The notes under the pieces are model-generated. The model was not told where the DNA came from, made no database searches, and was given only the letters and a program-made list of their open reading frames with translations. Both the position numbers and the translations under genes were made by a program. Source: Fimbriosthenelais zetlandica (taxonomy: Eukaryota). From it: 64,000 nt of DNA. The stretch lies in assembly GCA_977030845.1 (NCBI GenBank), contig OZ365112.1, positions 18,104,001-18,168,000 of the forward strand, in the 5' to 3' direction. The stretch's first letter is position 1. Each line of letters opens with the position of its first letter. This document shows, in pieces, positions 1 through 64,000 of the stretch.

Positions 1-745
1 CAGGATCTGGCCATTTCAGCTCAGGATCTGGCCATTGCAGCTCAGGATCTGGCCATTGCAGCTCAGGATCTGGGCCTTCAAAATCAGGATCTGGTCATTG
101 CATCTCAAGATTTGAGCCTTCCAGCTCAAGATTTGCCCCTTTCATCTCAAGATCTGGCACTTCCTCCCCAAAATCTGATCATTTCAACTCAAGATTGGGC
201 CCTTCCAGCTCAACATCTGATCCTTCCTGACCATGAGATGGCCCTGATGTGGCCCTTCCTTCCCAATATCTTGCCCTTCCTGTCCAATATCAGGCCTTTC
301 CAGCTCAAAATCTGGCCATTACATCTCAAGATATGGCCCTTCTACCTCTAGATATGGCCCTTCCTGCCCAAGACATGGCTCATCCGGCCCAAAACATGGC
401 CCATCCGGCCCAGGATTTGACTCTGGCATCTCAACATCTGACCATAAGCTCAAGATCTGGCCAATCCATAGCAAGATCTGGCCCTTCCTGCTCAAGATCT
501 GGCCCTTCCTGCTCAATGTCCCTTTCATCTCAATTTTTGCTGACGAAGACATGGCCTTTCCAGCGTAATGTGGCCCCTCCTTCCCAATATCAGGAAGATC
601 TCAAGATCCGGCCCGTCAATCGCAACATCTGGCCTTCTTCCACAAGGTCTGGCCCTTCCAGCTCAAAACATGGCCCATCCTGCTCCTGGCATTTCAACAT
701 CTCACCATTCCTAGACCTACTGAGGCAGGACTTTTTCAGGAAAAT
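1..745 (+). repeat. Degenerate 21-bp tandem repeat (consensus ~GCTCAAGATCTGGCCCTTCCT), reads as heptad AQDLALP; runs off the left edge
   Basis: Units such as CAGGATCTGGCCATTGCAGCT repeat directly from base 1. Frame +1 is open for 1-245 (QDLAISAQDLAIAA...). Frame shifts occur near 245 and 445, with an in-frame TAG near 470. Confidence 0.85.
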
Positions 746-999
746 ATAACTGCTAAGACAGGTCTATACAACTTAGGGGCCTAAGCATAAAAAACAGGCT
801 TATTAGAAATGTGACCATGTTTTAAATGGTTGAGAGCCTAAAGAATAGGTAGACCCTAAGCTGAACAAAGGCTAAATCCAATGTGTCAATCGGGAATTAG
901 ACTTAATTCCTTTTTATATGTTGATATTTAAAATTTGCTAAGAATAGTTTTTTTTTGTAAATTAGGAAAGTATTATGAAAGAATTGGTTCAATTGTGTC

Positions 1000-2730
1000 T
1001 ATGTCTTCAGTGACCTTGAACTTGGGGTCAAAGGTAAATTAACACGTTCTTTTTCCTCTACCTAAGATGCGTCAGTCTAACATATTGCTATTTTCGGTTT
1101 GTCTCCTAGACTAACTGGTAAATTACATCCAAATTTTCTGAATTTCTAGTAATTAATCGTTTACTATGGTAACTTGGCAACCTGAACAGTTTATGTTCTA
1201 TGGGGTTCTAGACTACCCATATCACTCATTCATGTGGGGCACATACATATACACGTTGGATTCCTGCATAGTTCCTTTCCAGCTTATGGAATTGGTTGTT
1301 TTTCTTAGCGGAAAAAATCGACAAAATTACATAGTTTTCAGGTTGCCATGGTAACCAGGTGATCAGGGTGACTTCTATTTTTATATATTTCGAACGCCCT
1401 CTGGGAGCTCTTTCATATGAGATATGACATGCCCATTCCTTTCCTGCTCCTGAAATTAGTTGTTTTTTTTTGTTATCTTAGTTTTAATGTGAATTCTCCA
1501 TTTTGCCCTTGTCACCATGGAAACTAACCGATACAAAAGTCTTTAATTATATTCAGGAGATAGGTGCTTGACGTATCTTGAATACTAAATGTAAAAATCA
1601 CTTAAATACTGATTACAGCAGTTGAGCGCTATGGAAACTGAAAATAAGTCATTTCTGAACAATCAACAAAATTACATAGTTTTCAGGTTGCCATGGTAAC
1701 CAGGTGATCAGGGTGACTTCTATTCTTGTAGATTTCGAACGCCCTCTGACAGTTCTTTCATATGAGGTATGACATGCCCATATCCTGCTTAATTTCTGTC
1801 CAGCTACTGAAATTAGTTGTTTTTCTTGGTTATCTTAGTTATAATATGGATGTTACATTTTGCCCTTATCACCATGGAAACTAATACAATTGTCGTTAAT
1901 TATATGCATGAGATAGGCGGTTGACGTACCTTGAATATGAAATGTAAACATTACTGAAATACCAATTACTGCAGTTGCTATGGAAACTGAAAATAAGTCA
2001 TTGCTGAAAAATCGACAAAATTACATAGTTTTCAGGTTGCCATGGTAACCTGATGATTAGGGTGACTTCTATTTTTGTATATTTCGAACGCCCTCTGGGA
2101 GTTCTTTCATATGAGGTATGACATGCCCATATCCTGCATAATTCCTTTCCTGCTCCTGAAATTAGTTGTTTCTTTGGGTTATCTCATTTTTAATGTGAAT
2201 GTTCCATTTTGCCCTTGTCACCATGGAAACTAACCGATACAAAAGTCTTATATTATATTCACGAGATAGGTGGTTGACATACCTTGAATACTAAATGTAA
2301 AAATCGCTGAAATACCGATTATTGTAGTTGCTATGGAAACTGAAAATAAGTCATTTCTGAAAGATCAACAAAATTACATAGTTTTCTGGTTGCCATGGTA
2401 ACCAGGTGATAAGGGTGACTTTTATTTGTCTATATTTCGAACGCCCTCTGGGAGTTCTTTCATATGAGGTATGACATGCCAATATCGGATGTAGAATTAT
2501 TTCCAAATTATAGAATCTGTCTCTTTTTTTGAAACACCCTAAATTAAAGAGGTTGCTGTATGTTTCCATGGAAACGGACCTGTTCGCAGGGTCAATGGTT
2601 TTTAAAAATCTCGGATTCTTCATCCTCGGGTATTTAGCTATCGAAAAAACACGAAAAATTGTAGGGAGCGGGTCGTGTAGGGTAAAATCGTTTTTAGAGC
2701 TCTTTCAGGGATCTTGAGCCTGGACTACAA
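1000..2730. mobile_element. Probable non-autonomous DNA-transposon-like element carrying the internal tandem array
   Basis: Internal tandem array plus inverted partial copy, non-coding, with similar end-like motifs CCTAGACTA (~1104-1112) and CCTGGACTA (~2719-2727). No transposase, matched TIR pair or TSD was identified, so boundaries and class are tentative. Confidence 0.35.
1260..2485. repeat. ~350-bp tandem array (about 3.5 units)
   Basis: The anchor ACATAGTTTTC(A/T)GGTTGCCATGGTAACC recurs, with its GTTGCCATGGTAAC core at 1342, 1687, 2036 and 2389 (periods 345, 349, 353 bp). The intervening sequence is clearly homologous between units. An inverted partial copy lies at ~1164-1196. Confidence 0.9.
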
Positions 2731-5700
2731 CTTGGACTTTTAATGAGAAGGGTACTCATTTTTGGTCTATTGGTTTTGCCCTCTGCAACTAGCAGGGACC
2801 TCATTTATAATTGTTATGATGTCAAACGCTTCCAAACCTTTTTTCGCTGGGAATACTTATGAATATTTTAATCTTACATATTTACCATAATCCAGCTCAT
2901 ATCACAAAGAGCATAAAAATAACTCTGAGACGGAGGCGAGTTGTCAGGAAGGTACACTGCGAATTAAGGAAAAAGTGAATAGAGGCAAGAGCCCTAAGCA
3001 TGCTCTATACTGGATACATCAAAGATGTCGCTGCCTGATTTGTGCCGTTAAAAAGCACAAAAAGCTAGAATTTACTTTAAAGTTCTGCCAGGATCACATA
3101 TGTATATGTACATCTATCATGCCAATCACAGAGACACAAGCTCAGATTGAGAGCGCGCTTTTTATAGTTTTCAGCAGGAATAAGATCTCTGTTTTTCTGT
3201 GCCTGTGAAGAACTTCTGAAGACTTTATTGATTTCATTTACTTTGTCTCAGTGTATCTCTTTGCTGATAGCTCTTGTCCATGGACAATATTTATATGAAT
3301 GCTGTTATCTTCTGTTTGCTTATAAATGTAGAGTTCCAAGCATATATCTGCGTGTCTTGTCCTCAGTGAATATAGAATACACTGTAAGGGATTTGCTTAC
3401 GTGGTGATTTGTGGAATGAATCCTTAGTGAAGATTCATTTATTTTTTCAACACTTGTTTGCCGCTTCAGCTATATAATGTATCTCTTTGCACCCCTTAAA
3501 CATACGTACTTTGATATCGTGGCTGCAAAGATGTATTTGTAGTCACATGATTAGACCCTAACTTATTTAACTTCGCAATGAATTGCTCACATCGCTGATA
3601 GTTATTGGTGCCATGTGTTGTAAGAGCCTTACTGTCACCCACCAGTCACCCTGGTTGTTTGGTGTTAACCGTCACCTAGTCCTGGGATGAGAGACTGTCA
3701 GCCATTTTGCACGAGATGTCTTGACCTGGACCTCGTGTCAATACGCTTGTCTTGGCCAGCCTAATTGCCTGATTTGGAAACTTGCTTTATTTTGTCATGG
3801 ACTGCAAACATAAGAGAGGGCTGCCGCGCTGCTCCACCTTGGCAATGAGTGACTCTAAGCTCTGCACCTCGCGAGCTGATGATGTGAACTTGCATCCTGT
3901 TTGGTGCCTTTCTGGCTCCTTCTACGCCAGATTGGACTGTGTTGTGGGTGGTTGGAGGTCCCACAAGGCTCCTTCTTTCTCCTTATCCCCCTCTTCCACC
4001 ACATCAAAGTGGCATTGGTGTACACTTTGTAGGAGAGGCAGTAGTTCCCATAGTGAGAACGGATCCAGGCTGAAGAGAGGAACCATGAAAGTCTCTTCTG
4101 CCGAACCTGATGTTGGTTTTCTAAAATTACTTAGCAACATTATGTCATAATGTACAAATCTATGTTATTTCCTTCTCTTAATTAACATTTAAGATTGTAT
4201 TTTGCACTTTCTTTGAGAAGAAATTTGCAGAAAAAGTCCCATGCGAGAATAAAGGAAAGTAAATGACTTCCTTTGTCATTTACAACAAGAAGAACTGACA
4301 TGACTTAAAAATTACATTACCAATTGCCGCAATTGTTGGCACGGCTACATTCAAGCCTTGCACAAATGTTTACAATTAGTGGTTAAATAAGAAGCTCTAT
4401 TTATGGCCAGTTTTCCATCACTCAAAGAAGCGGGAGACTTTGGCGGTGGATTGTATTTTATTGCAGACCTGTTGGTTGTCGTGTAGGTTGCCGTGGGAGG
4501 CACCGTTTGCAACAGCCGCTTTCTGTCAGCTTGTGCCTCATTATGACACATATTAACATGCGCTCTGGCGCACACTTCAAAGACATTCATAATCCTTCTA
4601 AAACACACAACGTCCTGCTGGAATATGTCCAAGATGGCCGCCAACATGGCTTTCTCAGTGGCGAGAACACCCGGTGGTAACCAGCAGAAGTGTGTATATA
4701 TCACGTGACTTGGGTCATGGATATTATGGGATAGTTTAGTTGATGTGGTATGAGTCTCTTTGTAGCCTTGGCAGAGCGAGAATTTTTTGTTGTGCCAGAC
4801 TTTGCTGAATTCTCACAGAGTCCGCCATTTCTTCACAGATTCTCACACAGTCCTGTAGCTCCCACCGTCTGTCAGACCCACACTTCCTGCAAATGATGAT
4901 GACTGGACTACAAGACCATTATCAAAAGCTGCTCTCCAGGATACAGTTCTTCTTGGAATGGTGTATACTATAAAATATGGGTTGTTTTCTTTCATTCTCC
5001 ATCACTTGGTCTACTGTTCTTTAAACCTTCGATCATCTTCCATAGCGAGCATGCTTTCACATGCCATCAGTGGACGATGATTAGCACCATTGTGTCTTAT
5101 TATGCTGTGGTACTTTTTAATTCCTTGATTGAATTATTAGATGCTTAAATCCGAAATTTGTTGATCCTCCCTTTCATGAGAAAGTAGCTATTTGCAAGGT
5201 TAGCGATTTCCCAGATAATGATCTTTAAGACTTTTTTCTGCCTCTCAGTGTTGATCTTTCAGTAGATGTCCGCCCTCACGTCAAGATAGCGACCTTTGAT
5301 AAGTTCATTTGGCTGACCTTTCATCTAATAAGATGAGCTCGCCTTGTAGAGGTATCGGGTCAACCTGCAGGTCAATGAAATGTTCATAAAACTCACGACT
5401 GACTTCTTTTTCACTGTAAAATGTGGAAAAAGGAGTATATCGAGAGCCCTGCTTGTGTTTTTGTCAAAGCCAAGTTGCTGAATTTTAAAGATAAAAGTGC
5501 GTGTTAAGCAGTACTTTGGAAGCACACTTTGAATTATGAAAAAATGGATAGGAACCCTCTATACTGTGCCTCTGAGGAAGCCTGACATTAAAGAGTTCTC
5601 GTTTGTCTATTGTGGGCAAAAGAAGGCGAAAAGCCAATATTGGATGAGAACAGAGCTGTTCATACAGCACTCCAAGAAATGTAGTCAGGAAAACCTTTTC

Positions 5701-8700
5701 TTAAAATGTGGCAAACAAGACCAAAAATGTAAGACATGCAGAAATATATATTTCCTGCTTTTTGGTGTGATTTTAATCTCCGAAAAGCATCATATATGTT
5801 CCCTATACAGCCCCATGCGCTGCAGGATGACACAAAGCAACATTTTACAACCCCTCTCTCAGCACTTGACTAAACGCTCAATGCTTGATCTCTTTGTGAG
5901 AATTCCTCGACTTTAAACCCAGAATCTGTACACTCGGATGGGGTACTATTATGGTAGAGGGCGCCACATAAGTAGACCCGATGGTTGGGCGTGGAAGAGC
6001 GCTGCCATCATCGAGAGCAACACTGGCGGCAAAATGCTTTGATGTGAGACGAGATGAAAAAGACGGGGAATTAGGCTGCAAAGGGGCTGGGAAAAGCGCA
6101 TTTAACGAGCGGTACGCATTGTGTGTGGGTGATGGTGGAAGGGAGGGAGTCAGAGGGAGGAGAAGTATGGCTACTATTTACTGGTGATGAGTGAAGGAAA
6201 GTTGAAACTGTTGGAAGAAAGATTCAGATGAGTCTGAACGCTTGAAGAGAACGAATTGTGCTAAGGTTCAGCAAAATCATAGTCCTAGATAATCAGCCAA
6301 GGAAACAAACTGGAGATTGACGATAAATATTGAGGAAATGGCACTTGATTGCCTTCCAATATCTTTCATCCATACTTTCCTTTGAAAATTTGTTTTTTTC
6401 CTTTTGATATAAAAGCGTTTTCAAGAGGAAAATACAGAGTGTTCCCGAAAGATGAATTGATCTTGAAGGAAAGCTCAGAGCACAAAGCACAGCAAGATAG
6501 ACCATATATATAAACTGATGTTCTTTTCGGTGGTTTAAAGCAAAAGCAATGTTATTGAAGCATTAATGAACAAGTGCTCTCATATGCTTTCTGGGCAAAA
6601 AGAAATAATGGGGGAAAGGATCAAAAAACATCTTGGGAATGTTTCCTGGTTACCTGCAATATTTTTGGAATGTCTGGAATTCTGGGACATAAGAAAACAG
6701 GGCTTTGAATCACAAAGAAACTTCCACATCTCTTTGCTGCTTTCCCTTAGGTGTTGGAATTCCCGGAAGTGGTGACCCAATTACCTTTTCACCAGCCAAT
6801 CATTAAGCAGCACCTCAGGCTCCACCTAGTGGTCACAGACATGTGATCAAACAGTCTCGTTCTGACGTCCAGCTATGTGGGTCACTGCTCAAAGTGTTCA
6901 GTGGGAGGATAGAGGCTTGGCTGGCCCTGCCAATCGTTCGTTCTTTTTATCTTTCTCTAGTTGGAATTTCCAAGTGTTGATCTGTGGGGTCGAACTAATA
7001 ACTCTCACTTGTATATTAGAGATGGAAGAGATGAGAAGCTCGATGTGGTTATGATGCTCCTGATTTGAATGTAAGAATCAGAATTCAGAGCTAATGTAAA
7101 ATAATCATCACACCGTTATTCCTTGTCTCCATCTTGTACATTAGTAGCTCTTTATGACATACCAAATTAGTTTTGGATTCCTTCTACGAATCATGATAAG
7201 AATAAATTCTTAGTTTTGAAAATGGTGGGTACATTTTTCCTTGATCCACGGTGGTACGGTTTTTTCAAAGAGATTTTTTTGCTTTGTTTCCCTTGTGATT
7301 GTGCCAGGTTTGTGAGGAATTAGGACAAATCTCACTACATCAAAAAGCAGGGCCTCATCTGCAGATGAAAAACTTTCCATAATGAAAGCAGGCCTATCAG
7401 TCTCCACGACTCCTTGTCCCAACCCATGTGATTGGTCAGTTGCTACACAGGCCATGATTGGTGGCAGTGTCAATCACATGATCCCTCTCAGGGTTCCCTT
7501 TGATCTTACCTTGGCAGCGAGATCTTAGTACGAGATCTCATGAGACTTGGTGTAATCTCCTCGGACTGTTCTTCTTATGAGACGGGAGGAGGTTTATTAA
7601 TGTATGGACCTCAAGTCGCCAGAGTTAATCACTTTGTTCTGGACATGTTGCTGGCTCAAATTCAGTATGATCTCTTAATGACTACTATCAACAAGTATGG
7701 GATAGCAACATGACCATTAATTGGCAAAAATCTTCTTAGAGAATGTAAATATCAAGTAGAGAATATTATTATTCTTTTGACAGTTGTAATGTTCGGGAAA
7801 CATTCCGGTTCTTGATATTGTTTTGCAGGAAGTTTACTAGATGACACAGGAAAACAGGTTGTTTCCGTCTTCCTTCTCCCATGAATGATGACTACCCTGC
7901 CCACCTCTTTATTTCTCAAGTCGCTACAAAGGGCAGCCAGGGGTCACGATCACAGAACCAATCTGAGGCTGAGATAAATCATCATAGTTATACGACATAG
8001 CCTCCCTCCAAAGCTGGCTGACTGGATTATTGTTCTATCACACACTTATCCTGTTTCGTGACAGGCCGAAAAATTTCAATTTAGATATGTGAATAATCAG
8101 AGTTCATGGGTTTGACGAATAGCAATGAGTAGAACTTGGTGATATGGCCTTGTAACTCTATTTAGAGTTCTCTGATGAATTGTCTAAAGGTCCTCCGTTC
8201 CTCTGGTGCCTATTACATTTTTGACATCTGTTTATATTGATGGTATATTTTCTGGCTCTCGTGTGTTTTTTGTCCAGTGATGGATCCATCGAGTCGTCCC
8301 CAGGTATAAATACGCCGTAATTCATTATTTCCTGTTCCCCTAGTTTCCCGTCTCTGTCTTTGATCTGCTTAAAATATTCTCTGAGATCAAAGCCCCAGGT
8401 CCGCAGTGTTAGTTAGACCCCATTTATACCTGGCGCTCTTTGACGTGAGAGAGGTTGAGGAGTAGGAGGCAAGCAGGTATAGGTGGCTACACCCAGTGGT
8501 CACCACCGACTGACCTCCTCTCATCCCACCTGCAGCTTCAGCCTCACTCATATTGCTTCAGAGTAGTAGTATAATTCTGATGAGAAAATGGAATGGTACC
8601 TGGCTGGTACCTATAGTAGTACCAGACTGGGTCACAATAACTTGATTAAGGTTAAGTCCTTGAAGGAGGAGGTTTTATCAACCAGGAAGACAGACATGAG

Positions 8701-11700
8701 TGATCAACTTCTCCTGAACCTCCTAGTAGTAGTAGAGTTTAGGGGAGTCGTTTGAAGCCCTCTGTTTGACCATACAATTTAGGGTCTTCGCTATGATTTG
8801 TACAGCGAGTGTTTTTGCACGCCTCTGTTAGGTTTCAATTTGAATCGATCCCAAATATTCAGCAATTTTAGATTTCTGGTCATCATCAGTTTTGTGCTGA
8901 GAGCTGTTTTACATCACATTTCACATAAATGCCCTGTCCACAAGTCACTGTGAGCAAATTGGGTCCAGGCTTGGGTCCCGCCGCTCCTTGACTTCTCTCC
9001 CCGAACACTTGATCAAACAAACAAAAAACACTAACTTCACAGAAGACACAAACTCTGTCCTGGATTCGCCACCAAAATGTCAAGGCTACTTGATTAAAAT
9101 GATAAAACGTGAGCACAGCGCTAACATCCGTGTTACTGATGAACTCGCCATGAAATGATCCTAATTCTTAGTGAGATGAAAGACTCCTGTGGTCGGCTTT
9201 TTCTCATTGTGGTCAAACCTTTCATGTTAGTAATAAGCTCACAGTTTCCCGCCATTTTGCACGATTGTCGTCTGCTGACATAGTCATGTGATCACACGCC
9301 TTGGGAATGAGGCTGAGGATCACTTTGGTTTGTGATCACTTCAAAAGGCCTGTTTTTATAAACCCTCCTTTTTTAACTGAATTATTACGGTTTTGTAGAA
9401 TTCGATTTTAAGGAGATTAATTTAGAACTTATGTTCCTGATGACAGGATGTGATGATTTAATTGATAGGAGAGCTGATAGGTGACAAATGTTTGTTGAGC
9501 TGTCCTGTAAGAGGGCCTGTTCCTGTCAGGGCCAGACTTAGCAACAGTAATTAATCCTTCAAAAGTTAATGCTGTCCGCAGACAAAACCTGTGTTGACCA
9601 GAACACTCAGGTTTTATCCTATTGTTCAATGACTCATCGAGATTCATTCTATTCCATTCAATAGTTTTCAGTAAAACCTCAGCTGCTCTTCAGTAAAGCT
9701 TGTTTATCCATTCCTTAATTAATAGAACTGTCCCAAGCATCAGTAAAAGGCACCATGCTATTGTATGGTGACGTCCAAGCCTAAAATACCATTACGGCTT
9801 TGAAGCTGCCTTCTTGTGAGAAAGGGTGGGTCCATGCATTCAGCATTCCGTGAGAATAAACGTGTCATGATCTCTGACTCCTCAGTGAATGAAGTATGCA
9901 GCCTTCTTTACCAATCACAGATATCTCATACATGATGCCATCTATATGATAATAAAGCTACCAAAAGACTGTGCCTGCTCTTTCACCTTGAAGGTCAGGG
10001 TATTCTTTTTTACCAGAGGATCTGATAAAAAAAATTCTGCATTCATTTCCTGTTATTTAGGACAGGGATGCACTGACTGGACCTGACTGCATCTCATTTG
10101 ATGATAGGAAGCTGATGGTAATATATATGTTGATCAGTTGTTTTCTCCAAAGTGTGTTCTGTGAGAAACATAATTATGTTGCTCGAACATAAAACTTGTG
10201 TGCTCTTTACCCCAAGATGTACTTTCTTCATCTACCATCTTGGCTCCGTCCAGCATACCACATTCATCCTGGTACAAACAGGTCCCTGGACTGCTGACCC
10301 TTATATTCCTAAACAATCCATTACATATATCTAGAGGGTCCTCTGGGAGATTGCAGAATGCTTCACTTCATTCACTTCCAATATATTCCCACCATCCAGG
10401 GTAGCGAACTCTGCCAACTTCACCAAGCTAATTAACCACAAGCTCATTTTTCCAACAAATGGTCCTCGGCTTTCCTGAGCAGGCAATATTTCTTGTTAAA
10501 CCAGGCGTTCCATGATGCTCGCCAAAACTATTGCTTACAGGTTATTGGTCGTTGAGTTGCTCATTTAGTTATGACCCTGGTTGGCTGAGGGATGCTTCAC
10601 TACCCAATGAGCTGATTGAGAACAAAAGCTGCCTGGCCAAAAGGACATATTGGTGGCGTTGGCAACCGAGAAGCGAGTCTCATTTTCCTTGACCCGACCC
10701 CGGTGGTCAAACAATCAATCAATGCTCAGACAAAAGCCATCTCCTGCCAGCATTTTGACAAATGGCTACCGGCACTAATATGGCCTTCTTATGATGCTAT
10801 TATATTATTATGAAGAAGGCTAAAAATCTCTGCAAGTGTATGAAGTACATGTAGTCAAGTTGAAAAATCAAAAGCTCGCATGTATTAATGAGAACACTGG
10901 CCAGATGAGAGAACAAACTTTTCAGTAATGCCTCCACAAAAGTGTTATATACTATGATAAGCTTGACAACCTTGGTTATAATTAGTTACTAAATGGAAAG
11001 TTTTGCAAAGATTTCACGAGAGATGGCATTAGTCCACGTGCTGGTCCCCAAAGCCATCCCCATCCCGGTACCTAGACAGGAAGCCTAGCCTGGTCCCCTC
11101 TCCTCCACTTAGATGTTCATGGAACGTCACCGCATCTAACATCAATCAGAAAAATCTTTTTTTTTTCATTAAAAACTGAAAGGTTCGTTCGCTATTCTCT
11201 TTGATGTCTCGTCAAAAAGACAATGGTTGCCGTAGCAACTCATTAAAGCCGAGAGTAATTGTCCCACAGGCCGGCAGGCGGATCTGCCATCACTAATACT
11301 AGATAGAGGATGAGTTAGGGGGCAGGGCACCTCACGCTGAGCAAACCAGAGGCTAGAAAAAATGACTTATTACTCTAATTACCAGGTAGATTATTGTAAA
11401 TCAAAAGGCATAACTTGCCTACATTCTTGTGGATTATATAGCATGAGATTGGCATTCAAGAAAATGCATATTTATAGACATTCGTGTCACATATGCGGGA
11501 ATTTATAATACCAATCTGTGAAACGCTTTCATTCATATGATTCATTATTCCTATCAATGGACTTTCATCAGTAAAGTCGTGTTGAAAGTGTTCGTCAAAT
11601 GTAATAAATTATACATGGAGTGTATTCCTTAGCTGTTCAGATCATTTCTAAGTTCACCATTTTGCTGCACTTATCCCCCCTGCCCCCTCCCCATCCCTTT

Positions 11701-12744
11701 GCCTGTCCCCCTACAGCCCACATTAAATTGTGCTCTCTTCCTTTCACCCCGCCATGTTAATGTTTTAAAAGTCTTTCTCAATCCGCACAAATCCCTTTCG
11801 GCTCGGTGGCAAGCTTTGCGGAGGGCCTTCTTTTCTTCTCAAATGCACTCACATCAAAGCCCTCTCCTGCGAGTTTTCATATTTTGTGAAGAAAGGCTGC
11901 CGTCACGCGCAAATTATAAGATAGTCTGTGACAAATGAAAGAGTGCTTCAGATGAAAGCAGGATGGGATGAAAGTCGTCTGCTAGATTAGAGTCAGTGAG
12001 ACTGGGCGGGAAAGGCGGGTGGGAGGGAAGGAGAGAGGCGGTAGGCATTGGGACACGATTTGAGTGGCTACAGGAAAGCTTTGCTTTGCACAGCAAAGTC
12101 AAGATGTACCAAAGTTATCTATTAATACCACATAATCTCATTTAGCATTCCCTTTATTCCCGCGTCTTTGTGTGAATTCACGCACTCTGTCATTAGTCAT
12201 TAGCTGCAACCATGCATGTTAACTTATGATGCTATTCTTCCTCTCTCAATGTCTCCATATTTCTCTTTTATTGTCTCTTTTTCTTTCTCTCTGATTTCTC
12301 TTTCACTTTAGTACTGACTTTCGTAATCTTCCTCCCCAATCACCCCCAGCCCCCTCTTTCTGCTCTCTTTCATTCTCTTCCCCGTCTCTATCTGGCCCCT
12401 CTTTCTTGCTTTTCTCCCTCCCTCTATGCCCATGTGAAAGCCTTTGACGGGTGTACCCTGCAAAGAAGGGCTTTGAAGAACTTTTAGGTATTTTATCAAT
12501 GTCCTCGCTCTTTTCTTTTTGTTGGGATGGATTCTTACTGATCAAAGTGTCTTTTATCCTCTTTTGATATCTAGTGCATACAACATGAGACATGATGCAT
12601 ATTTTAACAGAATATGGAGTCGATGCCTCTGACTTTCATTTATCATCGTTACAGTGATTTAAGCTTATTTCATACATTTGTTATTAATTGAGATTTCTTT
12701 CAGTACTCAGACTAGCTTAGAAAATTGTACTTTGAGACTATTAT

Positions 12745-13085
12745 AGGAAATGGCACTCTGTGAGTAGTATAGGAAATAGTACGCTGTGAGTAGTATAGGA
12801 AATAGTACTCTGTGAGTAGTATAGGAAATAGTACGCTGTGAGTAGTATAGGAAATAGTACTCTGTGCGTAGTATAGGAAATAGTACTCTGTGAGCAGTAT
12901 AGGAAATAGTACGCTGTGAGTAGTATAGGAAATAGTACGCTGCGAGTATTAGTATATAAAACTGCACTCTGTTAGTAGTATAGGAAATGGCACTCGGAGA
13001 GTAGTTATGTGAGTACCTGTAGTATGGCAAATATTAGTAATTCATGAGTATAATTATAGCAAATAGTACTCTGTGAGTAGTATGG
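12745..13085. repeat. 26-bp minisatellite (AGGAAATAGTACTCTGTGAGTAGTAT)n
   Basis: Seven to eight near-identical head-to-tail copies from 12745 to ~12955, then degenerate copies to ~13085. No spacers between copies. Confidence 0.95.
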
Positions 13086-16000
13086 GTAAAAAAACGCTGG
13101 TTATTTAGGTGAATTGAGATTTCATTAACTTCACAGGTTATGTCATGTCATCTACGCATATTTTAATTGTCAATTAATCGTCTTGCGTTTGCGTTTGTTT
13201 CTGTGGTTATGAACATTCCAGTGGTCTGACGATAAAGTAGGCACTCCCAAGTTATTTATCAAAGGTGCCATCGAAGTTTACTCTGAACTGCATGACTATT
13301 CTTCATATTCTATAACTTTTTGAGTTGTAGGGTTTTTTAATAAGAATAATTAAATCAACATGACTGAAACTTGATGATCCCGTCACTTGTGCCTATTGAC
13401 TCTTTACTTTGACATAATTACCTTCATATAAGGCGAACCGTTGTGTTTCCCGGACCCTGGCCACTTCAGGGAAGACATAAAACGTTAGGATATTTATAAC
13501 AATATTTTAATGATTACGAAGCGAAACCTATTTCTTTAGTGCCCGAAATAAGCTTCATCATTTTGTGACGCATATCGTTTTTCTGCAAAACAGAGTCGTT
13601 AAATAGGAAATAAGAAACCCCCACCCCTTGGCAAATGTTTAGTCTTTAAGAAAAAATTATCTTTAATGGTCATAGAGAAGTTATAGCCCTCAAACAAAAT
13701 GAAATGTGAGTCAACTTCATAAAAATGAACAATACAGCCAGCATTAGTGAGACTCATATCACTAAGGTTTCCTTAAAGAAGAAGATAACCAATATTTGCA
13801 ATGACCAAACATTGATGTTCTAATTCATCAATATATTTTAGAAATGGAGAATTATTTTATATTCTTTTATTGCAAAACCCCTGTCTGGGTGAAATATTTT
13901 GCAGCACAATAACTTTTTTATGATTCACAGTATGTTAATCAAGCCCCAGGGGTACATTCTTGACAAGCTTGTGGCTAGTGGTTGGGTTTCGCTATTTTAA
14001 TGCTGCTCTAGAGCGCAGTGCATGCACATTTGCATGTGTATTGAAAACATGATCATAACACATGATTTCTGATCATGCAGACCGGGGCGCGGCTTTTTAT
14101 CTTTCTTTTTTGATTCCTGTTAGAAGTTACGGTCGCACATGCAAAGACCGAGACTGACTTCCTTTGTATTAAGGGTCTATGAAAGTTTGTTACCTTATTA
14201 CAAAAACAGAAGGGAAGTACAGTTTCTGTGGCCTTCACGCTTTTCCCTCAGCTTCGGCTTTACACTGCATTGCAGAGTGGCATACATCTTATGACAAAAT
14301 CTTGAGATTTGATATCCTAAAAACATTGCATCCCATGACGTATGTTTGATACTACCTTAACTTGCCTACTAGCTGCCATGGGAGATACGACCACATCTTT
14401 AAGGTTATGAACTTAACATAGGCCTACAACAAAGCAGTCGTACATCTGTTCATAAGATAGCAATGTGGCGGATGCGGATTTAGTGTTACAGAAAGGGGTG
14501 GCTTCCTTAGACCCGGAAGTGAGGTGAGAATACATGAGATGCCATCTGGTGGGGGGTAGGCTGAGTGAGGTCTAGTGATGGGTGGCCATGTAAGACGTTA
14601 CTCATTAGGTGATGGAAGCCCAAGGATCAGAGGCCTAGCTCATCATGTATTCCCTTTCCCCACGTCTCAACCGCTTTGATATCCGCGCCACTAGAGCTAT
14701 CGACCCTCAGTAACGCCGAGTCTAAACGGTATCGATACGAACAAAGCTATCAAAGTGATCATATTCACAGCTCATCAATAAACCACCATTCTCACCCGCT
14801 TCTAATTCCATAAGTCTACGCGCAGGGGCACTTGCTCACTTTGAAGTCTGGGCCTAGCTGCTTGTGAAGATTTTACCCACCACTGTTTGAAATATGTAAT
14901 ACTGCATTAGTCTGTTGTATAAGTAATATAGATACAGGATTATTCAGGTATAGCAATGTTGCAAGAAGGTTACAAGCGAAAGGAATGCGCCGGAAGACTT
15001 TACGGGTATATAATATGTAGGTGGTTCCCTAGACTTGAAGCAATTCAGGTTTCCTCAGGAAGGGGGTCCTGCATGAAGCAATAATAATTGTCATGGTTCA
15101 GGTTGGATGCACCTGATTAGAACATGACCCCAGCAGTGATTGTGTAAGGGTTTCTTGTGTAAATTGTGCATAAGGTCTTTTAAAAAAATGTAGTAATATG
15201 AGAGAAGATAGAACCGCCTTGATCACAGAAGTAATATTTTGCCAGAGAGGTAAAAGCAGAAAAATGAGGGAGTTCAAGATGAGGCTTAGCCTCGGTGTCT
15301 TCGAGGCATCCAGTCTGTATGAAAAAGCTTGAAAGGGGATTGACTGTAATGCGGTCCCTAATAGACTCTAATATGGACTATGTAGCTGTATTTGTTAGAG
15401 GCCTATAAAGAGATGATGATGGCGAAAGACTTGTCATCATAAGAACTCCTTGGGTTCTCTCATGTTACCAGTTTCTGTTGTTCACAAAGACACAAGTGAT
15501 ACCAAAGCTAAAAAGACACAAAAGAAGTGTTATGATAACTTCAAAGTTTGACAAAAAAGAATCGCGCACCCTCTGTCTCCAGTGTTGGTAAAAACACGAG
15601 CATTTGGATCCTGCGCGGCCTCACCCAGGGCGCAGGATGAAAGCAGGCAAGAACAATATCACATACACACAAAACTGGAGAAAAAGTTATTTCTCTTTCT
15701 ATAAAAGTCCTGGTTCTTTTGTGACACAAAGATGGCAAGTCCGGATTGATCTTCTTTTCGGAAGCTCTGTCAAAGAAAACAAGGCTAATTTCACTAAGGT
15801 TAGGAAATGAGGGGGTGGGGGTGCACCGACTTTTGTAAAGTCATTCAAGATTTTGAGAAGTGCTGTTGCTCTCTAGCATAATCTGGTGTGAACAGTTGGC
15901 GATCGCCTTTAGTCCTGCATGGAGAGCTAGTGTATGGTCCACAAAAGAAGAAATCATTTGTGGAGGGGCTTGAATTTCACTGTATTATCTGTTTGCTATT

Positions 16001-19000
16001 AAACTCATATTTAGCGCATATTCCGTGTACCTTGTGGTGATTGAAAAGTCCTCAGAACATCCTTATCAAAGAGGATTTCCATAATATATGTTACACATAA
16101 TCACCCCCAAAGGGCAATGAACTCTCTGCATTGCAATAAACATCAACAGTGGTGAAGGCACAGTATACGTAACTTTCTTTCATTGTTTCAATTCAGTCAT
16201 TCATTCAATCCATTTCTCTTTGTCAACCGTAGCTGAACTGGGCTTTGCTCTTAGAGTATGAAGTTCCTTGAGCCTTTTCTGGTAGTGGTGAGAATTTTCT
16301 TTTAAAAACAAACATCATTATCTCCCAAAGAATTGCATGTGAAACAGATCAATAATACTCTACATTGGTGGAAAGAGAGAAAGACAAAGGGAAAGATTGG
16401 GTGCTGCATTTGTGTGAAGCCTTCTCTCAGTCCTTTGCTCCTCAGCCTTGGTTGCTAGGTTCAAAGGCCTATATGGGTGGTAAGCTTTGAAACATTAGCA
16501 CAGATGAGAAGAAGGACTAAGAAATAAGTATCTGTGAGTGAGTGTGTGAGTAGGGTTAGGTGTGTTTGAAGGGTAGAGAGGGAGAGAGACAGACAGCGAG
16601 AGAGAGAGCAAGACCAAGAGAGCGCTAGAGATATGAAACACAGAAGTGGAGCATAAGTAATCTCTAGTTTTATACACTGTATTCATTTTCTAGTATTTGG
16701 ATGAATTTTCAAGTAATATCTTTTCTTGTGTACCCTATCCTGGCAGCCCTGGCCGGGCGTCCTACATGGTGCCCTTGAACTTTCTTTTGATACCAGCATA
16801 AGCCTTGATCTTTGGGTCCTTTTGACCAGTGATGATAGAACAATAAACCACGTTCAAAGCCCAGAACTCTTTAGAACTCTCCAGGTACTGTAATGAGAAT
16901 TTTCTTTGATTAAAATCAAGAATCTTTTGCCCTTCTTCTACCACCTTAGACTTCAATCAGTTATCTAGAACTTTGTTGGGTTTCTTCTTATTCCAGCGTA
17001 TACTATACGTATTGAAAGAGGTTTTGACATTGCAGAATGTTTTTCGAACAAGAGGTCTCTGCGCAAAGGGGCTGCTGTACATTCTTCTATTACTTTGCAA
17101 GCAGATGAATGTTTGAATCTCTTTGTGTATACATTTATTCAAATGGGATTTTTTAGGCTTTCGTAATGTAGTCTTGTTTTGGTGGAGGTTGACAGCTTCC
17201 CTAACTGTCGGGGTAGGAGACTGTGTACTAGCCCTGGATAAGAGAAAACAAGCTTTATCTCAGCCGAGATTAAAGTAGGGCCAGCCAGATGACACGACTA
17301 CAAAGTCACCCTCACCCACTGTCTCACATCCTTCTCTTGTGGAGATCAAATAAAAACATGAAACAGTGGATGCAGAAGAACAAGGGACCAAAGACAAAGG
17401 TGAAGGGAGGCCCGGGGGTCTAGCTAGCCTGGTGTAGAGGTGGGGGCTATGGGGTGGGGTTGTGTATTAAGGGGTGGGAGCTCCAGGTTCTCTTTGATAT
17501 TCTGATAGGCGAGATACAGCACAATCATGACTGACTTAGATTTCAATTCGGATCTTCAAGTTGATCCCTGATGTTCAGTTGTATGCTGCGTATTGTTTAT
17601 CCCATCATTTAATGCCTCTCCGTACGGGGGAGAAGCAGTGTCAGATAGGTGGCTTTTAAATATGGCACCTGGCCTTTTGTCAGCCTTACACCTCTGATGG
17701 TGCCTGTTTTGATCCCAGCTCAGGTGTGGTTGGCATGACGATGATTTACCTGTGATTAGTTTTATCTTCCTAGGTAATTTGTCCCATCTCCTTCAGATGC
17801 CACTCTTCCTCCTGCCCTAGACCAAGGTGGTACCACAACTTTAGGGTTCTTATCAAAACAGTTGAAAGTATACTTCCTTTCAGGGTAGTTCCATGATAGA
17901 AGTGTAAAACTGCATGTCAGAATGAACCCTTCGATTTCTTTTAATAGGAGTGTGGTATATTTCCCCCCAATCGAAAGGCTTTATGTTTTTCAAAATCTGT
18001 AGTATCTGAAGTATGAGCATCAGTCAATGAGTTATAGTGCCAAGCAATTTGACATGTCCCCTAAGGGTGTGGCTGAGCGTTTGATGTGATGATAAAGTGG
18101 TGTTATTGTGGTGTTGTGTGGAGAGATGAGTGAGGATCAGATTCACCAAGAGATGAAGCCTATCACAGCTAGTGACTTGTACATGAAACACTTAGAACCC
18201 CACCAGACCCAACGGCGACGCACCCTGCATCCCTGTCTTTTTTTTTTATTACCGCTTCGTCTTTTTATCTCCGCTGAACTTGAACATCACTAGCTACAGA
18301 AGAAAATAAGGCCATTTTGACTGGAGTGATTAGCAAAAAAAGTTGCTAATTTGAACTAACAAAATACCTATGTAAGCTTTCGATTAGTAGGTAGCTTGGA
18401 TTTGGTATTTGTATTACCTCTCCAATGACCTATGCTCTCTCCCTTCAGAGGCCTATCTCCTACCTTTATGCTTTCCTTTGAGAAAGTTTGGGCTTTTTTG
18501 TCCCCACTTTCATCTTACCCATAGACTTCTATGCCCTGTCTAAATCCCTGTCTTTGGTCGGCACGATCCAACGGATCTTTTAATGTTTCCTCGGACAAAG
18601 AACAAACGCATATCCCCGGGTTAAAACCGGCCTCAAACAGGGGAGACAGAGGGAGAGAATACATATCTGTGCCTTTCTTCTTCTGGCCCTCTGTTTTAGT
18701 CGCCATGACTCTGTGTGTGGAAGCCTTGATAGGAGCCCTATCAGCCTCTGACACACTCCACCCACCCACTCACCCACACACAAATAGAGGGGGCAGGTCA
18801 CTTGTGAAGTTGCAACTGATCGACTGTGAGATCTTGTGTCTTTGCTGACATCAAGGACGACAGAGAGGAGCTGCTCTGACTCGCTTCCTGCCTATAGCTT
18901 TGTGTGTTTGAATGTGTATGTGGACCAGAAAGGGGTGTGTGTGGGTGTGTGCTTGCTACCCCTGACCACACATCTAAAGCTACCCGAGGCAGGGACACTT

Positions 19001-22000
19001 GTAGATCAGACATGGTCGTCATTAGGCAAAAAGTCATGTAAAAGTCAAGGCCTGTGTGGTTCAGGATTCTCCTATCTTTAGAGGGACTCTCAGCTATATC
19101 ATTCTAGCAGTTCGTCTTTCTGGGTTTGCACACTATATTACAAAGCTGTGTTCCACGCTCAGTTACAGACTTTGATGCTTTAAAGCTTCAGAACTTACAA
19201 GGAAATGACCACGTGTCAAAGCAGTATAAGTGACCTCTATTTCGACAGGGGCTTTAGGATAATTTGTTAAAGTTGATTTGGATTGCAACTGCTTTTTTCT
19301 CATCTCATATCCAGCTAAGAATTAAAATCATCCCAAACTCTTTCCCCTGTTGGGGGTCCCGACTTTGGGACAATGTTTATTGGAGTTGGTACCCTATTAA
19401 TTCAAGTTCAGCCATCTTAGTTCATTCTTGCCACTAACTTATGCTGTGTGATGCTGACCATTGTAACTCGTTTGAACTACTTTGGCAGCAGCTTTATGTC
19501 AGCACCCCTGACCATTGGGAGGACCCTCGTGGAGCGCTCCTGCACCCCCGCCAAGCAAACAGCGACAGGAATGATACATCAGCCTTCTTCCTCCTGCATT
19601 ATACATGCTGACTCTCGCTAACTACACACACTCATCATATTTTTCAAAGAAAGCGCCCAGTTACTAATTGAATGTATTGTTGCACTAAAATGACAGACGA
19701 TGTCTGTTTGTAAGGTACGGACAAGCCAGAGGATGAAAGCACTGACTCTTTGTACGCGATAAAAGAGAATACTCAATGAAGGAACATTTCAATTGGAGGT
19801 GATTGATTGGTCGATTTGGAACATGTGACCAAGCACACGCTTTCTTGACTACAAGGATGAGAAGGCAGATTCCTCATGGCCGAGCCTCGCTTTCCGTCCA
19901 CCAGAGAGGGCTTTGACAAGCAGAGGGCAGCACCATCAAAGAAAGCTGTGATCCCAGTACTTTATATATCAATGGCTATTATTTCACAGACAGAGCACAC
20001 TCGCTCTAATGACTTTTTTGCGCTGAGAAGTTCAAAGGGAATGACTAACTAGTAGTGGTTAACAGGACTGCCGCCTCAGAGGCGCACCCCGCTGCTGCTA
20101 CTGCTCAAACTTCAGCATTGGTACCGGGTACTGGAAGAATTGGTCTTTCGGCAAACTGATGCAAGAGTCGAGGGAAATTTCCAACTTAGTTCATACAATT
20201 CAAAGGAGATGCTTTTGACGGTGCTCAAATTCTTGATTAAAGCAGACTACAGTTGTCTCATATGGACATCATTGTCATGTATATAGAAGGCTTTTTCATA
20301 CAGTTAGGTAACACTAAACAGAGAGAAGTCTGTTTCATGCCAGCCAGCATCGTCAGGGATGTGGAAATATTTCGTATATTTCAAGTAATCTGCCATGTTC
20401 TGGTGAAACATTAGTTCCAAAGGCTTTAATGTTGCATACCAGCCATACCAGCAACAAGCTGATGACTTGCCTCGGTAGACTCATTGGTGCTCTCATCAGT
20501 ATTTGATTCCCAATACTCAACTCATCACCCTGAGCCCACAGAGTTCCATGACTATAGTCACTATGGCAACCCACGGGCTGGGGGTGTAGAGATTTGGTAG
20601 GGGTGGGGGATGGGGATAAAGGCTGGGGCAAGAGACGGAGGATCCAACTATTGAGGGGTGGGGGCTTTGATATGAGAGGGCTTTGTAGCAGCTATAATGG
20701 AGGAGTATTGTTTTATGTTCTCACCAATAGAGGGCATCGTGTGTGAGCAGAGGCAAGAAGGCGAGGGCGACGTTTGAAGTCGGAGGAAATGTAGAAAGTT
20801 GTTTGATGTAGGATGGATGGGCGGTGGCGGTGGGCAAAGGATGAAAGAGTTGGGGGTTTGGGTGTGGGGAGAGATTAGTGGCTTGTGAGGAGGGGGAGGG
20901 GGTGAGAAGGTGGATGTCTGGCTGGGCATGGAAGGGGGCATCAGAGAGAACTCTAGTCTGTTGGTAGACCTGTGGAAGCAGAATGTTAAAAAATACAGGG
21001 AAGAGTATAAGAATGGGGAAGGGGAAATGGGTTGGAACAAATATAATCCAGGGTGTCTCTCAGAGTATATAGTAGTTGGGATGTAGTATAGGGAATAGAG
21101 GATAATCAACCAGGCGATCATTTGGAGGTGATATATCAATGTACCTCAAAAACGTATAGTAAATTTGTGTAAGGGCCCTCATGTGACTAATAGAAGAGAT
21201 ATTAGAGACTGAAGATTTTGAGAATAGCATATGGAAATAGAAGTAAATAATGAATATAGGTACGATAAGGCTAATCTCATTTAGAATGTAATTTTCTAGA
21301 TCTTGTGTCTATCTGAACATTTTCTAATTTTTTGTAGCTCTCAGTAGATGACCTGATAATGTCAGGGGCGCCTACTAACGCTTCTCCATTTCAAAGTCGT
21401 GAGAGCTGGGTTTCCCATGCCCACGTTTTGACCACACAGCACCAGCTTTTAACATGAAAACGAGTGCCAGCAGGTGTCAGAAAATCACCAATTTACAACT
21501 AACTACCGCATGCAATACCCTGATTTGATTTCATTGATGTTTGGATGTTATAGGAACTGTTGAGCGAGAGGATACCATAGAGACCTGGTTTAAAAGTGTG
21601 GGTCATAGATTCCTGGGTTACTGATGACAATATGATGTGTCAGTGACGCCAGGACTACATGTACTCTCAAAGTTAAATGATCATGATTAAATATCATAGT
21701 TAAAACTTCTCCCACAACTTGGAAGGCGAACACACGCAAATTTTGCATTCATTTCAAAGAAACGAAAAATGAATATCAACATTTTAGCTATTTATATAGC
21801 TCAAGTTCATGTACATACGAAAATCTTTGAGGTATTCGGGGAAAAATTGCTATCAACCTGCTTTTACCCATTTTACCTATCAAGCATTTTTTCAGTATCA
21901 CATCCAGCTGCCTATTTGTAGGCATTTGGCTAGGGAAAAAAGTACCATGTTTTAGACTGAGTATTTGTTGGTACTTTATTTATAGATAGCGCATTCTTTG

Positions 22001-25000
22001 ATCTCCTTTCTGAGATTTTCTCACTTTCCCATTTTACCACTGTCGTTATGAAGGCAGCGAGACATTCTTTTCTGACCTTTGACCTGTCCAAGTGGCAAGC
22101 TATTATCTTGTGTGATCTCAGCGTCACCTTGCCACACCAAATGTCAGCAGTGAGTATAAAACCACCGGTGAAAATTGCCTCTGTTGCTTGCCGCCATTGG
22201 CTTCCAGAAATTAATCTAAATACCGCGAGCTGCTCTCTTCTCCAGATGAAAGGAATTATAAAAATCCTCAAGGCTGCCTTTTTGGCCATTTGTCCCTCTC
22301 ATCTCGTTAGAAGTGTTCTTTTATTTGGGTCGCTTGATCTTTATACATGTGCACGTCCATAGGTTCAGAGATTCCAATTGTTATATTCTGAACATTTGAA
22401 AAAATTGCCTGGGGCCATTACAGTGATAAAACGATTCAGCCTGTTGGGGAGAGGCGTTGCTGTAAATTAAATATTGTGCTGTTTTCTCAGAGGCCATTGC
22501 GTTCTTTCATTGAAGCCATTAATGGCAGATGATAACTGATAAATTACAATATCGTCCCGCTCTTTTTACCTGGGATACAACCAGCATTCAACATAGGTTA
22601 TTGGGAAGGAAGTAATGTTTACAGAGATGTTGGTGCTGTATATATGTAAGCCTCATATCCCTACACATCTTTCTTCATATTCCATTTGAGGGCCTACTAG
22701 TAAGTATTTGCCCCCTTTTAAATAAACCTCATCGCAACCAAATTGAATGGGCTGAAGTATACATCAAAGAAAGGCTGCAACTTTCATAAAACACATTCTT
22801 CTCCCTTTTTTTGCTGTAACATACAAAGTAGGCGATGGGTTTGCAGATGGCACAAGGACCCTAGACAGATCTGCTTCTGTTCACTTTGTGAGATATCTGG
22901 CATCAGTGTGTATTGGTTCATCTTAGTAGATAATCCTCCCTCCCTCTTCCTCCTCCCATTAATGCATTTACCATCCTTTACTTTGATGTAATTTATTGAA
23001 GTTTAAAGCTTTTATCAGAGCTGGGGAATCCTGATGTCCTGTGATCTTGCGAGACTCAGAGGGTGCTTAATTCTTGTATTCCATCTCTCCTCTCCTCTCT
23101 TATTGTTTCTCCTTCCTTTACACACTCTCTAAAACAAAGGACTACTCCACCCTCATTCTTTTGCTTTCATCAATTTGCATACTCTTAAACAGAGCTTTGA
23201 ATTTGTGAAGAATTTCTTTGTTTATAAGGGTGTACAAAAGTACACAGTATTCACTGTGTCCCATGATCTTACGTACTTCAGTCTATTTAGTATCCTTAAT
23301 CTTCGACAACCTTTCATCATCCCTCCTTGTTTCACTCTCTAACGTCTCTGAAAGAGTTGTTTGAGTATGCACTATCGTTGTCTCAGTTTGCCTTATTCTG
23401 GCCTTTGTGTATTTGACTTTCCATGTTGGTAATGTATCTTTTGCAATGTATACCCTTGGAATCTTGGGCGTAATGAATTCAGTTTCCATAAAGGCAAAAA
23501 CATGAGGATCTAATTCATTTCAGTAGAAGGCAGGTCGCTTACTGGAACCCTCTTCCCCTCTGTCCTCAGTCTACATCTTCTGCGGTAGAAATATTGCGGC
23601 AAGTTGACCTGAACCTTAACTATATGAGGGATATCATGTCAGACATCCCGCCGAGTGAGTCAGCAATTGGCAGAGTGATATCAGCTAATGGTTTGGGACA
23701 TCAACAGGTTACTTAGTACACAACTCGCTCTGCTGGGTCCACAATCTGATTAAAGACTTGATCCATTCAACAAATCTTGTATTTTAATGTCAGATTAAGT
23801 GTGACATAAAGGGAATGGAGATCCGCAGTTATATCCAATCATTACTGAATGATTTGGCCTTCCGTCAGCTAAATGCAGCTGTAATTAATGGAGGTAACAA
23901 GAAATGAGGCAGCCTGTTACTGGGTACCAATACCTTCATCAGAGTATTAGTCATTGATTAAGGTCATCAGCAATCAGTGATCCCAACAGGAGAAACAATC
24001 CATCGCCCAGAGAAGAGATGAAAGTGACCATGCATCACCGCTTATCAACGTATGGCACAGGCCTTGGCCATGGCCAAAACTGGTTACTGCGGCTGTTGGA
24101 ATAATTAGAGATGCCACCCCGAGGCGGTCACTGAAGGGGTCTTTACGCATTAACGTTAGATCAGACACAAGAGCGTAGTCCGGCAAGTAGTTATATCAAG
24201 GAAAACAAAGATACAGAAAACTGTAAAGGTATTGATTCCACTACTGGCTTTTGATGATGAGAATCCGGAATTAAAAGTTTTGTTCGTATTGCATTTAAGG
24301 ACTTTCCAGAACTCCAGTGAGAGGAAGTTCCTTTCTAATCTAGATTAGTCAGATATGAAGTGTAAAATTGATTTCTATTTACATCTTTCTTTGTGACTTT
24401 CCTCTCTCCCAATAGCTTTTAAACAGTTGATATTAGAAGAATAAGAAGCAGTAGATATTTGTTCCTTGTTGCCATGGCAACCTTTGACATTGATTGAAGA
24501 CCTTGTTATCCCAGTATTCATCACTGGATGATGTATCACCATAGAGACAATGCCATCCATATTAAATCAAAGCCCATCATCCTTCCGCTCTTTTTGCATT
24601 ATTTCATTTGTCTTCCCCCTTCAAGTCAAGGAGACACTGCTGTGAGAGCTGGCCATTTTACCCAGAGCGCAATTCACTGTGATTTTACAAAAATGAAAGA
24701 TTTGCTTTACCGGTGGCAACTGCTAGTGGAGATATCTTATCAGTTGATAAGATCAGAGATAAAGAATGGAGCTGTGATAAGACATAGATCGCAGGCAGCA
24801 ATACAAGATTAAAGGAGTTGTTGAGATGAGATTATACGCTGCTTCGACTGAGCGGAAATGAGATTTGCACAGCTAAACAAAAGGGGAGAGAATCACTCAT
24901 TAAAGTAAAGTTCATTTATCTTACTTCTACTTTGTTGTAATTAAGAGATTTGAGTCTGTAATTAGCAGCATGTGTGCTACTTATGAAAGTAACAGCCAAG

Positions 25001-25146
25001 TGTCAACTCTCCAATGAAATTTTCTCGTCTATTGCACAGCTTTGTGCCTTCTTTTGAATTCTCATAAATCAGGCGCGTTTCATCCTGATATTTTGTTTTA
25101 TGCAGCAGCGGAAATATAAATGGCAATGCATTTAGAGCTTTTATTG

Positions 25147-25268
25147 TGACGTCATCAAAGGCAGCTTTAGGGGAGTTAGGGGAGCATTAGTTTTATTGTA
25201 TTTGCTCTAGTCGACAGCGCAGGGAGCGCTCCGTGTTCTACAGATGACAGCCACCTTTGATGGGCGGC
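25147..25268. promoter_or_regulatory. Candidate Wnt-response element: CRE overlapping a TCF site, plus a TCF+helper pair
   Basis: TGACGTCA (25147-25154) overlaps ATCAAAG (25154-25160). CTTTGAT at 25255 is directly followed by GGGCGGC. Confidence 0.45.
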
Positions 25269-27760
25269 AAGCCTTTGTGAAAAACAACAGTCAAAGCACT
25301 TGATTAAAATTGGTTTTATACGAGTTTGATTGCGAAAAAAAGTGTTGGTTGATGAAATGCTGGACTTGCAGCAGCTTTGTCGTTATTATAGCTGCAGGAG
25401 CCGGCTGCGAAGCATATGCTTAACAAACCTCCCGCTCTCTCCACCCTTACCTGTGAGGCAGGGAAAGAGATAGAGGCAAAGAGGGACAAGGGATACTGAC
25501 ATTTCATTTGTCAGCCATTGATGTAAAGGAATAAAGTATAAATGGCATAATTAAGTCCGACTCTACTCGGCATGCCATAAGCTAGCTCTGGCCAGCTGAA
25601 TTTCTGCTTTAGTGTCCACTTTGAAATGCTGATTAGTACTCAAGATTCAAACTCTAAACAAGCTGTTAGTGAAAAAAGTCACCTTTGATTCTCGTAGAGT
25701 TTGGTGATAAGAAGATCTATGTTCTGCAATAATCTCTTGATAAATAGCTTCTCACGTGCAAATGGAGATGTTGCGCTACTTTTCTAAAGCAAAAACAGAC
25801 ATTACTGTTGTAGGCTTTGCATCCTTTTGATGAGCTTTGATTGCTGAAATAAGTTGTGGGGTTTTCTGAACATACTGCTTAGTGATTTTGCTTAGTTGTG
25901 CAGTTTTATGTCAAAAAATCTGTCTGAATCTGAGTCAAAGTCCACCTTCAGTGTTTTAATCAGAAAGTACACAACGAGAAGGAACCCTGCTTGAATCACA
26001 CATCAACATGACTAGACATTCATCTGCCAAACTTTAAATATCTTTTCTTCTGCTGATTAAAAATTCTTGTCTCAAAGTATTTCATTTCATGATGAAAAAA
26101 CAAACAAGCTTCGCCCATTATCGTCCAATTTGTGCCGACCTTATCGTCCACCTTTTACATTTGTTTGTCTCCGTAAAAAGTGGTTAGCTCAACAGGAAGT
26201 GGCTTTTGGCACATGCATGGTCTGAGAAAAGCATGGAGTGCAGTAGTCACATTTTGTGGCAGGTTTGTTTTTGACTGCGCTTTTTCCTTGAAGCTAAATT
26301 CCGAGTAATTTACAGCCACATTTTGTTGGTGGATGCCCCAGAAGGAGTGGGAATCTGGAGAGCCTCTGGTGTGGTGTGGAGGGGGGAAGGATGGTAAGCC
26401 ATCAAGGAGTGGTGGGAGGCATGGCATGATGGGAGATTAGAGACAACCACTGGTCATCAAGGTAAATGATTACCTCAAACCTTGTTATCCCTCCCAGTCA
26501 TTAACTCCCGCCTAATCACAGCCTCTCGCTATCCATGGCATTTTGTAAAGTGTTCATGGCAACCCAAATTAGGCAAGATTATTTTGAACTCCAGCTTTCA
26601 CACTGATCTTTCGGAAATGTATGTGGTATTCAAGTTGGGCGATTTTGACAAAATATGAAGGCAGCTTTTGCTGATAAAATCTTCAGAGGCAGAAGCTTGA
26701 GAATCCTTAGTATACTCGGGCGGGGATCATTCAGGTGACTTGGTCCAGGAATATCTATGATCACTGCCGTTCTGCCCCCACTTTGATATGTTCCCTGATC
26801 GAAGTGTGAAGAGAAAATAGCAGTTCCATGTTTATTTGTTTTTGTACGTGTGGAGTAGATGGCTTGTGATGTTTAAGTTGTTACTAATGACTCGTTACTG
26901 CACCCATGTCACTTCCATTTACATCAGTCAGGACATATATTGTTCACAGGCCAAGCAAGCAACATCAAACGATGTTAAATAGAGCCTCACTTAACAATGT
27001 ACAGTGAAAATGGCATCATGCAAATACCTCATAGAGGCGCGCTTGCTGCAGCTATAGTCTGTCTAAGGACCATGGAGTACCATCACATAAGTCTGACAGG
27101 GGCATTTCTGTTGAACGTATGTGTTCTGTTGTTTGATGATTGTTTCATATCACCAAAGATATATAACTGGTATATTTTGATGGTCAGGTGGGGAGCATTG
27201 CTTCCATGGGTCCTGTTATTCAACTCGTGGTTTGTTTCTCTCTCCCTTTAAAGGGGGCGACACTGGATTTGACTCAGGAGAGAAAGGAGGGAGTATAAAC
27301 AACCTTCTCCATTGAGATAGTTGATTTGCTTTTATGGGGTTTAAAACGAAGACTGTGTTAGATTTAAGGCTGAAAATATTGGAGATATCAATCAATTGAT
27401 ATTCCCAGAAACATTCCCCTTTGTTGAACACAATATTTTTGTTCTTGACTTTGGCTTAAAGCTAAATGTAGGTTGCTTCCGAGAGTGCAGGATTAGTTTG
27501 CCTTTCTCTGCAAGTGAATTCAGTGTTAAGGCATTCTTTTTGAGTCATGGTTGACCTGGCCTAATAGAGACATTATGTTAAAGTTGTACTCAGCAGGAAC
27601 GCCCCAAAACAAACCAAGTTCCCTTCATTACTCCCTGACCCTCCGCCCCAAACTTGCCCGTTTCACCTGAATGCACAAGGCTGAAGATACCTCGCAGGCT
27701 TTGACTTTACGCTCCACTGCCCCACTCAGCTTGCTGATTGACCTGACCTCTCCCACTGAG

Positions 27761-28091
27761 CTTTGATCAGGACGGAGATACAGTGGAACCCGTATGGATC
27801 AATCCTCCCTGGGTCCTGCAGCCTAACACTTTGATCCGTCCTGGTATCCTCCCACCCCACTCTGCTGGTCCTGGGGCTGTTGGGATTAAACTTTATCATC
27901 CCCCTCCTGCTCCTCCTCCTCTACCCCCTCCCTCCTTTTCCACCCTTACTCCCACCCTCCTATTCAATGCCTTTCTTTGAAGCCTTTGATCACTGAACAG
28001 AGACCAGCACACAGTTTGGGTGGGCCCAGGAAGCTGAGCCTACACCGAGCGACCTGCACTGGCTGGTCCTCTGGCCCGGTCTGACTTTGAT
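27761..28091. promoter_or_regulatory. TCF/LEF site cluster (candidate enhancer)
   Basis: Four same-orientation CTTTGAT at 27761, 27829, 27984 and 28085, plus a CTTTGAA variant near 27975. Confidence 0.55.
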
Positions 28092-31000
28092 CGGCCATGA
28101 TGTAACTCGTGTACCATGGATGTACCCCGTGACCAGTGAACCATGCTATGTCTTTCATCTCCAGCTTTGAGGTTCGTCCAGATTATGACGTATGTAATTC
28201 ACACATGTCGTTTATGTTTGTAGATGACGAGGATGAGGGCGGAAACTGAGGAGAAAACTCGCGGACTCATTCCAGCCACTGTAAGACAGGTAAGCATCGT
28301 AATTTCCTTTTTGATAAATATTTTATTTCATCCATCTATTAACACCTTTTTATGCCAACCTTTGAAAGAGCAACTCCGTTGTAACACTACCAGTGCATCC
28401 ATGCGTTCAGGCCAGTAAGTAGTGTAAGTAGGATATGTAAAGTCTCGTTTCGTCCAGGCTATGTAAGGGCAACATTAGAGTTGCATCTTGCCAAGGGAAA
28501 ATACACTGCTTATTCATCAAGGATGCCCTTGCATAGGTTTCTATCGTAGTTCTTTGTTTGCCTATGTTACAGAGCAAAAATTGCCGTTCCTTGTGAATAA
28601 GGTGTTCACACATTATACACACACTTAGAGGAAAACAGCCATGTCTAACAGGTAATCCACGCTAAACACAACACACAAACAGAGGCAGGGAGGCTGGCTG
28701 TCTTTGAGCTGGTGTCCGTTTCTTGTCATCAGACAAACGTTGCATGTTCCTGGGCAGACTGTTTCATGTCCCACTCATATAAAACGAGCAAAGTTACACA
28801 TAAAAAGAAGCAGACAATTGGTGGCATGCAGCCACAGAAGAGGAACTGCCTGCCCGTGAAGCTTTACCTAAAAAATACAAAGAAGTAAGAAAGTCACCCC
28901 CGCCGCTGGCTACCATGATACCAAGAGGCTTTGTGGGAGCTGCAGAAAGTTATCCTGTTAGAAGTGGGTTCATATTCACAGGATGAAGATTCTTCATGTT
29001 CATGAAAGGAGGTATAATCTTGGCATTGATGAGCCCAGCGTAAAAGATTTCTTTATATAAAATGATCTCCAAAAAGGAATGTAATCCAGAAGGCTTCACG
29101 TTTTATTGGCGACTGATATATGCGCTTTATGTTCAAGATTAGAGTGACAATCTTCTTTTCTGTGATTTGCCATCTTCAGGAAACCGATGCATTATTATAG
29201 AAGACTTATTATAGAAGACCTGTGACTTCTAGGTCTTTGACCTAAAGATTTGAACTAGGTCATTAGAAATGGCGGCAGACTGAATACGCTGTCAGTGTCA
29301 ATAGTGAAAGGCTGCATGGAAATGCAATCATTGCCTCCAAGCAACTCCTGCAAACATCTGCAGCAATTATCTTCTCTATCTTTGATCCTAAAATTTAGTT
29401 ACAGCCATCTCAATACACAAGGCGCAAAAGACACTCTAATTGTCCTGCATTCTTGCTAGATTGACAAATAAAGAAATGGCATGAGCTAAAAAGATGTTCA
29501 GTTTTCGAGGGGAAAAAAAGAACAAGATTGTGGAGTTTTTCAAAGGGGTGAGACCCGTGTAAATTGACTTTTTGAAGTACGAGACATGGAGCTGGAAATT
29601 AAAAATTAGTTGGACGGATTGTGATGGAGTTTTTTGAAATAGTTGATTTTGTGATTGAAGGGCAGCTTTAATTTCTTTCCGCGTAGTTAGCGAGTGTGGG
29701 GGAGGTGACCAGCACTGATGCCTACTCCCCCAACCTTTTAAACAATTTACAGGACGTGAAAATGAGCTTCATATTGTCATTAACTACAAATTAACCTTTA
29801 AATGACCTTGTGGTTTTTGATAGCTCTAATCTGGTGGTTTTGAATCGCGCTGAATTAATGCGGAAACTACCAGCAGCTACATGAACAGTGTCATCAAATG
29901 GTGCCTTAAAGAGACAGTCATACTTCATTGAAAGAAACATTTAAAATTCTAAATGTATGTCCTTTAAAACAAAGTAGTTGCGAATCATTTATCAATGAGA
30001 AAGTTCCTGTTAGAGTATAGTATTCCCCTGAAATGGTCTGTTTTTGTTCAGGAAGACTGTGCAGCAGCCTGTATATAGTTATGGAAGTTCTATGTTATGA
30101 CAAAGGCTGCTGCTGTATGTCTCATCTGCTTCTTCTGAGCCTTCTTTTTAAGCAGGCAGCTGTAATTTAATGTCTTTAATCTATCACTAATCACGAGAGA
30201 TAATTAAGCATATTTCTGTTCCTCTGAAGAAAAACCTTAAATATTGTTAATCTTCTGTGAAAAAGTCTGTATTATCGCCTCCATCCACTCTCTTTTGTAG
30301 CGTTCTTATCAATGCCTTGAAAATGCAGACGCCAGGAAAAAATAATCCCATGGAATTGTTCTTATTTTTAAATCCCCTTGCCACATTAGCTGTATGCTGA
30401 ACGAATTCTCCTTTAATTAGTATTTCATTCTTAGATGTGCTTTTTCTGCCCTTTAAGAGTTTATTATTTCATATTTTCTCTTCTCGCTAATTAGTGAGCA
30501 GACGAGCTCTGTCTGCCTAGATCGCCTGTTTTTGGAGAGCTGAGAGGTTTACAATGGCGCTTTATTCGCCACTCTTTATGTTGTTCAGAGACTAAAAACA
30601 GACTAAGATCTCTTGAGGCGAGAGATGTAAGGCACCAGTTATATGCCTGAAATGGATGGTGTTGAAAGCAAATTAGTCTTTTGGAACCTTGAGGTTTATG
30701 ATGAAAGTCTTGAATGATGAGCTTTATTAACATTTTTGAGGCTTAATGCATCTTTGTAATAATCTGAGTGTCAACTTTTTTATTCCATCTATATCTCATC
30801 AATTTCTGTTTTAGCCTGGTGGTGTAGCTATGAGATGAGCTGATCCTGGATCTTCTTTTTCTGAGCAACACATCCAAAGATTTATGAAGAGTTCCCATTT
30901 TGCGTAAATTATTGTCTGCTCTCTACCCCTCGTCCTTGTCTAATGTCCCGCCTACCTCTTCCATCTTCTGCCTGTATTTTAAAAATGTCGTCTACCCCCT

Positions 31001-32499
31001 TTCATGCTTTGTCTGTTTCCCGCTCTTTGCCATGAGGACTTTTGTGGCTTTCTTGTGTGTGTTCCACTGCTTCCAAGACCCGCCGCCTTTTTCGCCAGCT
31101 CGATAGCACTCGTTGCGAAGCGTTGCTTTGATGGCGGACAAAAGATGACGGGGGATTGATTAAATAAAGTGCAGAGATCAAATGAGAAGGTTTTTTGCGA
31201 GTGATGTCACCGATACAAAGAAATGCGCCATCTTTTGGTGGTGGCCAGAAGCGTTAGTTCCCTGGTGATGTCAACGTCACAATGGCATCAAAAGGCGGGA
31301 GCAGGAGAGATACATACTGATATACCTCCTCTAGGGAGCTTTAGAGGGCGCAGCAGTGCTGGGAGATGAGAGAAGACCTGCCACTAGGGAGGCTATTGCC
31401 TGTCACACTGTTAAAACCTCCTGTTAAATGAGCAACTATACTGTGAAATCACCTGCTCGTCTAAATGTGCTGAAACTATGTAGTTGACCTTTCTCTATCG
31501 AGTGTAGGTGTGGGCCTCGTCAGCAGTATACATGGGTACCAGTCACTTCAGAGATGTACATCGTCACCCTCATCCAAAGGTCAATTTCAAACTTCCTAAA
31601 CTTCCCCAAGTCTCTCCCCAAAATTCAGAGTTCCGTGGAGTGTCTTAACAGGTGATCCATGCACCACAGTTGCCTTTTGACTCTAGTGCATGTGTTAGGA
31701 ACAGACTGATGGGTTTCAAGGCACATTTACATTTCAGACGCATGCCTGTTGCAAGCCTCCAGAGATTTGGCAAGTATCGATAAAGTTGCAGACTTTGACT
31801 TTTGAGATGTTGACTTGTGCTCAGCATCACCTTCCCTAACTGCATGGGGAAGGGGGTATAGGCTTCCCATGACGCCTCCGTGCTGTAGTTGCATCCCATA
31901 CTGCAAGAGGGCAACTCTGTAATCTAATCACTGCTTCAAAAATGGCACCTAAAAGGATCCTGGTCGTTTCACAAGTCGATTGTTCCTGTTGTCACAAAGG
32001 GATTTCTTGGAGAGAGAAAATATCAAACGCCATCTTTGATTCCTCCCCAGTTGTATTAACACACAAAGAGGTAAAAGCGAACAAAGGCTAAAATACACTG
32101 CACAAATTCAAGGCGAGCGCCGTAAAAACTCTGTCAGAGATCATTTTCCTCGCGGCTGTGAGGAAGAGGGACCAATGGATGAAGAGTAAGACAAAACAAT
32201 GAAAGTAAAAGCTCTGGCGCAACTTTAAAAGATCTTTCTAGACTCAACTACACAGAAAGAAACTACTCAATGACGAAGAACAAAGATCTGTAGATCTAGT
32301 TATGACGAGGCATATCGATAGAGCAGTGCTCAGAGAGAGTACTTGAAGCTGCTTCTCTTGTAAAATATTGCTGCCACATGCTCCTTTCATCTCCCTCTCA
32401 TCCTAATCAAAGGTCTCGTTTTATATCCAGATGGGCGTGGTTTTAGCAGATCACTAGCGATATCCTTGCCATTTAATATCTTGCTTTGGGAATGAAGAA

Positions 32500-32580
32500 T
32501 ACGTTGAGTTATACTGTCCAAAATGTATACGTTGAGTTATACTGTCCAAAATGTATGCGTTGAGTTATACTGTCCAAATG
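32500..32580. repeat. 28-bp tandem triplication (TACGTTGAGTTATACTGTCCAAAATGTA)
   Basis: Copies start at 32500, 32528 and 32556; the last is slightly truncated. Confidence 0.95.
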
Positions 32581-35500
32581 GGTTTCCCTTCCTTATAATC
32601 AATTGCCTGTAGAACTTGCCAAACATGCCAATTTGTAGTTTTTTTCCAGTTGATTGTAATAAACCCCTGCTCTGATCTTTTCAGGAACTAGAAGACACCA
32701 TCTCATCCCTGAAATCTCAGGTTATCTCGCTACAACAAAGAGCTCAACTTTTGCAGGAGGAGGTGGAACTCAGATCTTCATTTGGGGTAAACCACCTGGG
32801 CAACAGTCTCGCCAATACACTAGGGTCAACCACTTCTATCAAGAGCAACGTTTGATGGCGAAAACAAGTATATATGACACTACTGATACTACGTCCTACA
32901 TCAAAAACTGTCCTGCACAATTTAGAGGGAAGTGGGACTTAAATCAGGACAAGGGAGAACGCCCATGTCTGATACCCAGTGACATGAACAGCTCCCACGT
33001 TTATCTTGTAAATAGTTGTACAGAGAAGTATAGTTTTATATTCGCAGTGTTTCCAAAACCATGATATTTTTACAAAGCAAATGTTCTGTGATGCTTGATG
33101 TTTAGTATTAGTAACTGTTTTATTTGTTATGAAATTTAATATTTCGTCATACATGTGTCTTTAAACATTCTAGATGGAATTCGGCGTACTAGTAGGAGCT
33201 CAAACGCTCCAAATTTAGCCTAACAAAACATATGTATGTCGCTGCAAACACTGGTTCATATAGTATTTATATCTTCTGTTATTCGACCAAACTTTCTTTG
33301 TAACCTTCAGGTGAAGATACTGAGACAAAATGATTGAAAAATCTCTCAAAATCCAACAGATGGAAGTGCGTCACGTGCAGGGGTCAGCATTAAAAAAATG
33401 TCATGGGTCTCTGAGCATCTCCCCTAAGATCAATATAAAAATCCACAAATCCAGGGTTTCTTTGATTAATCAGGGCATAGTTATGAAGTATGAGGTTTTG
33501 GATACATGCAACCAACTCAGACAGTTAAGACAACCAACTAATTGGGCTCAAACATTTCACTGTACGTGCCTTCGCTGATCAATTTCTATGGTGTGTCTTC
33601 CAAGTTGAGGCATTGGTGTTGATATCCATTTTGACACTTTCTCATAAAGCCATATTCTTATTGGATTGTTGGGTTAATAATATGGTTAAACAATGTGTGG
33701 TTCAATACAAGTGTCCTCTATGACCATGTCATGTGTGACGTCATACCACCTCCCCCAATCATTAGGGACGTTTTGGTGAATGAAATATATTGGATATTTG
33801 TCAAGTTTTGGTGGTGAGTGGGCTCCACTGGCTGCAGTGTGTCCCGGGATAGAAGCCTTGGATCTCCGACTCTAATAACAGGCAGCGAGCACTGTGTTTT
33901 TCTTCCCCTATCACTGGGTAAATCTGCCAGCTTTGATGTGGTTCGTCCTCTTTCATAAAACAAGTCGTGGCGTTTAGTCATATCGTTTGGTAGCTGGCTT
34001 GTGATCGGTGCAATGGCTGTGTGGGGTATAGTGAGAGAGGGTTGGGGCTGACACCCCGGGACCAAATACTGATCCAGTCTTTCATTTTCTCAGTCACCCC
34101 CTGCACCTCTCCTACACCCAGCGCCCTGCACCCGCCAGCCCAGGAGGACGATAGTACCATCAGGCACATCTAGGGGTTAGGCCAGTCTCTAATTACACAA
34201 GACTTATCCTGGTGTCACGGCATCACTTCAAACAGAACAGTCTGCTCTTGCTGCTTTGAGGATGCCATTAAAAAGGGGTTGGGGGAAAACTTGCATAAGC
34301 AGGATCGTTCTCCTACTTTGTGAATGTGAAAATGAGAACCTCCAAGATACTAAGCTAGGGTATAATGCCTTCCTCTCGACCTCTTACTTTACACCTTCCT
34401 TCCTATTGCCCTTTCCTCATCCAACCCTTGCCCTTTATTCCTCATCTCTAACCCACCCATTCCCACTATGTTCACAATGCTCATAGATGGAACCCTCACA
34501 TGGCAATGGCAGACCTCAGGCTTCTATTCAACTAGCAACCTCAAATAAACACCATGACTAAGCCTCTTACAGATATACATGTAGTCCAAATAATCCTAGG
34601 TTTAAGTTTGTTTTTAGTTAATGTCATTGTCAAAGTTTAAATAAAAATGTAAAAAATATGTATGGCAGTTTTTGAAATTAATTTTGGAGTAAATAGAAGT
34701 CAAATGGACAGAATAAATTCAGTACATGGTTCAAAAGAGGATGAAACATCAATGGAAAAACGAAGACAAGAAAATTATTTATAAACCCGAAAGAACTAGA
34801 ACATAACCTGATAAATCAATAAAACAATACTTAAGGGACCAAATATGTTGAAACGCCATGGATATAGCTGCAGTATCAAAACTAATGTCGGACAGCATAT
34901 AAAGACGGCAACAAAGGATAGCAGAAAGATTATGTATATTCTAAAGTCTCTGAAGTGCACTTGATTTGAATGGAATTAACTAGAGTTAAAACACTTGATG
35001 GTAAAAGAAACTGCACTAACGCCATAGTCGCATGGAAAGAGAAAGTGCAATCATCAATATACTATAGGGACATACTGTACGTCACGGTAAAGTGCATGAT
35101 TGACACCCCTGGTACTCATGAACATCATGTTCTGTGCATCAATATAAGGCATTATCAGCCGTGATTGGCGGCGCCAAGAACAAACAATTCCTCTTTATCG
35201 GATCCCTTTGAAATCCAGCGCCATTTTGGGCTGTGGCGCATGCGTAATTGTTTCATTTGTAGGTGAGGTGGGTGTGCGGCTTGACCTGCGGGACTTCCGG
35301 TGTAATGAGTTGCTTTGATGGGTTTGTTCCTCCAGCTTTGATCAGAGCCACCTATCGGCGAGTATCAGCTCGCCCCCGTCAGTGCCGATTTACATTCATT
35401 TAATATTCATAGCTGTCAATATTCCATTCATTAGCGCGCCCTTTCCTGATTGTATTATGGACGTGTGTACGCCTTGCTCGCTTCTTGGGAAATTCACCAA

Positions 35501-38500
35501 GAGTTATCATCAATTCCAGGCCGCTACTACACAAGAGTATTATGTGATGTAATTATTGGAGTGTCATGACAACCATGCTGTGTCTTGTGGGCTGAAGTAA
35601 AGCCTCGTGATAGAGACAACAGCCCAAACAAACAATATAGGGCCGACCCTTTCAACACCAGTCTCACATATATAAGGTTGTAAAACTTTTCACCGGTTCC
35701 AATTGGAAATCCCATAACAGTTCTGTAGTAGGATTTCTCCCTGTAAATGCCCGGCAGCAACTGATCCTTTATAAGGGTTTCCTTATGGGGTTTTTGGGTC
35801 CCACAAGATCAGTACACTCCTTGTGGTGTCTTACAGGATGCTTGGGTCAGATCACTATAATTATGGGCCATTATGGGGCGGTTATGGGGTTCCACACACA
35901 TCCCACGACAACCTACAATCGCAAAAATACATGCTAGATCTCCCCGGTAGAGCCACATGTGACTCTCTGGGAGTGACTTTCCAGGGATTATGGGCAAAGC
36001 TTATCCACTATGTTACACAGTACATCTGACCGGGAGACTATTTGTGCGCCTTATGGGGCTGTTGCTGGGAGGTTCTGGGGAAGTTACGGCATGTATATTT
36101 TCATGAATCCAGTAGGACATTTTACAACAATGCTTTAGCCTATGGTTGTACAACAAGCTGCAGGAGAATGAAATTGAATTGCATACTTGCAGAATTTGCT
36201 TCTTTGTGCAAGTTACAGAACACTCCTGCAGGAGTTGGTGTCTGGACCCGATGATCTATGGATGACAGGTGGTGGTGGTGGAGTGGGTAAGGCGGGATAA
36301 TCTGTACCCACAATTTAACACAACGAATCGCGACAATCACAGGGACAAATCATAGTCGCTTTGTGCTGGCACTGCTTTGAAGTCTTCATGAGGCATGTCG
36401 CGTCGCCCGCGCCATGCAGAGTAACAATGCTACGGATTAATATCGCTTTACCATCGGGAATTATCCACAATAAAGCGACGTAATGATAAGGATTAAGGAG
36501 AGCGGGAGTTGGTAATCGTGTCTAAGTGAACGGGTTGGATTAACAAGTGGTTGCAAGCTTTCATCTCTCACACTTCCATAGTTCTGTCCGTGATGAATGT
36601 CTTATACTTTCCCACTACACCAGCACTGTAGCTATGGCAACCATTACAGCTATACAGTTCCAACAAACTGGAAACACATCCAACGTGGGTGTGTCCCTCA
36701 CGTCCAAGGAGGTTCCCCAGTTGAGAAAAGTAAAATTTATGAAAGGAGACAAAAAAAATATCTGAGGTACATTGAACATGAGTGATTGACCATGAAATGG
36801 TGTGTGTGAAAGGAACCGCTCTGAACCAATGCATGGAGGTAGTGTGCTGGGCAGAGGAGGCTCTTGTGGCAAGATATCGACAGATAAGAAAAAATTGTCA
36901 TGCTACAATTGTCTGGAATTCAGCCAGAAACAGGGAGACAGGAATTCAATGGATTCAAGAGTGGTCACTAAGGCCATGGCGATGCACACAACAATGATGT
37001 CCGTGCACTGTCCCTTTTTCAGTAGGGCCTACAGATTCTGCAATCAGAAGATCCAATATGAGCCAACAAACGAATGTATTTCTTTCAAACCCCAGTTATT
37101 GGGGATGAAAGGGTTAAGGTTTCCCCCGTAAAAGAAGATCTTAAATCCAAAACATTTTAGAGACAGGACGCTGGGAAATGAGCCTCACCAAAGAAAATGA
37201 ATTGAAATATGTGATCTTTTTCACAGAGATTCTCCAATTTTTTTATGTGTGTTTCTTATGAGGAAATCCATAAAGAAATGTGAAAAGATTCCCGATTGAT
37301 CAGTAACAGAAAAACCTTGCCATGAAATTTTCTTCATGAGGGAACCCAGGAGACAGAAATTCTATTATCAATCTTAAACGCCGAAAAGAATGACAAGAGG
37401 ATAAGAACCATAACTTTCTTAGCATGCATGGCACCTATAATACCCAAATGGGATCCCTCAGATCTCCTGCTAATCATTTAGTCATAAGTAGCCATAACAC
37501 AATGCAGTTAGTCATATGACACATTGAGAATGCTGCCCCCACCGCTCACTTGGTGGATAATTCACCATTTGTAGAGAAGAACTGATGGTTGGGCAATAAA
37601 TAGAGAAAAAAATATGGTTTTGGCGTCATGAGGAGGCATCGATTTGGGCCCTAATTGTCATGCATATTACGTTTGTAATTAGGAACGGGATGATTAATGA
37701 ATTTTTGGTCTCCATTGTCACAGTGCTCTGGCCTCGGAGGTAATTAATCTCAGCAGGATGGATAAATCCCCTGAAAGCTCCCCACTTTTCCCACCCCCGA
37801 TTCATAAACCAGCCCCCTCCCAACTCAAACAATCCCGATTGTCAATTTTGCCACCCTTCAACTCACAATGCGAGTGTGCTTTGATAAAAAGGACTTCAAA
37901 GACAATTAATGGCCATTTTGTCTCCTCTATGATTGAACTCGGTGAATCCGCATGGTGAAAAGAGCAAAATGATGGCCGGGGAGGAGGATATGATGGGTAG
38001 GGGGTGGTGAGGAGGCAGAGTATACACCCTCCTCACAACGAGGCCCTCAATCCCTCCCCCTCCCTCCACCCTCCTAAACATCCTTACATTACCCCCAGAC
38101 ATCCCTCTCCCCCTCTGAAGTGACAGTGCCATTGTTTCCCCTGGCGGCAGGCGCTTCAATCATGATCCTTTTGTGTGTGCGCATTCACAAAAATCGTCTC
38201 ATACACAGAGCAGGCAACGGAGGCATGAAATGCGCACAATCCTTATTCTTTAACTTCCGCCAGACCAAACGGGGGCTTTGCCCATGCGCAAAAGTCGACA
38301 TAAACTTCCCATGGCAAGGCACTGTCTTCAAAGGGGCAAAAAATGTTAATCTAATTCAGTTTTCTGTGATTTTCTTTCAAAGTCAGAAACGCTAGCGCTT
38401 TGATTAGGAGCTGGAAATTGTCGTCTGCCGCAGAGCTTGGAGCGCCTTGACTGGCGTCGATAGCCACGTTTGCCCAAAAGTCTCAATCATAAAGAATTAA

Positions 38501-40775
38501 TTTTCTCAAAGATTGCTCTTAACAATTTCAAAGGTTTTCCTTATAGGAAATTATCATTAAAAGATCTTCAAAGCGATATTTGTTTCAGCTTGTTCACTGG
38601 CGTTTTATAGGTTGCCTCTCACTGCACACGTGCTTTTGACAAGAACACAGGAGTACACAGGACAGATTGAAAACATTCATTACAGTGAAAAAGCTCCGAT
38701 TTGAATTTTGTCTCTGTCAAGAGTGTTCATGGGCCTTTGAAGTGACTTAATCCCCATTTATTTTCTCCCCCATTCTCGTAAAAGTCGAATGCAGGCTCCC
38801 ATGGATGTCCATTTAATAATCCGCAAAAACAGCCTATACGGCTAGATGAAGGCCATAGGTTAGAGTTGGGAAATGATCCAGAGTCAGTTGCCCTCAGATA
38901 GTGATGAAGTAGCAGAAAACGGAGTGCATGTTGGGCAGGGATATGTAAAGATCTCAATGGTTTATCCCTCCCTTTGATATCACTGACTCCTGTAATCCCA
39001 GAGCCTGTCTAGAAGAGGCGCCACATACAATCAATAGCACTCAGGGTCACCATCGACCGGGCAGGGGTTAAAGAGGGAAGAAAAGAGGGAAATTTAGGTG
39101 GAAAAAGTAACAGAACCCACAATAATCGTTTTGGGAGATCTTGGTGACTGGATGTATGGATAAGCCAAGGGGCGTCCGAGAGAAGGAGCATAGAGAAAAG
39201 ACCATATGACTAGGCGGGAGTGCATGAGGGGATTGAATTAACGTCACTACCTCGAGTGCAAGAATAACTTAAAATTGACCTGAAAGGCAACTAATGCATG
39301 GGGAACTCATCAAAGTGTGACATCCCCATAACTGAGATGGTAGATATTTAGTATATAAGCTAAATATCCCTGCTTTTAGAGTACCAAGTAACTCAAGAAA
39401 GACAAGTCATATATCAATATAGCGGTTGACATATCAAATGTCCCTCAGGTTTAAACGTGATCCTGTGAGATCCAGGGTGCTCCTTCGACTCGGTTCCACG
39501 ACAAAGGGATCATGTGTTACTCCCAGCTCTTTCTCATGCACTTTTGTGTAATCCTGCCACTTGTCAATGGTACACTTGCTCAGGAGTTGAATGTGAGAAG
39601 TTTACGCGACTTCACGAATATGGAGGTACCTTTAGGCCGATCACATCTGCGACCATGTCATGCGACACGCCATGAAGAGTGGCACACAGACAGAGACGAG
39701 ATCTTTAAACAATCGATCCTTGTACAAGAATCTTCTCTTTGATCAGCTCACTGCACTGACTAGTACAGAAGTCAGGAAACTTTACCGTCGCGTGAGTGGT
39801 GAGCGTTATACAATCACCAGCGGTAAATCGAGACCTGTAAAGCACATGCCTCGCAGTGTCCTCCAAGTTGCAAGACAATCAGGAGAATTGTTGTTGGGAA
39901 GAAAAGGAAAGGTGGAGGGTTTTGTGCTACTGAAGGTCTAGATGTGACATAAGGGAGAAGCTCACAGTGATTATGGATGGTTGTTGCATGTGGAGGCCGT
40001 ACTGTGTTCTGTGCGCCATTTGAGCAATTTATAAACAAGTACGGGTCCGGGACAAGGCAGGGCTGTAGGATGAAAGAGAGGTAGGAGCGAGAACAATGGC
40101 AGCTAAGATAGAACAGGGAAGGGAATAGAGGTAGGACATGCGAAATAATCATCCCTCGGCAGATGAAACAAAAACGGAGAGAAAAACTCCTGTGATATAA
40201 GCATCAGATGCCATGGACACCCGGTCTAACATTTGTTGAAAAATTCAAGTATATCTGCCAAAAGTGATTTTCATTATGAATTAAAACAAATTATAATGCA
40301 GCCTACATGGTTCACCAGATAACATAACAACGTGCAGCTTTTGACCAACCATAAGGTGTTGACTGAATGGGAATTCACAGTTTGTACATGTATAGTATTA
40401 CACAATTTTTCAAGCATGGAAGATCATATGAGCTTCTTTTGGATACCCAGCCCCCATTTTCATATACTACTTGGCCAGATTACACTTGCTTCGTTCAGTA
40501 ACATAGTATAGATAGTAACCAAAAGTTACCAAAATCAAATCTAGCAAATACTGGACTTATAACTCAGAAAACCCCCTTAGTACAAAGGTTGCTGCCATGT
40601 GCTGGGCTTATTTCAGGCTATGATAAACAGATTACAGTTAGTAGTCCCGTCTGGCAGGATGCCCTCATGTCGCCGCCCTCAGCGCCCGCTATGACCTTGC
40701 AAGGTCAGTGCAGGATGCGGTTGATTTTTATTATTTGATTTTGTTTTATTTGTTCTTGCCCGCCAAACTCCCGCG

Positions 40776-41529
40776 CTTTGATCCCTGGCACAAGACCGTT
40801 GCACCCACATTTTCGCGCCAAAATTTTGCAGAGAGGAGAGGACTAATGAAACTGTAAAAATGTGTGAAAAAAAATTCAAGAGGATCAAGGAGATTACTTT
40901 GGGCATCAAAGGCTGTCGAATTTGGCAGTGAGCGAAGAGGAATCAAAGGGTGGAGGGTGGAAGTGTGAGGGGGCGCGTAGCACGGGGTGAATGATTAAAC
41001 CTTGGCGCCACAATGATCAAAGACATTTATGACTTGTGGCTGTGTCCAGCTGACCGTAATTTCACTTCGATCTAAGCAGGAGACAGCCACCAATTGGTTG
41101 CCGGCCACGGCTATCAAAGTCCGGTCGGCAAAGGCCCGGATCCACTCCCGATAATATTTACTTTCAAAACAATAAAGGCGCATTTATGAGGGCCCTTTTC
41201 ATCTTCGGAAATGTAGACGCGCTTCATGCATAATTGATTTGGCGAGTTTCTTTCATCTTGGCGGATTCGATATCAGCCCACTCTGTAATAGAGAACAGTA
41301 TCCCTCATCGATGTGAGAGGGCGCCGCCATCAAAGCCGTAACAACACGCCAGGTGAAGCAGACCCACTTTTTCGCCCCTTTTTCTCCTAAAGCCCGCGCT
41401 CTCTCTTTCAGGACAGTTCGACGGAGATCAACGCACATCACAAAACAAAATGGCCGCCCAGCAACAACAAGCATCTCTACAAGGCACGACATTCCCGTCT
41501 CTAGGCAACGGTTGCTAGGAACATCAAAG
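40776..41529. promoter_or_regulatory. Dense TCF/LEF cluster in a CpG-rich patch (candidate enhancer)
   Basis: Seven sites: CTTTGAT at 40776 and ATCAAAG at 40905, 40942, 41016, 41113, 41329 and 41523. The 41329 site abuts GCCGCC. Confidence 0.6.
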
Positions 41530-44500
41530 CTTCGCCTGATATTACTTACGTCATGGCGTTTGGGTGGGGGATTAATTGCTTATGTCACACATGCTTTGAA
41601 AGATAATGTTCTGGGGCAGAGGTTCAGAAGATGAAAGAAGGCAAAACCTTTAAACGCCACTTACTATTCGCAACATTCCTTTAATGTTTTCAACGTTTCA
41701 CACAGAGGCAAATTAAACCAGAAGTGATAGGATTTTAACCCATCCTCAGGAAGCACGTTCCTGGATGGGCTCGGTGGCACATATCTCTGCAAATATTTGC
41801 AGGTATAGGAATCAGAAAAATGGCCAACTGCTAGGGCACGGATGATCCAGCTGAACAATGTTTGTTCCTGCTGCAACATGTGATAAAGAAACTGTTCACC
41901 CAAGCACCCTTCTATCCCTCTGTTGCGCTAGGAGCCCTGACATTCACACCCTGCTCTTATTTCACCCGCCCCATCCGCCCACCCCAGCCTTCATGAGTGA
42001 TCGGGCCCCAGCTTTGATCCTGCTAACATTGAGCTAGCTTTGCCTTTCATCTCTGGTCACTCCCTGGCTCAGATGCGGCTACTGCGCATGCATGTGCACA
42101 GAAAGGGGAAGAAGTAATGGGAAGGGGTAGAAAATGATTCAAATTTGGTCACTGTAGGCTACCACGTACGGTAGTCAAGGACCGGAATATTAAGGTTCAG
42201 CTCAAGATCATTTAGTAAATATTCTACTAATTTATGGATAAAGTCTCAATTAGCACTACAGGGTGACCTTATTTGCAACGGGGTAATATTGAGTGTCATA
42301 GATACCTCTGATCGTTAGATTGTCAGTTATCTTTGTATTATTCATGATGTAATTAGTCATAAAAACCGTTACTAGGACAAGATGGCTGGGTCCACTCCCA
42401 GACCACTGACAATGGCGGTTAGCACACATCAAACAAGAGTGGCACACATCAAAGACTCGGCCAAGTCATGTGACCCACAACAAATGGCGCGTGCCCATCA
42501 ATGGTCACGTGGGCGGCATGCGCCGAATCACGTCGTGCATATGTGTGCACACGTTTTGGTGACGTGGCCAACAATCGAGGGACGATTTAGGCAGTTGATA
42601 GAGGCAATCACCTGATTATGTAATGGTAGGGTGGCGCCGGGGGTGCCAGGGGGAGTAAAATCACAATAATGGGCGTCTGGGTCAGCGAGAACATTAAATA
42701 AGACAATCAAGACTTTAGTGCATCACCTTACTTGAGTTGGGTGTAGAAAAGGGGTATGCAGGGCTGCAAGCAATACCAAACAAAGCAAAGTAACATACAT
42801 GTGCGTTTTACAAATCCTATATCCATTGCAGAAATGAAATTTCTACAGAGATTATGAGGCATAATAATATTATACTGAGCATTTCTAGAAGCAGTCTTCC
42901 AGGACTGTAGTTGGCCGGCATGTCTTTGACATAGAAAAGAAAGGTTCATGCGAGTCTAAATGATGTGACGTCAGATGAAACAAGCGGGCGAAAACAGAAT
43001 ATTAAGAGAACAAATAGTTCCGGTTGAAGGAAGCAATTAGTTGCCCATCTGACGGTGCATGGAAAAATGTTAAATTACCATGTCATCACACCGGAAGTGT
43101 AAAAGTTATGATCGATGAAGAACTGGCAGCCTAAAGCAGCTGATGCCATCTACTTGCTGCCAAAAATTTGACATAGAACCAGGAAATGACTGTAAAGAAT
43201 TAAGTACCATAGAACATCCGTTTTTACGTCGCCCTTCTCTTGCAATGAATATTGAATGTCATGTCTCGGCCATGAATGCAATATACTAAATATCATGGAA
43301 CGTCCTTCGAGTGATGCGAGTATGTGATGCTGGAGAATCAGAAATAGGGTTTAACATGTCACTCTCACGTCAAGAGGTAAGATGATGAAGAGTATCATTT
43401 GTCTTTTTGAGGTAACATTCACTACACAAGTCACATGATCACATTCTCAAAAATGACCTCACGATGTCAGTCTACATGCACATTGGATGTCACCAGACAC
43501 TAGATGATAGACACACTGAGAGGGTCAAATGGAGGAAAAACTAGAAACCATGTCTACAGAGGGAAATATTGAATGATCAGAAGCTGATAGTGACCCGCTT
43601 TCGTGACATATCCATGACTTCGTCAACAGAAGCAGAGGAATCAAAATGCTCATGTGAAATGAGTAAGAGAGAAGAAGATAGGCATAAAAAAGTGAGAAGC
43701 CTGAGTCATAACCAATGTCGATGGACGTCATATTTGTTCTGTGGTCCTACCATTCTACTATATATACCAACAACTGCATAGAACTACCTTGGTCAGATTT
43801 CATCTCAATGCAAAAGCTACTCAAAAGAGATTCCTAAAGACATATCCTAAGGCCAACTCGTGTTAAACTTTCATAAGATTACGGAATCAGTAAATATTGA
43901 CATGTCGAAAGGCATATTATGTGGCAACATTCTGAAGTGATGGTGACAGCATTCCAAAACACTATACCAATATAAGGTGTTGATCAGTCCACTGCATTCA
44001 TTTGGGGGCATTTACAATATAAAAATTTTGATGGCATTTTTTAGGGTGAAGTGTGAGAATTGACACGCAGAAGCGAGAAAGAAGAAAGAAGCGTCCTCCC
44101 GAGTCTGCTGTGAGTCAGATGTGGGGAAGAGATCTTTGAGAAAAACGTGCCAGAGACACTTCTTACATGACACAGCGTTTCGCATGTCCCAAGCAACTTT
44201 TGGAAACCAAGCGATTCCCTGAGTTTTCGCGACCGCAAAAAAGGAGATCTATCGCGGAATAATCTGTCTGAATGGTTCTGAGGGAATTTGGTGAGAAAAA
44301 AGAATCCGGACTCTGCTCTTCATACAAAACGGGTGGGCTTTGGCAAAACAACACAACACAGGAGCGGCATGACATAATGCCCTGTTTTCAGCGGCAGGGA
44401 AAACTTCAAAAGGCCCAAATGAACAATAAATCCAAGAGTTAAGATTAAAGCGCATTTTGTTCGGAAGCAGTCGCGATAAGCCTTCCGGAAAACAGACCCC

Positions 44501-47500
44501 CGTTTTATCTTGTCCTCCCTGCTTAATGACACAGCATCAAGCACTGCTTATTTCTATCGTCATTTGCATAAGTATTTGATATCTAGAATTTGTCGTGGCG
44601 AGCCCCACATTACGACATCGTCCTGTTTGTAAAGGGTGCTAAAAAGTGAGATTCAAATTTTGTGCAGACGAGATTAAGCGTGTCAGGTTGCATACAAATA
44701 CAACTTGTGGTTATTTTGCTACTCTCTGAGAGAAGGCTTTCATGAATGTGATATCGATGAAGATCAACACATCTTTTCTTATCACACTTTTCTCTTTGAT
44801 CCTCGTAACTGAGCCTGCCCCAATAATTTGATGAAAACTCATTCAAAGATTATTTCATTTCAGCCATTCACTTTGAATAGCGTCTGAAAGAAAAAGACAC
44901 TCTCTGATCTAGAATGTGAAAGGTCCAAGTAGATTTTTTCCCAAATTTTCATCTCACGATCATTTTTGGTGGGAGTAGATATCAACTGGGAATAGATCTA
45001 TTCATGGTAAAACATGAAAAGAGTGTAATTATGGCCTCGTGAATGCCAGGAGGCTCTTTGTTAAAGTTGTGCGATTAATCAGGAGCCTTCAGTAGTGGGC
45101 TGATACGGGCAGGGTTACCTATTCGCCACACAGGACTAACAAGTTCGGCTACATTTTCAGTGTCCCAAAGTTTTTCTCAAAGAGCCCCTACCAAAATTAG
45201 CATGGCGCACAAATTCATTACAAGTTCTGGTTGTCACTTGACATGAGGACTATATGCAATAGTTAGACAGGAAGTGACATGTCGGAGGCAGGGTTTCAGG
45301 ACCCTGCCTGGTAAGTGTTCTTTTCGTTTCTACTTCTGAAATTCATTTAGGCCTACTTCAACCAATCTCATAGAATTGAAGATAATGGAAAGTAGTGCTT
45401 GGATAGTTATTTCCGGCACAAGAATGCTGCAAAATCATGGGTGAACCAAAACCAACAATAAAACTAGCGTTTTCCATCGTCAGACTAAGATCAAGTGAGT
45501 GACAAGTCAAACAGAAGTGTGCCTTAGAGCAACTTCCCCCCACTCACCTCCACAACCAATCACATGAACCAACTTAGCAAAGGCAAAACGAGGCAGCTTT
45601 AAAATAAGTTGCTTTCAATTGTCACCGCCAATGTTAGTTCGTTTTTCATGGTGACATAAATCGCATTTAAGGAATAAAATTGCTCTTAGAACCAAAAAAA
45701 CGCTATTTTATGGGCAATTAAGGATCATAAGACCTCAGGCTGTGAGCGGTCTTCAAAAGTGGCAAACTTCAGTCAGTGTACAGTCACACATACCATATAA
45801 ACGTGGTTTGGTTCCTCTTGTTATAGCTCGGTTAAATGAGGCGCGGCAATCAGTCCCGGGAGGGAAGGCTTTCTGATAATTTTCTCAGCTTCTTTGAGAG
45901 CTGCTCACGATTTGCTCATCCTTTCATATTTTCCCCCATGCCTGCATGCTTATTAGAAGACAGGATGTTGAGAATTGAGTTATGACTATGTGATAAGGCG
46001 ACATAAAACCACTTTATTTCCAAGCTTGATTAAACATCACCCCATCACACACCATACCTGTGGTGCCTTTCTGTTTGCTTGAGTAACGAGTTCGCCTTTT
46101 CAGTGGCATACAAATGGAAGCGGACGCACAGGAAATGACAATTTCCCAACAAATTGAGTTTGACCTTGGCAAACGCGCCCAATGTCATCGCCGAAGATCA
46201 AAGATGTAACTTCGGAATCAGTAGCACTTGGCACAAACTCAGGCGGACACCCGCATACCAATAGATGTTAGAAATAACCCTAGCAACCAGGGGGAGGGTA
46301 GGGCATTCGGACAAACACATTACCTTAACGACGGCCCTAGTTACCGCTCACTGTGCTTAGAAACGAGCTGAGACGACACCAAGTCAGGGATGCGAGCTCT
46401 CGCGCGCGATTAGCCCGGCAAGCCAAATGAGAGGCCCCGTGGCCATGGGCGATGACACCCGCCGACAGAAATTGCATTATTTGGTGATCCGAGTTCCTGT
46501 GATCTCCTGCGGAGGAGGGAGGAAAATGCCGCTTTGGGGATTCACTCAAAGATCTGATGGCGACTGATGAAGAGCGTTTTTGACCCTAGGGCCAGAAGAG
46601 TTGCTGTGAAGTGTGTGTTTCGGGTGGGAACATGGAGGCCTTGTAAGGAGGAGTTTTTCACACAACTCACTGCGACAGTCACACGCAAGAATGGAGCGGT
46701 TTCTTCTGAAGTGGGAAGGGTGACCAAGGATGAAAATCTTAAGGATGGAGGTAGCCTACAATACACAACTATTGTAGGCTACACCAGCTTTAGTAGGCCT
46801 ACCACTGTGTTCTCTTAATGCCCTCAAAGTAGATTCTTTTCAATGAATCAAACTGATGACAGTCATTCATGACAGACAAATCTGTAGGTCAACGTAGAAC
46901 GTATTATAGAAGACTTGTCCTTATTTAAACGGGCCCTTAATTAAAGTACAACTTTTAAACTATAAATGAAACGACGACAGAACCAGAGATAACCAGAATG
47001 CCCTTAGATGCTAGGAGGGTAGCTGGCGTTTTGGTACAGGATTTGGAGGATTGGTAGAGAAGGGACGCGTGGTCATTGATCTCCATTTAGAGCAATCTTC
47101 TCGATACTCAATGATCCTGTACTTACTGCCCAGTCAAGAGCTAATCCAGGTCAATGGGCAAGACCCTTATCTGAGGGATTTGAGTGTTCCTTGTGTTGAA
47201 GAATGATGTAGCCGATTAACAAGTGAAATAGCTGACAAACAAATCGGTAATTTCAAATTCAAGGACCTTGAAGTACCCATAAATGTTCATGAACTGAGAG
47301 AAAGCCATGCAGAAAACGTAAGATATGGAAACAGGCAATTTGTACTGTTTTCGCTTCCATTCTCTTTGCCATCAAAACATCTTGAAAAATCCGTTCGGTC
47401 ACAGGATGTGAAGTACTGATATTTTCCTTTCTTTTAATTTTGTGATAAAACGCAGACGACTCGCCCTCATTTCTTCTGTTTAATCGTTCTTCAAAGGGAG

Positions 47501-49049
47501 ATTCAGCGCTAAAATCTGTGGCTTTCTGTGTGCACAAAATAATGGTATAAAAGGCAAATGATGGGGTTAATAATTAAGATGAGTGCCTTTGTTTTTGAGC
47601 CAAATTAATTAGGTGTGTTGCGGCAGGCGGGAGATGAAAGGGCGGCCGAGTTGCGGTGTTTAGGACATCAAAGGATATTATTATCTGATGTCGCGAGGAG
47701 TCGCCTAACGTCACCAGCAGATGGTTCAATACTGCCTGCTGTGTATCCACCTTCAACAGTCACGTCATTGTGACCAACGTCACATAGAAAGTGACTATTT
47801 CATGGTCATTCAAAAGCAAAATCTACAGGCAATTACTTAATAAATTGTTCCTCTGAGTAGACCTGACTAAACATTAAAGGAAAGGTGGAGATATTGCAAA
47901 GGTAATCGCTATATAGGTCTTCAAACCTACAAAGTAGGAGGGTAACCATGCAGAGGAATGTACAGGTTGAGAAATTAAGCCTACTTGAGCAAGTCATGGA
48001 TATTAGATACTCAAGTTTTAATCTAAAGGACATGAAATTGCTCTTGAGTGGGAAACTCTTAATAGCCCCTAATGAGCACCTCACGTGGATGGAGGAGGGG
48101 GCTGCGGATAGAGAAAGAAGGAGAGAGAAAGAACAAAAAGATCATCCCACTACTGCCGACTGTAACATGCAACATATGTCCAAGATGGCGGGGATTGGTA
48201 GGGAAGGAGGGTATTCCCACAATTTGATGGTCACCCACCCAGCCCAATACATTCATTACAGCCTTTGATGTCTTCAGACCATGCAGGGAAGATCTGAGAG
48301 TTGGGGGGAAATGTTTGTTTTTCAAAACGCTGTGTGGGACAGGTGTGAACGTCACGCGAAATACAGATCAAAGCCCGACGTCATCTACATCACACGAAGA
48401 CGACAGAACTGGGCGTTTCCCGCCAAAACTTAGACTATCGGGTTTTGCTCCTAACATACTTTAATCTTTAATGATTGATAGAATCCTCTCCACAACATCA
48501 AAAGCCTGTCAGTTCTCTTGCTAATGTCTTCGTGGTTTTCAGAGAAAAAAATCAAAAGGGAAAATGTAACAAGTTTTGGCGTTTGTGAGATGATGGGAAG
48601 AATGGTATAGTGTGCTTGTTTGTCAACATGATCAGGATAGATAGTCCTTATATTCATCAGTGAAACACGAGTATTATACCCTTCAAAACCCTTATATCAA
48701 AGTACTTTATATCATAGCACATGATCTGAGGCCTCAGAGATGGAATTAAAACTAAGTCTCAGGTACACAGTTGGCTGTACCAATCGACTTTTTGAATCTG
48801 ATTTGGAGTTCCAGATTGTGAATTGCCATACGTAAACTCCCATTTTTACATACTTCTTATCCGTTATTCAATGTGACCTATTCATTGGCCATCTCAGGTT
48901 ATGACGCGCCGATTAGAAAATGGAACCGGGTGTAAGCAACAACTGACGATCGAAAGTTGAATACTTTCTATCGTTTTGACGAGTCGGACGAAATCGATAG
49001 CAGGGCGATGCAAATATCGCGATATCATAAAAGAGAGTAGACAAGTTTG

Positions 49050-51219
49050 TTATTAAAATAATGTACAAATTTTTATTGAGGTTTCTATGTAGGACACTGT
49101 CTGACTGTTTCTCATTTTTACTTTAAACTGCAAATTATATATAAATGAAAGAACAATGACGTCTCGTTCACCATTATCAAGAGGTTGAGGAATAAATTTT
49201 ACACAAGATTTTGGACATTCTCCCATTTGATTACAAACCGGTTTGACCAACTTGTATGTACATGATTTCACGTCTGCACCATTCTTTTTTCAAACTCCGG
49301 AGTTTTATTCCGAAAAGCAATCAAATTTTGATATGTAAAATATCTGACAATAATATTCAAATGAATGATTTCATATGAAACCATCCTGATAAATACATTT
49401 ACCGTTTAATACCATGAATAATGATCTAATTTAAAGCGCACTAATTTTGATATAAAATAAACACAAGCCTGAAGGTTAAAATTTCCCTAACAGCTCATGC
49501 TTCACCGTTTTAGCCACATTACACTTCTGAGTAGGAGATTTCTTGATTTTTTTTCAGGAATTTTTAAAACAATGGAGTAGACGCCATGTTATTGAGGTTA
49601 TTTATAAAACTGTCCACTACAGATCATGGCATGGGCGTCTGAGCAAAATAATGATTATTTTACAGCAAGATGTCATACAAAACATCCTAAAATGAGTCCA
49701 ATAATCAAAATGTACCAAGAACAACTCAGTATACCCAAAATGGACACTAAAAGACAAAGACCGGAGACTCTGATATAAATAATGATAAAAGTACCTGGTA
49801 GTAGAGAATAATGAACATATTATACACATTTGTATGGTTGTTGGATGAACATGATTGGGCGCTTTTTAGCGATATTTACATCAAGTTCCATGTGTACTAT
49901 TTTATGAAGAATAACCAATTAATATTTCCATGTGATGGGGTATGAAGACAATATGTCAACATAGAAAAATCTACATCCTGACAACTGACCTCAATAATCC
50001 ATGCCGTTCTTATTACATTAATATTTATCCATCATATAAAATCAGTCGATTTTTGATACCACCTTCAGCGAAAAGTAAAACTTGAAAGGAAAGGTGGATA
50101 AAGTAACTGATACTTATAATTAGCTCCATATAAAAACCATTCATTTACAATTTAATTTAACACTGTACAACAGTAACATGTGTGTGTCCCTGCAACTTGT
50201 GGGGGAGGTGTTTGCCCGCAGCAACAACAACCAGATCCCCCGCACACATTCACACACTCAGACATCCCATATACATACACACACTCACACACATACCACA
50301 GGCCACTACCACTCCCAGCAATCCTAGAATCGTTGTGGGGTGGGAATAGAGTACCACTGATAATTAATGGGATGAAAGACATGTTGGTCTGATAACTCGT
50401 TAACTGTAGCGAGCCCCGGCAGTAGGCCCCCACCTATCGATGGGGGCAGCGGTTATGACACAATTGTAATTTTTTTCTTGATGTCTGAGGGTGGTTGACT
50501 TTGTTTTGTACCACGCAACAATACTGCAGGACTATGTACAGCTCTGTACTGTGTACTGGATGTGTGTCCTAATTACTACTCATGTTTCAGGGCGCTAGTC
50601 TTGCTTCTTGGCCACATGGTTACCATAGAAACCACCATGACATTTTTCATCATCACAATATGTAACACATATGTAAGTTACAAGAACAAAAATTGATTAT
50701 TTTTAAACTTCTCAGCACCTATTCGAACCGCAGCAGAGAGGCACCAACATGGTGTCTCCGCCTTGGTGATAGCAGTGTCAGCCAGATGGCGCTGGTCGTC
50801 ATGACGTCCATGTAAGATGATGACGTCATCATCATCATGTCACAGCCGCTTCTTCAGAAGCACTCCAGGATGGAAATGTTCACTCGTCGCCAAAAGGTGT
50901 TCATTGAGCATCAAGGTTAAATGTTTCCTTGAACTTCTACCTGTTTGAGCAACGTCAGTGAGCGTTTTTGAAGACGGCCGCCAGGGTCGCTTCTTGGCCT
51001 TGGGATGTAACGTTATGATGTCATTACTTCCCACGATGACGCTGTGCAACTGTTACCCTGACGTTCCCAACGTTCCTGTTTTATAATGACCTTATTCCTG
51101 GACGACTTGACTGTGCCAATTCATCACTCTCTAAATATCACAATATGGCTGACGTTATTTTGTTCTCTGGAGTCACCCCAAAATCCCGTCTTTCTCCGGT
51201 TTAACTGTCGTTATGACCT
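49050..51219 (-). other. Axin: Probable Axin 3'UTR (~2.2 kb)
   Basis: Follows the stop codon and is AT-rich. AATAAA lies on the minus strand at 49072-49077 with a U-rich stretch downstream. Other possible signals are at 49304-49309 (AATAAA) and 50151-50156 (ATTAAA). The end point is inferred. Confidence 0.5.
49072..49077 (-). terminator. Candidate polyadenylation signal AATAAA for Axin
   Basis: Minus strand reads CTCAATAAAAATTTGTACATTATTTTTAATAACAAACTTGTCTACTCTCTTTT. Confidence 0.4.
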
Positions 51220-51346
51220 TCAATCGACCTTCTCGAGCCTAGCAAAGACCTTGCCCTCCCAGAGAGGGAGGATGGCTTCTTCATTACTAACTTCCTCAAA
51301 AATAACTCCTGATCCAAACTCGTCACTGGCCGCCTTGAAGAAATAC
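51220..51346 (-). CDS. Axin: Axin last coding exon (C-terminal half of DIX domain)
   Basis: Acceptor ttcttgcag|G, phase 2. Encodes (R)YFFKAASDEFGSGVIFEEVSNEEAILPLWEGKVFARLEKVD*, matching the Axin DIX C-terminus (human AXIN1 YYFKKVSDEFDCGVVFEEV...KVEKVD). TGA at 51220-51222. Confidence 0.97.
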
Positions 51347-54038
51347 CTGCAAGAAAGAATATACATTATTAGTGATGGATAAAGTATAACATTGAATAAA
51401 CAATATATCATACATACAAAGACACATCTCAACTCATAAACTAAGAGAAAGGAAGGAGGACCATATTGTAATGCCTATCAACAGGAAAGAGTTGGAACGT
51501 GATGTGTTGAGGAACATCCACCTCGCGCGCCCCCTCCCACACTGACGAACATCATGGGTCGGGTTCAACCAAAGGCTCGCGCTTTTGATGTACAATTCAG
51601 AGAAGGGGGTAGCAGAGAGAAAATCCCGCCTTTCATCTCGTATCACATGTCAATAGCGGATCAACTAATGCCAAAATTGAATTAAAACCGCCGGTTTATC
51701 TCGGGGGCCGCCAGGGGGTGTTTAGTTAGAAGCGGGTGGAGTGGGGGCAGCATCTACAAACCTTCTCCCTTTCCTTCCCCCACTCTAATCCCGCCCTTTG
51801 ATCCCAGGAGGGTCAACATCACGTTTATCACTCTCCAATGATCACTGCAAGGTCTACGGCCTAACTGTCAACCCTATTAAACCTAAAGAGTGTCAGCCTT
51901 CATCAGACTAACGGTTAATTCTAATCGCAACTTCCTCACAAATACCTTCAGGATCTAATGTATATTGGGAAGTATAAAATCCCATCTTCCAGATGGATTA
52001 GTATAAATATGGTTTCCCCATTTTCTATTTTTACAATATTAAAGAGTATATCGCGTGATTCTATTTCCTTTCACAATCTCCTCTTTGTAAAATAAACTAG
52101 AATCCCGTCTGATATGAATATCCTTTGTGTAGTGAGCAGCTCAGAAAAGGATATGAATAGGACAAGAAATATCAGCATGGAAACACGATCCTCCACATAA
52201 CGACCACAGGAGGATCCAGGCAGCATGTGACGTCACCACATCAAAGAGACCACATGTATACACACGCCCAGCTCTCGTCACCCGAGACGGGAATTTTCTC
52301 ATGAAATGTAAACATTTCTTTTGTTCTATCATTAGACTCTCTGGGTAGATCGTCTTCTAACAGGATAACGCTGTGAAATGTCATCTGCCCCACACCCCAG
52401 CTAAGACATCAAGGACTGGGTCAGCCTCAGGTTCAAACCTCACTAACCACATGAATGATATTTCAGACCTATCACACTTTTTCAACTTTCGATAAACCGT
52501 GATCTTAGACGTCTCTAAGAGGAAGTTCATCTAACAATGTCATTGTACATATATTCCCCTAATTCTTGGGTACTTTCCTTCTACTCCGGCCCTTCCCAAG
52601 ATCCGCATTCAGTAGACAATGTTAAGTGTCAACTATTGCCACCAGGCGACCCTGAAGGATTCTTTGCCTAAAGGTTCTGAGGATGACACATCAAAAAGAC
52701 GTCTACCATTTCCTGCCAAATGCTAATGAAAATTCCCCAAGGAAATAGATGTCAAACATCCTAAACAAGGCCACACTAACCGGCCCTACCTTCATATGTA
52801 GCCTCGATCTGGACATGAATTGCCCACAGCTCTCGTGAAAAGTTATGATGTTATTTTCTATAGGATTGTCCCCAAATTTTTAAGTTCATCCCTGTAGCAT
52901 TCAAAGAGATACTTTGGTACCCAATGGCAACGGTTAAGTACTCATTGCATGTATGCACCTTTGATCTAGCCTGGACTTCAAAGGCATGCTAGGCCAGGGT
53001 CAAATATTCACATACAAAGGTCACATGCCAGAGGTCAAGGTCAGATGTGGAAGGTCAGTTTCAAGTCGGTAAAGGGGCGACATCTTTGTGTCGGGAGTGA
53101 CATCACCTAGGTAAGTAAGCTCGACCAGTGTGGGTAAGTGAGGGTGTGTGTGTGAGAGAGGTACTGGGTCATGTGACCCCTAGTGAAGACTCGCTTTGAT
53201 CTCCAACTGTTTGATGTGCCGGTCCCAGGTATCCCTGGCATTAACCTCGCCTCAGTGGCACTCTGTAATTGATGGGAAGTGAACTGGGCGAATTCTAGGC
53301 AAGAAATAGATTCACCTCCCATTTTATCCACTTAATATGTTCACTACTTTCAATAAGTTAATCAACCTTTCGTACTGTTAAACTTCTCTGCCAATAAATG
53401 CAGCATAGGAATACTGAAGCTGTAATTATCAGCGTGGGAGATATAGGGAGATGAAAGCTGGGTTGATCCTGTAATCTGATGGGGCAGGGAGATCCCACCC
53501 TCTCCCCCTGCTACTCACTATGCTGGCAATGCGAGTTATTCCTCTATAGTGGCTCCACTCCCCAGATAAACCAGGTAACCTGGTCTCGAGCTGCTCGCTC
53601 CCTAGTTACAGCCACGCCCCTTATCTCATTCCTTAGTTACCTTATCTGTGGTTATCTGCCTGGCCTACACACCTGGCGCCTCGTGTACAGAGAACCTACT
53701 TCTCCACAGGGAATACATTTAGGCTGGCTCTTTGATACATTGAATTCTCCCTCTACAAATACTGGGCCACCAAAAGATGCAAGATTAGCAGAGTGATTCC
53801 CCTATCGTATATAGATTAAGATATATGTAAGCCCGGATTAACGCGTACAGGTAGCAACATAAGCTGACATAAATCTGTTAATCCGCCAGTTTAACCTTGA
53901 CCCGCACCTCGCCACTCTGTCTCCACATAACAGTTATCAGAGGAACCTTGGCACTTTATGAGACTTCAAAGTGGGTTGTATGCCATGAGAGTCATCACCT
54001 CAGCGTTTTAAATGGTAATAAAAATATAGAGTACTAAC

Positions 54039-54218
54039 CTGAAGCTGCCACGTTTGGTGATGAGTTGCTTGAACTGTCCCAGCGTAACTTGTTTTCCTGG
54101 AATGGTGGTTCTGTAAGGGATGTCATCCCCATGGAACAGGTAACCCACCACCGTCACGTCGCCTTGTGACGGTGTGGTGGGAGCTGTCGCAGACGGGCGT
54201 CGAGTTGTACGAATACGA
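54039..54218 (-). CDS. Axin: Axin exon, N-terminal half of DIX domain
   Basis: Acceptor cttgttttcag|T, donor AG|gttagt, 180 nt, phase 2-2. Encodes [59 protein letters not shown](R). The IPYRT...VTLGQFK...KRG motif is diagnostic of DIX. Not in the ORF track. Confidence 0.96.
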
Positions 54219-54331
54219 CTGAAAACAAGCAGAATTACAATTATTATATGTTCACTTCCTGATAGTTTCCGAAATAGTTTTATTGTTAAAAATGCCAGTA
54301 CATGTGCTTGGATATTTCTATCTGGTCTTAC

Positions 54332-54469
54332 CTGTATGTGTCTGCATCAGCTGAAAGGTCGAGGACTTGGGGTGGCAAACCCTTTGAGGATGAGGAGAGA
54401 GAACGAGGAATTGGAGGGTAGTTGGGTGGAGGCATGCTCCTTTTGTCCTTACCAGACATACCCATGCGG
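54332..54469 (-). CDS. Axin: Axin symmetric 138-nt exon (possible cassette)
   Basis: Strong acceptor ttgttcctttatctctttacag|C and donor CAG|gtaaga, phase 2-2, open. Encodes [45 protein letters not shown]. Flanking introns are 118 and 113 nt. Not in the ORF track. Confidence 0.85.
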
Positions 54470-54587
54470 CTGTAAAGAGATAAAGGAACAATTATAACAT
54501 GAACTTCTACAAAATCAAGAGCGAAGATGTAAAGTTGGAAAGGATGTTAGACTTGAATTAGAGTTGGAAACTTTGAGATAAACTTAC

Positions 54588-54827
54588 TTGGATTTGAGCA
54601 TCTTTGTTTTATAATCATCCTCCAGCCGCCTCTTGACCTCCTCTAGTTGCGTCATAGGGTTGGGAGGGTCGAGGAGAGGCATTGAAGGGTCTTGTACCAT
54701 GGGTTGTGTGGGGAGTACCGACCGGTCACCAAAGTCGGATGAAACCGACGTGGACAGTTGTGAATGCAGACTGCGGTCAAGTGAAGCTGACCGGCTAACA
54801 TTATATTGTACTGGCTTCTTACTGGCG
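54588..54827 (-). CDS. Axin: Axin exon with the conserved QDPSMP...PNPMTQLEEVKRRL motif
   Basis: Acceptor ttctattctttcag|C, donor AA|gtaagt, 240 nt, phase 2-2. Matches human AXIN1 [24 protein letters not shown]. Confidence 0.96.
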
Positions 54828-55622
54828 CTGAAAGAATAGAAAAGATTTAAATAAATATGGGAACATAAAGATCCACTGCAAGCGGGCAAAGATATAACTT
54901 GAATCTAAATAAAACTAAGTGTACTTTGACATTGCAAAATTTAGGGACCAATTTTATAGGGAGTTCCAACAAGTAGTTTTCCACCATTCTACCCGCATTT
55001 GGATAGCGATGGTGTACATACTCATCAACTTTAGCGATTCTAGTCTGTGTGATGGGGAGGGACATTCTGCCCCATGTGAGGATGTGTTTTTGAGGGCCTC
55101 TGTTGGGAGCGTCTCATGTCTCCATCTCACACAGTGGATGAGGAGACAGGAGAGATGGAGAATTAATGTATCCCTCCAGCCAGCTCCACAGCTCTCAGCT
55201 TTCATCTTAACGTGATAAAAAAGTCTCTGCTTTCCTCTATACAATACAGCAACTAGAAAGCCACGCAGATAGGCCTGAGAGGCTGTGTGTTCTTGGACTT
55301 GAAAGGCCAGTGGTAAAGAGCCGTGTGGCTTAAAGACTTGTGTCAAGTGTAGCCTGAGCTCAAAGCTGACTGGCCGAGTGACGACATCATACAAAATGTT
55401 CCATCAGGGAGATCCCCACAAAGCCGGGCCCCAAACCAGGCCCGACTGGTGGCAGAAAGGCACCAGAGACTGTGCTGGGCCTTTCATGGAGAAGGCAAGG
55501 CGGAGGGAAAGGATACACATGAAAGAGTGGTGAATCATAATTAAAAAGTGGCCAGTAAATCATGTCATGGTCGCAGGGCAGTATTAGTGGTCAGTCTGCA
55601 AACCCGGCTGCCTCACAAGTAC

Positions 55623-55751
55623 ATCAAAGCGTGCCGTGATCTCACATCAAAGTAGACACGGGCAAAGAGACCGTGTATCACAGGCCGGCCTGGCTACTGA
55701 GTCCCTCACTCACACAGACTTATTAGCTACAATAAAAGATCTCAATCAAAG
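55623..55751. promoter_or_regulatory. Intronic TCF/LEF cluster
   Basis: ATCAAAG at 55623, 55646 and 55745; the first two have the optimal ACATCAAAG context. Confidence 0.5.
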
Positions 55752-56479
55752 GCTGACTCGAAAGGAATAACACAAAAACTCCTCCCTCAAAGTCCCTCTT
55801 GGAGCGGACTATTTAGTGTCGATTCCTTACAGGGTGTTGCACAGCATACTAGAAGCTAACTTGGCTTCTCAAAGGGTAATTAAAATTGGCTGTGCTGTTG
55901 GGGGTTGATGGGTAGGAGGGTTGGGTGGTGACGAACAGTAATCATCCCGACTGGTTGAGCTAATTCTTTAAAAACTGGCTTTGAGAATGAATGAGGAAAC
56001 TATCGTTCTTCCTACCCCATACATCTGAGTGAAAATCCCCTTTTCGTCAAGTTTCAACCACCGATCTAAATGTAGGCCCCATTTATTTGCACATCACATC
56101 GGAAGCAAGGCAACTGAACATGAAGGGTGAGTAATTGCCGTCAAATACCCTTGCCAGCCACAAGGCGCCAATCCATGCACTACTCGCCCTCAGCGTACAC
56201 GGGGCATGGCCACTGACAACACCTCCTGTTGGAAGGAGTGGCTTTTGTGTTGATAGGGGTCAGGGCTTGATCAGACTGAGCTCTCTGATGACTAATTGGA
56301 GAACTCAATGGATAAAGGGCTTGATTAGGAACTTGTTGCTAGTAAAGCCTATCTTAGATGGATGTATGTGCTAACAAGATGAGTAGCAAGATGGACTAAT
56401 CTTCCGAGTGCAATGAGTGGGAATCATGGGGAAATTTAGCAGACTATTTCAGTGAGTGATGGTCGGATGGAGAGCTTAC

Positions 56480-56629
56480 CTTTGCCGGTGAGGAGCCGGT
56501 GTACCTGAGGAAGACTTGTGGGAGGACGAGTGTATAGAGCGCTTGTGAGAGGAGCTCTTCTCGGAGCCGTCCGTAGAATACTGAGTGTTGGTGTGCACCT
56601 TCTCATTCTCCATCATCCACGCTAATACC
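56480..56629 (-). CDS. Axin: Axin exon (VLAWMMENEK...HRQ)
   Basis: Acceptor gtgtatttgcag|G, donor AG|gtaagc, 150 nt, phase 2-2. The spliced NEKVLAWMMENEK corresponds to human AXIN1 NQKIMQWIIEGEK. Confidence 0.93.
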
Positions 56630-56955
56630 CTGCAAATACACAAACAGATTCCCATTAACAAAAATTAAAGTGATAACAGCTTAATATTAAACATTTTAAT
56701 ACAAGATGATGCCAGGATAAAGATTTCTCAGAGAATGCTGAGAGTCCAAATTCCAAAGTTATTTTTCTGACCTTGATGGTGCTATGGTCCTGTGATCATA
56801 GGATCACAAGGGGAGGACAATCCCCCACCTCCTTTCCCTCCCTTCCCCCACACTCCCACCAGTGGCCGGATAGCCTGTTTACTGCACAAACACAAGGCCC
56901 CTTTGTGGGCAGAAATGTGGCTTTTTTCTCGTGCTAACTACAAAGCAGCGCTCCT

Positions 56956-57571
56956 ATCAAAGTCCTACATCTGAACACGGCCAGCTTTGATGTCCACAGC
57001 GGGCCATGCAGCGCAGAGAGACGGGTCAGCTACTGTTTTCTCTGTACCAAACCTCATCATAGAGAAAAGAGGGGGTGGGGGTCTCTATAGCCCCCCTCCT
57101 CCTAGCCTCAGCCTTTGAGGTCTCATTACGGGGCTCTGATCTCACGGAGGAGATGCAGAGATCTGGGTGAGGCAGTAAAAGGCGCTTTGCAGGGCAAGGG
57201 AACGTGTTGTCATGCACACACGACCCACAGGTACTGTCAAGGGGAGGGCGAGCGGGAAGGGGACGTCTACAGAAAGAGATGTAGACAGTGTTGATAAGTG
57301 AAATGTTAAACTATTAAGCTGCATAATGCTTTTCCAAGTATAACATCATTTCAATATCAACTTTGAGAATAATGCCATACATATAACGCATACACAGGTG
57401 TGATCTGTATAATATGTAATAGGTTCGATCCAGCAGGGCACAAGGCGGGCAATGAATGGACTGGAGGAAAGTTGTAAGCATATGGAGCTGGGATTTAATG
57501 CATGACAAACAATAACTTACATCACTGACACACAGCTCAGGGGGACATCAAAGCTAAGCATTCTCTTTGAT
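56956..57571. promoter_or_regulatory. Two inverted TCF site pairs in an Axin intron
   Basis: ATCAAAG-N22-CTTTGAT (56956-56991) and ATCAAAG-N11-CTTTGAT (57547-57571). Confidence 0.45.
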
Positions 57572-58857
57572 GGCCTTGTGAAGCTGGGCTCTATGTATGT
57601 GTCTCTAGGCAGCCACGCCCAGCGTTAACGTGTGTTGTTAACAGGGCACGTATGGCACTTGAATCTTCCTTCACTCGCCTATATGATACGAAGGTCAGGA
57701 GACAGAGGCTCAATCTGACTTTGTATCTGGTAAAAGCTCATAACGTAGCTTTCATGAGGGCTCTCTCTACAACATAAAGGCGAGCTCCGAATCGAATTAT
57801 TATATCTTCTTCATTTCATCTAATGGAATAAAGTTGCTCAGAGGCTAACGTTTCAAGAGGCAAGAGGTCTTTGCTATTTAGACCTGCCATCAGTCAACAG
57901 GTCACATCGTGGCTTTGTTGAGAGGGGAGTGGAAAGAATGAAACTGAAACAATGGGGAAGGAATAAAGGAAGGATAGGCTGAACGAAGGGAAGTGAGACG
58001 GATCTAGTGGCGGTGGGGTGCTGGGAGAGGTTGATGAGGGTGTTTGGAGGGGAACCAAAAGCTTTCATCCACCCTCTGCTAATTGCTATGGGGGATGATT
58101 TCAATGATAAAAAGGCCTTTAATAAGTGATCACAACGCGCTTAAATAGTGCAACATCAAAGGCACAGCTGGATCCCGCCTGGCCAGATCAGGCCTAGGTG
58201 TGTGTACAGTGCGGGGGTTAATTTTTGTTCACTAGTCACAGCCGTTTATTCAGACTCCTTTTGCCATGACCTAGCCCTCATTGAACTCCCTTTTCTTCTA
58301 TACAAGATCACAAGATGGCCATCCCGCACAAGATCGGGGCATGCCAGGTCCGTCAAAGAAGAGGAATCCTGAGTCATCAAAAGAAGGTGACCTCCGTCCT
58401 CTAAACACACAAACCCCGACCTTGGCTCCACACATAACAGACGCCAGGTGATCAAGAGGGACGTCAACTCCTACAAGCTTTGCTGCCCAAGTTATGCGTG
58501 AAGCATTTTAAACATGGCCAAATACTGAGGGCTCCTTGCAGCTATGGGTATAAATCACTTGGGGAGTGAATACGTATAAAGTATATTCAGTGCATTCCCA
58601 TGGCCGCCGATGTATATACCCAGAAACAACTTTCATAGAGAGTTGACATGGCAGCCTTTCATCTAACCACTTCTATCACATTCTCGTGTATATTTTATTC
58701 CAGTTAAGTTCCTTCAGGTAAAGATATCAAAGTACAGGCAGGTAGTCACGACAGTCAGACAGACTAAAGCACCCACGCTCTCTACACACCAGACCTCAAC
58801 TATACTAAGATTGCCGGTAAAGCTAAGGTAAAGCATGACAAGTCCATTGCATTCAAA

Positions 58858-58871
58858 GGGGGGGGGGGGGG
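58858..58871 (+). repeat. Poly-G run (14 G)
   Basis: Direct reading. Confidence 0.9.
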
Positions 58872-59049
58872 AATTCTAACAGAAGTTTCTTAATTTTTTC
58901 ACAAAATATAGTCTAAAAGATGAAAAGCCTTTCAATAAAAACTTTCAAGAAGACTTGAGAATTCATCCATTGTTTTAAATTTCATCCTTTGACAAAGACC
59001 ATCCCAAAGGTAGGCCTGATCAAAGATTACTGGCTTTAAGTCAACTTTT

Positions 59050-59900
59050 TAAGCTTCACTTTCAACCACCGGCCCACTTGAGTCCATTGTGGCTCCTGTT
59101 TTCGCCCACTTCAAACATGAGGATTCTTTCAGCGAGCCGGGACTGGCACGGTTGATCTGTCATTTCCGGGTGTTGCCAGTTCGCCTCGCTCCCCTCCGCT
59201 CTTTTCGCGCCTTCTCATAAGCACAACTCTCCGCCTTTCATCTCTGCAAAAACCCGATCCCTCCTGCTCCGCTTTTTAATACCCGATCGTCCTCGCCACT
59301 CCGTTTACCAATTACACTTGCGCCCATCAACAAATGCTGGTGAATACATCAAATTTTAACCGGTTCTCTCTCCTCCTTTCATCAAGAGCTGGCGGCTGCT
59401 CTGCGCGCTTTGATGACAAAACGCGACCAGGATCCGGAGCCAGCCCTTCATAGAGGGATCCACATCCAGGCGCCACCACAAATATCAATTACAAAACCAC
59501 CTCCTCCCCCAGCCCGACAATAGAGAGCTATTCACAACCCATCCTTCAGAGCTGCTCGGGGAGGGGGAGGGGGAAGGCTATTGGTGGCCTAAAGGATAGT
59601 AGAGCTGCTCCATGCTTTGAGCTGCCACCACAAATTGTCAAATTACCCCCCGTCCCAGCAGCGTCCTCCAATCGGGACGGACGCGGGCTTTTATTACCCC
59701 CCACCCTGCCACTAATCCCGCCTGTTTACCAGCCTCTAATCCACGGATTACCGCCCCCGCCCCCCTAACACTGCCCCCATGGTGGGGAGAGATCCAAGCT
59801 TCCTTTATCTGCCACCAGCTGGCGCGGGATGTGAGGGCAGGGCGTGGCGCTAATAGTTGGTCCCAGCAAGAAGATCAAACAGCCACCAAGTCATGTACCA
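59050..59900. promoter_or_regulatory. CpG/GC-rich intronic element with a TCF site, GC boxes and an inverted TAATCC pair
   Basis: Many CpGs. GCGCTTTGATG near 59408, CCGCCCCCGCCCC near 59751 and TAATCCACGGATTA at 59737-59750. Confidence 0.45.
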
Positions 59901-60433
59901 ACAGCCCCTATGGTAGATGAGAGGGTGGTCGCCCATCCCTCCTGTTATCATGCTTCTACTGCTACAGTGGTCGGCTGGGGGAGGGGGTACTACCCCACCA
60001 TCCTTTATACATACACATCCAAATCCTCTATATACAGAAACAGCCCCTCCCTACAGTCCTTCCTCCCATGCCTAAATTAAAGGCACTATTCACCTGTCTT
60101 TGTGACTTGTGATTAACAGTGTCCCTCAGAGAGGAACACCCTCCCTTGTGAAGCCAGTTTTCCTTTTATACACATGGCTTCCCTCCACCCAGTGCACTGT
60201 GAAGCCTGGGCTACATTACTGGGATAAGGACGTTCATACCAAGCACTCTTATCACTAACGTCCCATTGTTTTTCCCTGTAAATGGTGCACAATCAGCTGG
60301 TCAACTCTACCCCAACCCCAACCTCCTTTCCTGTAGTTCCTCTGTAATTTTACCCCATGCTGAATGAACATAGATAAGAAGAACAGACAGAGAGTAGTTG
60401 ATAATTAGTTGAAGTACTAAGTGCAATACTTAC

Positions 60434-61152
60434 TTTTCATTGGCTGGGTATCCCGTGGGCTCATATCGTACACTAACTCCACTGTCGATGTTACTACTCG
60501 TATCCAAACTCTTCTTAGTGTTTGATGAGCGTTTAGTGTCCTTTGATCGCCCTCTTGACCCGGGTTCTTCCCAACTTCTTGAGAATTCAGAGAAAGATCG
60601 TTCAGCCCGGTGATGTCCTGAACTCCGGTTGTGAGGATCAATCTCCATATGCTGGCTTTTATTTAAACTAAGTTTAGAGTCCTTGCTGTTGTGGTGATGA
60701 TGGTGGTGATGATGGACATGTTTGCTAAGGCGATCGCCATCACCATAGCGATTATATACACCTGACTTTTCCTCACCCATCCCACTATCAAAGGATAATA
60801 GAGAAGTGAGGTGAGATGCACTGTCCTTGTCTTTAGTTCTTTTAATATGGTTAGGTTTATGTGGTAAAGATATGCCTGACACATTTGGAGAAGGACCAGC
60901 AATCATTCTCCTTCCGGATAAGCTCCGGTCACGATCCGACGTTCGCTCTGGAGAATGTCTACCTGGAGTCCGGCTGGGTGTCTGTCCAGCGGAACTGTCC
61001 CATATCCTAGAACAATGCTCCTCCAATATGCTTTGGGCATTGTCCTCCCGCTCCTTCTCTGCCATGGCGGCTGACATGAGGGCCATCATAGACACTGACT
61101 TATTATGAGCAGATAACGTTGATTTGTTCATGTCCTCTTCGTCTGTCATCTG
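60434..61152 (-). CDS. Axin: Axin exon encoding the beta-catenin-binding region and His tract
   Basis: Acceptor tctcttttatcttta-CAG-CAG (phase 0), donor AA|gtaagt, 719 nt open. AQSILEEHCSRIWDSSAGQTPSRTPGRHSP matches the Axin beta-catenin-binding helix and S/TP cluster (human [21 protein letters not shown]). HVHHHHHHHH is also Axin-typical. Confidence 0.96.
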
Positions 61153-62592
61153 CTGTAAAGATAAAAGAGAGGAGGATATTAATAAACAGCAGCTTAACGG
61201 TTAACTGAGATATATTATGGTTACATATAAAGACAGCAAATATCGCCAACAGTAATCTTGCTCTATAAAAGATTTTCAATTCATACAGGCTCTTGCTATG
61301 TTACATCCCCTACTTGGTAAAATATGAATATTAGACCACTCGACATCATGTCTTATCAATATGACATACTGTCACTTCCTTATCGTTATCACAATGTGTG
61401 TGGTAATCTTCATCCCCGTCTCAGTGCATATACATCTTGACTGCAGGTCAATTTGATCGTGTTGAACATTTACAGCTGATAAGAAAGTTAAACATCACCT
61501 GACCCGTGATATATCTCAGCTTGGGCTTTAGAGTTTCAGAGAGAACTTCATACAAAAGTACATTGATTTCTTATCAGACTACTTCAAAGAATCAAAGAAT
61601 CAATGTGTAGACAGTGTGGGTAAACGAACTATGGTGCAACAAGTGCCCCATGTGATGCACTACTCACAAGCCCCTCCCACTGATTCGACTACTGGCAGGA
61701 CTACCATTTACGGAGGAGGCTCAATCTCACAAGCTCTTAACAGTCCTTCTGACTAACCAAACAATGACTTGTCAAACCAACCTGATCGGCTTCATTAACC
61801 ATGCACATGATTTGAGTAATGACAGTCACAGTTCATTGAGATTTTTGGTTACCGGTGTCACTGAGCAATGATTAATAAGTCTGACACATAAAAAAAACAG
61901 GCAAAAACATGAACTAAAGCTCAGAAGTACGGGTAGAATACCCAACAACAAAGACAGGTAGGGCAGTTCAGGACGACCTGGGCGTGGATTGACTTTGATC
62001 TCGGCAGTTGAGGAGAGGAAGATGAAAGATTGGGAGAGGATGAAAGAGAATGGGGAGACATCGAGATGAGTATTATAGAAAACGTCGGTGAGATGAGCTT
62101 ATATCAAAGATAAACCCTACAAACAAGACTTCAGTTGGTGGAAAGGGGTTGTGATCACTGGACCAGAACTGGGGGAACAAGCAACAGAGGACCTGCTGGG
62201 GGCTGACCCCGATACACGACAATAGAGGTACAACAGGCGCAACTATTTCTGCCCCTTTTGTCCCTTTCTCCCTCAAGCAACCACACTTCATAATGCAACT
62301 CATAGCGCACACAACCAGGGTTTATATCGACACTTGTGTTACAACCAAGAGTTCATTCATTTTCCCTTATCAATAGAACGAAACAAATGCTGAGCTGGGC
62401 ACAAATCTTAACAGAAGCCAAAAACACACTTAGAGTAAAGTTAGCTACCGCTGAGTGCTGTGAGAGGGCCGGATGTTTGTCACCCCGGTGTGTTTAAGCC
62501 TTTGATAATATTTGGCCTTTCTTGTCTGAGGAGAAAAACTTAACAGAAGCCAATAACATTTCACCAAATACCAAGCAAAACAGCTGACTCAC

Positions 62593-63000
62593 CATGGGTT
62601 CCTCCTCGTTCTCATGGATCACACCAAGTGTGGCTGAGATATGTTTGTTTAATAGAGACTCGGTGTTGAGGTTGTTCATGCACTTGTTGTTATTAAAGTT
62701 ATGATTGTTGGTCATGGTTCTGTTCTGGTTACCACACCATTTGACACCCATGCTTTCAAGTCCAGCTTTCAGTGCGCGGCGGATTTCATCTTCAACATTC
62801 TCAGATATGACATTACCAACAGTGAGCGGCATGACACCGTTACCATTAGACAGCATGGTCCAGACTTTATCCTGGGGGCAAGTGTTCCCCTGCTCAGCCA
62901 TGTAGTACTCCGTACCTTGTCGATGGATGACTTTGATTAATGATATGCTACTTCCCAGCACCAGAGAATCCCCGTCCTGAGTGAGGTTAAGCATCTTCAT
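62593..63000 (-). CDS. Candidate additional or alternative Axin exon (MKMLNLTQ...LGVIHENEEEPM)
   Basis: Frame open from 63084 to the donor ATG|GTGAGT at 62593/62592, which is phase 0 and in frame with the 61152 acceptor. First ATG at 63000. Possible acceptors at 62977 (phase 0) and 63062 (phase 2). No homology recognised. Confidence 0.55.
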
Positions 63001-64000
63001 CCTCGCTGAGTGGTTGTAGGCTATGGCATGCCCAGACACACATGTGACATACAAGTAATAACTGTAGAATAACACTAAACTGTTCTAGCAGCGTCTCTTG
63101 CTTATTCCACAGTCTTAACTGGATGTAGCCCTGGTCAGACTGTTCTCTGTGGGCTGCTGTTGTTGTCTGGTCTCTCAGTGGGACAGCTGTGGCTGCATGG
63201 ACTGGGTGGAGACAGACTGACAGGTGCCTCTCTGCCTGCCTCAATGGGGAACAATGGACTTCACAGCAAAGGACTCACAGAGTCCAAATTCCTCTTACAA
63301 GTAAGCTTCCTACGGGTCTATATGATGTAGGATTCCAGTGTAAGTGACAGGATTCCACTGTCAAATCCGTATCAATGTATGACTAACGAGTGATAACAGC
63401 TGAGATACCGAGTGCCTGATGCTGAGGCCTCTCACTCTCCACTACTACCTGCTCAACTCCCAGTCAGAGCACTAATGTCTCTACTCCCCTTACTCACACC
63501 CTCTCAGCCAACCCAACCCCGCTGCTCATTGGCTGCTTGCACAGCTGAGCCTGTGCTGCCGCCGGTGACAGAAGACTGAACTAAAACATTGATGACCTGG
63601 GAAAAGGCTTCGGAAACAAGTGTGCTATGCTTATTAGGGGTTGATTAGATACGTAACCGACAGGTAATCTAGGAGGAAAAACTAATTTTCTTTGTAATAA
63701 GTGAAGAGGGAGGAGAATGGGAACACGACCTGTTACTTTGAGTCACATATTTGAGGCAGCATCTGGTATTGTGTGCACGTTTATGGTGGCAACATCAGAG
63801 GACCGTGTTTAGCATTTTACGAGGAGAAAGGCTTGGTAATGCATTCCCTCCATACACAGATCAATAGCATTTCTTACAAGGAGAGACATATGTGCATACA
63901 TAGAGAAGCATCAAAGAGGACTGCTGTCTTTTGATGATAAAATCAACGTTAAGTACATAAAATAGGGGGGTCTAAGCAGCACCCCCGCCCCTTCATTACC

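What the first reader, a model, noticed from the sequence alone, without database searches (positions are those of the whole stretch)
3018..63916. Whole window dense in TCF/LEF motifs: a Wnt-feedback regulatory landscape extending ~46 kb past the Axin 3' end
Seen: a manual scan finds about 80 exact CTTTGAT/ATCAAAG sites (~57 in 3-49 kb, ~24 in the Axin body), versus about 12 expected for 64 kb at ~40% GC. About 26 have the full optimal A(C/G)ATCAAAG context, versus 1-2 expected. No coding exon is recognisable in 3-49 kb. Known: vertebrate Axin2 is a direct TCF target forming a negative-feedback loop through promoter and intronic sites. Inference: this Axin sits in a large, selected Wnt-responsive domain reaching far 3' of the gene. 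The sites could alternatively serve another Wnt target beyond the left edge.
Basis: partly seen in the sequence, partly recalled or inferred. Interest (0 to 1): 0.75.

Follow-up and report, generated by a model that had tools for sequence, protein, structure and literature searches.

The report
TCF-site field around a spiralian Axin
The non-exonic DNA in and around the 3' half of this worm-like animal's Axin gene carries about five times more perfect binding sites for TCF (the transcription factor at the end of the Wnt pathway) than chance allows, and four other spiralian Axin loci show the same excess, so it is very probably the DNA side of the known Wnt-to-Axin negative feedback, built here as an unusually broad, evenly spread field.

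Summary
The count is real: 85 exact CTTTGAT/ATCAAAG sites against 17 expected, and 27 optimal A[C/G]ATCAAAG against 2.5. It is the most enriched of all 8,192 7-mers, and no site is repeat-borne. The same word is the most consistently enriched 7-mer in the Axin territories of Lineus, Tubulanus and Lingula, and Patella is also enriched. The optimal 9-mer is 10-14x enriched in all five spiralians. Neighbour genes there sit at background, as do the Axin loci of Ptychodera and amphioxus. The Wnt-feedback reading is therefore supported.

Three corrections apply. First, 3-49 kb is not free of coding sequence: a conserved terminal exon at 32683-32855 (+) shows that the left ~33 kb lies inside a convergent CEP112-like gene. 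Second, the sites are spread like a Poisson process rather than in enhancer modules, with density falling from Axin introns (9x) to the spacer (5x) to the neighbour body (4x), and exons are poor in sites. Third, a second word, GAGATGAAAG, is equally enriched and unexplained.

This genome's own background could not be measured. The scan had already noted the same pattern on an overlapping Axin window and on the Tcf locus 220-370 kb away.

The parts
3018..63916 (.). Field of 85 exact ATCAAAG/CTTTGAT sites (38 and 47 by strand), 27 of them in the optimal A[C/G]ATCAAAG context, about 1.4 per kb, Poisson-spread
51223..64000 (-). 3' half of the Axin gene (residues about 452-967). Coding exons at 61155-60409 (beta-catenin-binding motif), 56631-56482, 54829-54590, 54471-54334, 54223-54020 (DIX start) and 51372-51223 (DIX end, stop). 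The 5' half lies beyond the right edge. 24 sites against 2.6 expected (9.1x), almost all intronic
   Evidence: Pfam; tblastn of P0067; blastn of the relative's mRNA; density
48900..51222 (-). Axin 3'UTR. It aligns to the relative's 3'UTR down to 49589; the end near 48.9 kb is extrapolated from that mRNA's length. It holds no TCF site
32856..48899 (.). Spacer between the two convergent 3' ends: 5.1x ATCAAAG measured over 32856-51222 (which also takes in the site-free Axin 3'UTR and last coding exon), higher CpG o/e over 33001-49000 (0.61 against 0.46 and 0.51), positive AT skew
40776..41529 (.). Only local cluster above the raised uniform density: 7 sites in 750 bp, about 7.5-8 kb beyond the Axin 3' end; three AGATGAAAG lie nearby (41250, 41631, 42044)
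   Evidence: scan statistic P 0.042
32683..32855 (+). Terminal coding exon of a convergent CEP112-like (DUF4485 family) neighbour gene
   Evidence: tblastx to the Lingula neighbour; ORF, acceptor and stop; Lingula gene's Pfam; CEP112 = DUF4485 + coiled coils, PMC11443074
2901..32682 (+). Inferred intron-rich body of that neighbour gene (exons not mapped): T-rich on +, low CpG o/e, 37 ATCAAAG against 8.6 expected (4.3x)
   Evidence: inference from skew, CpG and the terminal exon
5318..62030 (.). Second enriched word family, (G)AGATGAAAG(G): 19 copies of the 9-mer in this span against 1.1 expected, on both strands, evenly spread

Best explanation
The window holds part of a locus-wide field of high-affinity TCF (Pangolin/LEF-type HMG box) binding sites that belongs to the Axin regulatory domain and wires Axin transcription to nuclear beta-catenin. 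That is the Wnt negative-feedback loop known from vertebrate Axin2. Without Wnt, TCF with Groucho would sit on the sites and hold Axin down. With Wnt, beta-catenin turns the same sites into activators, more Axin is made, and the destruction complex damps the signal. Here the sites are not packed into a few enhancers. They are scattered at random positions through all non-exonic DNA of the domain: Axin introns, the 16-kb spacer downstream, and the introns of a convergent CEP112-like bystander gene. That pattern is what selection on the number of sites, rather than on their positions, would produce. Shown here: the excess, its optimal flank, unique flanks, the Poisson spread, the density gradient, the exon poverty, and recurrence at the Axin loci of four other spiralians but not in their neighbour genes. 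Inferred: TCF occupancy, Wnt responsiveness, feedback, and the assignment of the left 30 kb to Axin.
For: 85 against 17 and 27 against 2.5. Rank 1 of 8,192 7-mers. No shared flanks. Neighbour-word spectrum fits TCF: ATCAAAG 5x, TTCAAAG 2x, Sox-type AACAAAG/AACAATG 1.2-1.5x. Density gradient: Axin introns 9.1x, spacer 5.1x, neighbour body 4.3x. Exons plus 3'UTR 0.43 per kb against 1.47 per kb elsewhere (P 0.03), and the relative's 5.5-kb mRNA has 1 site (P 0.003). Cross-species: Axin gene bodies 121 against 31 (3.9x), flanking intergenic 32 against 10.7 (3.0x), neighbour genes 5 against 6.4 (0.78x) in Lineus, Tubulanus and Lingula. ATCAAAG has the highest minimum z of all 7-mers over four Axin territories. 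A[C/G]ATCAAAG is 9.6-14.3x enriched in five lophotrochozoans, against 1.5x and 1.2x in Ptychodera and Branchiostoma. Literature: Axin2 is a direct TCF target with a validated WRE about 45 kb downstream of its TSS (PMC8421206); Platynereis Axin is a putative, partly responsive Wnt target (PMC5996498); ccdc46/CEP112 flanks axin2 in fish, and a ccdc46-derived element drives an axin2-like pattern (PMC3206014).
Against: The spread is indistinguishable from uniform (variance/mean 0.80; gaps under 150 bp 16 against 15.8 expected), unlike classical Wnt-responsive elements. There is no Helper-site enrichment next to the sites. The excess enters a neighbour gene's body, whereas in the three other species with neighbour-gene DNA the neighbour genes are at background. 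An unrelated-looking word, GAGATGAAAG, is equally enriched, which could point to a genome-specific word bias. The Tcf locus 220-370 kb away is reported as saturated too (unchecked), so a regional cause is possible. No expression, accessibility or binding data exist.
Confidence: 0.6

Rival explanations
1. Genome-wide or chromosome-regional word bias of this species: ATCAAAG (and AGATGAAAG) are over-represented in non-exonic DNA well beyond Axin, for a reason unrelated to Axin regulation, such as a genome-wide architectural HMG-protein site or an unknown sequence-generating process. First readers noticed it only where a Wnt gene primed them.
For: Poisson-uniform spread over 61 kb. The excess continues through the neighbour gene's body. 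AGATGAAAG is 17x enriched here but weak or absent in other species' Axin loci. Other windows of this genome are noted for window-wide word excesses, and the Tcf region nearby is also 'saturated' (unchecked).
Against: Three other lophotrochozoan genomes (Lineus, Tubulanus, Lingula) show the same word enriched only in the Axin territory, with neighbour genes at 0.78x. Density here is graded towards Axin, 9x to 4x. Exons and the 3'UTR are at about background. The tandem-repeat block at 1-2900 has none. No mutational process is known that makes this 7-mer while leaving its one-base neighbours at 1-2x. The palindromes flagged elsewhere in this genome are not notable here.
Confidence: 0.2
2. The sites left of about 33 kb are real TCF sites but do not serve Axin. 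They regulate the CEP112-like gene itself or another Wnt target beyond the left edge, and Axin's own domain ends in the spacer.
For: The left 30 kb lies inside another transcription unit. The density step from 9x to 4-5x falls outside the Axin body.
Against: No drop in density at the gene boundary near 33 kb (4.3x against 5.1x). The homologous neighbour in Lingula is at background over the 4.4 kb seen. CEP112 is a centrosomal/sperm protein with no known Wnt control (PMC11443074). Axin-CEP112 linkage in Lingula and vertebrates fits a bystander arrangement.
Confidence: 0.12
3. The word is read by a factor other than TCF, either another HMG-box protein (Sox, Capicua) or the unknown reader of GAGATGAAAG, so the field is not a Wnt device.
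For: No Helper sites. A second equally strong word differs only in the core base. There are no binding data.
Against: The full A[C/G]ATCAAAG optimum is the published TCF/LEF optimum. Sox words are at 1.2-1.5x. The enrichment tracks Axin, the textbook TCF target, across phyla.
Confidence: 0.05

Closest known systems
Vertebrate Axin2/conductin negative-feedback loop (promoter/intron-1 TCF sites, plus the CREAX enhancer about 45 kb downstream of the TSS)
   Same: An Axin gene studded with consensus TCF sites, including sites downstream of the gene (PMC8421206). The 7-site cluster here lies about 8 kb past the 3' end, and Tubulanus and Lingula also have small clusters 4-5 kb past theirs.
   Different: Vertebrate elements are discrete modules of about 4-8 sites in 0.4-1 kb and depend on partner sites (CDX, CAG). 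Here there are 85 sites at random positions over at least 61 kb, and no function has been tested. This is the single Axin of a spiralian, not a Wnt-inducible paralogue.
Drosophila-type bipartite Wnt-responsive elements (HMG site plus C-clamp Helper site, as in nkd and Notum)
   Same: Invertebrate single TCF; feedback-inhibitor genes carrying many TCF sites.
   Different: Helper motifs (GCSGS, GCCGCC) are not enriched within 12 or 25 bp of the sites. GCCGCC-type words are only mildly enriched locus-wide.
Genomic regulatory blocks with bystander genes (ancient microsynteny kept by enhancers inside a neighbour)
   Same: A CEP112-like gene lies next to Axin here, in Lingula and in fish (ccdc46-axin2, PMC3206014), and its introns here carry the same site excess.
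   Different: The link was not seen within 10 kb in the two nemerteans, Patella, Ptychodera or amphioxus. There is no evidence that the intronic sites act on Axin.
Tcf locus of the same genome (earlier scan findings s1-193437, s1-188387) and the overlapping Axin window (s1-189710)
   Same: The same word is reported as saturating introns of another Wnt-pathway gene 220-370 kb away, and the 5' half of Axin.

Membership tests
TCF-driven Wnt feedback target (Axin2-type) | Consensus TCF/LEF sites (A[C/G]ATCAAAG optimum) in excess of chance | tested here: met
   85 against 17 and 27 against 2.5; rank 1 of all 7-mers
TCF-driven Wnt feedback target (Axin2-type) | Sites lie in non-coding DNA of an Axin gene | tested here: met
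   24 sites in the Axin body, 22 of them intronic, 9.1x
TCF-driven Wnt feedback target (Axin2-type) | The excess is specific to the locus and not to the genome | tested here: inconclusive
   Met in Lineus, Tubulanus and Lingula (neighbour genes 0.78x). Not testable for this genome. Within the window, only exons, the 3'UTR and the tandem-repeat block are poor in sites
TCF-driven Wnt feedback target (Axin2-type) | Recurrence at orthologous loci | tested here: met
   Optimal 9-mer 9.6-14.3x enriched in five lophotrochozoan Axin territories; absent in two deuterostomes
TCF-driven Wnt feedback target (Axin2-type) | TCF/beta-catenin occupancy and Wnt-dependent transcription | not testable with these tools
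The only literature is a partial Axin response in Platynereis (PMC5996498)
Classical Wnt-responsive enhancer module | Several TCF sites clustered within a few hundred bp | tested here: not met
   Spread equals uniform; the best cluster, 7 sites in 750 bp, is only marginal (P 0.042)
Bipartite HMG plus Helper (C-clamp) element | GC-rich Helper motif within about 10-25 bp of the HMG site | tested here: not met
   GCSGS 7 against 6.6 expected and GCCGCC 3 against 1.1 expected within 12 bp
Genomic regulatory block with bystander gene | Target-bystander linkage conserved across phyla | tested here: inconclusive
   Present here and in Lingula, in the same convergent orientation, and in fish by literature. 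Not seen within 10 kb in five other loci
Genomic regulatory block with bystander gene | Elements inside the bystander act on the target gene | not testable with these tools
   Needs contact maps or deletions

The most novel reading that the evidence does not exclude
The domain is a position-free 'counting field' written in two codes. ACATCAAAG and GAGATGAAAG would be read by the two TCF isoforms that differ in the alternative first HMG-box exon (described in Platynereis and noted for this genome). Selection would act on the number of each site across a domain of 100 kb or more that includes a bystander gene, so that the locus gathers a TCF/beta-catenin hub whose size sets the gain of Wnt feedback. 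This would be a spiralian-specific enhancer architecture without discrete enhancers.
Probability: 0.12. Interest if true: 0.8.

Novelty: new variant of a known kind. Interest (0 to 1): 0.55.

Why it matters
Axin feedback is the main damper of Wnt signalling, but its cis-regulatory basis outside vertebrates and flies is undescribed. If the reading holds, spiralian animals wire that feedback through a very dense, evenly scattered field of optimal TCF sites covering the whole locus, not through a handful of enhancers. It would be a natural test case for whether selection can act on site number rather than site position, and for how far a target gene's regulatory domain reaches into a neighbouring gene. 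It also offers a simple sequence signature (the optimal 9-mer at 10x or more) for finding direct Wnt targets in unannotated spiralian genomes. Finally, it flags a second word whose reader is unknown.

Tried and rejected
- **Repeat-borne sites:** rejected. No two sites share even 65% of their 40-nt flanks in the window or in four other loci.
- **Helper/C-clamp signature:** not found.
- **Coupling of ATCAAAG to ATGAAAG, and strand runs:** none.
- **Owenia fusiformis as the source genome** (its locus came back 'withheld'): rejected, since its Axin is only 41-58% identical to the window's exons.
- **Reaching this genome's own record:** failed. The window's Axin ORF is not on record.
- **Congener conservation:** not possible. 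The closest relative exists only as a 0.9-kb contig and a 5.5-kb mRNA, at 78% (exons) and 69% (3'UTR) nucleotide identity.
- **The look-up of sequencing runs:** first busy, then closed, so read laying was never used and there is no RNA evidence.
- **P0013 and P0117 look-ups:** found nothing.
- **Atlas search of the 56-aa terminal exon:** gave only generic coiled-coil look-alikes.
- **Permissive tblastx:** found no further exons of the neighbour.
- **Pfam on 29 further ORFs across the window (27 of them in 3-49 kb):** nothing significant.
- **Rfam:** nothing.
- **Syntenic EF-hand and pseudouridine-synthase neighbours** seen in Lineus, Tubulanus and Lingula: not found in the window.
- **Literature search** for Axin-CEP112 synteny by those words: empty.
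Full report
**1. The observation**

An exact search finds 85 CTTTGAT/ATCAAAG sites between 3018 and 63916. Dinucleotide-preserving shuffles give 17.0 +/- 3.9, and none of 100 reaches 85. The optimal context A[C/G]ATCAAAG occurs 27 times against 2.5 expected.

In an unbiased table of all canonical 7-mers, ATCAAAG ranks first. It is still 3.4-fold over a third-order Markov expectation. Every site has its own flanks: no pair shares even 65% of 40 flanking bases, so this is not a dispersed repeat.

Upstream positions lean to A at -2 and C/G at -1, the published TCF/LEF optimum. Sox-type words (AACAAAG, AACAATG) are at 1.2-1.5x, and TTCAAAG, the second-best TCF core, is at 2x.

**2. Gene content of the window**

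Axin is on the minus strand. The Pfam beta-catenin-binding motif lies in the exon at 61155-60409. A 967-aa Axin from a related species (P0067) maps with residues 452-967 onto six exons ending at the stop at 51223. That species' mRNA aligns on through a 3'UTR to at least 49589. The 5' half of the gene is beyond the right edge.

The statement that 3-49 kb holds no coding exon is wrong. A tblastx comparison with the genes next to Axin in other species hits 32685-32783 on the + strand (E 5e-8, 20 of 33 residues identical). The match is to the last exon of a 988-aa DUF4485 gene that lies convergent to Axin in Lingula. In the window this ORF starts at a ttttcag acceptor and ends at a stop at 32853-32855.

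DUF4485 plus coiled coils is the make-up of CEP112/CCDC46 (PMC11443074). ccdc46 also flanks axin2 in fish (PMC3206014).

Composition agrees with a + strand gene body. At about 33 kb the AT skew flips from T-rich to A-rich on the + strand. CpG o/e is 0.46 over 3-33 kb, 0.61 over 33-49 kb and 0.51 over Axin. So the left ~30 kb is the intron-rich body of a convergent neighbour, and only about 16 kb is true spacer. I could not map the neighbour's other exons.

**3. Shape of the field**

The sites are spread like a Poisson process. The variance/mean ratio per kb is 0.80, and there are 16 gaps under 150 bp against 15.8 expected. The one cluster, seven sites at 40776-41529, is only marginal against the already raised density (P 0.042).

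| Region | ATCAAAG observed / expected | Ratio |
|---|---|---|
| Axin body (introns) | 24 / 2.6 | 9.1x |
| Between the two 3' ends | 24 / 4.7 | 5.1x |
| Neighbour gene body | 37 / 8.6 | 4.3x |
| Tandem-repeat block 1-2900 | 0 / 0.9 | none |

Exons plus the 3'UTR carry 0.43 sites per kb against 1.47 per kb elsewhere (P 0.03). The relative's 5.5-kb mature mRNA has a single site (P 0.003 at the locus density).

No C-clamp Helper motifs accompany the sites. There is no strand-run structure.

**4. Locus-specific or generic?**

I therefore fetched Axin loci from other animals and ran the same blind 7-mer analysis.

In Lineus, Tubulanus and Lingula together:

| Compartment | ATCAAAG observed / expected | Ratio |
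|---|---|---|
| Axin gene bodies | 121 / 31.0 | 3.9x |
| Flanking intergenic DNA | 32 / 10.7 | 3.0x |
| Neighbouring genes | 5 / 6.4 | 0.78x |

Of all 8,192 words, ATCAAAG has by far the highest minimum z over the four Axin territories. The next words are just its overlapping shifts.

The optimal 9-mer by species:

| Species | Enrichment of A[C/G]ATCAAAG |
|---|---|
| This window | 12.6x |
| Lineus | 9.6x |
| Tubulanus | 14.3x |
| Lingula | 12.5x |
| Patella | 10.3x |
| Ptychodera | 1.5x |
| Branchiostoma | 1.2x |

None of these sites is repeat-borne. So the analysis does not yield enrichment automatically. In the spiralian genomes where a control exists, the excess is confined to Axin and its flanks. 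By parsimony the same holds here, but that step is an inference, not a measurement.

**5. A second word**

At word lengths 8, 9 and 10, the top-ranked word of the window is not the TCF optimum. It is GATGAAAG (35 against 3.6), AGATGAAAG (20 against 1.1) and GAGATGAAAG (11 against 0.25). ACATCAAAG follows at 18 against 1.07 (tandem repeats masked).

The word lies on both strands, is evenly spread, and is not coupled in space to ATCAAAG. It equals the reporter-type site AGATCAAAGG with the core C changed to G.

The flank depends on the core. ACATCAAAG (18) and AGATCAAAG (10) both occur often, but AGATGAAAG (20) far outnumbers ACATGAAAG (2).

In other Axin territories the word is weak: Lineus 8 against 1.5, and the rest at most 2 copies.

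Three leads bear on it:
- ATGAAAG and CTTTCAT were reported as functional TCF-4 elements in the human PLD2 promoter (PMC2920823).
- An HMG box reads the minor groove, where C:G and G:C look much alike. This point rests on my own knowledge.
- Platynereis Tcf has two alternative exons for the start of the HMG box, and the authors propose different DNA-binding properties for the isoforms (PMC5996498). The same exon pair is noted for this genome (s1-217045, unchecked).

Whether the word is a variant TCF site, the site of another factor, or a genome-wide word of this species remains open.

**6. Mechanism and rivals**

The best reading (0.6) is a selected, locus-wide field of TCF sites that couples Axin transcription to beta-catenin. 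This is the known negative feedback, built here as scattered sites rather than modules, and reaching through the spacer into a bystander gene. A Poisson layout is what selection on number rather than position would give.

The rivals are:
- A genome-wide or regional word bias (0.2). It is favoured by the uniformity, by the second word, and by the reported saturation of the Tcf locus 220-370 kb away (unchecked).
- Left-hand sites that serve the neighbour gene or a gene beyond the edge (0.12).
- A reader other than TCF (0.05).

**7. Known or new**

Axin2 as a direct TCF target, with a downstream enhancer, is textbook (PMC8421206). In spiralians, Axin is only a putative, partly responsive target, and I found no cis-regulatory description (PMC5996498; searches).

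The scan had already noted the same pattern on the overlapping window to the right (s1-189710) and on Tcf (s1-193437, s1-188387), so it is not unique to this report.

- the cross-phylum control;
- the restriction to spiralians among the seven loci examined;
- the Poisson architecture and the density gradient;
- the correction about the neighbour gene and the Axin-CEP112 linkage;
- the second word.

I file it as a new variant of a known kind, with moderate interest.

Noticed in passing
window 5318-62030 (20 copies of the 9-mer after masking tandem repeats, 19 of them in this span; two more stand in the masked array at 139 and 522): GAGATGAAAG(G) is the top-ranked 8-, 9- and 10-mer of the window (10-mer 11 against 0.25 expected). 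It lies on both strands and is evenly spread. It is the TOPflash-type TCF site with the core C changed to G, and it is much weaker in other species' Axin loci.
   Followed up: partly
window 32683-32855 (+); L004 about 33747-33845: Terminal exon of a CEP112-like (DUF4485) gene convergent to Axin, as in Lingula. With ccdc46-axin2 in fish, this suggests an ancient Axin-CEP112 microsynteny.
   Followed up: partly
window 33001-49000: The spacer between the two 3' ends has the strongest A-over-T skew on the + strand (+0.058) and the highest CpG o/e (0.61). That could mean an unmethylated intergenic block, or an unannotated minus-strand transcript or Axin read-through.
   Followed up: no
window 62494-63075 (-): The 193-aa ORF that another note proposes as a hidden Axin exon (s1-207641) has no counterpart in the related species' full-length 967-aa Axin or its 5.5-kb mRNA.
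   Followed up: partly
window 1-516, 1313-2486, 12718-13005, 32499-32578: Tandem arrays: 21/42-bp units (1-516), a 353-bp unit x3.4, a 26-bp unit x11, and a 28-bp unit x2.9 just upstream of the neighbour's terminal exon. The first block holds no ATCAAAG but several ATGAAAG.
   Followed up: no
window-wide: GC-box/KLF-Sp-like words (GGGAGGG 26 against 6, GGGTGGG 23 against 5.8, TCCCGCC 15 against 2.5) and the CRE palindrome TGACGTCA (5 against 0.56) are also enriched. Sp5-type partners of TCF are a possible lead.
   Followed up: no
L002, L003, L004: An EF-hand gene, Axin and a PseudoU_synth_2 (RPUSD-like) gene are neighbours in Tubulanus and Lingula, and Axin and the PseudoU_synth_2 gene also in Lineus. 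Neither neighbour is detectable in this window.
   Followed up: partly
L003 45508-47041; L004 31742-31897: Small TCF-site clusters 4-5 kb beyond the Axin 3' end in Tubulanus (5 sites in 1.5 kb) and Lingula (3 in 155 bp). They recall the window's cluster at 40.8-41.5 kb and the human enhancer downstream of AXIN2.
   Followed up: no
same piece, 220-370 kb beyond the window's end (from earlier notes): The single Tcf gene lies within about 0.3 Mb of Axin on the same piece and is reported as saturated with the same sites. Linkage of two Wnt-pathway genes with the same signature was not examined here.
   Followed up: no

What the first reader, a model, noticed from the sequence alone, without database searches (positions are those of the whole stretch)
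62593..63084. Hidden in-frame Axin exon carrying its own PP2A-B56 docking motif: possible novel isoform
Seen: a stop-free, protein-like segment (helix-like VEDEIRRALKAGLESMG, Asn-rich linker) ends at a near-consensus donor ATG|GTGAGT. Its phase 0 matches the acceptor of the beta-catenin-binding exon 1.44 kb downstream. Its last residues are LGVIHENEEE (62599-62628). Known: LxxIxE followed by acidic residues is the PP2A-B56 docking motif. Canonical Axin carries a related motif (LPTLNEDEE in human AXIN1, from memory) after the RGS domain, and the exon normally preceding the beta-catenin exon encodes the GSK3-binding helix, which this segment does not resemble. Inference, two models. (a) An alternative first coding exon (ATG 63000, 136 aa) gives an Axin lacking tankyrase, APC/RGS and GSK3 sites but keeping B56, beta-catenin and DIX binding, a possible dominant-negative or phosphatase-recruiting modulator. 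(b) A symmetric 384-nt cassette (acceptor ctcactcag| at 62977) inserts a B56 site between the GSK3 and beta-catenin sites.
Basis: partly seen in the sequence, partly recalled or inferred. Interest (0 to 1): 0.82.

Follow-up and report, generated by a model that had tools for sequence, protein, structure and literature searches.

The report
Lineage-specific start exon inside Axin
Inside an intron of the Wnt-pathway scaffold gene Axin of a probable annelid lies a genuine, strongly conserved protein-coding exon with its own start codon. It most likely gives a short Axin that lacks the APC- and GSK3-binding parts and gains a new module with a phosphatase-docking-like motif, but no RNA data could be obtained to show that it is used.

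Summary
The segment (62593-63000, minus strand) is real coding sequence. Four other taxa carry it in the same place in Axin. Non-synonymous divergence is 0.08 while synonymous sites are saturated (0.73).

Conservation begins exactly at ATG 63000, with A at -3 in all four DNA sequences. It ends exactly at an invariant donor, ATG|GTGAGT, in phase 0. That phase matches the beta-catenin-binding exon 1,440 nt downstream.

In a relative, the canonical GSK3-binding exon lies about 5 kb upstream, so the segment sits in the GSK3-to-beta-catenin intron. It is not the GSK3 exon. Two more distant Axin loci lack it, so it is lineage-restricted. No homologue was found anywhere else.

Candidate acceptors upstream of the ATG lie 20, 28, 30 and 0 nt from it. 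This favours model (a), an alternative 5' coding exon, over model (b).

L-x-V-I-x-E-N-E is invariant in all five taxa despite synonymous changes, which fits a B56 motif; binding is untested.

No RNA run was listed, so splicing, the transcription start and the isoform itself remain inferred. Frog deletion data argue against a simple dominant-negative role.

The parts
62593..63000 (-). Coding part of the new exon: 136 codons from the ATG to the last codon before the donor.
   Evidence: Open frame. Orthologues P0001-P0004 have 65-87% identity. pN 0.08 against pS 0.73 versus L001, with codon-position differences of 10/10/66. Single copy in the window.
62998..63000 (-). Predicted start codon, in the context a-g-g-ATG-A. 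A second ATG lies two codons later.
   Evidence: ATGAAGATGCT and the A at -3 are invariant in the window, L001, L004 and L005. Conservation collapses upstream of the ATG.
62587..62592 (-). Splice donor GTGAGT, phase 0, directly after codon ATG at 62595-62593.
   Evidence: ATGGTGAGT is invariant in all four DNA sequences. Protein conservation stops here, and indels of 1 and 3 nt follow in the window/L001 alignment.
62737..63000 (-). Conserved N-terminal module, residues 1-88. It has two blocks (1-35 and 47-86) around a variable loop. Strands followed by one helix (VEDEIRRALKAGLESMG) are predicted at low confidence.
   Evidence: 53 invariant columns in five taxa. AlphaFold pLDDT is only 38-41. 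No Pfam, PDB or Atlas match.
62599..62628 (-). LGVIHENEEE, a candidate PP2A-B56 docking motif (LxxIxE plus an acidic tail) at the end of a variable Asn-rich linker.
   Evidence: L, V, I, E, N, E are invariant in five taxa (LGVIHENE or LDVIAENE), with synonymous changes in the L, V, I and N codons. It fits [LMFI]xx[ILV]xEx (PMC5586252). Binding was not tested.
63021..63030 (-). Candidate 3' splice site catgccatag|, 20 nt upstream of the ATG.
   Evidence: The block is conserved with L001 (ccgtag|, 28 nt before the ATG), although synonymous sites are saturated. L004 has cccctcccccag| 30 nt before the ATG, and L005 has tccgtcaag| directly before it. This is inference only.
60434..61152 (-). Beta-catenin-binding exon of Axin, the presumed splice partner. 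The acceptor is ttacag|CAG, with an alternative AG giving a start at 61149.
   Evidence: Pfam PF08833, E 1.3e-14. Phase 0 acceptor. The same layout is seen in L004 and on the P0002 contig. The donor is AA|GTAAGT.
63752..63999 (-). Conserved non-coding element upstream of the exon, with a GC box (63983-63991) and a TCF site (63910-63916). It runs to the window edge.
   Evidence: 82% identity over 255 nt with L001, with frame-breaking indels.
63525..63535 (-). CCAAT box CAGCCAATGAG, about 530 nt upstream of the ATG.
   Evidence: Conserved in L001 at about -595 nt. A CCAAT box, GACCAATCAG, lies at about -610 nt in L004. It is only weakly significant on its own.
61993..62109 (-). Two TCF sites (62103-62109 and 61993-61999) in the intron between the new exon and the beta-catenin exon, both conserved with L001.
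   Evidence: No conserved coding block lies in this intron.
51223..54346 (-). Span holding the two open frames that encode the DIX domain, the C-terminal end of any product.
   Evidence: Pfam PF00778, E 1.9e-11 (54011-54346) and 1.7e-10 (51223-51474).

Best explanation
The segment is a lineage-restricted protein-coding exon that arose in the intron between the GSK3-binding exon and the beta-catenin-binding exon of Axin.

Most likely mechanism:
1. Translation starts at its own ATG (63000).
2. The exon ends at an invariant phase-0 donor (62593|62592).
3. It is most likely joined to the phase-0 acceptor of the beta-catenin exon (61152).

The product would be a short Axin of roughly 550-600 residues. 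It would carry, in order:
- a new conserved 88-residue module;
- an Asn-rich linker;
- an invariant LxVIxENE motif;
- the beta-catenin-binding helix;
- the DIX domain.

It would lack the tankyrase, RGS/APC and GSK3 sites. The ATG exon probably has a short spliced 5' leader. The transcription start is unknown.

What is shown: coding selection, the conservation boundaries, matching phases, conserved position in the gene, restriction to one lineage, and motif invariance.

What is inferred: use of the donor, the splice partner, the start codon, B56 binding, and any effect on Wnt signalling.
For: Coding and selection:
- Only four relatives were found among 1.84 billion representatives. All are ORF calls on unspliced genomic contigs.
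- Two of them lie 1.5-2.0 kb upstream of an Axin_b-cat_bind ORF.
- pN/pS is 0.08/0.73.

Conservation boundaries:
- ATGAAGATGCT, the A at -3 and ATGGTGAGT are invariant.
- Nothing aligns between the window and L004 outside the coding blocks.

Position and phase:
- The GID exon is found separately in L004 at 5024-5167, phase 0/0.
- The beta-catenin acceptor is phase 0 in the window and in L004.
- The intron downstream of the donor holds only TCF-centred conserved blocks and no other coding block.

Start codon rather than cassette:
- The distances from candidate acceptors to the ATG are 20, 28, 30 and 0 nt, so they do not preserve the frame.
- The window has no in-frame AG upstream of the ATG within its open frame.

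Lineage restriction and motif:
- The exon is absent from L006 and L007, which have both flanking exons.
- The motif is invariant in five taxa.
Against: - No RNA evidence exists. No run could be listed, and no transcript-derived protein holding the junction was seen in either protein search.
- CpG o/e in the 1 kb upstream of the ATG is low in the window (0.15-0.4). That is not the signature of an unmethylated promoter.
- No TATA box or clear initiator was found.
- Each taxon does have one in-frame AG near the ATG (window and L001 at +24, L004 at -30, L005 at 0). A cassette is therefore not formally excluded.
- The fold prediction is of low confidence.
Confidence: 0.55

Rival explanations
1. The segment is an in-frame cassette exon of full-length Axin. 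It would insert the new module and motif between the GSK3 and beta-catenin sites.
For: The flanking exons are both phase 0. Window and L001 have cag| at +24. L004 has a good ccccag| at -30, in frame. L005 has caag| directly before the ATG.
Against: These AGs sit at different positions. About one such AG per taxon is expected by chance. The 62977 acceptor is absent in L004 and L005. It would also exclude MKMLxL, whose codons are invariant in all four DNA sequences. The best-conserved candidate acceptor (63021, shared with L001) gives a stop codon within 8-14 codons when read from a phase-0 donor.
Confidence: 0.12
2. The segment belongs to an independent small gene nested in the Axin intron. Its transcript either ends in the intron or splices to an unrecognised exon, and its product carries no Axin domains.
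For: It has its own ATG with a conserved context. No homology to Axin or to anything else was found. Conserved non-coding elements with a GC box and a CCAAT box lie upstream.
Against: The invariant GTGAGT argues for splicing. The next conserved coding block on this strand is the beta-catenin exon, in the same phase. The intron has only TCF-type conserved blocks. Read-through tails are not conserved and run 2-61 residues. Position and strand relative to the beta-catenin exon are kept in every taxon with enough contig.
Confidence: 0.15
3. The exon is included in transcripts from the canonical Axin promoter through the out-of-frame acceptor near 63021. This would end the upstream reading frame, giving an Axin with only the N-terminal half. 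The new ORF would be translated only by reinitiation, or the transcript would be degraded.
For: A conserved acceptor-like block lies 20-28 nt before the ATG in the window and L001. In the window, the phase-0 reading ends at a TGA that overlaps the ATG.
Against: Strong purifying selection over 136-194 codons needs efficient translation of this frame. In L004 and L005 the same reading would be in frame, so the mechanism is not conserved.
Confidence: 0.06
4. The segment is the canonical GSK3-binding exon in a diverged form. This was my own first idea, based on the I-xxx-L-xxx-L-xx-M spacing of its helix.
For: The helix has the same i, i+4, i+8, i+11 hydrophobic spacing as Axin 383-399 (peptide quoted in PMC8786283).
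Against: The true GSK3 exon (IDPAKFASMLIERLDKV) lies 4.9 kb upstream in L004, and the same exon is present in L006 and L007. hhalign probability between the two alignments is 0.07%.
Confidence: 0.01

Closest known systems
B56-type motif of vertebrate AXIN1/AXIN2 (LPTLNE[DE]EE, after the RGS domain)
   Same: Both are L-x-x-[IL]-x-E followed by acidic residues, in a disordered stretch of an Axin-locus product. AXIN2 CGYLPTLNEEEEWT is listed as a predicted B' motif (PMC5586252).
   Different: Here the motif lies in a new exon next to the beta-catenin site, not after RGS. It has Ile at position 4 and Asn at position 7. It would be the only such site in a product that lacks the RGS region.
Engineered N-terminal Axin truncations in Xenopus (Ax331-956, Ax531-956; Fagotto et al. 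1999)
   Same: The Axin-derived part of the predicted isoform (beta-catenin site to DIX) corresponds roughly to Ax531-956.
   Different: Those are artificial constructs. Ax531-956 had no dorsalising, dominant-negative activity, whereas Ax331-956, which keeps the GSK3 site, did (PMC2133179). The natural exon adds an 88-residue conserved module and a SLiM that the constructs lack.
N-terminally truncated TCF/LEF isoforms from internal promoters (dnTCF1, dnLEF1; from general knowledge)
   Same: Both are Wnt-pathway genes that make an isoform lacking an N-terminal interaction domain from an internal start, in a locus with TCF sites.
   Different: Those isoforms only lose a domain, while this one would also gain a new conserved module. 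An internal promoter is not shown here.
Wnt-responsive intronic TCF sites of vertebrate AXIN2 (from general knowledge; Pdu-Axin treated as a putative Wnt target in PMC5996498)
   Same: Conserved TCF sites flank the exon (63910-63916, 62103-62109, 61993-61999). The window holds 85 TCF heptamers against about 11 expected.
   Different: These sites would be expected in an Axin intron whether or not the new exon is used. They do not show which transcript they drive.

Membership tests
Axin gene (is the segment an exon of the Axin locus?) | It lies within the Axin transcription unit, on the coding strand, between known Axin exons. | tested here: met
   The beta-catenin and DIX exons lie downstream on the same strand. 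In L004 the GSK3-binding exon is 4.9 kb upstream and the beta-catenin exon 2.0 kb downstream.
Axin gene (is the segment an exon of the Axin locus?) | It is spliced to Axin exons in mRNA. | not testable with these tools
   No RNA run was listed. Only phase compatibility and an invariant donor are shown.
Protein-coding exon under selection | Open frame kept in relatives, an excess of synonymous change, and indels in multiples of three. | tested here: met
   pN 0.08-0.26 against pS 0.66-0.82. Codon-position differences are 10/10/66 and 29/21/80. Coding lengths are 408, 405, 483 and 582 nt.
Alternative first coding exon (ATG-initiated) | A conserved ATG with a favourable context; no conserved coding sequence and no conserved frame upstream. 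| tested here: met
   ATG and the A at -3 are invariant. Upstream residues are unrelated. The spacing from candidate acceptors is 20, 28, 30 and 0 nt.
Alternative first coding exon (ATG-initiated) | Its own transcription start or 5' leader. | tested here: inconclusive
   Conserved GC box, CCAAT box and TCF site lie 0.5-1 kb upstream. However, CpG o/e is low, and there are no CAGE or RACE data.
   The AG at 62977 is present in the window and L001 only. L004 has cct| and L005 has gcc| at that position.
PP2A-B56 LxxIxE docking motif | The sequence fits [LMFI]xx[ILV]xEx with acidic residues nearby, in a disordered region. | tested here: met
   LGVIHENEEE and LDVIAENENN follow a variable-length Asn-rich linker. 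Motif definition from PMC5586252. pLDDT is below 35 in this part.
PP2A-B56 LxxIxE docking motif | Evolutionary conservation of the key positions 1, 4 and 6. | tested here: met
   L, I and E, plus V3, N7 and E8, are invariant in five taxa despite synonymous changes. A match of this degenerate pattern somewhere in 136 residues has a chance of roughly 0.3 by my estimate. Conservation, not presence, is therefore the evidence.
PP2A-B56 LxxIxE docking motif | Physical binding to the B56 groove, lost on mutation of L, I and E. | not testable with these tools
   This needs a pull-down or ITC experiment.
Axin GSK3-interaction helix (GID) | Sequence kinship with the GID exon. | tested here: not met
   hhalign probability 0.07%. 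The GID exon was found separately. Only the hydrophobic spacing is alike.

The most novel reading that the evidence does not exclude
One clade of (probable) annelids evolved a new coding exon, with no detectable source, inside Axin. It yields a natural short isoform that keeps the beta-catenin and DIX sites but swaps the APC/GSK3 kinase-scaffold half for a new folded module plus a B56 phosphatase-docking motif. This would turn part of the Axin pool from a kinase scaffold into a phosphatase scaffold, possibly under Wnt control through the conserved TCF sites that flank the exon.
Probability: 0.2. Interest if true: 0.75.

Novelty: new variant of a known kind. Interest (0 to 1): 0.5.

Why it matters
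[quoted passage not shown] Only artificial constructs have so far probed an Axin without its RGS and GSK3 sites. A natural, selected isoform of that kind, carrying a new conserved module and a phosphatase-docking-type motif beside the beta-catenin site, would offer two things. It would be a ready-made experiment on how kinase and phosphatase recruitment are balanced on Axin. It would also be a clear case of a new coding exon arising in an old signalling gene. I found no paper describing an Axin isoform of this kind. If the exon proves to be a nested gene instead, it is still an unannotated, conserved protein of unknown function.

Tried and rejected
- **Divergent GSK3-binding exon.** My first reading is rejected. 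The true exon lies upstream in L004, L006 and L007, and hhalign probability is 0.07%.
- **RNA evidence.** Two run searches listed nothing: RNA over 60400-63400, and any kind over 62560-63030. Read laying could therefore not be used.
- **Transcript-derived proteins spanning the junction.** The search with the beta-catenin exon returned 29 proteins, and all are single-exon ORF calls.
- **Homology of the segment.** Nothing was found in Pfam, in PDB sequences (best E 0.38) or in the ESM Atlas (best score 0.37). The 5.8-billion-protein search gave only the same three relatives. The metagenome contig scan gave none. Rfam gave no hit over 60000-64000.
- **Structure.** Two AlphaFold runs gave pLDDT 38.5 and 40.6. 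No fold search was run on such models.
- **Transposon or repeat.** Rejected. The segment is single copy in the window and syntenic in relatives.
- **CpG-island-type promoter.** Not seen in the window.
- **Hidden exon in the downstream intron.** Only TCF-centred blocks are conserved there.
- **Conserved blocks at 59153-59356.** These looked like possible small exons. They are non-coding, have stops in all frames, and lie beside a TCF site at 59408-59414.

Full report
**1. Observation**

The minus strand of the window end carries the 3' half of an Axin gene. Pfam finds the Axin beta-catenin-binding motif in the open frame 60433-61149 (E 1.3e-14). It finds DIX in two further open frames, 54011-54346 and 51223-51474.

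- a 196-codon open frame at 62497-63084;
- an ATG at 63000;
- 136 codons up to CCC ATG|GTGAGT, with the exon ending at 62593;
- LGVIHENEEE at 62628-62599;
- a phase-0 acceptor of the beta-catenin exon 1,440 nt downstream (ttacag|CAG ATG), so the exon starts at 61152, with a second AG allowing 61149.

It is the second-longest open frame of the window in all six frames.

**2. It is real coding sequence**

A phmmer search of the 128-residue stretch against 1.84 billion representatives gave only four hits, at 65-87% identity. All are ORF calls on unspliced genomic contigs that read on through the donor. The word-indexed search of 5.8 billion proteins added nothing.

DNA was obtained for three of the four taxa:
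- L001-L003, from Logan;
- L004, 20.5 kb, from ENA;
- L005.

Nei-Gojobori counts on the codon alignment are as follows:

| Comparison | pN | pS | Differences by codon position |
|---|---|---|---|
| Window vs L001 | 0.08 | 0.73 (saturated) | 10/10/66 |
| Window vs L004 | 0.21 | 0.82 | 29/21/80 |

Length differences are all in multiples of three. The frame is therefore translated and under strong purifying selection. A chance ORF, a pseudo-exon and a transposon fragment are all excluded. The segment is also single copy in the window.

**3. Where it sits**

My first idea was that the helix VEDEIRRALKAGLESMG is a diverged GSK3-binding helix. This proved wrong.
- In L004 the canonical GSK3-binding exon (RTDRAPKDRNIAEIDPAKFASMLIERLDKV...KTLE, 144 nt, phase 0 at both ends) lies at 5024-5167.
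- The segment's ATG in L004 is at 10043.
- The beta-catenin exon in L004 starts at 12531.
- On the P0002 contig an Axin_b-cat_bind ORF follows the segment by about 1.5 kb.

So the segment lies in the intron between the GSK3 exon and the beta-catenin exon, on the coding strand, always 1.4-2.0 kb before the latter. A profile-profile comparison of the segment with the GSK3 exon gave probability 0.07%. Only the hydrophobic spacing is alike.

**4. Boundaries**

In the four-way DNA alignment:
- ATGAAGATGCT and the A at -3 are invariant, and similarity collapses upstream of the ATG.
- At the other end ATG|GTGAGT is invariant, and protein conservation stops there.
- Between the window and L001 the next 48 nt are still similar, but with 1- and 3-nt indels, so they are not coding.
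- Between the window and L004, blastn aligns only the coding blocks.

At that position L004 has cct| and L005 has gcc|.

Within the window's open frame there is no in-frame AG upstream of the ATG. The best-conserved acceptor-like block (catgccatag| at 63021; ccgtag| in L001) lies 20 and 28 nt before the ATG. L004 has ccccag| at 30 nt, and L005 has caag| at 0 nt. These spacings do not keep a frame. From a phase-0 upstream donor, the window and L001 would run into a stop within 8-14 codons.

The simplest reading for all taxa is a start codon preceded by a short, possibly spliced, leader. A cassette is not formally excluded, because each taxon has one in-frame AG somewhere between -30 and +24. 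About one such AG per taxon is expected by chance.

**5. Splice partner**

The donor is phase 0, and so is the beta-catenin exon acceptor in the window and in L004. Window and L001 are saturated at synonymous sites, so anything that still aligns is constrained. In the 1,440-nt intron the only such blocks are centred on TCF sites (62103-62109 and 61993-61999). No coding block is present. The beta-catenin exon is therefore the most likely partner, but this is inference.

No RNA run could be listed for the stretch. None of the 29 relatives of the beta-catenin exon in the protein collection is transcript-derived.

**6. Upstream region**

Window and L001 share a 255-nt non-coding element at 82% identity (63752-63999, running to the window edge). 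It holds a GC box and a perfect TCF site. They also share a block around a CCAAT box (63525-63535). L004 has a CCAAT box and a TCF site at similar distances, which alone is weak evidence.

CpG o/e in the 1 kb before the ATG is low in the window (0.15-0.4, against 0.51 overall). This does not look like an unmethylated promoter. The transcription start is thus unknown.

The whole window is very rich in TCF heptamers, 85 against about 11 expected. Other first-stage notes said the same. Such sites are expected in an Axin intron in any case.

**7. Age**

Two more distant Axin loci, L006 (NCBI assembly) and L007 (ENA), contain the same 144-nt GSK3 exon and the beta-catenin exon about 6 kb apart. An unfiltered hmmsearch of the segment profile on their six-frame translations finds nothing. 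The exon is thus restricted to one lineage, with five taxa known. It has no detectable source:
- Pfam, PDB sequences, ESM Atlas and a metagenome scan were all blank.
- AlphaFold with the five-row alignment gave pLDDT 38.5 and 40.6. It hinted only at three or four strands followed by one helix.

Earlier notes of this scan call the genome probably annelid. I did not test that.

**8. The motif**

The protein alignment shows two conserved blocks (1-35 and 47-86). A linker of very variable length follows. A third block ends in L-[GD]-V-I-[HA]-E-N-E just before the donor.

L, V, I, E, N and E are invariant in five taxa, while their codons vary synonymously. The constraint is therefore on the peptide and not on a splicing enhancer.

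The pattern fits the published B' motif [LMFI]xx[ILV]xEx. AXIN2 LPTLNEEEE is listed as a predicted site in that paper (PMC5586252). A match to such a degenerate pattern in 136 residues is not rare. The conservation is what counts. Binding is untested.

**9. Likely function**

If joined to the beta-catenin exon, the product would hold the following, in order:
- the new module;
- the linker;
- the motif;
- the beta-catenin helix, about 45 residues further on;
- DIX.

It would lack the tankyrase, RGS and GSK3 sites. In frog embryos an Axin starting after the GSK3 site (Ax531-956) had no dominant-negative activity, whereas Ax331-956 did (PMC2133179).

I think the more likely role is to bring PP2A-B56 next to Axin-bound beta-catenin, or into DIX polymers. 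I rate this low, at about 0.2.

**10. Novelty**

I found no paper on an internal-start Axin isoform, or on Axin isoforms in annelids. This is a new variant of a known kind: an alternative 5' coding exon in a well-known gene. It rests on strong comparative evidence for the exon and on no expression evidence for the isoform.

Noticed in passing
window 63752-63999 (-), runs to the window edge: A 255-nt non-coding element is 82% identical to L001 although synonymous sites are saturated. It contains a GC box (GGGGCGGGG, 63983-63991) and a perfect TCF site (CTTTGATG, 63910-63916). It may be an intronic Wnt-responsive enhancer or part of a promoter.
   Followed up: partly
window 61993-61999 and 62103-62109 (-): Two TCF sites in the intron after the new exon lie inside the only blocks of that intron conserved with L001 (CTTTCATCTTCCTC...GATCAAAGTC and CTTTGATAT).
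   Followed up: partly
window 59153-59356 (-), with a TCF site at 59408-59414 just upstream: Non-coding blocks after the beta-catenin exon are conserved with L004 (14616-14861). They have stops in all frames. A perfect TCF site (CATCAAAG, 59408-59414) lies about 50 nt upstream of them, outside the aligned blocks.
   Followed up: partly
whole window: There are 85 TCF/LEF heptamers (CTTTGAT or ATCAAAG) against about 11 expected from base composition. This agrees with first-stage notes on a TCF-dense Axin landscape.
   Followed up: partly
window 61149-61153 (-): The beta-catenin exon has a tandem acceptor (ttacag|cag|ATG) that could add or drop one Gln. L004 has a single AG (ctgcag|CAA ATG).
   Followed up: no
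window 60433-61149 (-); L004 12507-13388: A run of eight histidines in the beta-catenin exon is kept in L004, and P0029 also shows a histidine run.
   Followed up: no
window 62545-62592 (-): The first 48 nt of the intron after the donor are conserved with L001 (GTGAGTCAGCTG...GGTATTT...AAATGTTATTGGCT). This may be an intronic splicing regulator, as is often seen next to regulated exons.
   Followed up: no
L007 15878-19850 (-): A 1,040-residue ORF with endonuclease and reverse-transcriptase domains (LINE-type retroelement) lies in the Axin locus of that relative.
   Followed up: no
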